From: Bacteroidales bacterium Bact_19
GTDB lineage: Bacteria > Bacteroidota > Bacteroidia > Bacteroidales > ML635J-15
Length of the DNA: 64,000 nt
NCBI GenBank assembly: GCA_001603595.1
Contig: LUZK01000034.1
Span: forward strand, 4,760 to 68,759
Direction: 5' to 3'
Positions within the stretch are counted from its first letter, which is position 1. Every line of letters begins with the position of its first letter. Both the position numbers and the translations under genes were made by a program. The notes under the pieces were generated by a model. That model made no database searches, had not been told where the DNA came from, and saw nothing but the letters and a program-made list of their open reading frames with translations. Of the stretch, positions 1 to 64,000 are shown one piece after another.

Positions 1-1
1 T

Positions 2-829
2 ATGTACCTCCGAGCAGAATATAATTTTCTATTGAAAGGTTTAATTAAAAAGGTAGAAGAATTTAATAAATTATTGAAAGATAAAGGTTTTGATTTTAAC
101 ATTGAAATTCGTTCCGGAGCAGGAGCTTATATCTGCGGCGAAGAAAGTGCTTTATTCGAGTCAATAGAAGGAAAACGCGGAGAACCTCGTAATAAACCAC
201 CATATCCGACAGTAGCAGGTTTATTCAACAAACCAACAAGCATCAATAATGTTGAAACTTTGGTTTATGCAACCGTTATAATGAAATACGGGGCAGAAAA
301 ATTCAAAGAAATGGGAACAAAAGACAGCCGCGGTTCGAAAGTGTTCTCAATTTCAGGTGATACACCAAATGCTGGAATTTACGAACTCGAACTTGGTATG
401 ACTGTTGCTGCTTTTGTTGATGAATTTGGAGATGGAGATACTAAAGCCGTTCAGGTTGGAGGAGCATCAGGAATTTGTGTGCCACGTAAAAAATTCAACG
501 ATATGATTATCGGATACGAAGGCGTACCAACCGGTGGGTCAATGATGCTTTTCAACTCTTCTCGTTCTATGTACAATGTTCTTAAAGATTACCTCGAATT
601 TTTCGCTGAAGAATCTTGTGGACAATGCACTCCATGTAGAGTTGGTTGTCAGCAATTATTAAGAGGTATCGAAGCTGTTAAGAAAGGCGAAAAAGATCCT
701 TCCTACCTCGAGACTTTAAAGAAACTGGCTCAAACAATGAAAATATCTGCAAAATGCGGATTAGGACAATCTGTGGCAAATCCTTTTATTTCAATTGTTG
801 ACAATTTCAGAGAAGAAATCATTTATTAA
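2..829 (+). CDS. NuoF-like flavoprotein subunit of a multimeric [FeFe]-hydrogenase (HydB/HndC-like); 5' end cut by the window
   Basis: ORF is open at the window start. NuoF-family motif GAGAYICGEESALFESIEGKRGEPR and C-terminal 4Fe-4S motif ESCGQCTPCRVG. Lies 20 nt upstream of the hydA-like gene. Confidence 0.85.
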   Translation: MYLRAEYNFLLKGLIKKVEEFNKLLKDKGFDFNIEIRSGAGAYICGEESALFESIEGKRGEPRNKPPYPTVAGLFNKPTSINNVETLVYATVIMKYGAEKFKEMGTKDSRGSKVFSISGDTPNAGIYELELGMTVAAFVDEFGDGDTKAVQVGGASGICVPRKKFNDMIIGYEGVPTGGSMMLFNSSRSMYNVLKDYLEFFAEESCGQCTPCRVGCQQLLRGIEAVKKGEKDPSYLETLKKLAQTMKISAKCGLGQSVANPFISIVDNFREEIIY

Positions 830-849
830 TAACTTTAAAGATAATAAAA

Positions 850-2643
850 ATGGCTAAGTATAACGTAAACCTTAAAATAAATAACATACCTATTACGGTA
901 GAAGAAGGCACAACAGTTTTAGAAGCTGCCAGAAAATTAAATTTTCGTATTCCAACATTGTGTCAACATCCGGATTTATGCGTTGCAGGTAATTGCCGCG
1001 TTTGTGTTGTTGAACAAAAAGGAGCAAAAACACTTGTTGCCTCTTGTGCAATGCCTGTTTCGGAAGGAATGGAAATTTTCACAAACAGTGAAAAAGTAAG
1101 AACAGCTCGTAAACACATCATTGAGCTTTTACTTTCCGAACACAATACAGAATGCACAAGTTGCTACAAAAACGGAAAATGTGAATTACAATCACTGGCT
1201 AATGAATATCTCGTAAACGAAAAAGATTTTATTAAATTAGTTTACGATAAAAAATACACAATTGATGACTTTTCTCCATCTATTATTAAAGATGACAGCA
1301 AATGTATCCGTTGCCAACGTTGTGTTCGCACTTGTACATCGATGCAATATGTGAGCGCATTAGCTGTTGCATACAAAGGTGAACATCAAAAGATTTCTAC
1401 ATTCTTCGAAAAGCCAATGAATTCCGTTGTTTGTACGAACTGTGGTCAGTGTGTTAATAGATGTCCGACCGGAGCTTTGGTTGAAAAGAATTATATAGAT
1501 CAGGTATGGGATGCTATCAATGATCCTGAAGTTCATGTTGTTTGCCAAACTGCTCCTGCTGTTAGAGTTGGTTTAGGGGAAGATTTAGGATTAACTCCAG
1601 GTAACAGAGTAACAGGTAAAATGGTTGCTGCATTAAAACGTCTTGGATTTGATTCAGTTTTGGATACAGATTTTACAGCAGACCTAACTATTTTAGAAGA
1701 AGGAACCGAGTTATTGACCAGACTTAAAAAAGCTTTGGTAGAAAAAGACGAAACTATTGCTCTCCCAATGATGACTTCATGTTCTCCTGGATGGATCAAA
1801 TTTATTGAACATAAATTTTCTAACCTACTTCCAAATCTCTCAACATGTAAATCTCCCCAACAAATGTTTGGAGCTTTAGCAAAAACTTTCTATGCTCAGA
1901 AAAAAGGTTGGAGAGCCGATAAAGTTGTTTCTGTATCAATAATGCCATGTACAGCTAAAAAATACGAAGCTAATCGTCCGGAAATGAGAGACAGCGGTTT
2001 TAAAGATGTTGATTACGTTCTCACAACCCGCGAACTTGCAATGATGATTCGTCAGGCAGGTATTAATTTTGATGAATTACCAGAAGAAAAATACGATTCA
2101 ATCATGGGAACATCATCAGGTGCTGCTGTAATTTTCGGTGCAACCGGTGGTGTTATGGAAGCTGCACTCAGAACTGCTTACGAAATAGTTACAGGTCGTG
2201 AAGTCCCATTCAAAAACCTTGACATTATTCCTGTACGAGGTTTCGATGGTATCAAAGAAACTACCATAAAATTAGAAAATTGTAAACCTGAATGGGGATT
2301 CCTAGAAGGAGCTGAACTTAAATGCGCTATTGCTCACGGATTAGCAAATGCAAATAAGTTAATGTCTGCTGTGGCTAATGGAACAGTTTCTTATCATTTC
2401 ATCGAAATAATGGCTTGTCCGGGCGGTTGTCTTGGCGGTGGAGGTCAACCAATACCAACCAACGAAGAAATTCGCAGGAAACGTATGGAAGCAATTTACG
2501 AAGAAGATGCTAACATGCCAATACGTAAATCTCACGAAAATCCTGAAATATTGCAACTCTATGAAGAATTTCTTGGAAAACCCAATAGCCATAAGGCTCA
2601 TGAATTACTTCACACTCATTACACAAAACGTAAGAGATACTAA
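850..2643 (+). CDS. hydA: [FeFe]-hydrogenase catalytic subunit (HydA/HndD-like, 597 aa)
   Basis: N-terminal ferredoxin-like Cys clusters. H-cluster signatures TSCSPGW, MPCTAKKYE and EIMACPGGCLGGGGQP. Confidence 0.9.
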   Translation: MAKYNVNLKINNIPITVEEGTTVLEAARKLNFRIPTLCQHPDLCVAGNCRVCVVEQKGAKTLVASCAMPVSEGMEIFTNSEKVRTARKHIIELLLSEHNTECTSCYKNGKCELQSLANEYLVNEKDFIKLVYDKKYTIDDFSPSIIKDDSKCIRCQRCVRTCTSMQYVSALAVAYKGEHQKISTFFEKPMNSVVCTNCGQCVNRCPTGALVEKNYIDQVWDAINDPEVHVVCQTAPAVRVGLGEDLGLTPGNRVTGKMVAALKRLGFDSVLDTDFTADLTILEEGTELLTRLKKALVEKDETIALPMMTSCSPGWIKFIEHKFSNLLPNLSTCKSPQQMFGALAKTFYAQKKGWRADKVVSVSIMPCTAKKYEANRPEMRDSGFKDVDYVLTTRELAMMIRQAGINFDELPEEKYDSIMGTSSGAAVIFGATGGVMEAALRTAYEIVTGREVPFKNLDIIPVRGFDGIKETTIKLENCKPEWGFLEGAELKCAIAHGLANANKLMSAVANGTVSYHFIEIMACPGGCLGGGGQPIPTNEEIRRKRMEAIYEEDANMPIRKSHENPEILQLYEEFLGKPNSHKAHELLHTHYTKRKRY

Positions 2644-2648
2644 AAAAA

Positions 2649-2673
2649 AGCCTGCAAAGCAGGCTTTTTTTTT
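2649..2673 (+). terminator. Rho-independent terminator after hydA
   Basis: Perfect 7-bp stem agcctgc/gcaggct with loop aaa, followed by a run of 9 T. An A-run precedes it, so it looks bidirectional. Confidence 0.8.
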
Positions 2674-2718
2674 ATAAAAATTTTTTTCATTCCTCTATAG
2701 GTTATTAAAAATATGATA

Positions 2719-2726
2719 TATATTTG
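2719..2726 (+). promoter_or_regulatory. Candidate Bacteroidota -7 promoter box (TAnnTTTG) for lemA
   Basis: tatatttg lies 24 nt upstream of the ATG at 2750. Confidence 0.4.
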
Positions 2727-2749
2727 TATGAAAATAAAATCTAATAATT

Positions 2750-3385
2750 ATGAAAAATGAACCACAAGTAAAAGGAAAAGGCTGTTTAGCATTTACTATC
2801 TTCGGATTACCGTTATTAATTGGATTAATAATTTTTGTTTTGTGGGCAGGTTTTTATGCTTTTAGAACATATAACAAGTGCGTTGAAAGAAATGAGGCTG
2901 TTAAAAATGCATGGTCTAATGTAGAAAATGCTTACCAAAAAAGACTTGACTTGATCCCAAACATCGTGGCAACCGTAAAGGGCTATGCTGAACACGAACA
3001 GGAAACATTTATTGCAGTTACTGAAGCAAGAAGTAAAGCATCATCAATAAACCTAACAGTGGAGGACCTTACTGAAGAAAATCTTGCAAAATTTGAAGCT
3101 GCACAAGAAGAACTTAATAGTGCCATAAGCAGATTACTTGTAACTGTCGAAAACTATCCGGAGCTAAAAGCAAACCAGAATTTTATAGATCTGCAAAACG
3201 AACTTAAAGTTATTGAAGCAGAAATTATAAGTAGAAGAGATTTATTTAATAATACCGTTAAAGACTACAATGTTTTTGTGCTTAAATTTCCAAGAAATAT
3301 TTTTGCAAAAATGTTTGGGTTTAGGGAAAAATCATACTTCAAAGCAAAACCTGGAGCCGAAAATGCTCCGGAAGTGAAATTTTAG
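2750..3385 (+). CDS. lemA: LemA family membrane protein
   Basis: N-terminal TM helix followed by the LemA-type sequence ERNEAVKNAWSNVENAYQKRLDLIPNIVATVKGYAEHEQETF. Confidence 0.85.
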   Translation: MKNEPQVKGKGCLAFTIFGLPLLIGLIIFVLWAGFYAFRTYNKCVERNEAVKNAWSNVENAYQKRLDLIPNIVATVKGYAEHEQETFIAVTEARSKASSINLTVEDLTEENLAKFEAAQEELNSAISRLLVTVENYPELKANQNFIDLQNELKVIEAEIISRRDLFNNTVKDYNVFVLKFPRNIFAKMFGFREKSYFKAKPGAENAPEVKF

Positions 3386-3410
3386 AAGCAACTTTAATTA
3401 TTTTTTAGTA

Positions 3411-3490
3411 AAAATTAATCCCAGGTGGTTTAGCCTAATTGAACCATTTGTAAATTCGGCTAAGCCTGAACTCTAAGAATGACGACTACG
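3411..3490 (+). repeat. GC-enriched intergenic module resembling the terminus of the IS-like element at 17167-17260 (solo end or MITE-like relic)
   Basis: By-eye alignment: ggtggtttagcc vs gggggtttgagcgg (17181-17194); gtaaattcggctaagcct vs gtaaagccgaagcct (17213-17228); gcctgaactctaagaatgacg vs the reverse complement of 30062-30084 (gcctcaactctcataaatgtcgg). Confidence 0.35.
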
Positions 3491-3599
3491 ATCTATCATA
3501 TTTACTCCCGTGGATTTAATTAAGTTTAAGTCTCTAGTCCAATAATACCGGGTTGATTGAAAAAAAAAGTTTCAAAACAAGTAACAGATCTGTTGCAAT

Positions 3600-4439
3600 T
3601 TAGCGATAAAAATTCATACTGTTCAACAAATTTGCCAAACCTTCATTTTCACTTGAAGGGATTATATTATATCTTTGTAGCAATTCATAAGGAGCATTTG
3701 CAACAACGTAAGCATTTTGGAATTTTACATATTCCAACATATCATAATCATAATAATCATTACCAACCGCAACAATATTTTCGAGCGGAATATCATGTTT
3801 TATTCTCAATAATTCAAGTCCATAAGCCTTTGAAACATGTTTAGGAAATATTTCAATCCATAAAGATTTATGGTCTATCGGGCTTGTTGCTTTTGTAACT
3901 TTAAAATTTCCAAAGTTTTCTTTTACGAATTGAAAATGATCTGTTCCTTCATTACAAATAATAACAAATTGCGAAGCAAGTTTAGGTATTGTCTTAGCCG
4001 GTGTGATTCCATTTGTTTTATAATAATTTATTCTGGCTTCAAAATCAGAATTATAATTACCGGAACTTGATTGATAAAAAATATGATTATAAGGCACAGG
4101 ATATTGTACCATAAAATCAAAATTATTCGATTTTAGAGTATTATATATTTCCAGAGTTTGGGATTTACTAAAATGATTTTCTGCAATTATATTTTTTGTT
4201 TTCCAATCCATCACTCCTACTCCTCCAGAAAAAATCAGATAATCAATAGGAAAATTCTTATCAACAATAGTTAAAAAAGAAAACAAAGATCTTCCGGTGG
4301 CAATTACTCTCAATATATTAGAGTTTTGTATATTTTGTAACCCATCAATTATGCTTTGTGGAATTACTCCTTGTTTTGTAGTAATCGTACCGTCGAAATC
4401 TGAAGCTAAAATGTGTGTTTTTTTATTGATATGCTTCAC
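3600..4439 (-). CDS. HAD-superfamily hydrolase (Cof/IIB-like)
   Basis: Motif I DFDGTIT, motif II VIATGRS, motif IV-like GNDYYDYDM. 279 aa. Confidence 0.8.
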   Translation of the reverse strand: MKHINKKTHILASDFDGTITTKQGVIPQSIIDGLQNIQNSNILRVIATGRSLFSFLTIVDKNFPIDYLIFSGGVGVMDWKTKNIIAENHFSKSQTLEIYNTLKSNNFDFMVQYPVPYNHIFYQSSSGNYNSDFEARINYYKTNGITPAKTIPKLASQFVIICNEGTDHFQFVKENFGNFKVTKATSPIDHKSLWIEIFPKHVSKAYGLELLRIKHDIPLENIVAVGNDYYDYDMLEYVKFQNAYVVANAPYELLQRYNIIPSSENEGLANLLNSMNFYR

Positions 4440-5106
4440 CTTTTTTTAATTTGGATAATCTGATTACAAGTTTTAACTGATCGTCGAAGTAATAATTTTC
4501 AAAATCTTTAAGAATCCCTTTGAATAAATTACCGAGTTTTCTATTTGTTACAACAATGATAAACCCTATATTTTCTTCATAAAACCACACAGGAACTAAA
4601 TATAGGTATGATTTTTTCTCTAAAGGTTTTATTGTTCCTAAAAATTTTGGATTTTCGGAATCGGCGGCTATTCTGAATAATTTTTCTTTATTTGGCAGGA
4701 AATCCTTATTTAAATCATCGCTTAAATATAAAGCATCGAATTCTCTAACTCCAATACCGGCATATTCAATATCAAAGAAAATATAATCAAAATGTTTGAT
4801 CAAAAATGAAATCACTTCTTTTGAAAACTTTTCAACATTGTCAATTTCTCCCAAAGCAATTTTGTTTCTGATAATATCAAAATTTCTGTTCAATCGTTCA
4901 GGTAAAAATACTATCAAATAAGAGTAAGCCCCCAACAGAACAAATATTACCAAAAACAAAATTACCACAATAATATCTACAGAGTATGGGACTTTCATAC
5001 TCGTAAATAATGTCCACACCGGAATAATTAAGGCCAAACATAAAGCTATATAAAAAATTAAAACAAGATTACGTTGAATACGGTTTATTTTTTTGAAGGT
5101 CTCCAT
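4423..5106 (-). CDS. Hypothetical membrane protein (two N-terminal TM helices plus a soluble C-terminal domain)
   Basis: Long ORF with hydrophobic segments LVLIFYIALCLALIIPVW and IIVVILFLVIFVLLGAYSYLIVF. Its 3' end overlaps the HAD gene start by 17 nt, suggesting an operon. Confidence 0.5.
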   Translation of the reverse strand: METFKKINRIQRNLVLIFYIALCLALIIPVWTLFTSMKVPYSVDIIVVILFLVIFVLLGAYSYLIVFLPERLNRNFDIIRNKIALGEIDNVEKFSKEVISFLIKHFDYIFFDIEYAGIGVREFDALYLSDDLNKDFLPNKEKLFRIAADSENPKFLGTIKPLEKKSYLYLVPVWFYEENIGFIIVVTNRKLGNLFKGILKDFENYYFDDQLKLVIRLSKLKKGEAYQ

Positions 5107-5169
5107 AGTTTTAATTTCTGTTACAAATTTAAAAATTAATTATTATGTTTTTAAAATATATTTCTCAAA

Positions 5170-6438
5170 CTAATATGCGTCAACAAAATCAGTTACAAAT
5201 CTAATCATATCTTCAAAAACAGCAAAAGTACAATTATCGTAAGTATCTTGTGGCTGGTGGTAAGTTGAATTATCTCCATCGGTATAGAAAAACAGAGCTT
5301 TAACACCTTTTTCATGAAAAGAAGCGTGATCGCTACCATAAGATAATCCAGTTGTATAAAACGTATCAAAATATTTATTTTTATTATTTAATTCTGTCAT
5401 TAGAACATTAATATCATTATGTAACTTGGCATTCATCACATAAACTCCTTTATCACCTGTTCCAACCATATCAAAATTTAGTAATACCTTTATTTTTGAA
5501 ATTTCAAAAGGTAAATTTTCTGCCATATATTGAGAACCTAATAAACCGGCCTCTTCAGCAGCAAAAAGAGCAAATACCATAGTATATTTTGGGGGACTCA
5601 TTTTTTTGTAAGATCTTGCCAAACTTAGGACCATTGCAACGCCGCTGGCATTATCATTAGCTCCAGGAAAAATTACATCTCCATACATTCCTAAATGGTC
5701 GTAATGTGCAGTTATCATTATTATACTGTCTGATTTTCCGGGAATATAACCTATTAAATTTGCAGTTGTATAATTTTCCACGAAACTATTCTGTATTTTA
5801 ATGTAAACAGAGTCACTCCCATAATTAATTTTATCCGAGCTTAACTGAACATGTACAAAATCTTTAATCTTTGTTCTAACCGTAAATTTTAGACGGGCAG
5901 ACTGTTCTATTATACCTGCCGCCTTAACATAATTTTTACTGAAGATTGTATTTGCAAATGCAAATAATTCAGGATTGTTTAAGCCTGTAGAATCAATACA
6001 AAGTATTCGGTCAGGATATTCTTCGGAGAGAAACTGCCTTAGTACCCATTGATTTGTTAATGTTCGTGCAGTTATCCATTCTATTTTGTATTTTTTATCT
6101 GTTTCAGGAGAACTTGGTATGACAACATAATCTTTAACAGGAACAAGTTCAATGGAATCAAACATAACTATTGTACTATTTATAAAACGATTAACACCAA
6201 TCGTAAAATTTTGAAAATAGCTGTCGCCAAATTTTTTAAGCCCTATTTTTTTAAACTCTTCTGCTAAGAACGAGGCTGCAATACTATCTCCTTTATTCAC
6301 ATACCCTCTTCCGTAAAATTCAGGTGATGAAATTTTTTGTACAATTTTTTTGGCATAATCAATATTTTGGGAATATCCAAAATAACACAAAAAAACTAAA
6401 CAACCGATAAAAAACAAATTACTTATTGCATTTTTCAT
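5170..6438 (-). CDS. M28 family metallopeptidase (aminopeptidase-like), secreted
   Basis: Signal peptide. Zn-ligand blocks TAHYDHLG, GANDNASGVA, AAEEAGLLGS, NFDMVG and SDHASF. Confidence 0.85.
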   Translation of the reverse strand: MKNAISNLFFIGCLVFLCYFGYSQNIDYAKKIVQKISSPEFYGRGYVNKGDSIAASFLAEEFKKIGLKKFGDSYFQNFTIGVNRFINSTIVMFDSIELVPVKDYVVIPSSPETDKKYKIEWITARTLTNQWVLRQFLSEEYPDRILCIDSTGLNNPELFAFANTIFSKNYVKAAGIIEQSARLKFTVRTKIKDFVHVQLSSDKINYGSDSVYIKIQNSFVENYTTANLIGYIPGKSDSIIMITAHYDHLGMYGDVIFPGANDNASGVAMVLSLARSYKKMSPPKYTMVFALFAAEEAGLLGSQYMAENLPFEISKIKVLLNFDMVGTGDKGVYVMNAKLHNDINVLMTELNNKNKYFDTFYTTGLSYGSDHASFHEKGVKALFFYTDGDNSTYHQPQDTYDNCTFAVFEDMIRFVTDFVDAY

Positions 6439-6591
6439 ATGTCAAAATTTAAAAAATTCGTATTTAAAATTTTAATTAAAACATTAATAGATTAAGAAAA
6501 GTTAAGTTTCACTAAATAATAGTTTAATGCTCCGAAGCAATTAATTATTTTTGGGATAAAATGATAATAAATTACCATAAAAATCAAAGTT

Positions 6592-7362
6592 TTAATTAAA
6601 AATCATTTTAGTTAATAAAATAAATTCCTCAGGGCTTAATTGTTCGGCTCTTTTATCAAAAAAATGATGATTATCATCAATGTGTTTTTTTTCGCAAAGA
6701 AGTAATTTTAATGCATTCCTAAGAGTTTTTCGCCGTTGATTAAAGGCTGTTTTCACAATCAAAAGTAAATTTTCAAATTTAACTTCCTCAATTTCATCAC
6801 GATATTTGGTAAGACGAATAACAGCCGATTTTACTTTTGGTGGAGGAAAGAACACTTTCTCGCTCACAGAAAATAAGAATTCGGTTTTATAATATAGTTG
6901 TATTAAAACGCTTAAAATTCCGTACTCTTTTGAACCCTCAATTGAACAAATCCTTTCAGCAACTTCTTTTTGCAGCATACAAACAGTTTCTTCGATAAGA
7001 GTTCTATTTTCCAGAATCTTAAAGAAAATTTGTGAAGAAATATTGTATGGGAAGTTTCCGATAACACAGAATTTATTGTTATTTACAACACGGATGATGT
7101 CTAATTTTAGAAAATCTGCATTATACAACTCGAAACTACCATCAGGAAAGCTCGTTTTCAAAAAATCAACAGATTCTTCGTCAATTTCAATTAAAATTAA
7201 CGGATAACTTTTACCAACAAGAAATTTTGTCAAAACTCCCGTACCCGGACCAATTTCCATTACCGGTAGATTATTTAGATTTTTTAAAGATTTTGCAATT
7301 TTTTCGGCAATATTTTTATCCTTCAAAAAATGCTGTCCGAGATATTTTTTTGGTTTTACCAT
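6592..7362 (-). CDS. rsmA: 16S rRNA (adenine1518/1519-N6)-dimethyltransferase RsmA/KsgA
   Basis: N-terminal KKYLGQHFLKD, SAM motif EIGPGTGVLT, NFPYNISS. Confidence 0.9.
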   Translation of the reverse strand: MVKPKKYLGQHFLKDKNIAEKIAKSLKNLNNLPVMEIGPGTGVLTKFLVGKSYPLILIEIDEESVDFLKTSFPDGSFELYNADFLKLDIIRVVNNNKFCVIGNFPYNISSQIFFKILENRTLIEETVCMLQKEVAERICSIEGSKEYGILSVLIQLYYKTEFLFSVSEKVFFPPPKVKSAVIRLTKYRDEIEEVKFENLLLIVKTAFNQRRKTLRNALKLLLCEKKHIDDNHHFFDKRAEQLSPEEFILLTKMIFN

Positions 7363-7394
7363 TAAAAATAACTTATAAATAATTTACAAATATC

Positions 7395-7402
7395 TATATT
7401 TG
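7395..7402 (+). promoter_or_regulatory. Candidate -7 promoter box (TAnnTTTG)
   Basis: tatatttg lies 20 nt upstream of the GTG start at 7423. Confidence 0.4.
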
Positions 7403-7422
7403 CACAAAAGAAACGAAAAATC

Positions 7423-8415
7423 GTGAAACAAAAAATAAAAAATATTCTTAAAGTTTTTGTTTTTGCAAGTATTGGAATAATCCTATTTTATTTGGTTTAT
7501 AAAGATTTTGATTTCAATTTGATTATTAAAGAAATTTCTGTACTCAACTGGTTTTGGATTATTTTGATGTTGCTAATAGGTTTAATTTCTCATATTGCAA
7601 GAACAATCAGATGGCAAATGATGCTTGATGACGAAAAATACAAAAGCCGTTTTTCAATTACATTCCTCGCAATATTAAATGGTTATTTTGCCAATATTGC
7701 CATTCCGCGTTTAGGCGAAGTAACAAGATGTGCCATAGTTTCTAAATACGATAAAATGAGTTTTTCGAAAGTTTTAGGAACTATGGTGAGTGAACGGGTT
7801 ATTGATGTTGTGGTACTACTGCTATTCACAATATTAGCTGTTTCATTGCAGTATCCTCAATTATTGAGTTTTGTAGAATCTACTCCCGGACTTGCGAAAA
7901 ATATGAAGTTTCTCATTTCTCCTTATTTCTGGATATTTCTAATTTTTATCTTTTTTGCAGCAATATTATTTTTTTATTTTTTAATCAAAGGCAGGTTTAA
8001 TAGATATTCTATTGCTCTTAAAGTTTTAAAGTTTTTCAAAGGATTTTGGTCGGGTATAATTTCGTTAAAAAATTTAAAACGTCCCATTTATTATGTGTTT
8101 TTAAGCCTTTTCATCTGGGCTTGTTATTTTTTGATGATGTATGTTGGATTTTTTGCATTTCCGGGCTTAAGTCATTTATCCATCGAAGCAGCATTATTCT
8201 TGTTTGTTGCCGGAAGCTTTGGAATGGTTGCTCCGGCTCCTAATGGTATGGGAGCCTATCATTTTATGATTATTCAGAGTCTTACAATTTATGGTATCGA
8301 ATACTCATCAGCTGCAAGTTTTGCATTCATATATCATACAATTATGACAATAGAACTAATCTTGTTAGGATTAATTTCGTTCATCCTCTTACCTTTATTC
8401 AAGGAAAAAAAATGA
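7423..8415 (+). CDS. Polytopic membrane protein, UPF0104 / lysyl-PG-synthase-TM-region (flippase-like) family
   Basis: About 8 predicted TM helices. The motif ARTIRWQMML...IPRLGEVTRC is typical of the family. Confidence 0.6.
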   Translation: MKQKIKNILKVFVFASIGIILFYLVYKDFDFNLIIKEISVLNWFWIILMLLIGLISHIARTIRWQMMLDDEKYKSRFSITFLAILNGYFANIAIPRLGEVTRCAIVSKYDKMSFSKVLGTMVSERVIDVVVLLLFTILAVSLQYPQLLSFVESTPGLAKNMKFLISPYFWIFLIFIFFAAILFFYFLIKGRFNRYSIALKVLKFFKGFWSGIISLKNLKRPIYYVFLSLFIWACYFLMMYVGFFAFPGLSHLSIEAALFLFVAGSFGMVAPAPNGMGAYHFMIIQSLTIYGIEYSSAASFAFIYHTIMTIELILLGLISFILLPLFKEKK

Positions 8416-8416
8416 T

Positions 8417-9367
8417 ATGCAAAACAAACAAAAAAAAATTATTTCACTTACAGTAAAATTATTGATTATTGCAATCTCATGGGCATATCTTATTTATATA
8501 ATTTACAAAGATTTTAAAAACCTCAATTTTTACCTCACCTTTAATATAGATATTTTACAAACATCATTTTTTGTTTCTGTTATATTTTTAATGCCTATTA
8601 ACTGGGCTCTTGAAAGTTTAAAATGGAAATATTTAATTTCAGAAATAGAAAAAGTATCATTTTTTAAATCTTTTAAGGCTGTATGGACAGGTGTGGCAGT
8701 TGGGCATTTTACTCCTAACAGAATTGGTGAATTTGGCGGCAGAATTTATTTTTTACAAAAGGATAACAGAATATTTGGTAGCTTGTTAACTCTTTATGGA
8801 GATTTTGCTCAATTTATTGTTAGTTTTTCGTCTGGTATTTTAGCATTATTTTTTTTCGTTTCAATAACGGATATCCAAAATCGTGATTATTTTGACAATA
8901 ATTATTTTATATTATCATTTTCAATTGCTTTAACAGCACTTGTAATTTACATTTTCGGGGATTATTTGTTACGTTTATCAGGCAAAGTATTTTCAAAAAA
9001 ATCTTTTTTTATAAAGTTTTTGAATTTTCCTAAAATTAAATTTTTAAATAAGATTCTTATTTTATTAATAGGTATTATAAGATATATCGTTTTTGTTATA
9101 CAATTTTTTTTGATTCTTAAATTTTTTAATCAAAACATTAGTTTTTTTAATACTTTTATTGCCCTAGCAGGAGTATTTTTTCTAATAACCATTATTCCTA
9201 ATTATTCCGTGTCTGAAATTGGATTAAGATTAAGTGCTTCAATTTTTTTCTTTAAAGAATTTGTCCCTGAAATTGAAATTATATTATTTTCTTCAATAAT
9301 GATTTATATTATAAATGTTGGTATTCCAGTTATTATTGGTGGATTTTTTCTTTTAAAGCAGAAATAG
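8417..9367 (+). CDS. Second UPF0104/flippase-like polytopic membrane protein (tandem paralogue)
   Basis: Starts 1 nt after the previous stop. Similar topology and a related block: LESLKWKYLI...TPNRIGEFGGR. Confidence 0.5.
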   Translation: MQNKQKKIISLTVKLLIIAISWAYLIYIIYKDFKNLNFYLTFNIDILQTSFFVSVIFLMPINWALESLKWKYLISEIEKVSFFKSFKAVWTGVAVGHFTPNRIGEFGGRIYFLQKDNRIFGSLLTLYGDFAQFIVSFSSGILALFFFVSITDIQNRDYFDNNYFILSFSIALTALVIYIFGDYLLRLSGKVFSKKSFFIKFLNFPKIKFLNKILILLIGIIRYIVFVIQFFLILKFFNQNISFFNTFIALAGVFFLITIIPNYSVSEIGLRLSASIFFFKEFVPEIEIILFSSIMIYIINVGIPVIIGGFFLLKQK

Positions 9368-9412
9368 CATAATTAAAATATGTAAGTTAACAAAATAAAT
9401 TGTAAGAATTGC

Positions 9413-9445
9413 CAATCAATACAGTTAGGTTTTTAGCCACTAATT
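9413..9445 (+). repeat. IR-like relic of the IS-like element family, upstream of the giant adhesin gene
   Basis: caatcaatacagttaggtttttagccactaatt compared with 30167-30196 (atgactaatacagggtttattggagc) and 3424-3440 (ggtggtttagcctaatt). Confidence 0.3.
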
Positions 9446-9631
9446 ACAGAAGAATACACTAATTTTTGAAAAATTTCTTAACCTTTATTGAACAATTTTT
9501 GATTTTTAAAATTTATTAGAATGAATGATTTATTCTAAATGTTGCATTTTTATAAAATAGTTATGAACAAAATGTTAAAAAAATATATACATTTTTTATA
9601 ATTTAATGTAAAAATGAAACAAAAAATTTAA

Positions 9632-9639
9632 TAAGTTTG
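9632..9639 (+). promoter_or_regulatory. Candidate -7 promoter box (TAnnTTTG) for the giant adhesin gene
   Basis: taagtttg lies about 58 nt upstream of the ATG at 9698. Confidence 0.35.
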
Positions 9640-9697
9640 CTTTTTAATAAAAAAATGTTGAAAAGTTTTCTTAATTAATAACTTAAATTTAGTGCTT

Positions 9698-12600
9698 ATG
9701 AGAAAAATTATTTATTTTATTGTTGCATCATTAATTTCACTTATGATGCAGGCACAAACAGTGCTAGTAAATCCAAATGCAGAAGGAGGATTTGAATTAG
9801 GTACTGATTTTGCTGCCAATGGATGGACCGTTGATAACGGGGCACAAACAAATCAGTGGTTTGTGGGGACAGTTCCGCTTAGTCCTAATAATAATGCAGC
9901 TTATATCTCCAATGATTTCGGAACCTCATGGAATTATACAAATACATCAACTTCTGTCGTGCACTTTTATAGGGATATTACATTCCCGGCAGGAGAAACC
10001 GATATCCAATTAAGTTTTTGGATAAAAGGTATTGGCGAAAGTAGTTTCGACAGATTAAGGGTTTACCTTGTTCCAACAACAACTACTCCAGTTGCAGGGA
10101 CAGAACTTTCATCAGGACAAGTTGGTCAGGCTAATTACAGTTTACAAAACGAATGGATTAAAGTAGGTATTCAAATACCTGCATCTGCAGCTGGAACTAC
10201 CCAGCGTCTCGTTTTTTCCTGGAGGAATGATAATTCTTTAGGTACAAATCTTCCTATTGCAATCGACAATATTTCTCTCATTTCGCAAGTCCCCTACAAT
10301 CTATCCGGAACATATACCATTGATAATTCTTTACCTACAGGTGGCTTAAATTTCAATGGTTTTGTTGATGCAATTTTAACTTTAAATTCTGCAACTATTA
10401 CAGGTCCTGTAGATTTTATAGTAACATCTGGTCAGCAATTTACAGAAATATTACCTGTTATAACTGCTACAGGTACAGCTGCTAATACAATTACTTTTGC
10501 AAAATCAGGGGTTGCATATCCAAAAATTCTATCTTCCGGATTTAATACAACAACTGATGCAATTATAGCATTACGTGGAGGAGATTACTTTACATTCAAT
10601 GGTCTTGAGCTTGGGTTATTAGTGCCAATTCACAATCAATTAGAGTACGGTATTTACGTTTTTAATGAAAATGCTACAAATGGAGCACAAAACAATATCT
10701 TTAATGATATAATTATTTCATTAAACAGAGCTTATACATCTTCAAGAGCAGTTTATCAAAATGTTGCTACTACACCAAGTGATGTAACCGGAGCAAACTC
10801 CTACAACACATATAATGCTATAAATGTTTCTAATTCTTATAACGGAATTGTTATCACCGGAAATGCAACATATCCGGATTTAGGGTTAACAGTTCAAAAT
10901 TGTATTATAGGTTCCGATAACCCAAATGATATTGGTTTTGGAACATCAGCAATAAGTGGATTAAGAATTACTTCAGGACGTGACGTTGTAGTTGCAAACA
11001 ACATTGTCAGAAATCTAACTATTACAGGTGGGGCTAATCTATTTGGTTTGTTCATGGAAAACATTCAAGGAACAAGCGAAATTTATAATAACAAAGTATA
11101 TAATTTAACCTCAACAAGTACTTCTACTTCAGCCGTTTTAACCGGTTTAAGAGCGGATGTAACTTCAACAAATACAGCAAATGTTTATAATAATGTTGTT
11201 TACGGATTTAATCATGCAATTGCTTCTCCAAGTGCGACAAATGTTGCTAGAGGCATGGTTGCTAACCTTTCGGGAGCAGGAACCGTTAATTTAGCATACA
11301 ACAGTGTAAACATTGCTTTAAATGCCAATGCCTCAAATGATGCTTTAAGGATAGGAGGAGGTACTGTTAATCTTGTTAATAATGTTTTAGTCAATTCTTC
11401 TGCATCTGGTTCTACCTCTAATAGATATTGCATATATAGAAGCGGAGGTACAATTATTTCAGACTATAATAATATTTATATACCATCAGGAACAAACAAT
11501 TATATAGGCTATTATACTTCTAACCAAACAACTATGACTGACTGGCAAGCTGCTGTATCCGGAGATGCAAATTCCATTTCAGTAGATCCGCTATTTACGG
11601 GAACTCCGGACCTAATGCCGTCAAATCCTGCAATGAACAATTTGGGAACAACTGTTCCAGGTATAACAACTGATATTTTAGGAGTTGCCAGAAATGCTAC
11701 CAATCCTGATATGGGAGCTTATGAATTCAATCCTCCTACATGTGTTATGCCAACAGATTTAACTGTTAGTGGAATAACAACAAACTCAGCTATTTTAGGT
11801 TGGACCAGCAGTGCTTCTGAATGGAACATCGAAGTTGGATTACCAGGATTTACCCCAGGCAATAGTGAATATGTTGTTTCAATATACGGATCAGTAGCTA
11901 ATCCAACACCAGCAACAGGATTAACACATTCTACTCAATATCAGTTCTATGTTCAATCAGTTTGTGGTATTGAAACTTCAAGTTGGGCGGGGCCAGTAAG
12001 TTTTTCTACACTTTGCGGAACTATAACTAGTTTCCCATATACCGAAAGCTTTGATGGTACCACGTTTGCACCAACATGCTGGACAAATCAAAAAACTGCT
12101 GGTTCAGGAACAGGATTATGGGATAGACAAACATCAGGTTCTAACCCAACGTGTACTCCTCATAGTGGAGCAGGTATGGCAAGATTTAATTGCTTTAATT
12201 ACTCATCCGGAACAGCTGGAATTCTTGTAACTCCGGAAATAAGTGCTCCAGCTAATCATATTGTTGAATTTTGGATGTACAGAGATAATGGCTACTCTTC
12301 AGATTTAGATAGAGTAAATGTTTATACAAATGCAACACCGGACTTAACAGGAGCAACATTATTAGGTACAATTAACAGATCAATAACTCAAACTCCGGTA
12401 GAGGCTTCCAACGGATGGTATAAATATAAATACGATTTGCCGGCAGGAAATCAATATATTATTTTTGAAGGTATCAGTGCTTATGGTAATAATATTTTTA
12501 TTGATGACATTACAATAAAAGAAAAACCTACTTCCACTGTAACATGGTGTAATTTACAATGGCCTGGTAATTTTACAATGACAACTAACGAAAATGTTGA

Positions 12601-15600
12601 AATTTATGCACAAGTTTACGAAGCAGGTATCACAGATGCTATCGGACAAGGAGCAGGAATTGAAGCATGGATTGGTTATTCAACAGCAAATACTAATCCA
12701 TCAACATGGACTAATTGGATTCCGGCTATTTATAATGTTGATGTTGGAAATAACGATGAATATAAAATTACTTTAGGATCATTAGCTCCAGGTACTTATT
12801 ACTATGCTTCAAGATTTTCTTTAAACGAAGGTCCTTACTCATATGGTGGATTTAATGGAGGATTCTGGGATGGTACAAACAATGTTTCAGGAGTTCTTAC
12901 AGTAAATGCAATACTTGGAAGTCATTGTGATAATCCATACATTGTTCAAATCCCGGCTGATCTTACATATGCACAGTCTCACACTACTTGTGGAATGAGT
13001 AATTATTATGATTTATCTTCAACAAGTTATGATAACGGAGAAGATGCTATTTACCGCCTTGATGTTACGCAGAATACTGTTGTAAAGATTACTATGACTC
13101 CCGTAGAAACTTATTCAGGATTATTTTTATTTGATGCTTGTCCTAATAGTGGTACACTTTTACAATCAGTAACTAATTCAACAAACACTCCGAGAATTAT
13201 CACGCAGGCTCTAACAGCAGGAACTTATTACATAATGGTTGATATATGGCCTACCCCAAACTGTACTGATTATTCTATTCAAATCGAAGTTGTTTGCCCT
13301 GCTCCAACAAATATCACTGCAACAAATATAACTTCCTCACAAGCTGATCTAAGCTGGACTCCAAGTGGATTTGAAACTTCATGGAATGTTAAAGTTTCTT
13401 CTACCTCAATTGATCCAACAGCAGAAACTGGTGATATTTACGACGGAATAGTTAATTCACTACCTTTACAATTAACCGGATTAACTGAAAGCACTACTTA
13501 CTATGTATATGTACAAGCCGCTTGCGTTTCAACATGGACTAATGGAATATTTACTACTACAGCCTCATGCCCATTACCTACAGATTTAACAACAACTAAT
13601 ATTTTACATAATCAGGCTGATTTAGATTGGAATGCATATTCTGGTACAAACTGGAACTTAAAGGTTTCTACTACTGCAATTGATCCTGAAACTGAATCAG
13701 GAAACATTTTCGATGGTGCTATTAATACAAAACCATATACAATTACAGGCTTAAATGCCCAAATAACTTACTACTGGTATGTACAAACAATATGTGGTAC
13801 TGAAACTTCAAATTGGTCAGCACAAGCTTCATTTACAACTTCATGTGCTCCGATAAGTAGCTTCCCGTTTATCGAAAGCTTTGATGGCACCACTTTCGCT
13901 CCAACATGCTGGACCAACGAAAAAACTGCTGGTACAGGAACAGGTTTATGGGATAGACAAACAAACGGGTCTAACCCAACATGTACTCCTCATAGTGGAG
14001 CAGGTATGGCAAGATTTAATTGTTATTCTTACTCATCCGGAACAGCTGGAATTCTTGTAACTCCGGAAATAAGTGCTCCAGCTAATCATATTGTTGAATT
14101 TTGGATGTACAGAGATAATGGCTACTCTTCATATTTAGATAGAGTAAATGTTTATACAAATGCAACACCGGACTTAACAGGAGCAACATTATTAGGTACA
14201 ATTAACAGATCAATTACTCAAACTCCGGTAGTGGCTTCCAACGGATGGTATAAATATAAATACGATTTGCCGGCAGGAAATCAATATATTATTTTTGAAG
14301 GTATCAGTGCTTGGGGTAATAATATTTTTATTGATGACGTGACTGTAAGACAATTATCTTCAGAAAAAGACATCCTAAGTTTTGTGCTTGCAGAACAAAC
14401 AGGTCCTGCTATTATTGACAATATAAATCACACTGTTGACATTGAAGTAGGAATTGGAACGGATGTTACTAATTTAACACCTACAATTACAGTATCTCCA
14501 AATGCAGTAATAAATCCTGCTTCAGGTATTCCTCAGGACTTCACAAATCCTGTAACATATACTGTAACAGCAGAAGATTTATCAACTCAAGATTGGATTG
14601 TAACTGTAACAGTAGCAACGGCATTAAGTAGTTCTAAAGATATTCTCAGTTTTAGCTTCCCTGAACAAACCGGTCCTGCTACAATTGGAACAAATACTGT
14701 TGATATTGAAGTTAACTGGATGGCTAATCTAGCTGCGTTAACACCTACAATTACTGTTTCTCCTTTTGCTTCAATTTCCCCAGCTTCAGGAGTTACTCTT
14801 GATTTCACCAATCCAGTAGTTTATACTGTTACAGCTCAAGATCTTTCTACAAAAGATTACACTGTTACTGTTACAAAAGCTCTTCCAACATTAGGAAGTC
14901 ATTGTGATAATCCATACATTGTTCAAATCCCGGCTGATCTTACATATGCGCAGTCTCACACTACTTGTGGAATGAGTAATTATTATGATTTATCTTCAAC
15001 AAGTTATGATAACGGAGAAGATGCTATTTACCGCCTTGATGTTACGCAGAATACTGTTGTAAAGATTACTATGACTCCCGTAGAAACTTGGTCAGGATTA
15101 TTTTTATTTGATGCTTGTCCGGATACCGGTACTTTGATACAATCTGTAACAAATTCCGAAGCAACCCCAAGAATTATTATTGAAGCATTGACAGTAGGAA
15201 CATATTATGTAATGGTTGACACTTGGCCTTCACCAAATTGTACTGATTATTCTATTCAAATTGAAGTTGTTTGTCCAGCTCCTACAGGTATCACTGCAAC
15301 AAATATAACTACCTCGCAAGCAGATTTAAGCTGGACAGCAGGTGGATTTGAAACTTCATGGAATGTTAAAGTTTCTTCTACCGCAATTGATCCAACAGCA
15401 GAAACTGGTGATATTTACGACGGAATAGTTAATTCACTACCTTTACAATTAACCGGATTAACTGAAAGCACTACTTACTATGTATATGTACAAGCCGCTT
15501 GCGCTTCAACATGGACTAATGGAACATTTACTACTGCTGATGCTTGTCCTGTTCCAACAAACTTAACAGCTACAACAGGCATTAACGATGCAAACCTTTC

Positions 15601-17080
15601 ATGGAGTTCATTCACCGGCGATTCATGGAACTTGAAAGTTTCTTCTACTCCAATTGATCCATCAACAGAAACAGCTGATATAGTTGATATCAACCTTTCA
15701 AGCACAAGTTACAATGTTTCAGGTTTGAATTCAAATACTACCTATTATTGGTATGTTCAAACTGTTTGTACTGTTCCTGCAGAATCTAACTGGTCAGGTC
15801 AGGCTACTTTCACAACGCAATGTGGTATTTTCAACTTACCATTTGCAGAAGACTTCGAAAGTGGCATGCTAAACTGCTGGACAATACTTAATGTTGATGG
15901 AGGACTTCCGGTATGGACTTTAAATACAAGTCAAAATCATACTCCCGGTGGTAACACATCAATTTATCATAACTACAACGGTGCCAACTCAGATGATGGA
16001 TGGTTAATTACACCTGCAATTCAATTACCTACTAATCAAAATATTAACCTATCTTTCTGGTCATATAATTCTTTCCCAACATGGTATGGTGAAAACAGTG
16101 TTTGGGTTTCTACTACCGGAACAGATCCTTCTGATTTTACAAAAATCTGGCAACCATCAAGTGTAACAGCTTCATGGGAACAAACAAATCTTGATCTTAG
16201 TTCTTACGCAGGTGAAATTGTTTATGTTGCGTTTAGATATGCCGGATATGATGCTCATGCCTGGTATCTTGATGATATAAACATCACTGCAACTCCTATT
16301 ATTGTTAATCAGATTAATCAAATTGACATTAACAATGATGTTGTAGATGTTCAAGTATGTCTTGGTACTTCAGAAGTTGAAGCTATATCTCTTCTTGCTA
16401 ATCAAATCACTATCACCGATACTGAAGATAACCAATATATTGTTGATTTAACATGGACAGTTGCGTCTTATGATGCTAATACAGCAGGTGACTACACTGC
16501 TACAGGAACATTCGAATTACCTGCAGGTGTAAATCAAACTGATCCTCCAACAGCTCTCGAAGTAACTGCAACTATTACAGTTAATGAACTTCCGGTTGTT
16601 ACTTGTCCCGAAGACTTTATACTAACTACAAATTCTATTGTAACTCTCACAGGAGAAAATCCAACAGGTGGCGTTTATTCCGGCACAGGTGTAAGTGGAT
16701 ACATTTTCAATCCTGATGGTCTTGACAATGGTGATTATACAATTACTTATACTTATACCGATCCTGTTACAGGTTGTGTAAATAGTTGTAACTTTACGAT
16801 CACTCTTGATATTGATGTTAACGTAAGTGCTCAGACTATCAGTGCTATCAGCATCTATCCTAACCCGAATAACGGTAAATTCTCTGTAGTATTTAACAAC
16901 TTCGAAGGTAAAGTTACTTACGGTATCTATGATGCTAAAGGTAGTGTTATTATTACTGAAGAAGTTTATACTTCAGGAAATACAGTTAGAGATTTCGATA
17001 TCAAACTCGTTCCCGGTGTTTACTACATTAAGATGACTAACGATAGCAATACCTTTGTCGAAAAGATTGTTATTCAATAA
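9698..17080 (+). CDS. Giant secreted multi-domain adhesin-like protein with a T9SS C-terminal sorting domain (about 2460 aa)
   Basis: Signal peptide MRKIIYFIVASLISLMMQAQ. The ATG at 9698 is preferred over the GTG at 9692. Contains three cleaved-adhesin / choice-of-anchor-J-like modules (FxESFDG...CWT...W), FN3-like modules (TxxSAxLxW...YxxYVQ) and two PPC-like modules. The C-terminal ISIYPNPNNGKFSV...YYIKM is typical of a T9SS CTD. Confidence 0.85.
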   Translation: MRKIIYFIVASLISLMMQAQTVLVNPNAEGGFELGTDFAANGWTVDNGAQTNQWFVGTVPLSPNNNAAYISNDFGTSWNYTNTSTSVVHFYRDITFPAGETDIQLSFWIKGIGESSFDRLRVYLVPTTTTPVAGTELSSGQVGQANYSLQNEWIKVGIQIPASAAGTTQRLVFSWRNDNSLGTNLPIAIDNISLISQVPYNLSGTYTIDNSLPTGGLNFNGFVDAILTLNSATITGPVDFIVTSGQQFTEILPVITATGTAANTITFAKSGVAYPKILSSGFNTTTDAIIALRGGDYFTFNGLELGLLVPIHNQLEYGIYVFNENATNGAQNNIFNDIIISLNRAYTSSRAVYQNVATTPSDVTGANSYNTYNAINVSNSYNGIVITGNATYPDLGLTVQNCIIGSDNPNDIGFGTSAISGLRITSGRDVVVANNIVRNLTITGGANLFGLFMENIQGTSEIYNNKVYNLTSTSTSTSAVLTGLRADVTSTNTANVYNNVVYGFNHAIASPSATNVARGMVANLSGAGTVNLAYNSVNIALNANASNDALRIGGGTVNLVNNVLVNSSASGSTSNRYCIYRSGGTIISDYNNIYIPSGTNNYIGYYTSNQTTMTDWQAAVSGDANSISVDPLFTGTPDLMPSNPAMNNLGTTVPGITTDILGVARNATNPDMGAYEFNPPTCVMPTDLTVSGITTNSAILGWTSSASEWNIEVGLPGFTPGNSEYVVSIYGSVANPTPATGLTHSTQYQFYVQSVCGIETSSWAGPVSFSTLCGTITSFPYTESFDGTTFAPTCWTNQKTAGSGTGLWDRQTSGSNPTCTPHSGAGMARFNCFNYSSGTAGILVTPEISAPANHIVEFWMYRDNGYSSDLDRVNVYTNATPDLTGATLLGTINRSITQTPVEASNGWYKYKYDLPAGNQYIIFEGISAYGNNIFIDDITIKEKPTSTVTWCNLQWPGNFTMTTNENVEIYAQVYEAGITDAIGQGAGIEAWIGYSTANTNPSTWTNWIPAIYNVDVGNNDEYKITLGSLAPGTYYYASRFSLNEGPYSYGGFNGGFWDGTNNVSGVLTVNAILGSHCDNPYIVQIPADLTYAQSHTTCGMSNYYDLSSTSYDNGEDAIYRLDVTQNTVVKITMTPVETYSGLFLFDACPNSGTLLQSVTNSTNTPRIITQALTAGTYYIMVDIWPTPNCTDYSIQIEVVCPAPTNITATNITSSQADLSWTPSGFETSWNVKVSSTSIDPTAETGDIYDGIVNSLPLQLTGLTESTTYYVYVQAACVSTWTNGIFTTTASCPLPTDLTTTNILHNQADLDWNAYSGTNWNLKVSTTAIDPETESGNIFDGAINTKPYTITGLNAQITYYWYVQTICGTETSNWSAQASFTTSCAPISSFPFIESFDGTTFAPTCWTNEKTAGTGTGLWDRQTNGSNPTCTPHSGAGMARFNCYSYSSGTAGILVTPEISAPANHIVEFWMYRDNGYSSYLDRVNVYTNATPDLTGATLLGTINRSITQTPVVASNGWYKYKYDLPAGNQYIIFEGISAWGNNIFIDDVTVRQLSSEKDILSFVLAEQTGPAIIDNINHTVDIEVGIGTDVTNLTPTITVSPNAVINPASGIPQDFTNPVTYTVTAEDLSTQDWIVTVTVATALSSSKDILSFSFPEQTGPATIGTNTVDIEVNWMANLAALTPTITVSPFASISPASGVTLDFTNPVVYTVTAQDLSTKDYTVTVTKALPTLGSHCDNPYIVQIPADLTYAQSHTTCGMSNYYDLSSTSYDNGEDAIYRLDVTQNTVVKITMTPVETWSGLFLFDACPDTGTLIQSVTNSEATPRIIIEALTVGTYYVMVDTWPSPNCTDYSIQIEVVCPAPTGITATNITTSQADLSWTAGGFETSWNVKVSSTAIDPTAETGDIYDGIVNSLPLQLTGLTESTTYYVYVQAACASTWTNGTFTTADACPVPTNLTATTGINDANLSWSSFTGDSWNLKVSSTPIDPSTETADIVDINLSSTSYNVSGLNSNTTYYWYVQTVCTVPAESNWSGQATFTTQCGIFNLPFAEDFESGMLNCWTILNVDGGLPVWTLNTSQNHTPGGNTSIYHNYNGANSDDGWLITPAIQLPTNQNINLSFWSYNSFPTWYGENSVWVSTTGTDPSDFTKIWQPSSVTASWEQTNLDLSSYAGEIVYVAFRYAGYDAHAWYLDDINITATPIIVNQINQIDINNDVVDVQVCLGTSEVEAISLLANQITITDTEDNQYIVDLTWTVASYDANTAGDYTATGTFELPAGVNQTDPPTALEVTATITVNELPVVTCPEDFILTTNSIVTLTGENPTGGVYSGTGVSGYIFNPDGLDNGDYTITYTYTDPVTGCVNSCNFTITLDIDVNVSAQTISAISIYPNPNNGKFSVVFNNFEGKVTYGIYDAKGSVIITEEVYTSGNTVRDFDIKLVPGVYYIKMTNDSNTFVEKIVIQ
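12014..12520 (+). repeat. Intragenic duplication unit 1, copy a (adhesin-module coding)
   Basis: Paralogous to 13844-14350 (offset 1830 nt). 12161-12507 is about 97% identical to 13991-14337 (about 9 differences counted by eye). Confidence 0.85.
12917..13560 (+). repeat. Intragenic duplication unit 2, copy a (PPC-like plus FN3-like coding)
   Basis: Paralogous to 14894-15537 (offset 1977 nt). The first ~225 nt differ at 3 positions and the last ~190 nt at about 4. The central ~200 nt is clearly more diverged. Confidence 0.85.
13844..14350 (+). repeat. Intragenic duplication unit 1, copy b
   Basis: See copy a. The 5' third is more diverged (about 85%). Confidence 0.85.
14894..15537 (+). repeat. 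Intragenic duplication unit 2, copy b
   Basis: See copy a. Confidence 0.85.
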
Positions 17081-17100
17081 TCTAATATAAACTATTTAAA

Positions 17101-17130
17101 AAGCCCGGCTCTAAGTCGGGCTTTTTTTTT
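17101..17130 (+). terminator. Rho-independent terminator after the giant adhesin gene
   Basis: 7-bp stem aagcccg/cgggctt with a 9-nt loop, followed by a T-run of 9. Confidence 0.8.
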
Positions 17131-17166
17131 ACACAAATTCCACATTAAAAATATTAATTCTGACTG

Positions 17167-17188
17167 ATGACCTAAATGGAGGGGGTTT
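17167..17188 (+). repeat. Terminal inverted repeat (3' end relative to the ORF)
   Basis: atgacctaaatggagggggttt compared with the reverse complement of 18699-18724, atgaactaatgcttagaaggggtttt (about 70% identity with gaps). Confidence 0.5.
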
Positions 17189-17331
17189 GAGCGGCGTATT
17201 TTCCGGCAATTGAGTAAAGCCGAAGCCTCTTGATGTTTGATCAAAGCAAAAAAACTGTCTTTATTAGAGTAAGAATCACTTTAGCTAAAAACAAAACCAT
17301 AGATTCTTGCATTCACTATCGGCTATGTTAT

Positions 17332-18390
17332 TTAATAAATTTTGGAAATTCCGATTAAAACTCCGTAATCCAGATGATGAAATTTATCTTCGCTTTTCCA
17401 TAAACGTTTAATAGGATCAAAAGGCTCATAAATACCTGAATAGCTTTTTATGAAATTTACATACATTCTCTCCACTTGAATGAATTTAAACCAGACAGCA
17501 CGATTTTTAAAAAATATTCGATAATCAAAAAATTTGAGATTAAAAATAAATCCGGCTAAAAAGTTTGAATAAACCTGTAAGTATTTTGTTGCCACTCCTC
17601 TCATTCTGGTGCTTATAGTTCTTTTAAAGTCTGTGTCTAAACTGCTGTTATAAAGCTTTTGTAAATTTTCAAGTTCAACCGTTTTTTTGTTTTGAACATC
17701 TAATAATTTATATTTTTTTGATTTAAGATAAGTTGAAAGTAACGAATTTTCAGATACTATTACCTTCGATTTTTTGTTAATTAACTTTTTAAGTACTATG
17801 TTGAGATCGTGTTTTTCAAGTTCTCCCAGCTTGGATAAGCGAGTTTGCATAAAGTTGCTGTTTTCAGCTACCAAAACATTTGCAGGCAATAAACTTGCTT
17901 TGACAGTAAATTTAGGAGAAATATTCTTCCGTCCTTTCTGACCGAATTTAAATTGTATCTGTCTTAATAATACTTCAGAATCTAAAGTTTTAAAACCTGA
18001 TGAATACAACATTAAAAACTTATGTCGCCAGTCAAATGCGGTTTGATTTGCGATGTCAAGACGTTTTTTAATTTTAGAAATTGGGATTATACCTTCGGTG
18101 GTGATAATTTTAAAATATTCTAAATATTTGTGTTTTTTATGAATATAATAAAATATCGAACCTGTGGTTGGAATAAACGTCTTTCCACAATCCTTACATC
18201 TGTATCTATCCAAATGTTTATATCTTCCATGCTTAATGATATTCTTCGATTGGCAGTAGATACATTTCGAAACTTTAATTTTAGATGTTAAGCTATCAAA
18301 TTGGTTAATGTCATTTAGTAAATGTTTAAATTCATTTTCACTTAATTGAGAAATGGCATCTTTTATTTCCTCTAATGACAATTTTTTCAT
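17332..18390 (-). CDS. Transposase-like protein with an N-terminal Zn-ribbon and HTH (352 aa); possibly a divergent or degenerate ISXO2/IS1595-like DDE domain
   Basis: CIYCQS...YRCKDCGKTF ribbon (IS1 InsA / IS1595 type). HTH-like IANQTAFDWRHKF. C-terminal RMRGVATKYLQVYSNFL resembles the HGVSxKHLxxYLxEF tail of IS1595 enzymes. Acidic catalytic residues were not convincingly located by eye. Confidence 0.6.
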   Translation of the reverse strand: MKKLSLEEIKDAISQLSENEFKHLLNDINQFDSLTSKIKVSKCIYCQSKNIIKHGRYKHLDRYRCKDCGKTFIPTTGSIFYYIHKKHKYLEYFKIITTEGIIPISKIKKRLDIANQTAFDWRHKFLMLYSSGFKTLDSEVLLRQIQFKFGQKGRKNISPKFTVKASLLPANVLVAENSNFMQTRLSKLGELEKHDLNIVLKKLINKKSKVIVSENSLLSTYLKSKKYKLLDVQNKKTVELENLQKLYNSSLDTDFKRTISTRMRGVATKYLQVYSNFLAGFIFNLKFFDYRIFFKNRAVWFKFIQVERMYVNFIKSYSGIYEPFDPIKRLWKSEDKFHHLDYGVLIGISKIY

Positions 18391-18698
18391 AGTGCAAAAA
18401 TAAATTATTTATAAACACAAAAATATAGAATAAATTATTTTACTGAAAATGAATCTATATTCATAAATAGTGTTCTGTTTTTCTTGATTGTAACTAATTC
18501 ATTAGGTTTACAAAAATTTATGAATTAAATTTAATCAATCTTTAAAAAATTTAATTTTATTAAAGTATAATATTTTTAAATCTAAGAGTTTAACACCGAT
18601 TTATTATTCAATTTTACAATTTGTAAATATAACATTTGCTTAAAGACTTGTATTCCCCGAGGTTGAGCAAATCTGAAATTACATTAATCATTTTATAT

Positions 18699-18724
18699 AA
18701 AACCCCTTCTAAGCATTAGTTCAT
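18699..18724 (-). repeat. Terminal inverted repeat (5' end relative to the ORF)
   Basis: The reverse complement reads atgaactaatgcttagaaggggtttt. Its first 14 nt are identical to the reverse complement of 30144-30157 in the second copy. Confidence 0.5.
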
Positions 18725-18810
18725 TACATTCCTATTCAACACATAATATTAGTTCTTTGATGGTTTTTTGATGGTATAATCACAAGACGATATAATAATT
18801 AAACAAAAAA

Positions 18811-19386
18811 TTATTGCTTAATACTAAAAGGTCCTTTGAGTGAAACTCTCCCAATCATTTCCGAATCAGGATTATCAACATTTAAATCAAAATTACCACA
18901 TATATTTTTTTCATCAATATAATCTATTGTAACACCTCCTTGCTTTGGCATACCAACAGACCAATTAAACCAAACAACTCCGTATATAGTGCTTATTGTT
19001 ACCCTACTCCATAGACCATTCTCATATTCGTGATACAAATACTCCCCTTTTTGAATTTTCATACCCTTACGTGCATATAATTCTACATTTATCTGGACAT
19101 CGCTTTCTTCCAATTCTTTTTTCTCTTCAGGAGAATAATTAAACAAATGAAGAGTAACTGTTGAGTCATTTTCAAATTCATATTCGAAATATTTCACATT
19201 AAAATCTGAAATATCCAGCTTCAACGTATCTTTCATTCCATAAAAATAATCACTGATGTGCAAGGAAAACTTGTTCTGAAAATCGCAAATACTTTGTTTC
19301 TCTTCTTCTTTAGATTTCTGTTTGCAGGAAAAAACCATCACAAATGAAATTAAAATTAAACTCGTTAAAAAAAGTTTTTGTTTCAT
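18811..19386 (-). CDS. Hypothetical lipoprotein (191 aa)
   Basis: Signal peptide with lipobox-like VMVFSC. No recognisable family. Confidence 0.5.
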   Translation of the reverse strand: MKQKLFLTSLILISFVMVFSCKQKSKEEEKQSICDFQNKFSLHISDYFYGMKDTLKLDISDFNVKYFEYEFENDSTVTLHLFNYSPEEKKELEESDVQINVELYARKGMKIQKGEYLYHEYENGLWSRVTISTIYGVVWFNWSVGMPKQGGVTIDYIDEKNICGNFDLNVDNPDSEMIGRVSLKGPFSIKQ

Positions 19387-19422
19387 GGCAATTAGTTTTG
19401 GTTAAACATCATTTTATTTTAT

Positions 19423-22254
19423 TTATTTGTTACAAATATTTTTAAAAATACAAAATTTACAATTATTCTCGTTTTCTGTTTGAATTATTTCAAGATTAAC
19501 ATCAAGCATTTCTCGAACAATATTTTCTAAACATTTAATCAATTCAGTTTGCATCTCCATTGTAAAATCATTTACAGTATCCTTACCTTTTACAAAAAGT
19601 AATTCTTCAACTTCTCTCACATTGTTTATCTTCTTTAATTCATAAATACATGGAGTTACTGTTTTTTCTGGGTTCTTGTTCTTATATAATATCGAATAAA
19701 TCATCAACTGTGTTGCTATACCGGCTTTATAGCTTCTATTAACTTCGAACAAAGACAAAATTGAAGAAAATTTGTTATCAGCATCACCGGTTTTATAATC
19801 TATAATACGTACAACATTATTGTAAAAATCAATCCTGTCAATTTTTCCTTTGATGTTTAATTCAAAATCGTTTGTAAGTTTAAATTTCCATGATAATTCT
19901 TCTTCTATGCTTAAAAGTACAAAAGGAGTGTGATTACTGTCAAATTCAAGTAAATTTTTCACATATCTTGCAACTACTTCAACGAGAAGAATATTTTTAA
20001 ATGACTCAACAAAATCAATTTCCTGAAGTTTATAATATTCTATTATTTGTTCTTTAATTATTGATTTTATAAGTTCTGTAGATTTTATTAATGCTTCCAA
20101 ATCATTTTTATTTACTAACTTTTCTTTAAAAGGTTCATAAAGAGTTTTCATTACTTGATGGAAAATAGAACCGAAATCATTGGGTTCTATGCTCTCGATT
20201 GTTGTTTTTGGTTCCTTTATTCCAAGAATATAGCTAAAATAATGTTTTAATCTGCAATCAAGATAGGTGTTAATTTCTGATGGACTTATACCGCTTGTTA
20301 ATTTGCTCCTGTATTTTTCAATTATATTTTCATCTTTTTTTACGACAACCCTTCCCGAAGAGTTTATGTTAATTCTAAATCCAAGATTTGTAAACTTTAT
20401 TTTAGATTCTTTTTCTGTAAAAACTTCATACTTCAATTGCGATATAAACCTCGACGGTTCTGTGGCATTGTCTCCTGCAAATGAAGAATATAAAACTTTA
20501 ACTTCTTTTGCTCTTTGCAGCAAGCGATAGAAATAATAGGCATATATACTATCCTGAAATTCAATCACAGGCATTTCGTATGCCTTGCGAAGATTATAAG
20601 GAATAATACTTTGAGCCGATCCAGTTTTGGGAAACACTCCTTCATTAACTGAAAGCATGATTATTCTGTCGAAATCAATGCAACGGGTCTCAATAAATCC
20701 CATTACCTGCACACCTTCAATAGGTTGCCCTTCAAATGCTATAGTTTGGTTTCTTAAATATGATAACAGTAATTTAAAGTATTCTCGTTTGTCGGTAAAA
20801 ATGTCCTCAAATTCTTTTAATAATGAAAAAAATAAATTCAATGTACTTTGAATTTTGAAAATAAATTGCAGTTCTATTTCAGAATCTGGAATTTCAAAAA
20901 ATTTATCAAAAATAAAATTTATAACCTCAAGCAACCATTTGTTGATTTGTGGTACTTTATCCGGCAAGTTCGTAAAAATTAAACTTGTAAATTCATCAAA
21001 AAACAACGATTCACTTTCGACATAAATTTGATTGTTGGTTATTATGTTTTGCTTTATTTTTTCAGTTTCGCTCACACATAATTTCTTAATATATGGATGA
21101 TTTAGAATATTTATAACTTTGGTACCGTAAAAATAATTTTTACTCTGCCTGTTTTTAACAGTAAGGCGTAAATCCAGCAAATAAGACAAAAATGTGAAAG
21201 CAGAGGTCATTCGCAGCGGATAACCCATTGAGATATTATAAGAATCAATATCTGATGGAATTGCTGACATCAATGGTATTAATAAACTCTCATCAGCAAG
21301 AATAATAGCAGTTTTTTCAGGGATGAAATCTTCTTTTTTTCTCCATTCGTTTAAAATTAACCCTGCCTGGTTTACCAAACTTACCGAAGATGGCATTCCA
21401 ATAACTTCTACCTCAAACTCGGGATTGCTAATTGTATCGGTAATTCCTATTTTGCTGCTTTGCTCACTAAAATTATAAATATATTTTTTTAAAAACATTC
21501 CTGCCTCGTGATTTTGAACTTTAGACAGGTAATATTTATCCGCATCCCAATAAAATACAAGTTTAGTCCCAATAAATTTGAATAATTCAATTTCACATTT
21601 ATTTAAAGCATTAAATCCAATGGCAAGATAATTACTTTTAGGAAAATGCTCGTCTGCCATTTTATTAATTGCTACTTTATATGCCAGACCTTGATATGCT
21701 ATTCCCTCCGATAAAAGTTCTTCGTTAAAATGAACGTATAAGTTATAAAGTATACTCCATAAATCAAGAAACTTTTGTTTCAAATCACTATCATCAGCTT
21801 CTAAAATATGCTTCCAAAAACGTTGTAAAATTTCTTTCTCTTCGGGACTGATAAAATTAAATTTTTTATCAATTTCGGAAATATCTCTAATATTTGAAAA
21901 AAGTTTTTCAGCATCCACAAGATATTTTTCAATATCATCAAAATCATTAAGAATGGTTTGCCCCCATGATTGAAATTCTTCAAATGTCACATTTGTTTCA
22001 TTAATATCATTATAAACCTTATAAAGTTTTATCAATAAATATAAATCATCAGGAATATATAATCCTGAGAAATCTTCAAACAAACTGCTTATTGTTCTAA
22101 TGTTGGGGGCTATACTTACAGAAGATACTTTGTTTTTTAAATATTCATTAATATATAATACAAGCCTGTTATTTGGAACTATTATTTCCAAATCTCTAAA
22201 ATCCTGATGTTTTTTGATAATTTCATCCGTTACCGTATCAAGAAATGATTTCAT
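19423..22254 (-). CDS. PD-(D/E)XK nuclease superfamily protein, AddB-like, with a C-terminal Fe-S cluster (943 aa)
   Basis: Nuclease motif GKIDRID...RIIDYKTG. Cys pattern C...CKFCIFKNIC (C-x2-C-x5-C) as in AddB/Cas4-type nuclease domains. Confidence 0.7.
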   Translation of the reverse strand: MKSFLDTVTDEIIKKHQDFRDLEIIVPNNRLVLYINEYLKNKVSSVSIAPNIRTISSLFEDFSGLYIPDDLYLLIKLYKVYNDINETNVTFEEFQSWGQTILNDFDDIEKYLVDAEKLFSNIRDISEIDKKFNFISPEEKEILQRFWKHILEADDSDLKQKFLDLWSILYNLYVHFNEELLSEGIAYQGLAYKVAINKMADEHFPKSNYLAIGFNALNKCEIELFKFIGTKLVFYWDADKYYLSKVQNHEAGMFLKKYIYNFSEQSSKIGITDTISNPEFEVEVIGMPSSVSLVNQAGLILNEWRKKEDFIPEKTAIILADESLLIPLMSAIPSDIDSYNISMGYPLRMTSAFTFLSYLLDLRLTVKNRQSKNYFYGTKVINILNHPYIKKLCVSETEKIKQNIITNNQIYVESESLFFDEFTSLIFTNLPDKVPQINKWLLEVINFIFDKFFEIPDSEIELQFIFKIQSTLNLFFSLLKEFEDIFTDKREYFKLLLSYLRNQTIAFEGQPIEGVQVMGFIETRCIDFDRIIMLSVNEGVFPKTGSAQSIIPYNLRKAYEMPVIEFQDSIYAYYFYRLLQRAKEVKVLYSSFAGDNATEPSRFISQLKYEVFTEKESKIKFTNLGFRININSSGRVVVKKDENIIEKYRSKLTSGISPSEINTYLDCRLKHYFSYILGIKEPKTTIESIEPNDFGSIFHQVMKTLYEPFKEKLVNKNDLEALIKSTELIKSIIKEQIIEYYKLQEIDFVESFKNILLVEVVARYVKNLLEFDSNHTPFVLLSIEEELSWKFKLTNDFELNIKGKIDRIDFYNNVVRIIDYKTGDADNKFSSILSLFEVNRSYKAGIATQLMIYSILYKNKNPEKTVTPCIYELKKINNVREVEELLFVKGKDTVNDFTMEMQTELIKCLENIVREMLDVNLEIIQTENENNCKFCIFKNICNK

Positions 22255-23228
22255 AAAATTGATTTTTGAATTAAGAATAAATCTGCCAGAGCAATTGCAA
22301 CAGCGTTTTCAACGATTACAGGTGCACGTAAAACATAACAAGCATCATGACGTCCGATAATTTCAAAATCAGAAATTTCGTTTGAAATAAAATTATAAGT
22401 AGTCTGTTTTTTTAGTATGCTTGATGCCGGTTTAAACCACACTCTTAAAACAATTTCATTCCCATTAGTAATTCCTCCGTTAATTCCCCCGGCATTGTTG
22501 GTTTTTGTTTTTCCATTTTTATCAACAAAAACATCATTAAATTCAGAGCCTCTGGCATAAGCAGATTTTAATCCCTCGCCAAATTCAATAGCTTTTGCTC
22601 CGGGAATACTGAAAATTATATGTGAAATCACAGATTCAACAGAATCAAAAAAAGGTTCACCTAATCCTATCGGGACATTGTTAATTCTACATTCAATAAC
22701 ACCACCAATAGAGTCTCCTTCGGATTGAATTTTTTCTATTAAAACTTCATATTCTGTTGTTCCTCCTGCAAGAAGAATTTTCGAACTAAACTTGATTTCC
22801 GGGATAATTTTCTTTGCAACAATTCCAGCAGCAACAATACCAAGAGTTAGACGTCCCGAGAAATGTCCACTGCCTAAGGGATTGTTAAATCCTTTGAATT
22901 TTTTTGACGCAACAAAATCAGCCTGACCGGGACGATGAAATCCATTAAAATTGTAATCCGTAGATTTTATGTTTTTGTTTTCAAAAATAATAAGTATCGG
23001 AGAACCGGTTGTCTTATCATTGTACACTCCCGATTTTATTAAAGGAACATCATCCTCAATACGAAAGCTTGTGCCTTTTGCTCCGGGTTTGCGTCTGTTT
23101 AGGTCCGGGATAAAATCTTCAACTTTAATATCTATTCCGGGAGGGCATCCGTCTATTAAGGCACCTATTACTTTTCCGTGTGATTCTCCAAATATTTCAA
23201 CTTTAAAAAGTCTACCAAAACTGTTCAT
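22251..23228 (-). CDS. aroC: Chorismate synthase
   Basis: MNSFGRLFKVEIFGESHG..., GRHDACY. The ATG at 23228 is preferred over the TTG at 23237. The stop overlaps the downstream AddB-like start by 4 nt. Confidence 0.9.
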   Translation of the reverse strand: MNSFGRLFKVEIFGESHGKVIGALIDGCPPGIDIKVEDFIPDLNRRKPGAKGTSFRIEDDVPLIKSGVYNDKTTGSPILIIFENKNIKSTDYNFNGFHRPGQADFVASKKFKGFNNPLGSGHFSGRLTLGIVAAGIVAKKIIPEIKFSSKILLAGGTTEYEVLIEKIQSEGDSIGGVIECRINNVPIGLGEPFFDSVESVISHIIFSIPGAKAIEFGEGLKSAYARGSEFNDVFVDKNGKTKTNNAGGINGGITNGNEIVLRVWFKPASSILKKQTTYNFISNEISDFEIIGRHDACYVLRAPVIVENAVAIALADLFLIQKSIL

Positions 23229-23441
23229 TAAATACAATATTTTTATAAAATCAAATTTAGAAAAGATTTCTCAAAACTCAAATTATTGTTTTTATCAAAA
23301 AGTTTGGCCGGATTGTACTAAAGACCATTATTTTATCTCTAATTTTATAAAAAAATATTATGAGCGGAGTAAAAAAGATGTTCGTAAATTAGTAAACAGA
23401 TACAAACAAATCAAATATAAATTCCATTTATAAAGCAATTG

Positions 23442-24902
23442 TTAAAAATTATTACGCATCATTTTGCTTTTCTTGGCACTATTCCACAAAAAATAAACAA
23501 TAAGAGCAAATATAACTCCCGCTACAAAGGGCCATGTCCCAGTTAATGCTAATCCTGCATTTTTACGTGGAGCAACAAGTATATAAGTAAAACAAATTGT
23601 CGTAAGTATTAAAGCAGGAATTGTTGTGATTAAATGATTTTTTTTGTTAACACTAAGATACATTGAAATAGTCCATAAAGTTATCACAGCCAAAATCTGA
23701 TTTGAAATCCCTACAAATTTCCAGATAGTAGCAAATTGAGAGGTTAATCCGAAAGTCAAAACTACAGCAACAAGAAATATTGGTAATGCGATGAATAATC
23801 TTTGCTTAATTGGTTTTTGATCAATTTTAATGGCATCGGCAATTATAAGTCTGGCAGATCTGAAGGCTGTATCTCCGGATGTTATTGGACAGACCACAAC
23901 GCCAATAATTGCGATTATTGCACCGATTTTACCAAGCCAGGTTCTACTTATTTCGTTTACAATCCAAGCAGGATCGTGTGCAGGATTTGATAATTCATAA
24001 TTTAATCCGTGAACATCACCAAAATAATTCATAGCCGCAGTAGCCCAAATAATGGCAACAATTCCTTCTGCAATCATAGCTCCATAAAAAGCAAATCTTG
24101 TTTGCTTTTCATTTGTTAAACATCTGGCCATAAGAGGAGATTGTGTGGCATGAAATCCTGATATCGCACCACAACTAATAACAATAAACATCATTGGGTA
24201 TAACATATTTGTTTCAGGATTTCGATGGTAATTTTTAAAATCTTCTAAACTAATTTCATGCAAGTTCAAACTTCCGGAAAAACTATAAAATATAATTGCA
24301 CCACCGATCAAAATAGCCATAAGCAAAAGTGTGACACCAAAAAACGGATATATTCTTCCAATAATTTTATCAATTGGAAAAATAGTTGCAAAAAAGTAAT
24401 ATGCAAAAATTGCTACAAGCCAAAACTCCAACCCTCCTGAAGTAATTCCGGTTAAAAGTTTTGCAGGCCCACTGACAAAAGCTACTCCAACAAAAATCAA
24501 CAATAAAAATGTAAAGATCCTCATGAAATTACGCGGATATTTTCCAAGATACTTACCAACAAGTTCGGGAAGACTTTGACCATTATTCCTGAGAGAAATA
24601 AATCCTGAGAAGAAATCATGAACGGCTCCAAAGAATATGCATCCCAATACAATCCATAAATAAGCCATCGGACCGAATGCAGCTCCAAGTATAGCTCCGA
24701 AAATAGGACCTAAACCGGCGATATTCAAAAACTGAATCATAAATACCTTCCATACCGGCAAAGGTGTAAAATCTACTCCATCATTAATTGCTACTGCCGG
24801 AGTTTTCCGATTTGAATCTACTCCTGATAATCTTGTTATAAATCTCCCGTAAAAAACATATCCTAAAATCAAAATTGTAATTGAAAGCAAAAAAGTTATC
24901 AT
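23442..24902 (-). CDS. cstA: Carbon starvation protein A (CstA family transporter)
   Basis: Polytopic membrane protein with the CstA-type block FMIQFLNIAGLGPIFGAILGAAFGP. Confidence 0.9.
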   Translation of the reverse strand: MITFLLSITILILGYVFYGRFITRLSGVDSNRKTPAVAINDGVDFTPLPVWKVFMIQFLNIAGLGPIFGAILGAAFGPMAYLWIVLGCIFFGAVHDFFSGFISLRNNGQSLPELVGKYLGKYPRNFMRIFTFLLLIFVGVAFVSGPAKLLTGITSGGLEFWLVAIFAYYFFATIFPIDKIIGRIYPFFGVTLLLMAILIGGAIIFYSFSGSLNLHEISLEDFKNYHRNPETNMLYPMMFIVISCGAISGFHATQSPLMARCLTNEKQTRFAFYGAMIAEGIVAIIWATAAMNYFGDVHGLNYELSNPAHDPAWIVNEISRTWLGKIGAIIAIIGVVVCPITSGDTAFRSARLIIADAIKIDQKPIKQRLFIALPIFLVAVVLTFGLTSQFATIWKFVGISNQILAVITLWTISMYLSVNKKNHLITTIPALILTTICFTYILVAPRKNAGLALTGTWPFVAGVIFALIVYFLWNSAKKSKMMRNNF

Positions 24903-24912
24903 TTTTCAGATT

Positions 24913-26436
24913 TTAATTAAATTTCCAGATAAAAATATCATCTTTTGTTTTGGGACGATAATCTTCTAACCATCGAAATCCTCGCAGAAATAATTGTTCG
25001 TTTTTAAGCTGTTCAATAGGGATGGTTTCTCCTTTTGGATTTTCATAAAACCATATCATTTTTAGCTTATTATCTTCAAAAGCAACTTTCATGTTGCTAC
25101 TAACAATTTTATTATATGCAGAAATTTCATCAGTATCTTCATCAACGACATAATAAATTGTCTGACAATCATTTTTTAAATCTATGGTTTCAATCTCATT
25201 ATCATTAAGAGTGCCAAACATTGTTCGTGAAAGTACTTGATTGAATTTAGAAGTATCTTGTTCAACCTGCATTACAGCAAAAGAATTACCATCAACAAAA
25301 AACCAATCGGCTTTTTTTTCTTTAAAATGCACATGTATAAAATCGCCCGTAAGTTGAGAATTTTTTCCCCACAATACAGGATTAAAAAACAATCTTAAGA
25401 TCGAATCCTGAGAATTAAAATACAGAGAATCACAAGCAAGCTGAAAATCTGATTTGTATGCCTGAACTTTATAAAATGCTTTAATATGCCGAAAATCAGA
25501 GGTGTCAACATATATATAAACTGTATCGGAATGAAGATAAACCACATCATCATCAAAATAATATTCAATTAATGCTTTTTCGGTGAGCATAGCTTTTTGA
25601 GGATTTTCGTAAAAATATCCGTAATCTCCATAAGCTTTAATATTTTCTAATGTGTCAATGATTGAAACATTATTGAAAGCTTCGCCGAATTTAATCCTTC
25701 GAGAATAAAACAAACTGTCGCCTTTTAAAAAATTACTCCCAGAACGCAACCATGCGTTTTCGGAAAATCCGGCTTCGTCTGTTCTTGTATTGTAAAATCC
25801 GTTTTCGCAGTATATAAAATTAGAATCCGAAACAATATTTGTAGGTCCATAAAAATAAGAAATAGCTGTTTCAGTATTATACCTTAAAGTGTCGGAAAAC
25901 ATTGTATATTGTGGATTTACAAGCACAACAGAATCAACTGCATAATAGTCTCTGAATCTTGTGTAATAATAACCACGTTTACTTCTTAACTTATTTTCAC
26001 CATCGTAAATTCTGCCTTTAAAATAGTAATATGCCATGTCGAGATTACGATCATAATCCAGAGAATCGGTAATAAGAAAAGACTTATTATGCATAAAAAT
26101 AACAGAATCTCGCATCTTTGCAATTCTGGTGTCTCCGTTATATTCAAGATATTTACCAATCAGCAGAATGCTGTCGCCTTGTTTAATTCTGATATTATCA
26201 AAAGCTTTGATTGTATTTGTTTCAAAATAGAAATATGCAGAATCACAAAACATGTAAAAATCTTCGTGCCGAAACACTACTTTACCAAGAAGCCTGTTCA
26301 CATTTTCGCCAATGCTTTTATCATATTCTAACGAATTAGCATGAAGTATCTCTACTTTTCTTGTTTGCTGGGCGAAAGTAGTTAGCTGAATAAAAAAAGT
26401 ACAGATTAAAAAATATTTAAAAAAATCAATTTTCAT
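24913..26436 (-). CDS. Secreted OstA/LptA-like beta-jellyroll repeat protein (507 aa)
   Basis: Signal peptide. Repeated LxGxVxxxxxxxxxxxDSAxY-type OstA-like segments. The start overlaps the moxR stop (TAATG). Confidence 0.5.
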   Translation of the reverse strand: MKIDFFKYFLICTFFIQLTTFAQQTRKVEILHANSLEYDKSIGENVNRLLGKVVFRHEDFYMFCDSAYFYFETNTIKAFDNIRIKQGDSILLIGKYLEYNGDTRIAKMRDSVIFMHNKSFLITDSLDYDRNLDMAYYYFKGRIYDGENKLRSKRGYYYTRFRDYYAVDSVVLVNPQYTMFSDTLRYNTETAISYFYGPTNIVSDSNFIYCENGFYNTRTDEAGFSENAWLRSGSNFLKGDSLFYSRRIKFGEAFNNVSIIDTLENIKAYGDYGYFYENPQKAMLTEKALIEYYFDDDVVYLHSDTVYIYVDTSDFRHIKAFYKVQAYKSDFQLACDSLYFNSQDSILRLFFNPVLWGKNSQLTGDFIHVHFKEKKADWFFVDGNSFAVMQVEQDTSKFNQVLSRTMFGTLNDNEIETIDLKNDCQTIYYVVDEDTDEISAYNKIVSSNMKVAFEDNKLKMIWFYENPKGETIPIEQLKNEQLFLRGFRWLEDYRPKTKDDIFIWKFN

Positions 26437-27407
26437 TATGAGTTCAAAAGAACATCAACAATTTGGTCAACACTTATTCCGTCGGCTTCGGCCTTGTAGT
26501 TTTTTATAATACGATGCCTGAGAATAATTTTTGCAACTGCCCTTACGTCTTCGATATCAGGAGTGTATTTACCGGACAAAACCGCATTTGTCTTTGCTCC
26601 TATAACCAAATATTGAGAAGCTCTGGGACCGGCACCCCAATGTAAATATTTCTTAGTTATTTCGGGAGCAAATTCCGATCCGGGACGAGTTTTATTAACC
26701 AACTTTACAGCATATTCCAAAACATTATCATTTATAGGAACTTTTCGTATCAATGATTGAAAATAAATTATTTCCTCGGCTGATAATACCTGTTTTAAGT
26801 CAAATTCTTTGTCAATTGTTGTATTTTTTACAACTGTTAATTCATCCTGATATGAAGGATAATCAACAATTATATTAAACATAAAACGGTCGAGCTGTGC
26901 TTCCGGCAAGGGATATGTACCTTCCTGTTCGATGGGATTTTGAGTAGCCATAACGAAGAAAGGTTCTTCCAATTTATATTCTTTCCCGGCAGCCGTTACC
27001 GATCTTTCCTGCATAGCTTCGAGAAGTGCAGCCTGCGTTTTAGGCGGGGTACGGTTTATCTCGTCAGCAAGGATAAAGTTTGCAAAAATAGGTCCTTTAA
27101 CAAACTTAAAGTGACGATCTTCACCCAAAATTTCTGTCCCTATGATATCTGATGGCATTAAATCAGGAGTGAACTGTATTCTTTTGTTTTTTAGTCCCAA
27201 AACTTCGGACAAAGTGTTTACAAGCATTGTTTTTGCAAGACCAGGAACACCAATTAACAAACAATGCCCCCTACTGAAAATTGAGATTAAAACCTCTCGC
27301 ACTACTTGATCTTGTCCATAAATCTTTTTTGAAACTTCGGCGTGTAAAGCTTTATATTTTTCCCTCAAAGCATCAACGGCTTCAACATTATCCTTGTATT
27401 GTACCAT
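26436..27407 (-). CDS. moxR: MoxR-family AAA+ ATPase
   Basis: Walker A GVPGLAKT, Walker B ILADEINR, and the typical MoxR block RTPPKTQAALLEAMQE. Confidence 0.9.
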   Translation of the reverse strand: MVQYKDNVEAVDALREKYKALHAEVSKKIYGQDQVVREVLISIFSRGHCLLIGVPGLAKTMLVNTLSEVLGLKNKRIQFTPDLMPSDIIGTEILGEDRHFKFVKGPIFANFILADEINRTPPKTQAALLEAMQERSVTAAGKEYKLEEPFFVMATQNPIEQEGTYPLPEAQLDRFMFNIIVDYPSYQDELTVVKNTTIDKEFDLKQVLSAEEIIYFQSLIRKVPINDNVLEYAVKLVNKTRPGSEFAPEITKKYLHWGAGPRASQYLVIGAKTNAVLSGKYTPDIEDVRAVAKIILRHRIIKNYKAEADGISVDQIVDVLLNS

Positions 27408-27486
27408 TTCGTTAAATTTTAAATTGCAAATTTAATTTATTAAATAAAATATTTCCATATAAAAATCATTCTTTTTAGCTTTTGTT

Positions 27487-27494
27487 TATTTTTG
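27487..27494 (+). promoter_or_regulatory. Candidate -7 promoter box (TAnnTTTG)
   Basis: tatttttg lies 16 nt upstream of the ATG at 27511. Confidence 0.4.
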
Positions 27495-27510
27495 TAAAAA
27501 AAATTGCTTT

Positions 27511-27972
27511 ATGATACAAAGAATTCAAACAGTATTTTTATTATTAGCCCTCGCCGCAACATTAAGTTTTTTCTTTTTCCCTTTTGGTTACATTATTACT
27601 AAAGATGCCTCACAAATTGAAGTTTACACTACAGGCATGCAATTTAACGGAGAAAAAATTCATTCAGATTATTCGCTTCTTCCATTATTCATTATGATAA
27701 TAATCATAAACCTTGTTACTTTTATTTCTATTTTTCTGTACAAACGCCGAATGCTGCAAATTCGTTTAAATATTTTTAATTTGATATTGCAACTTGGTTC
27801 CATTGGAGTTAGTTTTTATTTTTTAACAAATGCAGCCGGCAAATTCGGAACTGATTATTCGACAAGTATTTTAATTATTTTACCTGCTGTAGCATTTATT
27901 TTTACATTTCTGGCAATACGTGCCATTGCTCGTGACGAAGCTCTTGTTCAATCTTTAAATCGTTTGAGGTGA
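27511..27972 (+). CDS. DUF4293-like small membrane protein
   Basis: MIQRIQTVFLLLA N-terminus and four TM helices, typical of this Bacteroidota family. Confidence 0.6.
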   Translation: MIQRIQTVFLLLALAATLSFFFFPFGYIITKDASQIEVYTTGMQFNGEKIHSDYSLLPLFIMIIIINLVTFISIFLYKRRMLQIRLNIFNLILQLGSIGVSFYFLTNAAGKFGTDYSTSILIILPAVAFIFTFLAIRAIARDEALVQSLNRLR

Positions 27973-28022
27973 AATATTAAAATCTGATAAGTATTAAAAT
28001 TTTTTGTGATATAAAACTAAAA

Positions 28023-29399
28023 TTATTCTTCAGATGTTTCAGTGTCAGGTTCTTCTTCATTATTTGAGGTAAGAGCTGTTCTATCAAAAAACCCAACATT
28101 AGCTATTGACTTTCCGGCTTTAGCTCCAAGTTTCTTGAGATTTTCCAATTGGCTTAAAATATTTCCCTTACCTTCGGACAATTTACTTTTAGCTTCTTTG
28201 AAAGATTTTTGAGCATTATCAATAGCTCCTTCTAGTTTTCTCATGTCATCAATAAATCCTATAAATTTATCGTAAACCTTCCCTCCCACTTCAGCTATTT
28301 TAAGTGCATTCTGAACCTGTTTAGTTTGCTTCCATATTGAAGCTACTGTCATTAGAGTTGCAATTAAAGTTGAAGGACTTACAATCACAATTTGATTTTC
28401 CCAGGCCTCGTTAAAAATGTTTTTATCATTGATTACAGCAAGCGAAAAAGCTCCTTCTATTGGCATAAACATCAACAAATAGTCCGGAGTTTTGCCGTTT
28501 ATTTGTCCAATGTAATTTTTGTTTGATAATTCTTTTACATGTTTTTTCACGGATTCAATATGAGCTTTCAAGGCATCTTTTTTTTCGGATTCATATTCCG
28601 ACGATAAATATCTTTCGTATGCTTTTAAAGAAACTTTAGAATCTATTATTATAAGCTTATCCTCAGGTAATTTTACGATAGCATCCGGACGGTAATTTTT
28701 TGATTCTTCGCCTTTAAAAGTTTCCTGTACAGTATAATGCTCCCCTTTTATTAATCCGGATGACTCTAAAATTCTTTCTAGTAGCATTTCGCCCCAGCGT
28801 CCCTGTTTTTGTGAATCTGCTTTAAGAGCATTAACAAGATTGTTGGCTTCAATCTGTAACTTACGACTAAGCTCTTGCATGTTTTTAAGTTCTGCTCCAA
28901 GTTCGGTTCTCTCTTTTAATCCTTTTTCGTAAGTTTCGTAAACAATCTTTCTAAACTCTTTCAGGTTTTCGTTGAAGGGATTTAATATATTATCAAGTTG
29001 ATTTTTACTTAACTCGTTAAAAGTTTTTGTTTTTTCTTCAAAAATCTTGTTGGCTAGATTTTCAAATTCTGTGGCTAATTTTTTCTGTAATTCAAAAATT
29101 TCGGACTTTTGAGTTTCAATTTTTTCAATCATGGATTTTTTTTCTGCTTCCAAACCCGAATTTGAAGAAATCAAAGTCTTATTTTCATTATTTATTCGTT
29201 GGTTTTCTTCCTTTAATTCCTTATATAAAATTTCTAACTCGTTTTTTTGAACAATCAATTTTTCTTTTTCTAGATTTAAGATGTTGTACATTGACTCAAG
29301 TTCAGAATATTTGTTGGAGTTCTTAATTTTTTCTCTTAAAAACAAATAAGATAGTAAAGCACCAACCGAAATACCAAGTATTAAATATAAAATTTCCAT
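28023..29399 (-). CDS. rmuC: DNA recombination protein RmuC
   Basis: N-terminal TM helix, long coiled coil, and a RmuC nuclease-like core RPDAIVKLPEDKLIIIDSKVSLKAYERY. Confidence 0.85.
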   Translation of the reverse strand: MEILYLILGISVGALLSYLFLREKIKNSNKYSELESMYNILNLEKEKLIVQKNELEILYKELKEENQRINNENKTLISSNSGLEAEKKSMIEKIETQKSEIFELQKKLATEFENLANKIFEEKTKTFNELSKNQLDNILNPFNENLKEFRKIVYETYEKGLKERTELGAELKNMQELSRKLQIEANNLVNALKADSQKQGRWGEMLLERILESSGLIKGEHYTVQETFKGEESKNYRPDAIVKLPEDKLIIIDSKVSLKAYERYLSSEYESEKKDALKAHIESVKKHVKELSNKNYIGQINGKTPDYLLMFMPIEGAFSLAVINDKNIFNEAWENQIVIVSPSTLIATLMTVASIWKQTKQVQNALKIAEVGGKVYDKFIGFIDDMRKLEGAIDNAQKSFKEAKSKLSEGKGNILSQLENLKKLGAKAGKSIANVGFFDRTALTSNNEEEPDTETSEE

Positions 29400-29588
29400 T
29401 ATTATTATTTTTATTTCAAAGATATAAAATAAAAAAACTAATATTACAAGAAAAGTTAATAACTAATGATATTAAATTCTGTATTTGCTCACTAAAACAA
29501 AACAATTAATTTTAAATTTCACATAACATCTAAATGGATTGTAAACAATTGTTTAAAATTTTTGATTTGTATTGATATATTTATTTTG

Positions 29589-29596
29589 TAAATTTG
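29589..29596 (+). promoter_or_regulatory. Candidate -7 promoter box (TAnnTTTG) inside the decayed element
   Basis: taaatttg lies 37 nt upstream of the ATG at 29633. It overlaps the TTG start given in the ORF track, which argues against that start. Confidence 0.35.
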
Positions 29597-29632
29597 TTAC
29601 AAATTATCTCAAATAAAAAAAACAATAAAAGA

Positions 29633-30048
29633 ATGAATCAAAAAAGTAAAAAAGTAAATCGCAATCCTTTTCCTGAAGAAATCCTAAATTTACCGGTAAC
29701 TAAGTGCCCGTATTGCGAAAGTGAACATTTTGTTAAGTATGGGAAATACATTAACGTACCAAGATATAGATGTAAAAGTTGCAAGCGTACGTTTCTTCCT
29801 ACAAGTGGAAGCAGTCTTCATTACATAAATAAAAAAGAAAAGTTTTTGAAATTATTTGAATTGATTAAGGTAGGCGAAGTTTTAACAGTAAAAAGAATAT
29901 CTGAAAAATTTGAAATAAGCATTTAAACTGCATTTGATTGGAGGAATAAGATTTTATCGGCACTAAATATAGATAAGAAAGATTACAAATCTAAAAAAAC
30001 TTTAAATATAGTTAACTCTATTCCAAATTCAGCAATAGAGAATGTTTA
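29633..30048 (+). pseudogene. Truncated transposase-like gene (Zn-ribbon/HTH part only) with an in-frame TAA at 29924-29926
   Basis: CPYCESEHFVKYGKYINVPRYRCKSCKRTF matches 17332-18390. Homology continues across the stop (SI*TAFDWRNKIL vs ANQTAFDWRHKFL), with TAA where the intact copy has a Gln codon. It then collapses after about 40 codons. Confidence 0.6.
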
Positions 30049-30147
30049 ATTTGCCCAAAGCCGACATTTATGAGAGTTGAGGCTCTCGAAACGCCCTTAT
30101 GATTGATCCTCTCGATGGTTGAGCGTAAGCTAACCCACACACGAAGC

Positions 30148-30175
30148 ATTAGTTCATAAACCCCCAATGACTAAT
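30148..30175. repeat. Head-to-head terminus palindrome (attagttcat / atgactaat)
   Basis: attagt(t)cat at 30148-30157 pairs with atgactaat at 30167-30175 across the 9-nt spacer aaaccccca. Confidence 0.6.
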
Positions 30176-30266
30176 ACAGGGTTTATTGGAGCTTTGCTGT
30201 TAGGTTTTTTGTACGTTAATTATTTTGAAGTATTTACTATTTAAACTTCTACCTTCAAAATCCCTC

Positions 30267-32390
30267 TTATAATCTAACTCTAATCCCCGGACCAAGTAGA
30301 ACAAACCACTTATCGGAAGAAAGTAAATATCCTCCTCCGAGATATAACGGGAAAGTCATTTTAGATTCTTTTGTTGTAGGATAAAGACTCCCGATAATAA
30401 CAACTCCCATGTCTCTAAGAGCATTGTTATCTGCAAAATTAAGAGCATTTATTGCAATAAAACCTGCTCCAATTTTATATGGACGAAAACGGTTTATTTT
30501 TTCTTTTTGATAAAAACTAAATTGAGCAATCATTGCAAGACTAATCCCACCTAAATCTCCATAACCGGGATCACCAATTTTTTTGGTTATCAAACCGGCA
30601 GGAAAAGAAACATCTATATCAAAACGAGCAGATTTCTGGACAATAATATCAACTGTTTTTATATCGCTCCTACTCAGAGAGGTTGCTTTTGACGGTTTAA
30701 AAGTAATCTGAATCCTAACCCAACTGTCAAGATCGAAAGTTTTTCGATTAAGATATTGATTTAACAGTATCACTGTATTAGAGTTTTTCCGATTATAAAA
30801 TTGGTAGCGTGGCGATAAACTTCCGGGACTTACCAAAACAGAATTAAGATTCAATACCTCAAGTACTTCTCCTCTGCTACCTGTAATTTTAACTTCAATA
30901 TCAAGATACTGATTACCATAAAGTTCATTATTAGAATCTATTTTATTAACATCAAAAGATATTACAATATCTTTAATTGTTTTTGGCGTAAATGCCGGAC
31001 CTGTATAACTTAACAATTCCTTTGGACCTGCACCGTAATCAATCGTTATATAGTCAAAAGCTCGAATTCTTTCGTATTCAACGATATGAAACATTAATCC
31101 AGTAGGTTGATTATTAACCAGTACATTAAGATTTCTCTTTTTTATATCAAACGGGACTAAAGCTCTGAATTCAATGACTTCGTTACTGCTTAATAATGTA
31201 TCTGATTTAATAATTTGAAGATCTTCGACGCTGATTTTAGATCTTAATAAAGATTGCCCTTCAAAACGTATCAAAACCTCTTCTCCGGGATACAAAGATG
31301 TTGAATTTAACCAGTTTGAGCCGTCACGCATAATCCGAACTGATTGTATTTTTGTAAGTGGTATAATTGAAAAATTTGTAATAAACTTAGGTTCATCTCC
31401 GTCTTTTATATACATCAACCCATCTGTTTGGTTATGATAATTATATGTTCTTACTACTGCTAAGACTTTGTTATTTGCCAATCTTGATTTTGTAAAAAGT
31501 TCTGCTATTAAAACTCCGCCGGGGGCTTCTGAATTTTCTATTCTGTATGTTTTTTGGAGCTGAAGATTTCTATTATAATCTATTTGAATTTCCACCCCTT
31601 CGGATCTGTTCTTTTCATCAATGCTGATTTCTTTTATGTCGGTTGATAGAAAAGCAAGACGGCTGGTTTTTACATTAATATCCAATTTCAAAGGACCATA
31701 TTTATAAATTAAATTCCCATTCTCGTCCATCATTGGCTTTTTTAATTCGAGATAAATAGGGATGGAATATTGCCCGGGTTGAGTTGCCAAAAAATTTATT
31801 ATAATTTCATCCGTTTTGGATTTAATCATTCGGTAATGCACAGGAAATTCTTTATTCCAAGAAAGATTAATTACAATATTTTCGGGCAAACTAGAATATA
31901 TTTCTACAAGAAATTCTTCACCTGTGAAAAGTTCTTCGGGAGTTTTCACAAAACCACAATCCATCACAGCAACAGGAAGAAGTATTATCTCAAAAACATT
32001 GCTTTTACTATTCTGTTCAGAAATACTATATTTAAAACTTAATTTAGGATTATCAATTATATTTTTGAATTTAATTTTTGTCTCGTAATGATCCTGAATA
32101 TAATAAACAGAATCGGTAAATTCATAGTCTGCACTTGAATAAAAAACAAATTCTTTATCAGAATATTTCTGTGCCGGATATATTTTTATCAGAAATTCTT
32201 CTGTTGGATAAGTAAAATTGAAATAAAAATATTCTTCCCCATCAACTTTAATTTTGTTGTTATGATTATTGTAAGTACCGGCAAGATTTGTAAGTTCAAC
32301 TAATCTAAAGTGCGTATTTGACTGAGCGAACAAATTCCAAGAATTCAGAATAATTATTAGTATTATAAAATATTTATAAAATTTCTTCAT
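30267..32390 (-). CDS. Hypothetical secreted protein (707 aa from the ATG at 32390); C-terminal ~110 aa may be a membrane or beta-barrel anchor
   Basis: Signal peptide MKKFYKYFIILIIILNSWNLFAQ. The upstream 11 codons of the tracked ORF overlap a terminator hairpin. No recognisable family. Confidence 0.6.
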   Translation of the reverse strand: MKKFYKYFIILIIILNSWNLFAQSNTHFRLVELTNLAGTYNNHNNKIKVDGEEYFYFNFTYPTEEFLIKIYPAQKYSDKEFVFYSSADYEFTDSVYYIQDHYETKIKFKNIIDNPKLSFKYSISEQNSKSNVFEIILLPVAVMDCGFVKTPEELFTGEEFLVEIYSSLPENIVINLSWNKEFPVHYRMIKSKTDEIIINFLATQPGQYSIPIYLELKKPMMDENGNLIYKYGPLKLDINVKTSRLAFLSTDIKEISIDEKNRSEGVEIQIDYNRNLQLQKTYRIENSEAPGGVLIAELFTKSRLANNKVLAVVRTYNYHNQTDGLMYIKDGDEPKFITNFSIIPLTKIQSVRIMRDGSNWLNSTSLYPGEEVLIRFEGQSLLRSKISVEDLQIIKSDTLLSSNEVIEFRALVPFDIKKRNLNVLVNNQPTGLMFHIVEYERIRAFDYITIDYGAGPKELLSYTGPAFTPKTIKDIVISFDVNKIDSNNELYGNQYLDIEVKITGSRGEVLEVLNLNSVLVSPGSLSPRYQFYNRKNSNTVILLNQYLNRKTFDLDSWVRIQITFKPSKATSLSRSDIKTVDIIVQKSARFDIDVSFPAGLITKKIGDPGYGDLGGISLAMIAQFSFYQKEKINRFRPYKIGAGFIAINALNFADNNALRDMGVVIIGSLYPTTKESKMTFPLYLGGGYLLSSDKWFVLLGPGIRVRL

Positions 32391-32409
32391 ATTTTTTTTG
32401 CAAAAATAA

Positions 32410-32437
32410 AAAAGGAGGAGCAATTGCCCCTCCTTTT
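32410..32437 (-). terminator. Rho-independent terminator after the 769-aa T9SS cargo gene
   Basis: 9-bp stem aaaaggagg/cctcctttt with an inner gca/tgc extension. On the minus strand it is followed by tttttttatttttg. Confidence 0.8.
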
Positions 32438-32456
32438 AACATTTTTTTAATCTGAA

Positions 32457-34766
32457 TTATTTAATTACATTGAGTTTGAATACTTCTCCATTAACTTTAA
32501 CGAAATAAGTTCCGTTAGTTAAGTTATTGATATCAATTTGTTGATTAGCAGAAGCATTATTAACCTTAGCAACAACAGAACCTAACATGTTGATAATTTC
32601 GATATTAGCACCTTCAGCATTAACTACTGTGATAAAATCATTTGCTGGGTTAGGATATACGCTAACAGCAGCAGTATTTACCATTTCGTTTGACACAAAA
32701 ATATCAACTGCAAAATTATCAACAAATAAATTCCACATATCAGCATCAGAATAAGCTTTAATACCAAAGTAATAAGTACCGGATGCAGAAGGAGTAAAGT
32801 TAGCATTTGCAGTTAGATATTCTGTATTTGTCAAAGTGCCTAAATCAAGAATTAGTGTCATAGCATTAGGATCCTGTGCATTGCCATAATAAATAGCCAT
32901 TTTTTCTGGATAAGAAGCTGATTGAACTTTATAATCGAGGCTAACTCTATAATCCTGTCCACCCATTAAATCAATACAAGTTGAAAATAACCAGTCATTA
33001 GCAGGATTCTCAGTATTGTAAACATAGGCAAATGCATTTGAATTTTCAACTCCGTAACCCGTTGCATAAACCCATGAATTATCATCACTATTAGCATCAT
33101 AAATAGCCCATCCAAGTAAACTTTCCTCAGTATCAAAATTTGAAGAGTATGGAACATCAGTTGATTCTATGTTTGCAGTAGCGAAATCTCTTGAATTATT
33201 TGAAGCAATTTCGTCACCGGCAACATTAACAGTAGCTATAATTTCGTATAGCCCATCTGCTGACATATTTATTGGTGTTGAAAAAATAAAGTCAACAATT
33301 TCACCCGGGTTAACAGTTCCTGCAAAATTTTCCGTAACTGCAGCACCCCCATTAACAGTGTAAGACACTGTAAAATTAGAGAATGGATTTGTACCGTTGT
33401 TCTTAATACGAACCATTAGAGTTTCATCTCCCATTTCACATGATGGGAAAATCGGATCAATTTCATATAATTCAGCATCAATAGCAGCACAACCTGAGCC
33501 TAAATTATCAGCAACTAACTGAGGTCCTGTAAACGAGTCTGGAGTAGTACTTCCTGCGACAACAACACTGTTGTAACTTATTGTTAACCATGCTGAACCA
33601 TCAATCATACCGTCTTCGTCAGAAACAACAGCTTTGTAACATAAATCATCAATAACACAAACCTCTTCATGAATTACAACATTCCACTGCCAACCTATAG
33701 TTCTTTCAGCAACAACTTCATTAGTTAATTTATTTATTACCTGCCAAGATTGTCCACCCATGTTATCGGTAAGAGCGTCAAAGGCAATCACAGCATCACC
33801 ACTTATGATTTCTAATGAAGCCATATTATTATCAGGATTAGAATCTCCGGTTAAATTAACAGAAGCTACAATATTGTATAAATCTAAAGCTGACATATCA
33901 ACAGTAGTAATAAAAGTATAATCATATGAAGATGCGGGTGCAATTGAAGCAGTAACTGTTTCAATAACAGGAGCACTGCCATTTACTGAATAAGAAACCT
34001 GAAAGTTAGAAATATCTGAACCTCCATTATTTAGGATTCTAACTGTAACATTCTGATTAGATGATAACTGGCAGCCACTTAAATGATTTGGTTCGATAAT
34101 ATCTACAATTGCAGCATCTGTAATATCATTTGTATATACAGTCACATCATCCAATTTAAGATAAAACATATCTGTACATTCAGTGTGGATAAAAGCAATA
34201 TAAACATTTTGTCCAGCATAGGAAGATAGGTTGTGAATTCTTTGTTTCCATCCTCCTGAATCAAGAGTTTCTTCATGAATAATTGTGAAACTTGAAGGAT
34301 TTGTGTTAGTTGTTGAAATAGCTACTTTAAATCTTTCTTGATACCATGAAGGATCTTGCGCAGCAATCCAATAGTCCAACATTATTGTTCCACTTGCTGG
34401 CAAAGTAATTTGAGGAGTAATAATCCAATTGGTTGGGTTTAATGGACCTGTTCCAGATATCCAAGAAGCAGAAGCAACGCATTTTGATCCGGAATGGGCG
34501 GCTCCGGTTACTGTATATATGAACCAATCTTGTCCGTCACCATCTTGATCCAAAGTTGTCCATCCATTTTCAGGCATGTTTGTCCATTCAAACCCTTCAG
34601 AAAAAATTGTAGTCATTGCTTCTTTTTCAACTGCAGGGTAAACTGTCATTTCGCTAAGAGAAGGCTTTGAAACTCTACCCATAACTTCGTCTTTCTTACT
34701 TGCAAATTGTGAAAATGCAAATACAGAAACTAGAATAAGACTAAATAAAACATAAACTTTTTTCAT
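32457..34766 (-). CDS. Secreted T9SS cargo protein with cleaved-adhesin / choice-of-anchor-J-like and two CARDB-like domains (769 aa)
   Basis: Signal peptide. FSEGFEW...GWTTLDQDGDGQDW. Duplicated VRILNNGGSDISNFQVSYSVNG / VRIKNNGTNPFSNFTVSYTVNG modules. C-terminal VSVYPNPANDFITV...YFVKVNG is a T9SS CTD. Confidence 0.8.
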   Translation of the reverse strand: MKKVYVLFSLILVSVFAFSQFASKKDEVMGRVSKPSLSEMTVYPAVEKEAMTTIFSEGFEWTNMPENGWTTLDQDGDGQDWFIYTVTGAAHSGSKCVASASWISGTGPLNPTNWIITPQITLPASGTIMLDYWIAAQDPSWYQERFKVAISTTNTNPSSFTIIHEETLDSGGWKQRIHNLSSYAGQNVYIAFIHTECTDMFYLKLDDVTVYTNDITDAAIVDIIEPNHLSGCQLSSNQNVTVRILNNGGSDISNFQVSYSVNGSAPVIETVTASIAPASSYDYTFITTVDMSALDLYNIVASVNLTGDSNPDNNMASLEIISGDAVIAFDALTDNMGGQSWQVINKLTNEVVAERTIGWQWNVVIHEEVCVIDDLCYKAVVSDEDGMIDGSAWLTISYNSVVVAGSTTPDSFTGPQLVADNLGSGCAAIDAELYEIDPIFPSCEMGDETLMVRIKNNGTNPFSNFTVSYTVNGGAAVTENFAGTVNPGEIVDFIFSTPINMSADGLYEIIATVNVAGDEIASNNSRDFATANIESTDVPYSSNFDTEESLLGWAIYDANSDDNSWVYATGYGVENSNAFAYVYNTENPANDWLFSTCIDLMGGQDYRVSLDYKVQSASYPEKMAIYYGNAQDPNAMTLILDLGTLTNTEYLTANANFTPSASGTYYFGIKAYSDADMWNLFVDNFAVDIFVSNEMVNTAAVSVYPNPANDFITVVNAEGANIEIINMLGSVVAKVNNASANQQIDINNLTNGTYFVKVNGEVFKLNVIK

Positions 34767-35015
34767 AATACACTAATTTTAGTTAAACAATTTTAAAGTA
34801 CAAATATAAACATTTTATTATTACAATTTTCTTTTACTAAATATTTTCTGGATATTTTATTAACAATTTTTTGTTAATAACTAATTTGTAATTTAAAACA
34901 AAAATATAACATACAAAAAATATTAAATGTTAGAAACAAATATAAGTAATATTATATTTATCCATATCGAGCATCGAGAATAAAATCCGGATTTGTGTTA
35001 CATTCCGAATCCTAA

Positions 35016-37703
35016 TTATATTTTTTCAGTTTTCAATAAAACATAAATAGCTAAAAACATTATAAATAAATAAAAGAACATAACGAGAAAATTATAATTA
35101 AATGTATTAATAATCATGCCAACAAAATATTTATACCCGTTCAAAAAGACTCTGTTATTTACAAACTCAACATCTTTATGAAAAATTCGAGGAAAATTTT
35201 CAATGTTAGTATTATCAATAGTTTCATAATTTCTTATAATCCTGTCTATTCCAATATTTGAATATTTTTTTCGAATGAAATCTATATTTTCGTATTTGCG
35301 AAATTCCGAATCTATTAAGTTAATAAGTATGTTATTTTCTTTTTGCAATTTATCAGTAAAAACATTATTAAAGTCATTTTTTTTCTTTTCCCCCGATATT
35401 TCCGAATCATTGCTGTTTAATATATAAAAATTCTTAATTTTAAAGTTATTAAGTTTAATTTGACTACTAAAAGGAGTAATAATTTTTCCGTAGGGATTAT
35501 TCATGTAAAAATCAGCTGTTATGGCTTCAAGACTCCACCTTAAAGGAACTAAATCTGCAATATAAGGGACATCAGAGGAAGCTTTAGTCGAAAAAAGATT
35601 CAGTTTATCGTATCTAACAAAGGCACCTGACAAAATTATCTGTGGCATTATAATAAAAGGAATTAAAACAAAAGCCACAACCAAATTTTTCGATAATTTT
35701 GAAATTAAAATTCCGGCAAAGGCTCCCCAAAGCATTAAAATCCATATCCATAAGAAAAGTTTTATCCCATAAAATTCGCATTTCATTATTAGGCTTCCGG
35801 GAAATACTAAAACCAGTGAAAGTATAAAACTTATTAAAAAATACTTTATAAGTAGAGTTAATGCCTCAGCATTGTGGAATTTTAATATTCTTCGTAGAAA
35901 CTTAAGATATTCATATATATAAAATCCTTCGTGAACACTTATCATCATTCCAATAAAAACAGAGCTTAATTGTATTACAAAAATCCAAATTGGAAAATTA
36001 TCATTATAATAAAATTGTTTTGGCGAACTCAACAGTGCGGAAAAGATTAGCCCGCAAAATAACACTGTAAAAAATAGTGCAAAAGATCGTTTATAATTTT
36101 TTAAATCAGATATAAAGATAAGTTTTATAAAGTTTCTCAGGGTTTTACAAAACTTTTTGTTGTGAAAAACTTTAATTTTATTATAAACCGCTTTATTCTC
36201 TAATTTATTGTTTTTCAAAAAGTTTTGATACAATTCAGAAGGTGTGAATTTTCGTCGGTATGCCATATTGTCGTAATGATTTCGACTCTCCACCAATTTA
36301 AAAAGTACTGCCGGATTTTTACAAATCTCCGGGAGTGTAGATAATGAAATATTATCTGTTTGATTTCTAAAATACTCAAAACATTCGGTAGGTTTTCCGA
36401 AAAAAATACAATAACCTTCTTCGTCAATAAACAATATTTTATCAAAAGCTAAAAACACATTATAATCAGGTTGATGCAGACTGCAAAAAACAACTTTGGA
36501 ATTGTCAGCCAACATTCTTAAAAGTTTTACGATTTCCATTACGTCGGCTGATGATAATCCGCTTAAAGGTTCATCCAAAAGCAAAATATCAGGATTGGTA
36601 ACAAGAGCCATGGCAATAGAAAGCCTTTTTAACTCTCCACCGGATAAATTAAAAGGCTTATTAAAAAATTTAACTGCAACTTCTTCTCTTTTATGTTTTA
36701 TTCCAACAAAATCAAGCAAATCATCAACATCTGAATCTGTACCGAAGAACTTTTGAGTTGCACTAACATTCTCATAAACCGAATAATAAGGAATAAATCC
36801 CGGATTCTGATCCATCAAAACTGTTTTAACTATAAAGAACTCAAATTCTGAAGATTCAAGAATTTCTCCTGAAATATTTTTACTTTTACCATACTCTCCA
36901 ACAGCTTTCAAAAAAGTACTCTTTCCACTACCGCTCCTTCCCATCACAGCAATTAACTCTCCTGAACAAAATTCGATGCTTAGGGGCTTTAAAATTTCCT
37001 TATTTTTTTCTCTGTATGTCAAATTACTGATTCTAAATTTTCTTAATAGATGATTTTTTTTGTTATAGTTTTTGATTAAATCCCTTAGAAGAATCGGATG
37101 ATTATCAAAATACATTATATTTTCGCTTCCAAACAGTGCATTGTCTCCTGTTTCATATTTAAAACCATCTATAGAAACATTAGCATTCAGTATTCTTAGT
37201 AAAGTCAGATTGGCTTCAAGTAAAGCAAAATCAACTATCTTAAAATTATTAAATATAAATGTTTTATAATTTAAATTATCAAACTTATTTAGTCCAGTTA
37301 TTAAAGTTTCTATCTTCAATTTTTGAATTCCAATACTATCACCTACTAGTTTTATATATTCATAGGATTGCTCAATAAGTAAACATTTTTTACTCAATTC
37401 AATAAGATAAAACAATAAAACATACTTATGTTTTAATTCTAAATCTGAATTAATTTCAGCACATAGGCTGATAATTTTCAATGAGTTCAGAGAACGTTTT
37501 TTCAATATTCTTTGTTCTTTTTCGGTGAAATTTTCTAATTCACTCTTAAAAAAATTCAAGTATTCCTCTCGATATTTTTCATCTATATTTTGTAAAAATT
37601 TTGACACAATTGGTTGAATATATGACAAATTTTCAGGTGAAACTTTTACTACAGTTATGGCAAAAATCTTTAATAAATTTCTTAAAATTTTATGTGTTAT
37701 CAT
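35016..37703 (-). CDS. Fused ABC transporter (NBD followed by an ABC-2-type permease) with uncharacterised N- and C-terminal extensions (895 aa)
   Basis: Walker A GRSGSGKST, signature LSGGELKRL, Walker B ILLLDEPLSGL. About 6 TM helices follow the NBD. About 230 aa precede the NBD, and about 170 aa plus a terminal TM helix follow the permease. Confidence 0.8.
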   Translation of the reverse strand: MITHKILRNLLKIFAITVVKVSPENLSYIQPIVSKFLQNIDEKYREEYLNFFKSELENFTEKEQRILKKRSLNSLKIISLCAEINSDLELKHKYVLLFYLIELSKKCLLIEQSYEYIKLVGDSIGIQKLKIETLITGLNKFDNLNYKTFIFNNFKIVDFALLEANLTLLRILNANVSIDGFKYETGDNALFGSENIMYFDNHPILLRDLIKNYNKKNHLLRKFRISNLTYREKNKEILKPLSIEFCSGELIAVMGRSGSGKSTFLKAVGEYGKSKNISGEILESSEFEFFIVKTVLMDQNPGFIPYYSVYENVSATQKFFGTDSDVDDLLDFVGIKHKREEVAVKFFNKPFNLSGGELKRLSIAMALVTNPDILLLDEPLSGLSSADVMEIVKLLRMLADNSKVVFCSLHQPDYNVFLAFDKILFIDEEGYCIFFGKPTECFEYFRNQTDNISLSTLPEICKNPAVLFKLVESRNHYDNMAYRRKFTPSELYQNFLKNNKLENKAVYNKIKVFHNKKFCKTLRNFIKLIFISDLKNYKRSFALFFTVLFCGLIFSALLSSPKQFYYNDNFPIWIFVIQLSSVFIGMMISVHEGFYIYEYLKFLRRILKFHNAEALTLLIKYFLISFILSLVLVFPGSLIMKCEFYGIKLFLWIWILMLWGAFAGILISKLSKNLVVAFVLIPFIIMPQIILSGAFVRYDKLNLFSTKASSDVPYIADLVPLRWSLEAITADFYMNNPYGKIITPFSSQIKLNNFKIKNFYILNSNDSEISGEKKKNDFNNVFTDKLQKENNILINLIDSEFRKYENIDFIRKKYSNIGIDRIIRNYETIDNTNIENFPRIFHKDVEFVNNRVFLNGYKYFVGMIINTFNYNFLVMFFYLFIMFLAIYVLLKTEKI

Positions 37704-37832
37704 ATTAGCAGATATTTTAGCATTTAGATTAACTTTTTTTTAAGAAAGAAAAACAATATAAAATTAGTATTTCTGTTAAAATTGCAGAGTTTTTGTAAGA
37801 AAAAAAACATTGTTCGGATAAAAAAACATTTT

Positions 37833-39674
37833 ATGAAATTGAATAGCGGGATTTTGATTCTGTTTCTTTCATTATTTTTCTATGATTTACAAGCAGATAA
37901 TATTGAATTTACTGCGAAAGCACCATCAAAAATAGGAATAAACCAAACTTTTCAGGTACAGTTTATTGTTAACAAACAAGGAACTAATATCCAACCAGGC
38001 GACTATAGCGGTTTTAAATTAGTTGGAGGACCGTCAGTTTCCACAAGCCAAAGTATTCAAATTATAAACGGAAACATGTCGCAGTCCACCACATATACCT
38101 ATACTTATACATTTCAAGCGTTAAATGTTGGCACATTTACAATTGGTCCTGGCAAAATAACCATTGATGGTAAAACATATAACTCAAATACTTTAAGAAT
38201 TGAAGTTCAAAAAGATCCTGTGCAAAGTCAAAATCCCAGAAACAACAGAAGAGGCTACGATCCCTGGGCAGACTTTTATAATGACTTTTTCGGACAACCG
38301 CAGCAAGTACAACCTAAAGAAATCACTGCTGAAGATCTTTTTGCAAGAGTAATTGTTGACAAAACGACTGCTTATAAAGGAGAACCCATTATTGCAACCA
38401 TAAAAATTTACACTACAGTAGATTTGATAGGCTTTAAAGATATAAAACTACCCGCATTTGATGCGTTTTATGCCGAAGAGATCGAAAGTCCCGAAAGAAT
38501 ATATTTCACAAAAGAAATCATAAATAACAGAACCTACAATACAGCATTATTAAAAAAATACATACTATATCCAAGAGTTACAGGTAATGTAAAAATTGAA
38601 AAAGCCGATTTTGATTGCGAGGTGCGAGTTTTGACCTCTCAAAACATGTGGTTTGGAAATTACCAAACTGAAAACAAAAAAATCAGCACTCCCGAAATCA
38701 ACATTACAGTAAAACCATTAACTTCGCCACCATCCACTTTTACCGGAGCAATAGGTAGATTTGATTTCAAAATCGAAAAATCGGCTGATACCGTAAATGT
38801 AAACGATGCAATAACATTTAAGTTCATTGTTTTCGGTACGGGAAATTTCAACATGATTGAAACTCCAAAGTTAGTTTGGCCTAAAGAATTTGATGTTTAC
38901 GATCCAGTTGTAAACGAAAAAACATCTGTAACTTCAAACGGAGTTACAGGCAGCAAAACATGGGAATATACTCTCATTCCACGTTTTCCTGGCAAATATA
39001 ATCTCGGAAAATTTAACTTTACATACTACGACCTTAATACTCATCAATATAAAACCATTGAAACCAAAGAAGTAATTTTTGCCGTTAGACGTGATAAAAA
39101 CGACACTAAATTTGATGATAAGAGCTATAACTACTCCCAGAAAGGGATTGAATATATCGGCGACGAAGATATAAGATACATAAAAACCAAAAATTTCAAT
39201 CTTTATAAAACAAACAATTTAATTACTAAAACAGGAGTATTTCCATTCTTGTTTATTGTTCCTGCAGTTATATTTATTGTTGTAATTATTCTGTTAAGAA
39301 AGATAATAAAAGAGCGTTCTAACATTGTTAAGTTAAAACAAAGAAATGCAGGTAAAGTTTCCAGAAGAAGATTGAAAAAAGCAAGAAAATATTTACAAAG
39401 TCGTGATAATGAAAAATTCTACAAAGAAATTATTTCCACCTTATGGGGCTTTGCCGGCGACAGATTAGGTATTCCCGTTGCCGATTTAACAAAAGATAAA
39501 ATTATCAATGTATTAGAAAGTTTAAATGCCGATAGCGAATTATCAAAAAACTTTATTGATTTAATTGATCTTTGCGAATTTGCACATTTTGCTCCTGTTC
39601 AAACCGAACAGGATAAACAAGAAATTTACAAAAAAGCAGCCGAGATAATTGAAAAATTAGATCAAGTTTTATAA
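37833..39674 (+). CDS. batD: BatD-like (oxygen-tolerance family) protein
   Basis: Signal peptide from the ATG at 37833, repeated beta-sandwich regions, a single TM helix near the C-terminus (VFPFLFIVPAVIFIVVIILL), then a cytoplasmic helical tail. Followed by a TPR/SH3 BatE-like gene. Confidence 0.65.
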   Translation: MKLNSGILILFLSLFFYDLQADNIEFTAKAPSKIGINQTFQVQFIVNKQGTNIQPGDYSGFKLVGGPSVSTSQSIQIINGNMSQSTTYTYTYTFQALNVGTFTIGPGKITIDGKTYNSNTLRIEVQKDPVQSQNPRNNRRGYDPWADFYNDFFGQPQQVQPKEITAEDLFARVIVDKTTAYKGEPIIATIKIYTTVDLIGFKDIKLPAFDAFYAEEIESPERIYFTKEIINNRTYNTALLKKYILYPRVTGNVKIEKADFDCEVRVLTSQNMWFGNYQTENKKISTPEINITVKPLTSPPSTFTGAIGRFDFKIEKSADTVNVNDAITFKFIVFGTGNFNMIETPKLVWPKEFDVYDPVVNEKTSVTSNGVTGSKTWEYTLIPRFPGKYNLGKFNFTYYDLNTHQYKTIETKEVIFAVRRDKNDTKFDDKSYNYSQKGIEYIGDEDIRYIKTKNFNLYKTNNLITKTGVFPFLFIVPAVIFIVVIILLRKIIKERSNIVKLKQRNAGKVSRRRLKKARKYLQSRDNEKFYKEIISTLWGFAGDRLGIPVADLTKDKIINVLESLNADSELSKNFIDLIDLCEFAHFAPVQTEQDKQEIYKKAAEIIEKLDQVL

Positions 39675-39685
39675 AGATTTGAGAT

Positions 39686-40453
39686 ATGAAAAAAGTAATA
39701 ATCATAATATTAATTTTAATTTTCAGCGAAAGTATTATATCGTTCGGCAAACCCAATCAAAGAATTAAAAACTTACAGGATTCTGCTTTGAACTTCTATA
39801 TGCAAAACGATTTCAAAAATTCTGTAAGAGTTTATCTCGAAATTTTAAAATCGGGATATTATTCTTCTGAGTTATATTACAATCTTGGCAACGCTTATTT
39901 CAAGTCCGGTGATATTGCCTCTGCAATTTATTATTACGAAAAAGCAAAACTTCACAATCCCTCCGACCCAGATATAAATCATAACCTGAAAATCGCATAC
40001 TCACAAATAAAAAACAAAGTAGAACCTTTGCCCGAATTTTTCTTTATCTCATGGTATAAACAGACCCTTAACTTGTTTTCTGCAAATACCTGGGCTGTTT
40101 TGAGTATTATGTTTTTCGTTTTTTTGTTAACAGCTATAATAATTTATCTCTTTGGTAAAACCTTAACTCAAAAAAAGATAGGATTTTATACAGGAATTAT
40201 TTTTATTTTTTTCTTCTCATTATCTCTATTATTCAGTATAAAACAGACGAATAACATAACAAAAAATAAATTTGCAATAATATTCGATCCTGTTATGGTA
40301 AAATCAAGTCCTCAAGAAGAAGGGACCAATATGTTTGAAATTAATGAAGGTTTAAAAGTTGAAATATTGGATTCATTAAACAACTGGTATAACATTAGGC
40401 TTGCAGACGGGAAACAGGGTTGGATTGTAAAAGAAAGTGTAAAAAAATTATAG
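39686..40453 (+). CDS. BatE-like TPR plus SH3b domain membrane protein
   Basis: TPR repeats (YYNLGNAYFKSGDIASAIYYYEKA), two TM helices, and a C-terminal SH3-like WYNIRLADGKQGWIVKESV. Confidence 0.6.
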   Translation: MKKVIIIILILIFSESIISFGKPNQRIKNLQDSALNFYMQNDFKNSVRVYLEILKSGYYSSELYYNLGNAYFKSGDIASAIYYYEKAKLHNPSDPDINHNLKIAYSQIKNKVEPLPEFFFISWYKQTLNLFSANTWAVLSIMFFVFLLTAIIIYLFGKTLTQKKIGFYTGIIFIFFFSLSLLFSIKQTNNITKNKFAIIFDPVMVKSSPQEEGTNMFEINEGLKVEILDSLNNWYNIRLADGKQGWIVKESVKKL

Positions 40454-40490
40454 AATTTCAGAATTATAACAAACATATGGCCAAATAATT

Positions 40491-40498
40491 TATTTTTG
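40491..40498 (+). promoter_or_regulatory. Candidate -7 promoter box (TAnnTTTG)
   Basis: tatttttg lies 25 nt upstream of the ATG at 40524. Confidence 0.35.
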
Positions 40499-40523
40499 AG
40501 CTAATAAAAATTGAAAATTTAAA

Positions 40524-40946
40524 ATGAAAAAATTCGCATTGCTAAGTTTAATCATAAGTATTACCTTGATTTCCTGCGATATACTTAATAGAAATGTTTG
40601 CAAAAATTACTTAAGCGACGACAAATACATACGTTGCTATGCAGAGGCAAAAAGCTCTAATCCACAGCTTGCTGCTGAAAAGTCTTTATTTTTAGCAAAA
40701 CAAAATGCTTCAAAACTTATTGATGATTATATTCTCGAAAAATACAATCACAAATTATTTCTCGAAGATCCTGATTACGAGACAAAAATTACCATAGCTC
40801 GCAAAACTATTTTGAGCGATATAAATATTGTTTGCAACCGCGACAAATACCGTAAAGGTCTTCATTATAACTATGTAGCAATTGAAATTTCAAAAAATGA
40901 GATTGAGCATGAAGTTGAGAAACGACTAAAAGAAAAAATCAGATAA
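40524..40946 (+). CDS. Hypothetical lipoprotein (140 aa)
   Basis: Lipobox-like ITLISC. No recognisable family. The stop overlaps the next start. Confidence 0.5.
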   Translation: MKKFALLSLIISITLISCDILNRNVCKNYLSDDKYIRCYAEAKSSNPQLAAEKSLFLAKQNASKLIDDYILEKYNHKLFLEDPDYETKITIARKTILSDINIVCNRDKYRKGLHYNYVAIEISKNEIEHEVEKRLKEKIR

Positions 40947-41461
40947 TGGACATTGTTCTTATTATACTTGGTTCTATTCTAATAATTGCTGGAATTATCG
41001 GGTGTATTTTACCTGTAATTCCAGGACCGCCATTAAGCTTTGCTGGATTACTTTTACTTCACTTTACGAGTATTGTAAACTTTTCGACCTTCACATTAAT
41101 ATTCACCGCATCAGCAGCACTTATTGCAACAATTCTTGATTATGTAGTTCCTGCCTGGGGAACAAAAAAAGCCGGTGGTACAAAATGGGGAATTCGTGGT
41201 AGCGGAATAGGAGTAATAATTGGATTATTCTTTGCTCCTTTAGGAATTTTTATTTTCCCTTTTTTAGGAGCACTCATTGGTGAACTTTTTTATCATTATC
41301 AAATTAGAAAAAATGTTAAAGACCCCGATAAATTTTCAAAATCTCTTGTTGCATCATTAGGTTCATTTTTGGGATTGATATTTGGGATTGTTCTTAAACT
41401 TGCAGTAAGTTGTTTCATTGCATTTTTATTTATTAAAGAGTTAATAATAGCTTTATTCTAA
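40946..41461 (+). CDS. DUF456-like small membrane protein
   Basis: Four TM helices. The GIIGCILPVIPGPPLSF N-terminus is typical of the family. Confidence 0.6.
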   Translation: MDIVLIILGSILIIAGIIGCILPVIPGPPLSFAGLLLLHFTSIVNFSTFTLIFTASAALIATILDYVVPAWGTKKAGGTKWGIRGSGIGVIIGLFFAPLGIFIFPFLGALIGELFYHYQIRKNVKDPDKFSKSLVASLGSFLGLIFGIVLKLAVSCFIAFLFIKELIIALF

Positions 41462-41535
41462 ATTAATATCGAAATAAAAGAATATTCCATAAGGTTTGAT
41501 AATATTTTTATACCGGTAATTTCAGCTTGTGTATA

Positions 41536-41605
41536 CCTAATCATTTAGGCTTCGCCAAACACAGTACTAATAGAAAAGTTGCAGGCACCGAAGTACTATC
41601 CAAAT
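41536..41605 (+). repeat. GC-enriched intergenic island with weak resemblance to the 3' module of the IS-like element
   Basis: catttaggcttcgccaaacac compared with 30066-30096 (catttatgagagttgaggctctcgaaacgcc). caccgaagtactatcc compared with cacgaagcattagttcat (30140-30157). Many gaps, so this is tentative. Confidence 0.2.
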
Positions 41606-41636
41606 AAAAAACTTTTACACTTATAACTTGTAATTT

Positions 41637-42185
41637 CTAACTTTCCAGCTCCGGGTCAAAAAAACTAAAATTCACGCTTCCATAAGTTTTTTTCATCAAA
41701 AAATATTTGTACGAACTAAAATCAATCTCCGCCGAATGCTCTATAATCAGTAACGACTTATCGGATAACAATTCCTTCTTAAAAATCAAATCGTAAATTT
41801 CAGGGATATTTTCAAGATCATAAGGGGGGTCAGCGAAAATTAAATCGAATTTTTGTTTGGTTGATTTTAAATATCTGAAAACATTAGATTTAATAAGCCT
41901 GATATTATTGTTAAAACCAAGTTTTTCTATTGTGGTCTGAATAAATTTAGTATGAATAAAATTTTTTTCAACAGCCACAATATTTTTTGTTCCTCTACTG
42001 GCAAACTCGTAACTAATACTTCCTGTTCCGCTGAATAAATCAAGTACGGAAATATTTTCGAAATTAAAATAGTTTCCTATCACGTTAAATAATGCTTCTT
42101 TTGCAAAATCTGTTGTTGGTCTTGATCTAAAATTGCTCGGTGGAGAAATAATTTTTCCTCTATATTTTCCTCCTATTATACGCAT
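41637..42185 (-). CDS. rsmD: 16S rRNA (guanine966-N2)-methyltransferase RsmD
   Basis: MRIIGGKYRGKII, RPTTDFAKEALFN, DLFSGTGS, FADPPY. Confidence 0.85.
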   Translation of the reverse strand: MRIIGGKYRGKIISPPSNFRSRPTTDFAKEALFNVIGNYFNFENISVLDLFSGTGSISYEFASRGTKNIVAVEKNFIHTKFIQTTIEKLGFNNNIRLIKSNVFRYLKSTKQKFDLIFADPPYDLENIPEIYDLIFKKELLSDKSLLIIEHSAEIDFSSYKYFLMKKTYGSVNFSFFDPELES

Positions 42186-42191
42186 TTATAA

Positions 42192-43025
42192 TTATGAATT
42201 TAATATTATCGAAAAATAATGAGGTAAAATCTCCTGAAAACGATAATAATATTTATATTTTTTATTCAAGGAAGTGAAATAAATGTTTGCAATAAACTTA
42301 CGTAAATTGATAATTGAAATATCAGCAGGATCAATAAAACCGCTAATTTCAACCTGAGTTGTATCGGCTTTAAGTCGAAGTTGATTAAAAATATTTACTA
42401 GATGGTACAGAAAATCATTTGCCGTTTTATATTTAAAACTGTTGAACAGTTTAAGTTCTTCATTAAAAACGAGTACATCAAAAAAATCCGGAGCAATATT
42501 AACAAAGACTTTATTGCCAGGACGATTTTCATCGTTACGTAGTTTCAATAACGAATTCTCTACAAAAACAGAGGCATCACAAAAAATTTCGGCTTTAGGA
42601 AAATGGTTTTTAATAAACTCGTACTCGTTTTTGTCAACATCGTAAATAATAATTGCATCAATATCGTCAATTTGATTATAGAGCAGAATTTCGTTATCGT
42701 TCAAAAAATGAGATAATTTAAAAATGTGAGAAATTTTATCTTTTTGAAAAATTGATTTAGGAACAATAGATTTCTTGAAAGTTGAAAATATTATTTTTGA
42801 ATTATAACCGGGATGAGTTAATTTATCTTTTTCAAAAACATTAGTGTACAAAGAATATTTATCTTGATTAGTTTTGAAATTATTTGAGATTAACCCTACA
42901 TATTGTTTTTCGTCTTCATTAAATACAGAATAAGAAAATCCATCCTGATTTATTAGGATGGACAAACTTAATTTTTCGATATCGGGATCAAAAAAATCTT
43001 TCGATTTTATTCTGATTTCTCTCAT
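42192..43025 (-). CDS. DUF3822-like protein (277 aa)
   Basis: Size, and a position immediately upstream of rsmD as in many Bacteroidota. No catalytic motif recognised. Confidence 0.5.
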   Translation of the reverse strand: MREIRIKSKDFFDPDIEKLSLSILINQDGFSYSVFNEDEKQYVGLISNNFKTNQDKYSLYTNVFEKDKLTHPGYNSKIIFSTFKKSIVPKSIFQKDKISHIFKLSHFLNDNEILLYNQIDDIDAIIIYDVDKNEYEFIKNHFPKAEIFCDASVFVENSLLKLRNDENRPGNKVFVNIAPDFFDVLVFNEELKLFNSFKYKTANDFLYHLVNIFNQLRLKADTTQVEISGFIDPADISIINLRKFIANIYFTSLNKKYKYYYRFQEILPHYFSIILNS

Positions 43026-43032
43026 TTAAAAT

Positions 43033-43650
43033 TTATTCCCAGTTACCGGCATTATTGGTAGCTTCGGTTAAAGAACCTACACGTAAACAAGTATCTTTTT
43101 TAAGAGCTTTATAGTTAATAATAAGTTGACGATCAAGACCATCTAAAATATCATCATACAAAACATAACATTGGAAAACTTTAACCATAACACCCGAACC
43201 TGTAAGTACGGAAGCAGTATCCATTTTAAATTCGACTTTCTTACCAGTAGGAGAAAATCTAATATTTTCGATCTTGTAATTTATGTGTTTAAACAAAGAA
43301 TCCTTAATAGGTACAAAAAATGTATCACGTTGAATAATACCAAGTTTCAAGGCTTCTTTTTCGGTTAAGGTGTCGGGAACAGTACCTATTGCCTTAATAA
43401 CTCTGATATTATCATTGTTTATAAAATTAATAAGAGTGTCAAAAGAAGGTGTAAAGTATCCATATCTTTCTCTAAAAGCAACCTGAGCAGTACGAATATC
43501 CTTTAATCTCTGGATAGTTACATTAAATCTGAAAGCCCTTTCTTTTTCAAAATCTATCGGTTTTTGAATACCCGCAACAATAAGATATGCAAGGGTTACA
43601 ATTACACCTAAAAGAACCACCTTAATAATAATATCAACTGTCTTATTCAT
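43033..43650 (-). CDS. Hypothetical membrane-anchored protein (205 aa)
   Basis: Single N-terminal TM helix VVLLGVIVTLAYLIVAGI. Co-directional with DUF3822/rsmD. Confidence 0.5.
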   Translation of the reverse strand: MNKTVDIIIKVVLLGVIVTLAYLIVAGIQKPIDFEKERAFRFNVTIQRLKDIRTAQVAFRERYGYFTPSFDTLINFINNDNIRVIKAIGTVPDTLTEKEALKLGIIQRDTFFVPIKDSLFKHINYKIENIRFSPTGKKVEFKMDTASVLTGSGVMVKVFQCYVLYDDILDGLDRQLIINYKALKKDTCLRVGSLTEATNNAGNWE

Positions 43651-43668
43651 TATTAGTAATTTTAATAT

Positions 43669-43676
43669 TAGTTTTG
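43669..43676 (+). promoter_or_regulatory. Candidate -7 promoter box (TAnnTTTG) for the recD-like gene
   Basis: tagttttg overlaps the tracked TTG start at 43674. This supports the ATG at 43731 as the true start. Confidence 0.4.
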
Positions 43677-43730
43677 CACAAAATTAAATTATTTTTCAAA
43701 ATTCAAACAGTTTTTTTACAATTTTATTTT

Positions 43731-45164
43731 ATGTCAGTAAACATTTTTAAAGATATTATAATAAAACATCTTGACAACACCCCTACAAGTAGTCAGTTAA
43801 AAGCAATTACGGAAATCTACAATTTTTTAAAAAATAAAGATAAGCAAGGAATATTTGTACTATACGGATATGCAGGAACAGGCAAAACTACTCTTATATC
43901 AGCAATTATTGAAGCCTTAAGCTATTATAAAACAAAAACTGTTCTTCTCACTCCCACTGGACGAGCTGCAAAAGTACTCACCGAATATTCTGGACGCACT
44001 GCATTTACTATTCACAGATTTATATACCGCAGAAAAAACAATTCCGATCCGGAAGCAAGATTCACTCTTAACTTTAACAAATTAAAAAATACTCTTTTTA
44101 TTGTTGACGAAGCCTCAATGGTAAATAATTTTGAAACTTCGGACAATATTTTCGGAAGCGGCAACTTATTGCAAGACCTCTTGGATTTCGTTTACAACAA
44201 CGATAATAACTGTAAACTTATGTTTGTTGGCGATAAAGCCCAACTTCCGCCTGTAAACTCCGTTGTAAGCCCTGCTCTCGACATAGAATATTTGGAATCT
44301 TTAGGATTTAATGTTTTTTCAACCGAACTCACAGAAGTCGTTAGACAGGCTGAAGATTCGGGGATCCTCTACAATGCAACAAAAATAAGAAATAAAATAA
44401 ATGATGTAGATCTCAACATTCAAAATATAATTGATTTAGGCTTCAGAGACATCAATTATATTAATGGAAGCGACTTGCTAGAAGAAATTGAAAGTTGTTA
44501 CTCAAAATTCGGACAGGAAGAAACAAAAATTGTATGCAGGTCCAATCACGCTGCGGTAAAATTTAATAATGGCATAAGAAACAGGATACTTTATCTCGAA
44601 GATATTTTGTCTCCAGGTGATTTAATAATGGCAGTAAGAAATTCCTATTATTGGCTTCCTGAAAATATGGAACCGGAATTTATTGCTAATGGAGATATTT
44701 TCGAAGTACTAAAAGTTTATAATAAAAACTTTATTTACGGATACAATTTTGCAGACGTAAAAATCAGATTTGTTGATTACCCTGATATTGAAGTAGAAGC
44801 AAAAGTTCTACTTGACACTCTTGACTCGGAACAACCTTCGTGGGGAAATGATTTTTATAAAAAACTTTTTCAAACCATGATGGAAGATTTTCAAGACATT
44901 AAAGATTTGAAGAAACGAAGATTAAGAATACTCGAAGATCCGTACTTTAATGCAATTCAAATAAAATATGCTTATGCTTTTACCTGTCATAAATCCCAGG
45001 GAGGACAATGGAAAGCTATATTTATTGATCACGGATATATTACAGATTTTAGCGAAGATAACCCCGCAAATTATGAATTTCTGCGATGGTTATATACTGC
45101 ATTCACAAGAGCAACAGAAAAGTTATACCTTATTAATTTTAATAAAAAGCTCTTAGCCGAATAG
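43731..45164 (+). CDS. RecD-like SF1 DNA helicase (AAA_30 / UvrD_C_2 type)
   Basis: Walker A GYAGTGKTT, Walker B FIVDEASMV, C-terminal AFTCHKSQGGQW. Confidence 0.8.
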   Translation: MSVNIFKDIIIKHLDNTPTSSQLKAITEIYNFLKNKDKQGIFVLYGYAGTGKTTLISAIIEALSYYKTKTVLLTPTGRAAKVLTEYSGRTAFTIHRFIYRRKNNSDPEARFTLNFNKLKNTLFIVDEASMVNNFETSDNIFGSGNLLQDLLDFVYNNDNNCKLMFVGDKAQLPPVNSVVSPALDIEYLESLGFNVFSTELTEVVRQAEDSGILYNATKIRNKINDVDLNIQNIIDLGFRDINYINGSDLLEEIESCYSKFGQEETKIVCRSNHAAVKFNNGIRNRILYLEDILSPGDLIMAVRNSYYWLPENMEPEFIANGDIFEVLKVYNKNFIYGYNFADVKIRFVDYPDIEVEAKVLLDTLDSEQPSWGNDFYKKLFQTMMEDFQDIKDLKKRRLRILEDPYFNAIQIKYAYAFTCHKSQGGQWKAIFIDHGYITDFSEDNPANYEFLRWLYTAFTRATEKLYLINFNKKLLAE

Positions 45165-45743
45165 TCTTTTCAAATCAGTTTTAAATTTTTCAAGGTCAAT
45201 TTTATAACCTAATTTTTCGAGCGAAGAAACAAAATCTTTATGAGAGCGTTTAGCTCTGTACTCAGGTTCGGTTTCCGGATGTTTTAATAATTCCTCAATA
45301 AAATCAGGATTTTCGGAAATATTTATTACTGCATGAAACATAATATATTCCCTGCCATTATACATTGAGGACCCGGCAATTTTGTAATCACCAATACAAA
45401 TATCGGAAATTCCCTTAATGCAAAGATCATTTACTCCCTGATTTTCCAAAGCCTTAATAATAATTTCGTTACATTGAATAAAAACTTCTTTTATATTTTT
45501 AAAACTCTCGTTTGCTATTCTCATAGATACGATGATAGTTTTTGGAGTCAAAACAACTGCATGCCCACCACTGGGACGTTTCAAAATCTCAATATCTTCC
45601 AAAATATTGTCAACATTTACAGATGTTTCTACTGAATCTCTTTGACCTAATACAATGTAAGTCTTGTTGGGTTTCCAAATAAAAATATTATTATTACCAG
45701 GCGAAAATAAATATCTATCAGGAAGGTTATATTCTTTCAGCAT
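45153..45743 (-). CDS. Lipoate/biotin protein ligase-like (BPL/LplA/LipB catalytic domain) protein
   Basis: RPSGGHAVVLTP resembles the RRxSGGGAVyHD block of LplA-type enzymes. 196 aa. The 3' end overlaps the convergent recD-like gene by 12 nt. Confidence 0.45.
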   Translation of the reverse strand: MLKEYNLPDRYLFSPGNNNIFIWKPNKTYIVLGQRDSVETSVNVDNILEDIEILKRPSGGHAVVLTPKTIIVSMRIANESFKNIKEVFIQCNEIIIKALENQGVNDLCIKGISDICIGDYKIAGSSMYNGREYIMFHAVINISENPDFIEELLKHPETEPEYRAKRSHKDFVSSLEKLGYKIDLEKFKTDLKRLFG

Positions 45744-45810
45744 TTTTTTCTGTAAAAATAAAATTTTTCTGTATGATTTTTGTAATATTGCGGTACAAAA
45801 TTTTAAAACT

Positions 45811-46245
45811 ATGAAAAGTATGAATAAAAAGTCAGCAATTCTTGTATTATTTATGTTTTTAGCATCTATTGTTCTTGCTCAAAAAGAAGTTGGCGTTTGG
45901 AAAACTATTGATGACAATACAAAAAAAGAAAAATCACATGTAGAAATTTATATTAAAAATGGGAAGCTTTATGGTAAAGTAGTTAAAATTCTGGATGAAT
46001 CTAGAGCTAATGCAAAATGTACAGAGTGTAAAGGCGATTTATATAATAAACCAATTGTTGGGATGCAAATAATAAATGGCTTGGATAAGAGAAAAGACGA
46101 TTGGTACAAAAAAGAAGGAATTCTCGATCCCGAGAATGGAAAACTTTACGATTGTAAAATTTGGTTATCAGATAATAATACCTTACAAGTTAGAGGATAT
46201 TTAGGTCCATTTTACAGAACTCAAACCTGGTATAGAATAAAATAA
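45811..46245 (+). CDS. DUF2147 domain protein, secreted
   Basis: Signal peptide from the ATG at 45811. GVWKTIDD...KSHVEIY, GKLYDCKIWL and LQVRGYLG...RTQTWYR are typical DUF2147 blocks. The upstream part of the tracked ORF overlaps the divergent gene. Confidence 0.75.
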   Translation: MKSMNKKSAILVLFMFLASIVLAQKEVGVWKTIDDNTKKEKSHVEIYIKNGKLYGKVVKILDESRANAKCTECKGDLYNKPIVGMQIINGLDKRKDDWYKKEGILDPENGKLYDCKIWLSDNNTLQVRGYLGPFYRTQTWYRIK

Positions 46246-46255
46246 AAATTTTACT

Positions 46256-46630
46256 TTATTCATTAAAAACCTCTTGTACTGATTTAAATATCTCATTAAG
46301 TTTAAGAGGTTTTTCAAAAAATTTAGATGCTCCGGATTCAAAAGCTTCCATTTTATTAGTAGAAGAAACATACGCCGATTGGATAAAGATATGAATTTTA
46401 GGGTTCTTTGTTTTAATAATTTTTGTAGCTTCAATTCCCGACATCCCCGGTAATTTTATATCCATCAAAACCGCCTTGTAATTATCACTATCAGGAGTAT
46501 CAAAAAAATTAATAGCATCAGTAGCTGTCGAAAAATGTAAATGTTCAAATCCTTTTAATCTAAAAAACTCTGACAATAAATATGCTCCTGCTGGATTATC
46601 TTCAACAATTATAAGACGCTTTGCTTTCAT
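46256..46630 (-). CDS. Stand-alone response-regulator receiver domain (CheY-like)
   Basis: MKAKRLIIVEDN, phospho-acceptor context AVLMDIKLPGMSG, conserved K in ESGASKFFEKP. The ATG at 46630 is preferred over the TTG at 46663. Confidence 0.8.
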   Translation of the reverse strand: MKAKRLIIVEDNPAGAYLLSEFFRLKGFEHLHFSTATDAINFFDTPDSDNYKAVLMDIKLPGMSGIEATKIIKTKNPKIHIFIQSAYVSSTNKMEAFESGASKFFEKPLKLNEIFKSVQEVFNE

Positions 46631-46714
46631 TTCATATAACGTTTTTAATAAAGAATCCTTCAAAATTAAAATAATGTTTGGAAATTCAAAACATTAAATT
46701 ATTCTAAAAAAAAT

Positions 46715-48064
46715 CTATTTTTTTGATTTATACCAATCGGCATATTTAAACTTACAATTAGAATAAGATTTATCAATATCAATATAAGTTTTAGAAATTA
46801 TATTTTCTATCCACTTTTTAATAATTTTCATGCCTTCTGCCTGAAGAGCCATTTGTTGTATTTCCTGATAATCATCAATAAGATTTGCAGTATGAGTATC
46901 TACTTTATTATCGAGGCGAATTATTCTCATCACTTTCGATCCTCTACCTGTAGAAGCTAAAAAGGGTTCAGAAATATCTCCTGGTTTCATTTTTGAAATT
47001 ATTTTCAATGTAAAAGGATCAATAACTTCTGTAGTCATTCTGGTATTTCCATAATAAGGATTTGTAACTTTACCAAAATTTTGTTTAGAATCACCTTCGC
47101 TGTATTTTATAACTGCTTCTGCAAAATTTAAAGAATCACTTTTAATAAGAGCATAAATTTCTTCTGCTTTCTTTTCAGCCTCCATTATACTTTTATCATC
47201 TGGTTTTGGAGTTATTAAAATATGACGAAAATTCATTAAATTACCTTTACGTTCAATTAGTTGGATAATATGAAATCCATATTCAGTCTCCACAACTCTT
47301 GATACATCATTAGTAGATGTTAAATTAAAAGCAACTGCAGAAAACTCAGGGACAAGATCTGTTCTGCTTACAAAGCCTAGTTCACCGCCCTTTGAAGCTG
47401 ACCCCGGATCCTCGGAATATAAAATTGCCATAGTTGCAAAACTTTCGCCTTGGATTATTCTTTCTCGAATATTATTTAGTTTTTCAATTGTCTTTTCTTT
47501 TTCTTCTTTTGTAATTTTTGGAACAATAACTATTTCGGAAAACTCATAATATCCTTGAATAACAGGTAATTCATCTTTAGGTAAGGATTCATAAAACATT
47601 CTAACATCTGATGGTGAAACTTTAATATCAGATGTTAATTTTTGCTGTACTTTTTGAGTCATCATCTGCTCTCGTATCAACTCCCTGAAATCACTTTTTA
47701 TTTCGCTAATACTTTTGCCGAAATATTCCTCTAGTTTTTCTTCTGAACCATACTGAGTGATAAAAATACTCAACCTTCTGTCAAGTTCGCTTTCAACCTC
47801 TCTGTCTGTAACTTGAATACTATCGGCCTTAGCTTGCAGATACAATAGTTTTTGAAACAACAACTCCTCTAAAACTTCACATCTTAGATCTTCCTCTTCT
47901 ACATAACCCTGAGCAAGAACCTGATAATATTGATTTTCGATATCAGATTTTAAAATAATCTCATTCCCAACCTTCGCAACTATTTGATCTATCACATTTG
48001 ATTGTGAATAAACAAAAATTATAGAAAAACACGCTGCGACGACTAAACTAATTCTTCTTATCAT
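46715..48064 (-). CDS. SurA-like periplasmic chaperone / parvulin-type peptidyl-prolyl isomerase
   Basis: Signal peptide, SurA N-domain-like region and a parvulin block GGELGFVSRTDLVPEFSAVAF...GFHIIQL. Confidence 0.8.
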   Translation of the reverse strand: MIRRISLVVAACFSIIFVYSQSNVIDQIVAKVGNEIILKSDIENQYYQVLAQGYVEEEDLRCEVLEELLFQKLLYLQAKADSIQVTDREVESELDRRLSIFITQYGSEEKLEEYFGKSISEIKSDFRELIREQMMTQKVQQKLTSDIKVSPSDVRMFYESLPKDELPVIQGYYEFSEIVIVPKITKEEKEKTIEKLNNIRERIIQGESFATMAILYSEDPGSASKGGELGFVSRTDLVPEFSAVAFNLTSTNDVSRVVETEYGFHIIQLIERKGNLMNFRHILITPKPDDKSIMEAEKKAEEIYALIKSDSLNFAEAVIKYSEGDSKQNFGKVTNPYYGNTRMTTEVIDPFTLKIISKMKPGDISEPFLASTGRGSKVMRIIRLDNKVDTHTANLIDDYQEIQQMALQAEGMKIIKKWIENIISKTYIDIDKSYSNCKFKYADWYKSKK

Positions 48065-48905
48065 AATAATATTTTATTTTGCCTAATTCTTTGGCATTAT
48101 TCATTAACTCTGAAACAAATTTTGTTCGTTCTGTTTCTCTTCTTTTATTTATTATTTTTTTATAAATTAAAGGTTTTGCAAGTTCAAACGGCATAACTTG
48201 ACCTTTGATATAATATTCATCAAATTTAACAATATAACGTTTTTTATCTACAACAAAATCCAACACATTCCTTGAGAGCAAATCAGCATCATCAAAATTT
48301 CCTTTATAATTTATGATACTCAAAAATTCTCTCAATTCAATAAATTCTTCAAAAAAGAAAACTTCTCGATCTGCTCCAACACAATATTCTATTAAAGCCT
48401 TTTTATCTTTAAGCCCCGATGTGGAAACTTTATTCAAAACTTTGTAATAAACATTAATATCGGCGTTCATCGTCAAATAAAAAGCTTTAACATAAGTATT
48501 GCTTAAAACGTAATCGTTCAGGTGGTTATTGTAATATTTCTCAATTTCTTCAACACTTACCTTTTCATCTACTTGAGAATAAATAAAATCTTTTTCATAC
48601 TTACTTACATAAAGACTTCTTCGGTAATCTTCAACTTTTTTATGAATTTCTATAGTGTCCTTAATTTTTTCTTTGGCAAAATTAAAAATTAGCCTTTCAG
48701 CCAACCAATTTTCGATATACATTTTAGCGAAAGCAGTACTGTCTTTAGTAGATAAATTTTTTGGAATGGCAGCATTTAGTTGATTTCGTGTAAGAACATC
48801 ACCGTAAGCTTCTACTAAAATTTCGGCATCCTCGGTTTTTGATGATTTCTTACACGAAATTGCAACTATAGAAATTATAACCAGAAATAATATAATCTTT
48901 TTCAT
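48048..48905 (-). CDS. Hypothetical lipoprotein, SurA-N/PpiD-like chaperone-domain candidate
   Basis: Lipobox VAISCK. Lies between two PPIase genes and overlaps the downstream gene by 17 nt. No parvulin motif. Confidence 0.45.
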   Translation of the reverse strand: MKKIILFLVIISIVAISCKKSSKTEDAEILVEAYGDVLTRNQLNAAIPKNLSTKDSTAFAKMYIENWLAERLIFNFAKEKIKDTIEIHKKVEDYRRSLYVSKYEKDFIYSQVDEKVSVEEIEKYYNNHLNDYVLSNTYVKAFYLTMNADINVYYKVLNKVSTSGLKDKKALIEYCVGADREVFFFEEFIELREFLSIINYKGNFDDADLLSRNVLDFVVDKKRYIVKFDEYYIKGQVMPFELAKPLIYKKIINKRRETERTKFVSELMNNAKELGKIKYYYDKKN

Positions 48906-48911
48906 TATAGA

Positions 48912-50861
48912 TTATTTTCCCGCCAATGATTTTAAAACATCATAATTAACCGTAACCGTATATTTATTTTTAAGTTCCTTTATCCATTCCTGTTCGAGAT
49001 AATTTTGATAATCGGCAGTGATTATACCCCTTGCTTCATTTAGGGATTTATGTTCCGGACCTCTAATTATAATTGTTCTAACGATAAAATTAGTTTCATC
49101 TAAAAATACATATTTACTGCCGGGAGTATCAGATAATTGCTTATCCTTCAAGGAAGATTCATTCTTTTCCTTTATTTCTGATTTTGCTAAAACAACGGTT
49201 TCCGGATTTTTCTTATTTAATTTATCAATTACGGACAGATTATCAAATTTCTTATTTAATGCTTTGTAAAGAACTTTTGCAGTTTTTAAATCTGCACATT
49301 TGTATTCTTTGAGTTCGATTCTGGTTCCCCACATATATTTATCCTTGTTTGCTTCGTAAAAATTTTGCAAACCAACAGTATCGGTTATAGCTTTTGACCA
49401 CACCATTTTATCAGTTAGATCGAACAATAAAATTCCGTCGTGATATTCATTCACTAGGTATTTAAACGATGGATACTTGTTTTCTAATATAGATTCTTCG
49501 TAATTGAGAAGCATTTTTTCTCCAAAGTTTGATAAAGAATTATCAATAAAAATTTTAAGATTAATAGGAGTTTGCTTGCGGTTAAATTTTTCGAGATATC
49601 TCAAAAAGTCTGCTTGGGTGTAGTTTTTATCGAGAAATGATACCAGGATTTTATTGTATATTTCAAGGTCTTCGGGTAATTTCCACGAACCTGAAAATAT
49701 ACTGTCAGTAACAACATCATAAACTTCTTTTAAGTTTTGAGGATAAGTTTTATAATTATACTCAGCTTTTAGTTGTTTCAAGATAGCATCACGACTTTTA
49801 CTTGTTCTGTCGCTGCTGCTTATTTTGGATTTAATTTCATTTTTAACTTCTTCAAAGGGTTTAATAGGTTCTATTTCGAGAAGTTTTATCAGGTGATATC
49901 CGTAAGATGTTTTTAATAATGGATAAATATCTCCCGGTTTTTCGAGACTAAATACGGCATCTTCAAATTCTTTAATCATTCTTCCCCCAACAGTCACCCA
50001 ACCAATTACACCACCCTGTTCAGCAGTACGACGATCTTCACTGTATTGAAATGCAAGTTTTTCGAAATCTTCACCCTGTTTAATCTTTTGATAAACAGTA
50101 TCCATAATAGCTCTGGCATCTTCATCAAGTTTTGTTCCCGAACCTTTTGGAACAAGTCTCATAATATGAGCAACTTTGTACTTACCTTTTGCAGGTCTTT
50201 TATTTGTAACTTTCAAAATATGATACCCATAACGAGTTCTGAAAGGTTCGGAGAAAGAACCTACAGGAGTAATATACATATAATTTTCGAAATCATAAAC
50301 AAGACTGAAAACTGTTCTATAACCAAGATTACCGTCATTCATGACAACAGATTCATCTTCAGAATATTCTCTTGCAAGTTTTACAAAATCTTCTCCTTTT
50401 TTTAGTTTGTTATAGATATCATAAATCTTTTTGTATGCTTTTAAAGTGTCTTCAGGAGAGGCATTTTGATTTACTTTGATTAAAATGTGCGAAACCTCAA
50501 CATCATATTTCATACGCTCGTATGCCTCAAGATAAAGTTCTTCTTCTACTCTTTTGTCTGTTAAATAAGGTTGAGCAAGCTGTGAGCGATAACCGGCAAG
50601 TTCTTGTTTAAAAGATGCCAGAGTATCGAGACCTAATTTTTTTGCTTCATGAACTTTAAGTTTGAAATTAACAAATAAATTCATGTATTCGTTCATAGCC
50701 TCATAAGTCATGGCGTTATCGCTAGTGTTATTCTTTTTGTAGATGTGCAGAAATTCTTCTGCGGAAATCTTTTCATCGTCAATTTCCAGAATAGTTCTTT
50801 CTTGAGCATTTAACAAGCTAAATGAAAAAACTAAAACTAATCCAAACAAAATCTTTTTCAT
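48912..50861 (-). CDS. Parvulin-type peptidyl-prolyl isomerase with two PPIase domains (PpiD/SurA-like, 649 aa)
   Basis: Two parvulin blocks: GNLGYRTVFSLVYDFENY...GYHILKV and GGVIGWVTVGGRMIKEFEDAVF...GYHLIKL. Confidence 0.8.
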   Translation of the reverse strand: MKKILFGLVLVFSFSLLNAQERTILEIDDEKISAEEFLHIYKKNNTSDNAMTYEAMNEYMNLFVNFKLKVHEAKKLGLDTLASFKQELAGYRSQLAQPYLTDKRVEEELYLEAYERMKYDVEVSHILIKVNQNASPEDTLKAYKKIYDIYNKLKKGEDFVKLAREYSEDESVVMNDGNLGYRTVFSLVYDFENYMYITPVGSFSEPFRTRYGYHILKVTNKRPAKGKYKVAHIMRLVPKGSGTKLDEDARAIMDTVYQKIKQGEDFEKLAFQYSEDRRTAEQGGVIGWVTVGGRMIKEFEDAVFSLEKPGDIYPLLKTSYGYHLIKLLEIEPIKPFEEVKNEIKSKISSSDRTSKSRDAILKQLKAEYNYKTYPQNLKEVYDVVTDSIFSGSWKLPEDLEIYNKILVSFLDKNYTQADFLRYLEKFNRKQTPINLKIFIDNSLSNFGEKMLLNYEESILENKYPSFKYLVNEYHDGILLFDLTDKMVWSKAITDTVGLQNFYEANKDKYMWGTRIELKEYKCADLKTAKVLYKALNKKFDNLSVIDKLNKKNPETVVLAKSEIKEKNESSLKDKQLSDTPGSKYVFLDETNFIVRTIIIRGPEHKSLNEARGIITADYQNYLEQEWIKELKNKYTVTVNYDVLKSLAGK

Positions 50862-50901
50862 AATTTAAGACTTTTATAATTTAACAATTTTTAATCAGCT
50901 T

Positions 50902-52374
50902 TTAATCTCCTCTTGAGTAATTTGGGGCTTCTCTTGTGATAGTAACATCGTGAGGATGGTTTTCAATTACTCCGTTAGTTGTTATTCTTACAAACCTTCC
51001 GTTTAGTCGCAATTTTTCGATATTTTCGCAACCACAATAACCCATGCCGGCTCTAAGTCCACCTATTAATTGATAAATAACTTCATTTAAAGTACCTTTA
51101 TATGGAACTCTGCCTGAAATTCCTTCTGGCACCAGTTTTTTGATATCATCTTCCATATCTTGGAAGTATCTGTCTTTTGAACCTTGCTGCATAGCTTCGA
51201 GCGAGCCCATTCCTCTGTATGATTTGAATTTTCTGCCGTTAAAGATAATTGTTTCTCCAGGAGCTTCTTCAGTACCTGCAAACAAACCACCTGCCATAAT
51301 TGAGTGAGCCCCTGCTGCTATTGCTTTAACAATATCTCCTGAATATCTAATTCCTCCGTCGGCAATTATTGGAACATCAGTATCTTTTAAAGCTTCGGCA
51401 ACTATCATAATGGCTGATAATTGAGGAACTCCCACACCCGCAACTACTCTTGTAGTACAAATTGAACCCGGTCCTATACCAACTTTTACTGCATCTGCTC
51501 CATTATCAACCAGCATTTTAGCTGCCTCTGCAGTTGCAATATTACCAACAACAAAATCAACCCCACTAAATTTTTTCTTTGCTTCTTTGAGAATATTGTT
51601 TACGCTTTTTGTATGTCCGTGAGCTGTGTCTATTACAATGGAATCAACTCCAGCATCAATCAGAGCTTCCATTCGTGTGAATGTATCTGATGAGATTCCT
51701 ACTGCAGCGGCAACTCTCAACCTTCCTCTGGTGTCTTTACAGGAATTTGGACTTGCATCTGCTTTTGTTATATCTTTATAGGTAATTAATCCTACTAATT
51801 TTTGGTCTTTATCAACAACCGGTAATTTTTCGATACGATATTTCATAAATATTTTCTTTGCTTTTTCAAGCTCTATACCTTGCTCAGTTGTGATAAGATT
51901 TTCTCTTGTCATTATATCCTTAATTGGGAGTTTCATGTTTGTCTGAAACCTCATATCTCTGCTGGTAACTATACCTACTAGTTTTTGGTTATCGTCAACA
52001 ACCGGAATACCACCAATATTATGCTCCATCATTATTTGTTTGGCTTCTCCGACTTTGCTGTTAACGTTTATGGTAACAGGATTTAAAATCATTGCGTTTT
52101 CGGCTCTTTTTACCTGATAAACATGTTTAGCCTGTTCCTGAATACTCATATTTTTATGAATCACTCCTATTCCGCCTTCTCGAGCCATAGCAATCGCCAT
52201 ACGACTATCGGTAACTGTATCCATTGCAGCCGAGACTATCGGAGTATTCAATACTATGTTTCGGGAAAATTTTGATTTTATTTCTACTAAACTCGGTAAT
52301 ACTTCTGAATATGCAGGTATCAATAAAACATCATCAAATGTAAGACCTTCATATAAAATTTTTGAATTTGCCAT
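50902..52374 (-). CDS. guaB: IMP dehydrogenase
   Basis: [10 protein letters not shown], a CBS pair, the catalytic loop [11 protein letters not shown], and [12 protein letters not shown]. Confidence 0.95.
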
Positions 52375-52447
52375 ATTTACTTCTTAATTATGAATTAAAA
52401 AATCACACGAAAATACAACTTTTTGTTTGAGTAACAAATACTTTTTT

Positions 52448-52455
52448 TAAATTTG
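52448..52455 (+). promoter_or_regulatory. Candidate -7 promoter box (TAnnTTTG) for recQ
   Basis: taaatttg lies 20 nt upstream of the ATG at 52476. Confidence 0.4.
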
Positions 52456-52475
52456 TAAAATATGGGATCTTGCTT

Positions 52476-54401
52476 ATGAGCAAATACAGACAAATTCTTC
52501 AGAAATATTGGGGATACGATAAATTCAGAGAACTGCAAGAAGAAATTATATTGTCGGTTGCTACGGGTAAAGACACACTAGGACTTTTACCAACCGGTGG
52601 AGGAAAATCAATAATTTTTCAAGTTTTTTCGCTCGCTCATCCAGGAGTTTGTATAGTGATTACTCCATTAATTGCTTTAATGAAGGACCAGGTACAGAAT
52701 CTTCATAAAAGAGGTATCAAGGCAGCTGCAATATATACCGGAATGTCCAAAATTGAAATTGAAAGACATTTAAACAATGTATGTTACGGAGATTACAAGT
52801 TTTTGTATTTATCTCCGGAGCGTTTGCAAAATGAATTCTTCCGCAGCAAGCTCAAAGAAATGAATGTTAATCTTATTTGTGTTGATGAATCGCATTGCAT
52901 ATCTCAATGGGGTTATGATTTTCGTCCTTCATATCTTAATATTGCCGAAATTCGCAACGAACTACCCGGAGTTCCTGTTTTGGCTCTTACTGCTACTGCT
53001 ACTCCCGAAGTGGTTGACGATATTCAAGATAAGTTACTTTTCAAAGAAAAGAATGTATTCAAAAAAAGTTTTGAACGTAAAAATCTGACTTATTTTGTTT
53101 CACATACCGAAGATAAATTAAAATCTTTACTTAAAATTGTTACTAAATTTCAAGGCAGTGGAGTTGTTTATGTCCGTAATCGCCGAAAAACAAGAGAATA
53201 TGCCTTATTACTCAAAAAATATAAAATCTCGGCAGATTTTTATCATGCAGGTCTTGATCCCAAGGGCCGCGAATTAAAACAAGATGCATGGCAGAAAGGA
53301 GAGATTCGTGTAATGGTTTGCACAAATGCGTTCGGTATGGGAATAGATAAACCGGATGTAAGATTTGTTGTTCACATGGATTTACCTGATTCTTTGGAGG
53401 CCTATTTTCAGGAAGCAGGAAGAGCTGGTCGTGATGGTAAAGAAGCATGGGCTTTTTTATTAACCAATAAAACCGATAGTGCCCAACTAAAACGTAACAT
53501 GACAACCGCTTTCCCCGAATATCCAGTTGTTACAAAGGTTTATAACTCGATATGTAATTACCTTCAAATTCCTTTCGGAGCAGGCAAAGATTTAGACTAT
53601 CCTTTCGATATTTTTGATTTTGCTTCAAAATTTAAAATTGACGTTCTAACTACATACAACTCATTAAAAATACTTGAATTATCAGAACTAATTTCATATC
53701 ACACAGATGTTAATACCACTTCCAGAATTATGTTTATCGTTAACAGAGATGATTTGTATAAATTCCAGGTTGAAAATCATAGTTTGGATATTTTCATAAA
53801 ACTTTTATTGCGAACCTACACAGGATTATTTAATGATTACGTTAATATTTCCGAAGAATATCTCGCTAAAAAAGCTGGTGTTGAACCTAATACTATATAT
53901 AACCTTTTAAAACAACTTTCGCACTTTAAAATTATAAATTATATTCCAAAAATAAATAAACCTTTGATTCATTTTATCTCCGAAAGACTAGAAGAAAGAG
54001 GTATTGTTTATAAAAGAGAAGAACTGAATACACTAAAAGAACGTACTCTTTCGAGAATGGAAGCAATGCTGCTCTATGCTGAGAGTAAAAACAAATGTAG
54101 AAGTCAGCAATTACTTGCATACTTCGGTCAAAAAGATTCACAACGCTGTGGTACTTGTGATGTATGCTCACGTAGAAATGAATTAGGATTAAGTGCTTAT
54201 GAATTTGATATTATTTTGGAACAAATAAAAAAAATAATTAAAATTGAACCAATTTTGTTGAATGATTTAGTTGATAGAATCGATTTCGATGAAACAAAAA
54301 TTATCAAAGTTGTTCAATGGCTGTTTGATAATAAAAAATTAATTTATAACAATGAAAACAAATTGTTCTGGAATAAAACTGATGAAGCAAATAAAACCTA
54401 A
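52476..54401 (+). CDS. recQ: RecQ-family ATP-dependent DNA helicase
   Basis: LPTGGGKS, VDESHCISQWGYDFRP, FGMGIDKPDVRFVVH, and the Zn-binding CRSQQLLAYFG...CGTCDVC. Confidence 0.9.
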   Translation: MSKYRQILQKYWGYDKFRELQEEIILSVATGKDTLGLLPTGGGKSIIFQVFSLAHPGVCIVITPLIALMKDQVQNLHKRGIKAAAIYTGMSKIEIERHLNNVCYGDYKFLYLSPERLQNEFFRSKLKEMNVNLICVDESHCISQWGYDFRPSYLNIAEIRNELPGVPVLALTATATPEVVDDIQDKLLFKEKNVFKKSFERKNLTYFVSHTEDKLKSLLKIVTKFQGSGVVYVRNRRKTREYALLLKKYKISADFYHAGLDPKGRELKQDAWQKGEIRVMVCTNAFGMGIDKPDVRFVVHMDLPDSLEAYFQEAGRAGRDGKEAWAFLLTNKTDSAQLKRNMTTAFPEYPVVTKVYNSICNYLQIPFGAGKDLDYPFDIFDFASKFKIDVLTTYNSLKILELSELISYHTDVNTTSRIMFIVNRDDLYKFQVENHSLDIFIKLLLRTYTGLFNDYVNISEEYLAKKAGVEPNTIYNLLKQLSHFKIINYIPKINKPLIHFISERLEERGIVYKREELNTLKERTLSRMEAMLLYAESKNKCRSQQLLAYFGQKDSQRCGTCDVCSRRNELGLSAYEFDIILEQIKKIIKIEPILLNDLVDRIDFDETKIIKVVQWLFDNKKLIYNNENKLFWNKTDEANKT

Positions 54402-54417
54402 AATTATATTATTTGAA

Positions 54418-54924
54418 ATGAAAAATATTGTGCTTAAAGCATTAGTTTTCTTAATATTCATAGCTTTTGGTTTCTTTTTTACCAATTGTGGACAAACTGA
54501 TGCAGACCTAGAACAGCAGGAAAAAATGATAGGCAACTGGAAACCTGTGAACAGTCAGGGTGATGATATTCCTGAAATACCGAAATATGTTTTTTTGGAG
54601 AATAATAGAGGAGTATCTATTTACGAACCCTTTAATTCAACCGACTCATTTGGATGGGAAGTTAGACGCAATCAATTAAAGATTTATTATGATAAAGCTC
54701 CGGGATATTATATAGGCTATGATAATTACAATACCCGAAGTTTATTTAAAATTAAAGAATTTACCGATACAGCAATGTATGTTATTCAGTTTTTCAGTAC
54801 AGGATATCAAAAAGAATACTATCTAAAAAGATTTCAACCTATTTTTGATAATGATGATTTTAAAAAAATAATATGTTGTAAAAAACATAATAAAATTGAT
54901 TTATCTAAATTAAGTTTATTATAA
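54418..54924 (+). CDS. Hypothetical lipoprotein (lipocalin-like candidate)
   Basis: Signal peptide and lipobox FFFTNCGQ from the ATG at 54418. The upstream part of the tracked ORF overlaps the recQ 3' end. Confidence 0.5.
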   Translation: MKNIVLKALVFLIFIAFGFFFTNCGQTDADLEQQEKMIGNWKPVNSQGDDIPEIPKYVFLENNRGVSIYEPFNSTDSFGWEVRRNQLKIYYDKAPGYYIGYDNYNTRSLFKIKEFTDTAMYVIQFFSTGYQKEYYLKRFQPIFDNDDFKKIICCKKHNKIDLSKLSLL

Positions 54925-54954
54925 TTGCTAAGTCGAAACAAAAAATTTTAGAAC

Positions 54955-56268
54955 ATGTATAACTTACCATTATCGCAGGAGCTTGTAAGAAATGAAGTAA
55001 AAAATTTCGGGATAAAAGATTTATCAAAAGCAACCATAAGAGAAATTGTGGGAATTGTTAATAATCTCAGTAACATAACAGGCATTAAATATATGCGAAT
55101 GGAGATGGGGGTTCCCGGACTTAATCCTCCTGAAATTGGTGTTAATGCAGAAATTGATGCATTAAAAAAAGGTGTGGTCAGCAAATACCCTATGGTTGAC
55201 GGGGTAAAAGAATTAAAACAGGAAGCTTCCAGATTCATCAAGTTGTTTATGGGAATTGATGTTAGTCCGGAATCATGTATTGCAACTGTAGGAAGTATGC
55301 AGGGAGCTTATGCAACATTTATGATGTGTTCTAATCTTGATCCCAAAAGAGATACGGCTTTGTTTATTGACCCCGGTTTCCCTGTTCAGAAGCAACAGTT
55401 TAAAGTTCTTGGATATAAATTCGACAGTTTTGATGTCTATAATTACAGGGGTGAAGCTCTCAGAGAGAAATTAGAATCCATACTCATTAAAGGTAATATA
55501 AATTCTATTATATATTCAAACCCAAATAATCCATCTTGGATATGTTTAACTGATGAAGAACTTCAAATTATCGGAGAACTTGCAAACAAATATGATGTCA
55601 TCGTAATAGAAGATTTAGCATATTTCGGCATGGATTTCAGAAGAGACCTCTATCATCCGGGACAACCTCCTTACCAGGTTTCTGTGGCAAATTATACAGA
55701 GAATTATGTCCTTCTGATTTCGGGGTCAAAAGCATTTACTTACGCAGGTCAGAGAATTGGAATTGTGGCAATCTCCGACAAAATTTATCATCGCTCCTAT
55801 CCCAACTTGCTTACAAGATTTGGTTCCGATAAATTTGGATATACTTTTGTACAAAGACTTATTTATGCACTAAGTTCGGGCGTAAGCCATTCAGCTCAAT
55901 ACGGGCTTGCTGCAATGTTAAAAGCTGCTAATGACGGTAAATTTAATTTCATCGAAGAAGTTAAAGAATATGGAGAAAGAGCTCGTATTATGAAAAAATT
56001 GTTTACCGATGCAGGTTTTTACATAGTTTATGATAAAGACCTCGAAGAAGACTTAGCCGATGGTTTTTATTTTACTATCGCTTTTCCCGGGATGGACGGT
56101 AATCAAATAATCGAAGAATTACTAAGATACGGTATCAGTGCTATCTCTTTAGGAAATACCGGCAGTGAAAAGTCAGAAGGCCTTCGGGCTTGCGTATCGC
56201 AAATAAAACTCGATATGATGCCAGAACTCGAAAAAAGATTAAAACTCTGGAAAGAAAATCATAAATAA
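54955..56268 (+). CDS. Class I/II PLP-dependent aminotransferase (437 aa)
   Basis: NPNNPS block, DLAYFGMDF, and the PLP-lysine context SGSKAFTYAGQRIG. Confidence 0.8.
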   Translation: MYNLPLSQELVRNEVKNFGIKDLSKATIREIVGIVNNLSNITGIKYMRMEMGVPGLNPPEIGVNAEIDALKKGVVSKYPMVDGVKELKQEASRFIKLFMGIDVSPESCIATVGSMQGAYATFMMCSNLDPKRDTALFIDPGFPVQKQQFKVLGYKFDSFDVYNYRGEALREKLESILIKGNINSIIYSNPNNPSWICLTDEELQIIGELANKYDVIVIEDLAYFGMDFRRDLYHPGQPPYQVSVANYTENYVLLISGSKAFTYAGQRIGIVAISDKIYHRSYPNLLTRFGSDKFGYTFVQRLIYALSSGVSHSAQYGLAAMLKAANDGKFNFIEEVKEYGERARIMKKLFTDAGFYIVYDKDLEEDLADGFYFTIAFPGMDGNQIIEELLRYGISAISLGNTGSEKSEGLRACVSQIKLDMMPELEKRLKLWKENHK

Positions 56269-56586
56269 ATGTTACCGGAAGATATTATAAATGTTTATAA
56301 ATCCGGATTTCCCAATGACAAGGTTGAAATTCTTAACAAGAATTCTATTATTGCAAAAAAAGACAAGTTTATTATCGTTATTAAATACAAAAAAAATAAG
56401 TTGTCGGTAAAATCTGATTTTAATCTTACCCACCCTCTGATTTTAAGTTTTGTCATTATTGGAATTTTTCTTGGAGTTATACCTTTATTGCTATTAGCAA
56501 TCGTATTTTACACCATTTACAGGAAAAAATTAAGAAAATTAAGTACACAGACTTTCGAGTATCTAAAAAACAATGGAATCAAATAA
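56269..56586 (+). CDS. Hypothetical small membrane protein (105 aa)
   Basis: Starts immediately after the aminotransferase stop. Has one long hydrophobic hairpin: LILSFVIIGIFLGVIPLLLLAIVFYTIY. Confidence 0.45.
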   Translation: MLPEDIINVYKSGFPNDKVEILNKNSIIAKKDKFIIVIKYKKNKLSVKSDFNLTHPLILSFVIIGIFLGVIPLLLLAIVFYTIYRKKLRKLSTQTFEYLKNNGIK

Positions 56587-57349
56587 TTTTACTGCTTTTC
56601 AAAAAATTTTCGATGACTACGTTGCAAAATACTTACAAAAACGAAACGATAGTGATTACAAACAAAATATAAATCTAAAAATAAATCATAGTAAAGAGGT
56701 TTTTAAACATGCAGTAAAAATTGCAAAAACAGAAAATCTCACTGAAAAACAAATTTTTACCGCAGGCTTATGCGGACTTTTTCATGATATTGGACGCTTT
56801 TATCAATACTATTATTTTAATACATTTAAAGATACCGAAAACTTGTACCACGGGCAAATTGGTTGCGATGTTATTGACAAAGAAAACTTTTTTGCTGATT
56901 TAGATAACGACACAATAATTTTAATCAGAAAAGCAGTTTACGCACATGGTTTAATTTCTATTCCGGAAAAATACTCGGAAGAAGAAAAATTTTTTTCAAA
57001 AATTACCAGAGATGCCGACAAGTGCGACATATTTTCAATTGTATCAAAATATTACAAAGAAACCGGACCGCGTAACATTTCACTCGAATATGGATTAAGT
57101 ACAAATCCTGCAATCTCTGAAAATGTTCTTAAGAGTTTTCTCAACAATTTTGTAGTCTCAAAAACCGATTTAAAAACATTGAATGATTTTAAGTTGCTTC
57201 AAATTTCATGGATATACGACATAAATTTTTCATATTCAAAAGATTATATCAATAAAAACAATTTTCTAACTATTATACTTAACACAATCACCGATAATGA
57301 AAACAAAAACAAAATTATCAATCATTTAAACAATATGTGTTTTCAGTAA
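56573..57349 (+). CDS. HD-domain phosphohydrolase-like protein
   Basis: H...HD motif (NHSKEV...GLFHDIGR) and a downstream D (RDADKCD). Confidence 0.75.
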   Translation: MESNNFTAFQKIFDDYVAKYLQKRNDSDYKQNINLKINHSKEVFKHAVKIAKTENLTEKQIFTAGLCGLFHDIGRFYQYYYFNTFKDTENLYHGQIGCDVIDKENFFADLDNDTIILIRKAVYAHGLISIPEKYSEEEKFFSKITRDADKCDIFSIVSKYYKETGPRNISLEYGLSTNPAISENVLKSFLNNFVVSKTDLKTLNDFKLLQISWIYDINFSYSKDYINKNNFLTIILNTITDNENKNKIINHLNNMCFQ

Positions 57350-57405
57350 ATTTAACTCAAATCCATCATTTTCAATTATGTAATTAGAGTTTACTATTAA
57401 AACAA

Positions 57406-57426
57406 AAGCCTGCACAGGGCAGGCTT
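57406..57426 (-). terminator. Rho-independent terminator for the serA-like gene
   Basis: 8-bp stem aagcctgc/gcaggctt with a 5-nt loop. The minus-strand tail is ttttgtttt. Confidence 0.7.
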
Positions 57427-57455
57427 AAATTGGAGATATTTTGAAAAATAATAGT

Positions 57456-58376
57456 TTAATTAACTTTAAATCTAACATCTCCTTTTTCGAAGAAATCAAT
57501 AATTTGTTTGATAGCAGCAATCCCGGCATTTACATTGGCTTCTTCGGTTTGAGCTCCCATTTTTTTCGGAGTGAAAAAGAATCTTCCGGGGAATTTTTCT
57601 GTCATTTCAGCAGCACAATCAGGCGCGATATCAGAAAGATAAGCAAAATCTTTACGTTGAGACATTACTTCAAGCAAATCAACTTCGCTAATAACTTCTT
57701 TTCTTGCAGTATTAACTAAAACCGCATTTTTAGGCATCAACATCATTAAATCTTTGTTTATAGATTTTTTAGTTTTTTCATTTGCAGGAATGTGCAAAGA
57801 AACGTATTGACAATTTTTATACAATTCTTCAACAGATTTTACAGGAATTACACCGTCAGCATGCATTAAAGCATCATCAACAAAAGGATCGAAAGCATAA
57901 ATTTTCATACCGAAACCTTTAGCTATCATTCCAACATATTTTCCTACATTACCGTAAGCATGAATACCAATAGTCTTGCCTCTCAATTCAGAACCTGATT
58001 TGCCGGAGAAGAAAGCCCTTGCATGATAAATCATCATACCGAAGGCAAGTTCTGCAACAGCATTCGAATTTTGTCCCGGCGTATTCATTGCTACAACATT
58101 ATGTTCGGTAGCTGCATTCAGATCAATATTATCATAACCGGCTCCGGCTCTTACAACTATTTTCAAATTTTTACCTGCTTCTATAACTTCTTTATCAACA
58201 ATATCACTTCTAATGATGATTGCATCAACATCTTTAACAGCGTTTAAAAGCTCGTCTTTTGTTTTATAATTTTCGAGTCTCACTAATTCGTAACCCGAAG
58301 ATTTTGCAATCTTTTCAATTTCAATAACAGCATCAGCTGCAAAAGGTTTTTCTGTTGCTAAAAGTACTCTTTTCAT
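57456..58376 (-). CDS. D-isomer-specific 2-hydroxyacid dehydrogenase (3-phosphoglycerate dehydrogenase-like)
   Basis: NAD-binding GIHAYGNVGKYVG and catalytic-region motifs. The ATG at 58376 is preferred over the TTG at 58400. Confidence 0.75.
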   Translation of the reverse strand: MKRVLLATEKPFAADAVIEIEKIAKSSGYELVRLENYKTKDELLNAVKDVDAIIIRSDIVDKEVIEAGKNLKIVVRAGAGYDNIDLNAATEHNVVAMNTPGQNSNAVAELAFGMMIYHARAFFSGKSGSELRGKTIGIHAYGNVGKYVGMIAKGFGMKIYAFDPFVDDALMHADGVIPVKSVEELYKNCQYVSLHIPANEKTKKSINKDLMMLMPKNAVLVNTARKEVISEVDLLEVMSQRKDFAYLSDIAPDCAAEMTEKFPGRFFFTPKKMGAQTEEANVNAGIAAIKQIIDFFEKGDVRFKVN

Positions 58377-58509
58377 ATCATTAAATTTTTGTTTTTTCAA
58401 AAATAGAATTTTTAATAATTGTTTAAAAAAAATTAAACATATTTAAAAACAGATTTTTTGTTAAAATTTTGTTATAATTTTATATTTTTACGTCAATAAA
58501 TTTTTGAAT

Positions 58510-61500
58510 ATGAAAAAGGTATTAAGCATTGTATTCTGGTTAAGTTTGGTCTTTTGTTTCAATCAGGTTTTTTCACAAACCGGAACAGTAAAAGGAATTG
58601 TGACAGACTCTAATGGAGATCCATTGTTTGGAGCTAACATTGTTGTAAAAAATACTTCATTAGGTGTAATCTCCGGTATTAATGGTGAGTTTGTTATAGG
58701 GAATATTCCTGCGGGTGAGAGAATTATTGAAATATCTTTTGTGGGGATGAAAAAACAAGAACACAAGCTTCTTATTGAGGCTAATAAAACCATTACCTTA
58801 AATGTCAAACTCGAAGATGATGCCGTAGTGCTCGAAGATGTTGTAGTTATTGGTTACGGAAGAAGACAAAAAAGAGATGTTACCGGAGCAATATCTTCAA
58901 TAAGTTCCGATGATTTAGGCGATGCGGTTTTGCCAAGTTTGGAATCTTCATTACAAGGTCGAGCTGCAGGTGTACAGGTAACAACTGCTAATGGTATGGC
59001 AGGAGCTCCCATAAATATTAAAGTGCGTGGAACAAATTCAATCTCTGCAGGATCTCAACCATTGTATGTAATTGATGGCATTCCTGTAACAACAGGAGAT
59101 TTTTCGGCTAATAACACAGGTACTGGATTTAATGCACTGAGCGATTTAAACCCAAATGATATTGAATCAATTCAAATTTTAAAAGATGCTGCTGCTGCAG
59201 CAATTTACGGGTCACGCGGAGCTAATGGAGTCGTTTTAATTACAACTAAAAAAGGAAGTGCAGGCAAAACAAAATTTAATATTAACTATTATAGTGGTTT
59301 TGTGGAAGCTGCAAACAGAATCGAACTTATTAACGCTGAACAACATCTTTCATTGAGAGATTCGGCAAGAGTTCGCAAAGGCCTTGATCCAGAGGATAAA
59401 AATTCGATTATTTATACACCCATCAATGGAAGTCCTATTACAAGAGCTATGGCCGATAGCATAGCAGCGCTTGGTGGAACTGATTGGATTGATTTAGTGC
59501 TGCGTCGTGGATTTGTGCAGGAAGTTTCAGCTACTGCTCAAGGCGGTAACGAAAAAACTATCTTTTACATGGGAGTCACCTATAAAGATGAAGAAGGTTT
59601 TGTTATCGGAAATTCTTACAATAGAATCAGCGGAAGAATTAATGTTGAAAACAAGGCTACAGACAAACTCAATATTGGAAGTAATATGTCTGTTTCTTAC
59701 AGTAAAAACAAAAGAGTGCCAACAGGAGATGCAGGAGGTTTAGGATTGGCTCAACAAAATTTACCTTATATTCCGGTTTATAATCCGGATGGTACATATT
59801 TTGATCCATATAGAAATCCTCTCTGGCAACTCGAAAATTGGCATTTCCAGGCAAACTCTTTTAGATCCATCACCGGATTATATCTTAACTATGAATTTAC
59901 AAAAAACTTGAGTTTTAGATCTGAGTTTGGTGTTGACTTTATGAATTTGGGCGAAGACGAATTCAGGTTTAGAAATGTTCAAGATACAGGTTCTGTTTCA
60001 TCAGCTTGGGACAGAAGAACTAATGTTTACAATTATACTACTAACAACTATTTTACCTATAATTTAAAATTGGGAGAACATCAAGACGCAGATTTCACTT
60101 TAGGTCAATCCTATCAAAGGAGTAAAACCAGCGGTGTTGGACTTAACGGATGGAATTTTCCAAATGATATTCTTAGAAGTCCCGGGTCAGCAGATCCTTC
60201 AAATATGTCTGGATATAGTTATTCAACAGGTTTTGCTTTTGATTCTTACTTCTTCAGAGTAAATTACAAACTGTTGAATAAATATCTTGCAGGCTTTAGC
60301 ATAAGAACCGACGGCAGCTCTCGTTTCGGACGCGACAACCGTTACGGTATTTTCCCTGCAGTTTCTGCCGGATGGATAATAAGCGATGAAAACTTTATTT
60401 CGAAGAACGGAACAATAAGTTTCCTAAAACTTAGAGCCTCTTATGGACTCACCGGAAATGCAAATATTGACGATTATGCTCATCTAGGATTTTATGTAGC
60501 CACCGGGGGTTATAATGGATCTTCGGCTATAATACCGGCAACTTTGCCAAATCCACTTTTAAGCTGGGAAAAGTCAGTGATGTTTGATGTTAATATTGAT
60601 TATGGATTTTTTAACAACAGAATAAGTGGTAGCATAACATACTACGACAAACGCAGTTCAGACTTATTGCTTCAAGTTACTCTACCGAGTTCATCAGGAT
60701 ATTCCAAAATTTGGCGAAATATTGGAGCTTTAACAAATAATGGGGTTGAATTAGAAATTACAAGTCATAACATTCAAAAAAGAAATTTAAAATGGACAAC
60801 CAACTTAAACCTAGCACATAACACGAACGTTGTTACAGACGTTGGAGGGTTACCACCTGACGCATTTGACAACAAAACGGGTGGTGATGCACGCGTAATT
60901 TTGGGATATCCTGTGGGTACAGCATATTTAGTTGAATGGGCTGGTGTAGCCAAAGAAAATATGCAAATCGGACTATGGAATGTTGACGGAACTCCGGTAC
61001 TCGACAACGAAGGAAATCAAGTTATGGTAAATGTTCAAGCTGGAACAGAGTTATACTACGACCTTAATGGAAATTTAATGACCTATGCAAATCCTACCGG
61101 CGACTTTTACGGAGACAACAGAAAACCAGCAGGCAATCCTTTCCCTAAAATCGTAGGCGGTTTAACAAACTCATTTAACTGGAAAGGATTTGATTTTAGT
61201 TTTCTATTCACTTTTCAATATGGTAATACAATATATGATGATCAGGCCAAACGTATGATAGGTGATTTTTACAGCATTGCTCAACGTCCCGAAATTCTTG
61301 AAGCATGGTCTGAATCAAATCCCGACTCTGATGTCCCCGGATTAAATCAATACACAACTTATGTAAACTCAACCAGATTCTTATACGATGCTTCCTACAT
61401 CAGATTGAAAAATCTTTCTTTGGGGTATTCATTCAGTAAATCAGTTTGTCAAAAATTAAAACTCAATAGTATGAGAATTTATATTTCAGGAAATAATCTT

Positions 61501-61650
61501 TGGATATACACAAAATACAAAGGTTGGGATCCTGAAGTTATCAGGCATACAAATTACAACGATCCTGATTCAAATGTTTCGTTTGCGGCTCCATCTTTTG
61601 CTACACCGCAAGCCAGAGTAATTATCGGTGGAATTCAAATTACATTTTAA
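58510..61650 (+). CDS. SusC/RagA-family TonB-dependent outer-membrane transporter
   Basis: Signal peptide, CarboxypepD_reg-like domain (GTVKGIVTDSNGDPLFGANI), plug region VVVIGYGRRQKRDVTGAIS, and a C-terminal beta-barrel ending in F. Confidence 0.9.
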   Translation: MKKVLSIVFWLSLVFCFNQVFSQTGTVKGIVTDSNGDPLFGANIVVKNTSLGVISGINGEFVIGNIPAGERIIEISFVGMKKQEHKLLIEANKTITLNVKLEDDAVVLEDVVVIGYGRRQKRDVTGAISSISSDDLGDAVLPSLESSLQGRAAGVQVTTANGMAGAPINIKVRGTNSISAGSQPLYVIDGIPVTTGDFSANNTGTGFNALSDLNPNDIESIQILKDAAAAAIYGSRGANGVVLITTKKGSAGKTKFNINYYSGFVEAANRIELINAEQHLSLRDSARVRKGLDPEDKNSIIYTPINGSPITRAMADSIAALGGTDWIDLVLRRGFVQEVSATAQGGNEKTIFYMGVTYKDEEGFVIGNSYNRISGRINVENKATDKLNIGSNMSVSYSKNKRVPTGDAGGLGLAQQNLPYIPVYNPDGTYFDPYRNPLWQLENWHFQANSFRSITGLYLNYEFTKNLSFRSEFGVDFMNLGEDEFRFRNVQDTGSVSSAWDRRTNVYNYTTNNYFTYNLKLGEHQDADFTLGQSYQRSKTSGVGLNGWNFPNDILRSPGSADPSNMSGYSYSTGFAFDSYFFRVNYKLLNKYLAGFSIRTDGSSRFGRDNRYGIFPAVSAGWIISDENFISKNGTISFLKLRASYGLTGNANIDDYAHLGFYVATGGYNGSSAIIPATLPNPLLSWEKSVMFDVNIDYGFFNNRISGSITYYDKRSSDLLLQVTLPSSSGYSKIWRNIGALTNNGVELEITSHNIQKRNLKWTTNLNLAHNTNVVTDVGGLPPDAFDNKTGGDARVILGYPVGTAYLVEWAGVAKENMQIGLWNVDGTPVLDNEGNQVMVNVQAGTELYYDLNGNLMTYANPTGDFYGDNRKPAGNPFPKIVGGLTNSFNWKGFDFSFLFTFQYGNTIYDDQAKRMIGDFYSIAQRPEILEAWSESNPDSDVPGLNQYTTYVNSTRFLYDASYIRLKNLSLGYSFSKSVCQKLKLNSMRIYISGNNLWIYTKYKGWDPEVIRHTNYNDPDSNVSFAAPSFATPQARVIIGGIQITF

Positions 61651-61667
61651 CTTTAAAACTTTGAATT

Positions 61668-63086
61668 ATGAAAAAGATAAATTTCATCAAAATATTGGTT
61701 ATTATATCACTGGGAGTTTTCATAACTTCATGCGAAAAACTTCTGGATGTTGAACTAAACGACAAAATTCCTAATGAAAACGCAATCAACTCCACAAGAG
61801 ATTTACAACTTGTGCTCAATGGAGCTTATGATGCCATTCAATCAGGCAGCGTACTAGGAGGTAATTTAGTAATTTATGCTGATTTGCTTGCTGACGATTC
61901 AAAAATAGGTAATGAAAATAAACTTAATAGATTCGGAAAATACGAAATCTATAACATGACTTCTTCCCCTCAAATTACAGAAATTGCATCTTTTTGGGGA
62001 ACAGCCTATGCTGCCATTAACAGATCCAATAATGTAATTCATGCAATTGACAATAATCTTGTAAATGACCCTCAATTCGATTTGGAAAAAGACAGATTAA
62101 AAGCTGAAGCATTATTTATCAGAGCCTTATGTCATTTTGAATTGGTAAGATTTTTTGCAAAACCTTATGATGTTGATAATACAGGCAATAACAACCAACT
62201 TGGAGTTCCTTACAGAAGACAGCCTTCTCTTTCACCTGATGATTTACACATGGCTCGTAATTCAGTCGAAGAAGTTTATCAATACATCAAAGAAGACCTC
62301 GAAACTTCGAAAACACTATTTGCAAATGCAGGCGTCTATACATCAAATTCATTAGCTTCTTATATGTCTGCTACAGCATTACTTGCAAGGGTATGTTTCT
62401 TTTCAGGCGATTATACTAAAGCAGCTCAAAACGCAGATGAAGTAATTCAAAGCGGATATTATACATTGGCAGAGGATTATTCATCAATTTTTAAATTAAG
62501 CGGAAACAGTTCAAATCCTGAAGTAATTTTCCAAATAGTGAATATTGTAACCGACAACAGCAATTCTCTAATAGATGCATATTCAAGAAGCAAAAATCCG
62601 CTATTTCAAACTACAGCAACAATATACGACATGTACTCCCCAAATGATATTCGCCGACAAATGATAAATAAATATTTTGTGATATATTATGTGAAAAAAT
62701 ATGACGAAACTCTTATTGACGGAGTTTCTCAACCTCTAAACAGAGTTTATCTACGTTTAGCAGAAATGCACCTTATCAGAGCTGAAGCTAATCTGTTAGA
62801 AGGAGGTCCGGGAAATATTATTCAAGCCTATGACAGTTATAATGCGCTGAGACAAAGAGCTTTTGGCTCAAGTTATGTTCCCGAATCTGTAGCCTTAAAC
62901 GACTTGCTCGATTCGGTGCGTAATGAACGCCGTCGTGAATTATGTTTCGAAGGCGATAGATATCATAATCTTAAAAGAATGAAACAGAATCTTAGAGAAG
63001 GTATTTCATGGAATTCAGATGCTCCTATATTTAAAATTCCGGCTGAAGAAGTTTCAGGTAATAACTTAATGGTTCAAAATCCTTAA
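61668..63086 (+). CDS. SusD/RagB-family nutrient-binding lipoprotein
   Basis: Lipobox FITSCE. SusD-like TPR-rich sequence with C-terminal RNERRRELCFEGDRYHNLKR. Confidence 0.9.
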   Translation: MKKINFIKILVIISLGVFITSCEKLLDVELNDKIPNENAINSTRDLQLVLNGAYDAIQSGSVLGGNLVIYADLLADDSKIGNENKLNRFGKYEIYNMTSSPQITEIASFWGTAYAAINRSNNVIHAIDNNLVNDPQFDLEKDRLKAEALFIRALCHFELVRFFAKPYDVDNTGNNNQLGVPYRRQPSLSPDDLHMARNSVEEVYQYIKEDLETSKTLFANAGVYTSNSLASYMSATALLARVCFFSGDYTKAAQNADEVIQSGYYTLAEDYSSIFKLSGNSSNPEVIFQIVNIVTDNSNSLIDAYSRSKNPLFQTTATIYDMYSPNDIRRQMINKYFVIYYVKKYDETLIDGVSQPLNRVYLRLAEMHLIRAEANLLEGGPGNIIQAYDSYNALRQRAFGSSYVPESVALNDLLDSVRNERRRELCFEGDRYHNLKRMKQNLREGISWNSDAPIFKIPAEEVSGNNLMVQNP

Positions 63087-63163
63087 TAATTACTTAATTC
63101 CGTTGTATTTAAAACTTCTTTGCACATTTTTTGTTTTAACTTGGGATTTGGAATATTAAGATT

Positions 63164-64000
63164 ATGAAGACAAAAATTTCATTATTGCTATTTTTAACAT
63201 TTACCATTAACGGGCTTTTTGGAGCTTTCATTTTAATTCCGATGGATGACACACAAAAAAATCATCTTAAAGCCTACGGGGTTACTTATTGGACTTTACA
63301 AAATCAAATTGAAGCTTGGTGGTTACTAAATTACCGTGGAGGTAGTTTTATAATGCCATACTTTAAAGAAATAGAAAAAGAATGTATAATTCGTGGAGTT
63401 AGTTACGAAATAATTGCAGATGCTCAAAAAAATGCACTTTTTAACGAAATTTCCGCTCCATCTGTAAACATGGATGCCGTTAAACTTGAAAAAGCTCCAA
63501 AAATTGCAGTTTATACGCCACCTTTTAGTCAACCATGGGACGATGCTGTAACACTAGCCTTAACTTATGCAGAAATCCCTTACGATAAAATCTATGATAG
63601 AGAAATTTTAAACGGTGAGCTTGCAAATTATGATTGGTTACACCTTCACCACGAAGATTTTACAGGGCAATATGGCAAGTTTTATGGAGCTTATGGAAGA
63701 ATGCAGTGGTATAAAGACAATCAAAAACGAAGCGAAGAAGAAGCTTTCTCTATGGGATTTAATAAAGTTTCGCAATTGAAATTAGCAGTAGCCAAAACTA
63801 TAAAAGCTTATGTTGCCGAAGGAGGATTCCTGTTTGCAATGTGTTCGGCAACTGATTCTTTCGATATTGCCCTTGCTGCCGAAGGTGTTGATATTTGCGA
63901 ATGGATGTATGACGGTGACCCTGCTGATCCAGATGCTCAACAAAAATTAGACTATTCGAAAACTCTGGCTTTTACCAATTTTAAGCTTGTAATGAATCCT
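63164..64000 (+). CDS. Hypothetical secreted protein, 3' end cut by the window (at least 279 codons); possibly a GATase1/ThuA-like fold
   Basis: ATG at 63164, open in frame to position 64000, with a signal peptide MKTKISLLLFLTFTINGLFGA. Not listed in the supplied ORF track. The antisense 63326-63532 ORF is spurious. Confidence 0.7.
   Translation, partial: MKTKISLLLFLTFTINGLFGAFILIPMDDTQKNHLKAYGVTYWTLQNQIEAWWLLNYRGGSFIMPYFKEIEKECIIRGVSYEIIADAQKNALFNEISAPSVNMDAVKLEKAPKIAVYTPPFSQPWDDAVTLALTYAEIPYDKIYDREILNGELANYDWLHLHHEDFTGQYGKFYGAYGRMQWYKDNQKRSEEEAFSMGFNKVSQLKLAVAKTIKAYVAEGGFLFAMCSATDSFDIALAAEGVDICEWMYDGDPADPDAQQKLDYSKTLAFTNFKLVMNP

Follow-up and report, generated by a model that had tools for sequence, protein, structure and literature searches.

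The tnp1 unit and its boundaries

Two genes derived from transposases lie in the window, i.e. the complete 64-kb stretch of DNA analyzed here. The first, tnp1 (17332-18390, minus strand), is an IS1595-derived transposase-like ORF of 352 aa, which possesses a Zn ribbon and a helix-turn-helix (HTH) and whose catalytic acidic residues are replaced. Its N-terminus matches the NCBIfam model IS1_IS1595_Zn (NF050000) with an E-value of 2e-11, so that the Zn-ribbon/HTH region characteristic of IS1595 is present; four Cys residues and a TAFDWRHK motif are invariant across the alignment of tnp1 homologs. Against the model transpos_IS1595 (NF033547) the protein scores 37 bits, under the cutoff of 75, and no Pfam DDE domain, PF12762 included, is predicted. 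We found 66 homologs, the distant ones of which carry PF12762. Counting back from QKGRK, the D-D at positions eight and seven is R-Q in an ungapped stretch of the alignment; S-E-N stands at the second D position, and the catalytic triad D, D, E/N/H is absent. The unit is probably no longer catalytic. In the window, tnp1 is present once. Its position is fixed in every sample of the species, with 12 contigs carrying it there, and part of the strains have it split by a 4.37-kb island.

The extent of the unit is given by its relatives. DNA homology to relatives in other genomes (blastn and nhmmer against L001-L004 and L028-L031) stops sharply at 17331/17334 and 18442/18449; in blastn comparisons, the 3' homology ends at 17331-17345 (versus L002, L003 and L004) and the 5' homology at 18441-18449. 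Homologs in seven other contexts share solely 17331-18449, i.e. a promoter block and the ORF. L002 and L003 are 92-93% identical to the unit, L001, L004, L029 and L030 are more distant, and the relatives at 92% nucleotide identity are found in a different genomic context. For L028 (79% amino acid identity), non-coding homology with the window reaches at least as far as 18666 and 17279.

The real 5' boundary of the unit is formed by a conserved block (18400-18449, minus strand), which is invariant in five homologous loci and includes a Bacteroides-type promoter (TTTG ... TATTTTTG; the -7 consensus of this promoter type is TAnnTTTG, PMC4747536). In alignment, the block corresponds to the inner portion of the terminal inverted repeat (IRL/IRR) of L051, a canonical IS1595-family relative whose 52-nt repeats are 87% complementary and lie tight against its ORF. 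At the 3' boundary (17321-17360, plus strand), a weak IRR-like sequence overlaps the ORF end; it shares TAAATTTTGG and GAT.AAAAC with the IRR of L051 and nothing more, and the internal IRL-IRR match within the window's own sequence is weak. No direct repeat that could represent an 8-bp target-site duplication flanks 17321/17331 and 18442/18449, and the window contains no solo copies of the IRL-type block. Because the terminal repeat of L051 aligns with the 5' block of tnp1, the real IS-type ends abut the ORF, and sites A and B of the motif described below lie outside, 140-275 nt beyond the conserved unit. Hence, 17331-18449 is a 1.1-kb IS1595-derived unit in which a promoter that arose from the left inverted repeat precedes the 352-aa ORF, with family-conserved boundaries that abut the ORF. 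The first-pass annotation had matched GC-enriched intergenic modules to the ends of an IS-like element; given these boundaries, and a motif unlike the IS1595-type inverted repeat, we abandon this assignment.

The tnp2 locus

The second gene, tnp2 (29633-30049, plus strand), consists of 138 codons and encodes the N-terminal Zn-ribbon/HTH domain of IS1/IS1595 alone; an in-frame TAA is located at 29924-29926. It is a pseudogene across all strains of this species. In the sister species, the ortholog P0067 is intact (138 aa, 76% identity) and is found in the same RmuC-X-707aa synteny; the gene is intact and syntenic in L023-L026, where the flanks possess no motif tip. Between the genes, the orthologous DNA of the sister species has diverged beyond alignment. 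The first-pass annotation counted only one intact ORF among its modules, a misreading of this second locus, whose 138-aa gene is intact in the sister species. We conclude that tnp2 is an old gene of the IS1595/IS1 type that was reduced to the DNA-binding N-terminus and that is knocked out here by one nonsense codon.

A four-site motif in the flanks of tnp1 and tnp2

A family of modules dispersed over the window had been proposed, with a composite motif at seven places. The strings quoted for them are all present at their coordinates, and the islands are the GC-richest intergenic patches of the window; the set of places that exceeds chance is smaller. Within the 64 kb, ATGA-N0-1-CTAA-N3-14-GGKTT matches exactly four times (A 17167+, B 18724-, C 30157-, D 30167+), with 0.19 matches expected, and the GGGTT version (ATGA-N0-1-CTAA-N3-14-GGGTT) fits all four sites. 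The motif spans ~25 nt. Site A (17167-17194, plus strand; ATGACCTAAATGGAGGGGGTTTGAGC) is located 137 nt past the stop codon of tnp1, and site B (18700-18724, minus strand; ATGAACTAATGCTTAGAAGGGGTTT) 310-334 nt upstream of its ATG, so that both point inward around the gene. Site C (30132-30157, minus strand; ATGAACTAATGCTTCGTGTGTGGGTT), ~85-108 nt past the stop of the 138-aa frame, and site D (30167-30210, plus strand; ATGACTAATACAGGGTTT) lie tip to tip behind tnp2. The membership of a fifth place, site H (29459-29492, plus strand), with a degenerate tip ATAACTAATG plus TTTGCTCA, is borderline: its comparison with B gives p ~0.03, that of the whole flanks p = 0.18.

One could suspect a coincidence, i.e. 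a motif picked by eye from AT-rich, low-complexity intergenic DNA. In an enumeration of 13-base composite motifs with at least five G/C across all intergenic regions, this was the sole non-terminator motif with four sites, a level reached in 0 of 200 shuffles under one motif layout and in 0 of 271 under any of 16 layouts. The window has five ATGA-N0-1-CTAA sites, four of which are followed by GGKTT, and A-D together lie within ~1.1 kb of flank of the two IS-derived genes. On the other hand, related patterns are not significant after correction (the two-block motif ACTAAT...TTTGCT, p = 0.14; GGTT-N0-3-AGC with six intergenic matches, p = 0.07, look-elsewhere corrected), and repeated 14-mers are common in the window (k-mers with at least four G/C: 57 seen, ~31 expected). 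Moreover, ATGAACTAATGCTT, the 14-mer that B and C share, is not enriched when up to three mismatches are allowed (12 seen, 16 expected). Weighing both sides, we consider coincidence unlikely. The four-site motif is statistically real, and within the window it occurs only in the non-coding flanks of tnp1 and tnp2, with no match in the other 19 intergenic regions.

The remaining proposed copies do not beat the shuffled controls as the four sites do: 3421-3440, 9413-9440 and 41549-41560 score within shuffle expectation, and the same applies to the internal blocks claimed at 17213-17230, 30075-30090 and 3451-3470. They represent either chance matches or ordinary hairpins in convergent intergenic gaps; the position of two islands between convergent genes (3386-3599 and 41462-41636) was confirmed, and the former includes a plain, unstranded hairpin outside the motif family (3427-3466; GGTTTAGCC ... 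GGCTAAGCC). In addition, nhmmer searches of the window and of 13 related loci detected no further motif copy, so that the supposed dispersed family shrinks to two loci. The motif is absent at every relatives' locus examined, with L028 and L023 lacking the tip at orthologous positions, and a scan of a metagenome that lacks this species yielded 19 matches, all unrelated and at chance level.

It had also been suggested that the modules encode a small structured RNA, and a riboregulator family would fit their GC enrichment relative to the surrounding intergenic DNA. Yet the folding energies of the islands are no better than those of shuffles on either strand (z-scores between -1.3 and +1.7), RNAalifold predicts 0 and -1.8 kcal/mol and no pair with support, and the islands match no Rfam family at gathering thresholds or even at E <= 5. 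The chance that such an RNA exists is very slight. Among strains, the modules display no variation on which covariation could show.

Behind the 138-aa frame, 120 nt past its stop and on the same strand, a 14-bp hairpin (30171-30203) precedes UUUUUU; site D supplies the 5' arm of this hairpin, which looks like an intrinsic terminator of the gene. The stability of the hairpin is no better than that of shuffles (z -0.75); at the same place, the sister species possesses a different hairpin (-17.3 kcal/mol, z -2.2). A classical bidirectional intrinsic terminator (17098-17130; -18.3 kcal/mol, z -6.0) separates an adhesin gene from tnp1.

Sites B and C are similar to each other. As noted in the first pass, their tips are identical over 14 nt (ATGAACTAATGCTT; 18711-18724 and 30144-30157, both on the minus strand); for a shared 14-mer with at least four G/C in all intergenic DNA, one case is seen and 0.05 are expected (p ~0.03). 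On both sides of this 14-mer, the segment around B (18636-18805, plus strand) exhibits weak collinear similarity to 30051-30247, with p = 0.03 left of the tip and p = 0.008-0.03 right of it. An nhmmer comparison of the two segments results in E = 0.91, and the pair ranks fourth among 506 real intergenic pairs; both values would also suit coincidence.

A nested insertion could account for part of these observations: a small non-autonomous, MITE-like family would have A/B and H/C as its terminal inverted repeats and D as a solo end, and the two IS1595-type units would have landed inside it or next to it, be it as a safe haven or by target preference. The inward-facing pairs around both genes, the identical tips of B and C and their weak similarity on the inner side favor this reading, which would also account for the missing motif among relatives of the inner unit. 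However, there are no target-site duplications around A/B (flanks TCTGACTG / TACATTCC) or H/C (flanks AAAAGTTA / AAACCCCC), in pairwise comparison site A aligns significantly with none of B, C and H, and the similarity of B and C runs on outside the tips. A mobile family is further opposed by the lack of other copies in the 64 kb and related loci and by the missing tip in L028 and L023. We consider the nested insertion unlikely, and the MITE-like or solo-end spread envisaged in the first pass is not borne out.

The sites might alternatively be putative half-sites for the adjacent Zn-ribbon/HTH proteins. The InsA protein of IS1 binds its own inverted repeats, and by analogy C and D, which form an imperfect palindrome around a 9-bp spacer (CATTAGTTCAT-N9-ATGACTAAT), would constitute an operator; the exclusive position of the sites beside genes for DNA-binding domains of the IS1/IS1595 type would be in agreement with this. 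Conversely, every strain of the species carries tnp2 as a pseudogene, and some have a disrupted tnp1 as well. The sister species, whose gene is intact, lacks the sites, and A and B are isolated half-sites. An operator function seems improbable to us. In another reading, the sites could be ends or recognition sites of a small, lineage-specific non-autonomous element or putative protein-binding module, specifically coupled to catalytically dead IS1595-derived genes. Either those genes would home into the module, or their DNA-binding domains would still act on it. We regard this as quite unlikely; if true, it would reveal a domesticated transposase with cognate sites in uncultured Bacteroidales.

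Our preferred explanation, to which we attach about an even chance, is that the DNA flanking the two IS1595-derived genes, with sites A-D in it, is old and decaying. The motif copies would be decaying leftovers of older flank DNA common to both loci, not the ends of a moving unit, and D would now double as the terminator stem of the 138-aa gene. The interruption of tnp1 by the 4.37-kb island and the nonsense codon in tnp2 fit decay rather than function. Four observations speak against leftovers. The inward-facing geometry around both genes resembles terminal inverted repeats. Taking out 17167-18724 or 29459-30157 would give spacers of typical length (~170 nt). The 14-mer of B and C is identical, although orthologous intergenic sequence can no longer be aligned with the sister species, so that neutral decay alone is hard to invoke. 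Finally, the non-coding homology of L028, in which the inner neighbor of site B (18633-18666) is conserved, could reflect a larger unit and not orthology.

Since the motif is neither the end of the mobile unit nor, across the window and 13 related loci, a dispersed family, the finding is mostly ordinary, and its importance lies mainly in annotation. An apparent 1.56-kb "IS" becomes an IS1595-derived unit of 1.1 kb, probably without catalytic activity, a neighboring "wreck" becomes a conserved gene for a predicted DNA-binding protein of 138 aa, and the leftover four-site motif is a modest curiosity. If the motif turned out to be coupled to IS1595-derived genes genome-wide, a transposase-derived protein may retain cognate sites or, alternatively, an IS may target a specific small repeat.

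Comparison with known systems

With members of the IS1595 family such as ISApl4 (Siguier, Gagnevin & Chandler 2009, cited in PMC12561309), tnp1 has in common the N-terminal Zn ribbon and HTH, the C-terminal RGV(A/S)TKYL, the size of its unit (~1.1 kb) and a 5' block homologous to the inverted repeat of L051. It differs in the absent PF12762 match, the change of the catalytic D-D to R-Q, and the lack of a convincing IRL/IRR pair and of 8-bp direct repeats. ISApl4 is present in 39 copies with perfect 14-bp inverted repeats and 8-bp direct repeats (PMC12561309), whereas the window contains one copy of tnp1, at a fixed site. Like the InsA-type protein of IS1, tnp2 comprises the Zn-ribbon and helix-turn-helix region of IS1/IS1595 alone, and it occurs at one locus in two species; unlike InsA, it lies outside any recognizable IS and carries a nonsense codon in this species.

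Compared with MITEs or solo IS terminal repeats, the motif likewise occurs as short, inverted intergenic copies facing inward around segments of 0.7 kb and 1.6 kb, but it is restricted to two loci, matches no IS1595-type inverted repeat, lacks target-site duplications, and has weakly similar arms whose similarity continues past the supposed ends. The canonical shape of intrinsic terminators, which had been proposed for the modules in general, is found in D (30171-30203 plus U6) and at 17098-17130 but not in A, B and C. REP/BIME intergenic repeats are targeted by IS elements such as IS1397 and ISKpn1. Unlike these, the motif has no palindromic unit and is confined to two loci within the window; the islands resemble them as short, GC-enriched intergenic DNA beside IS-derived genes, in some cases between convergent genes.

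Sites of the flanking motif

Two IS1595-derived genes, tnp1 (17332-18390, minus strand) and tnp2 (29633-30049, plus strand), form a real pair in this stretch, and each is accompanied by a small motif. The first-pass annotation had proposed a dispersed family of IS termini; this reading is unsupported. Within the 64 kb, the flanking motif is restricted to the loci of these two genes, and it is most likely shared flanking DNA of old origin, now in decay.

The motif, ATGA-N0-1-CTAA-N3-14-GGKTT, occurs at site A (17167, plus strand), site B (18724, minus), site C (30157, minus) and site D (30167, plus). When eight intergenic islands were compared pairwise by Smith-Waterman alignment against dinucleotide shuffles, B-C was the only pair that stood out (z 4.7). 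Every pair involving 3400-3500, 9395-9460 or 41520-41615, all previously counted as family members, scored at chance level. The window has about 40 repeats of comparable kind, of which the 14-mer common to B and C is one; this 14-mer is unusual only among intergenic DNA (p about 0.03). The nhmmer check that had been proposed scores B to C at E = 0.91 and gives no other match, and B-C ranks fourth when set among 506 real intergenic pairs. When the window was searched with the element by blastn at word size 7, the output was mostly AT-rich noise, its only significant part being the coding similarity between tnp1 and tnp2.

Nevertheless, we take the four sites A-D to be a non-random set, since GGKTT comes 3-14 nt after four of the five ATGA-N0-1-CTAA occurrences in the window (the composite, seen four times, has an expectation of 0.19), since an unbiased enumeration of such composites in all intergenic DNA returned only this motif and palindromic terminators, and since no shuffle of the four flanks reached four sites (0 of 200 in one layout, 0 of 271 in 16 layouts). 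Membership of the degenerate site H (29459) is borderline, and GGTT-N0-3-AGC is no more than suggestive (p = 0.07). The modules show no variation among 12 strain-level contigs. A metagenome scan for ATGAACTAATGCTT-N3-8-GGGKT gave 19 matches, all unrelated (different GC content, mostly coding, no tnp-like gene); the scan is silent on genome-wide copies, because the collection lacks the window's species.

No motif was found in the relatives' loci or in the orthologous flanks of the sister species, no target duplications flank the motif sites, and ancient paralogy of B and C was not detected in the sister species. Nor does the motif act as a boundary of similarity, as B and C remain similar to the left (p = 0.03) and to the right (p = 0.008-0.03) of the 14-mer. 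A long terminal inverted repeat was rejected (flank of A compared with that of B or C, p = 0.59 and 0.94), and so was the idea that the neighbouring genes have homologous 3' coding ends into which the B and C segments extend (BLASTP E > 5; p = 0.06-0.19). A small-ORF reading (ATG-AxC-TAA; a 27-aa hydrophobic ORF at D) was considered, but the ORF is not conserved among motif copies. An empty site, sought via homologues of the neighbouring 191-aa protein, yielded only a 51% match on a 991-nt contig. The outer ends of A (17167) and B (18724) each lie exactly 87 nt from a neighbour's stop codon (17080 and 18811); these neighbours are convergent, and removal of 17167-18724 would leave a 172-nt spacer.

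As an alternative, the modules had been suggested to be a structured RNA or a terminator. The RNA part is not borne out, Rfam in permissive mode giving only terminator-like sub-threshold matches. The terminator part fits D: downstream of the 138-aa gene, D makes up the 5' arm of a hairpin with a 14-bp stem and a U6 tract after it, and at this position the sister species has a hairpin of unrelated sequence. D is thus best read as a putative terminator of that gene. The D hairpin region (30165-30202) has 38 nt of direct similarity (71%) to 63198-63235 near the window end, and a hydrophobic ORF of 27 codons (MTNTGFIGALLLGFLYVNYFEVFTI) starts at D.

Extent of the IS-type unit

The boundaries of the tnp1 unit were sought by blastn of 16900-19000 against homologous loci of other genomes. 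Homology to L002 and L003 (92-93% nucleotide identity to the window) is sharply bounded and spans 17334/17345-18442; that to L004 covers 17331-18441, and that to L001 extends to 18449. The nhmmer results concur and add four loci (L028-L031). The genes flanking the homologous ORFs differ between genomes and often lie right next to the ORF, with gaps of 92 nt upstream and 24 nt downstream for L004 and of 6 nt downstream for L030. A 5' block of about 50 nt, TTTATTCYATATTTTTGTGTTTA...TAYWTTTG, is common to all homologous loci compared and contains the Bacteroides -7 consensus, TAnnTTTG (PMC4747536). In a canonical relative, L051 (protein P0023, PF12762), inverted repeats of 52 nt, 87% complementary, lie tight against the ORF; the inner part of this repeat can be aligned to the 5' block of tnp1, and the tnp1 3' end keeps TAAATTTTGG and GAT.AAAAC. 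Judged from these alignments, the IS-type ends would lie at about 17321/17331 and 18449, so that the termini formerly placed at 17167 and 18724 fall 140-275 nt outside them. A search of the window for solo copies of the true repeat block found none. A second, inverted copy of the block resembling the left inverted repeat, with two mismatches, lies within the tnp1 ORF (18116-18136, plus strand), 275 nt from the first, and overlaps the codons of a conserved HKKHKYLEY motif.

Non-coding similarity beyond the ORF is seen in L028, a contig of 1496 nt that codes for a protein 79% identical to that of tnp1; the similarity covers 17279-17322 downstream (z 5.1) and 18633-18666 upstream (z 4.0). This may reflect a larger mobile unit, the contig being short. 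We read it rather as probable orthology in a sister species, because the closer relatives L002 and L003 lack those flanks, because the small-unit boundary recurs in six independent contexts, and because L028 lacks the outer end of the motif, though it retains TTACAAGGGTTTCAGAGC.

The two genes and their setting

The window, from an uncultured Bacteroidales bacterium, is AT-rich (24-38% GC), contains no tRNA genes, and has no Rfam match at gathering thresholds; the locus recurs in JGI, ENA, NCBI and Logan assemblies at 98.4-100% identity. A sub-threshold match to group-II-D1D4-4 at 59420-59554 (plus strand; 32 bits where the gathering score is 49, E 0.0023), inside the ORF 58504-61650, is probably due to chance. 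An adhesin of 2462 aa has a sorting domain for type-IX secretion, and within 11948-15700 its gene has internal duplications about 2 kb apart, with reported stretches of 60-300 nt that are 83-98% identical.

The region 29594-30049 codes for the N-terminal third of a distant tnp1 paralogue (42% amino acid identity). A single TTA to TAA change at 29924-29926 truncates this Zn-ribbon/HTH gene and is fixed in all sampled strains of the species. The view of the gene as a recent wreck does not stand, as the sister species keeps an intact 138-aa orthologue, P0067 (76% identity), with the RmuC-X-707aa synteny preserved.

The tnp1 ORF has been interrupted in three assemblies, where a 4.37-kb island (L013:8024-12390) near ~17365, within the 3' end, splits it into two ORFs. 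An IS1595-like paralogue of 336 aa lies on this island, together with an N6/N4 methyltransferase, a HindIII-like endonuclease and small ORFs; the junctions of the island have only ACG in common.

The 352-aa tnp1 protein has an N-terminal domain of the Zn-binding IS1/IS1595 type (E 2e-11). Its match to the IS1595 transposase model is below threshold, and it has no match to Pfam DDE domains. A search of genome contigs with this protein yielded only one distant locus, L001. Together with P0001-P0020, it belongs to a clade of IS1595-like proteins of 325-355 aa that have substituted catalytic positions and no PF12762 match; in many samples each member occupies a single fixed site in its genome and follows a conserved promoter derived from the inverted repeat, and the members are possibly domesticated transposases. 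The 66 database homologues of tnp1 grade into canonical IS1595 transposases bearing PF12762. In an ungapped stretch of the protein alignment, the D-D preceding QKGRK in the canonical proteins is replaced by R-Q in the tnp1 protein, where the position of the second aspartate is likewise altered; for these reasons, the tnp1 protein is probably non-catalytic.
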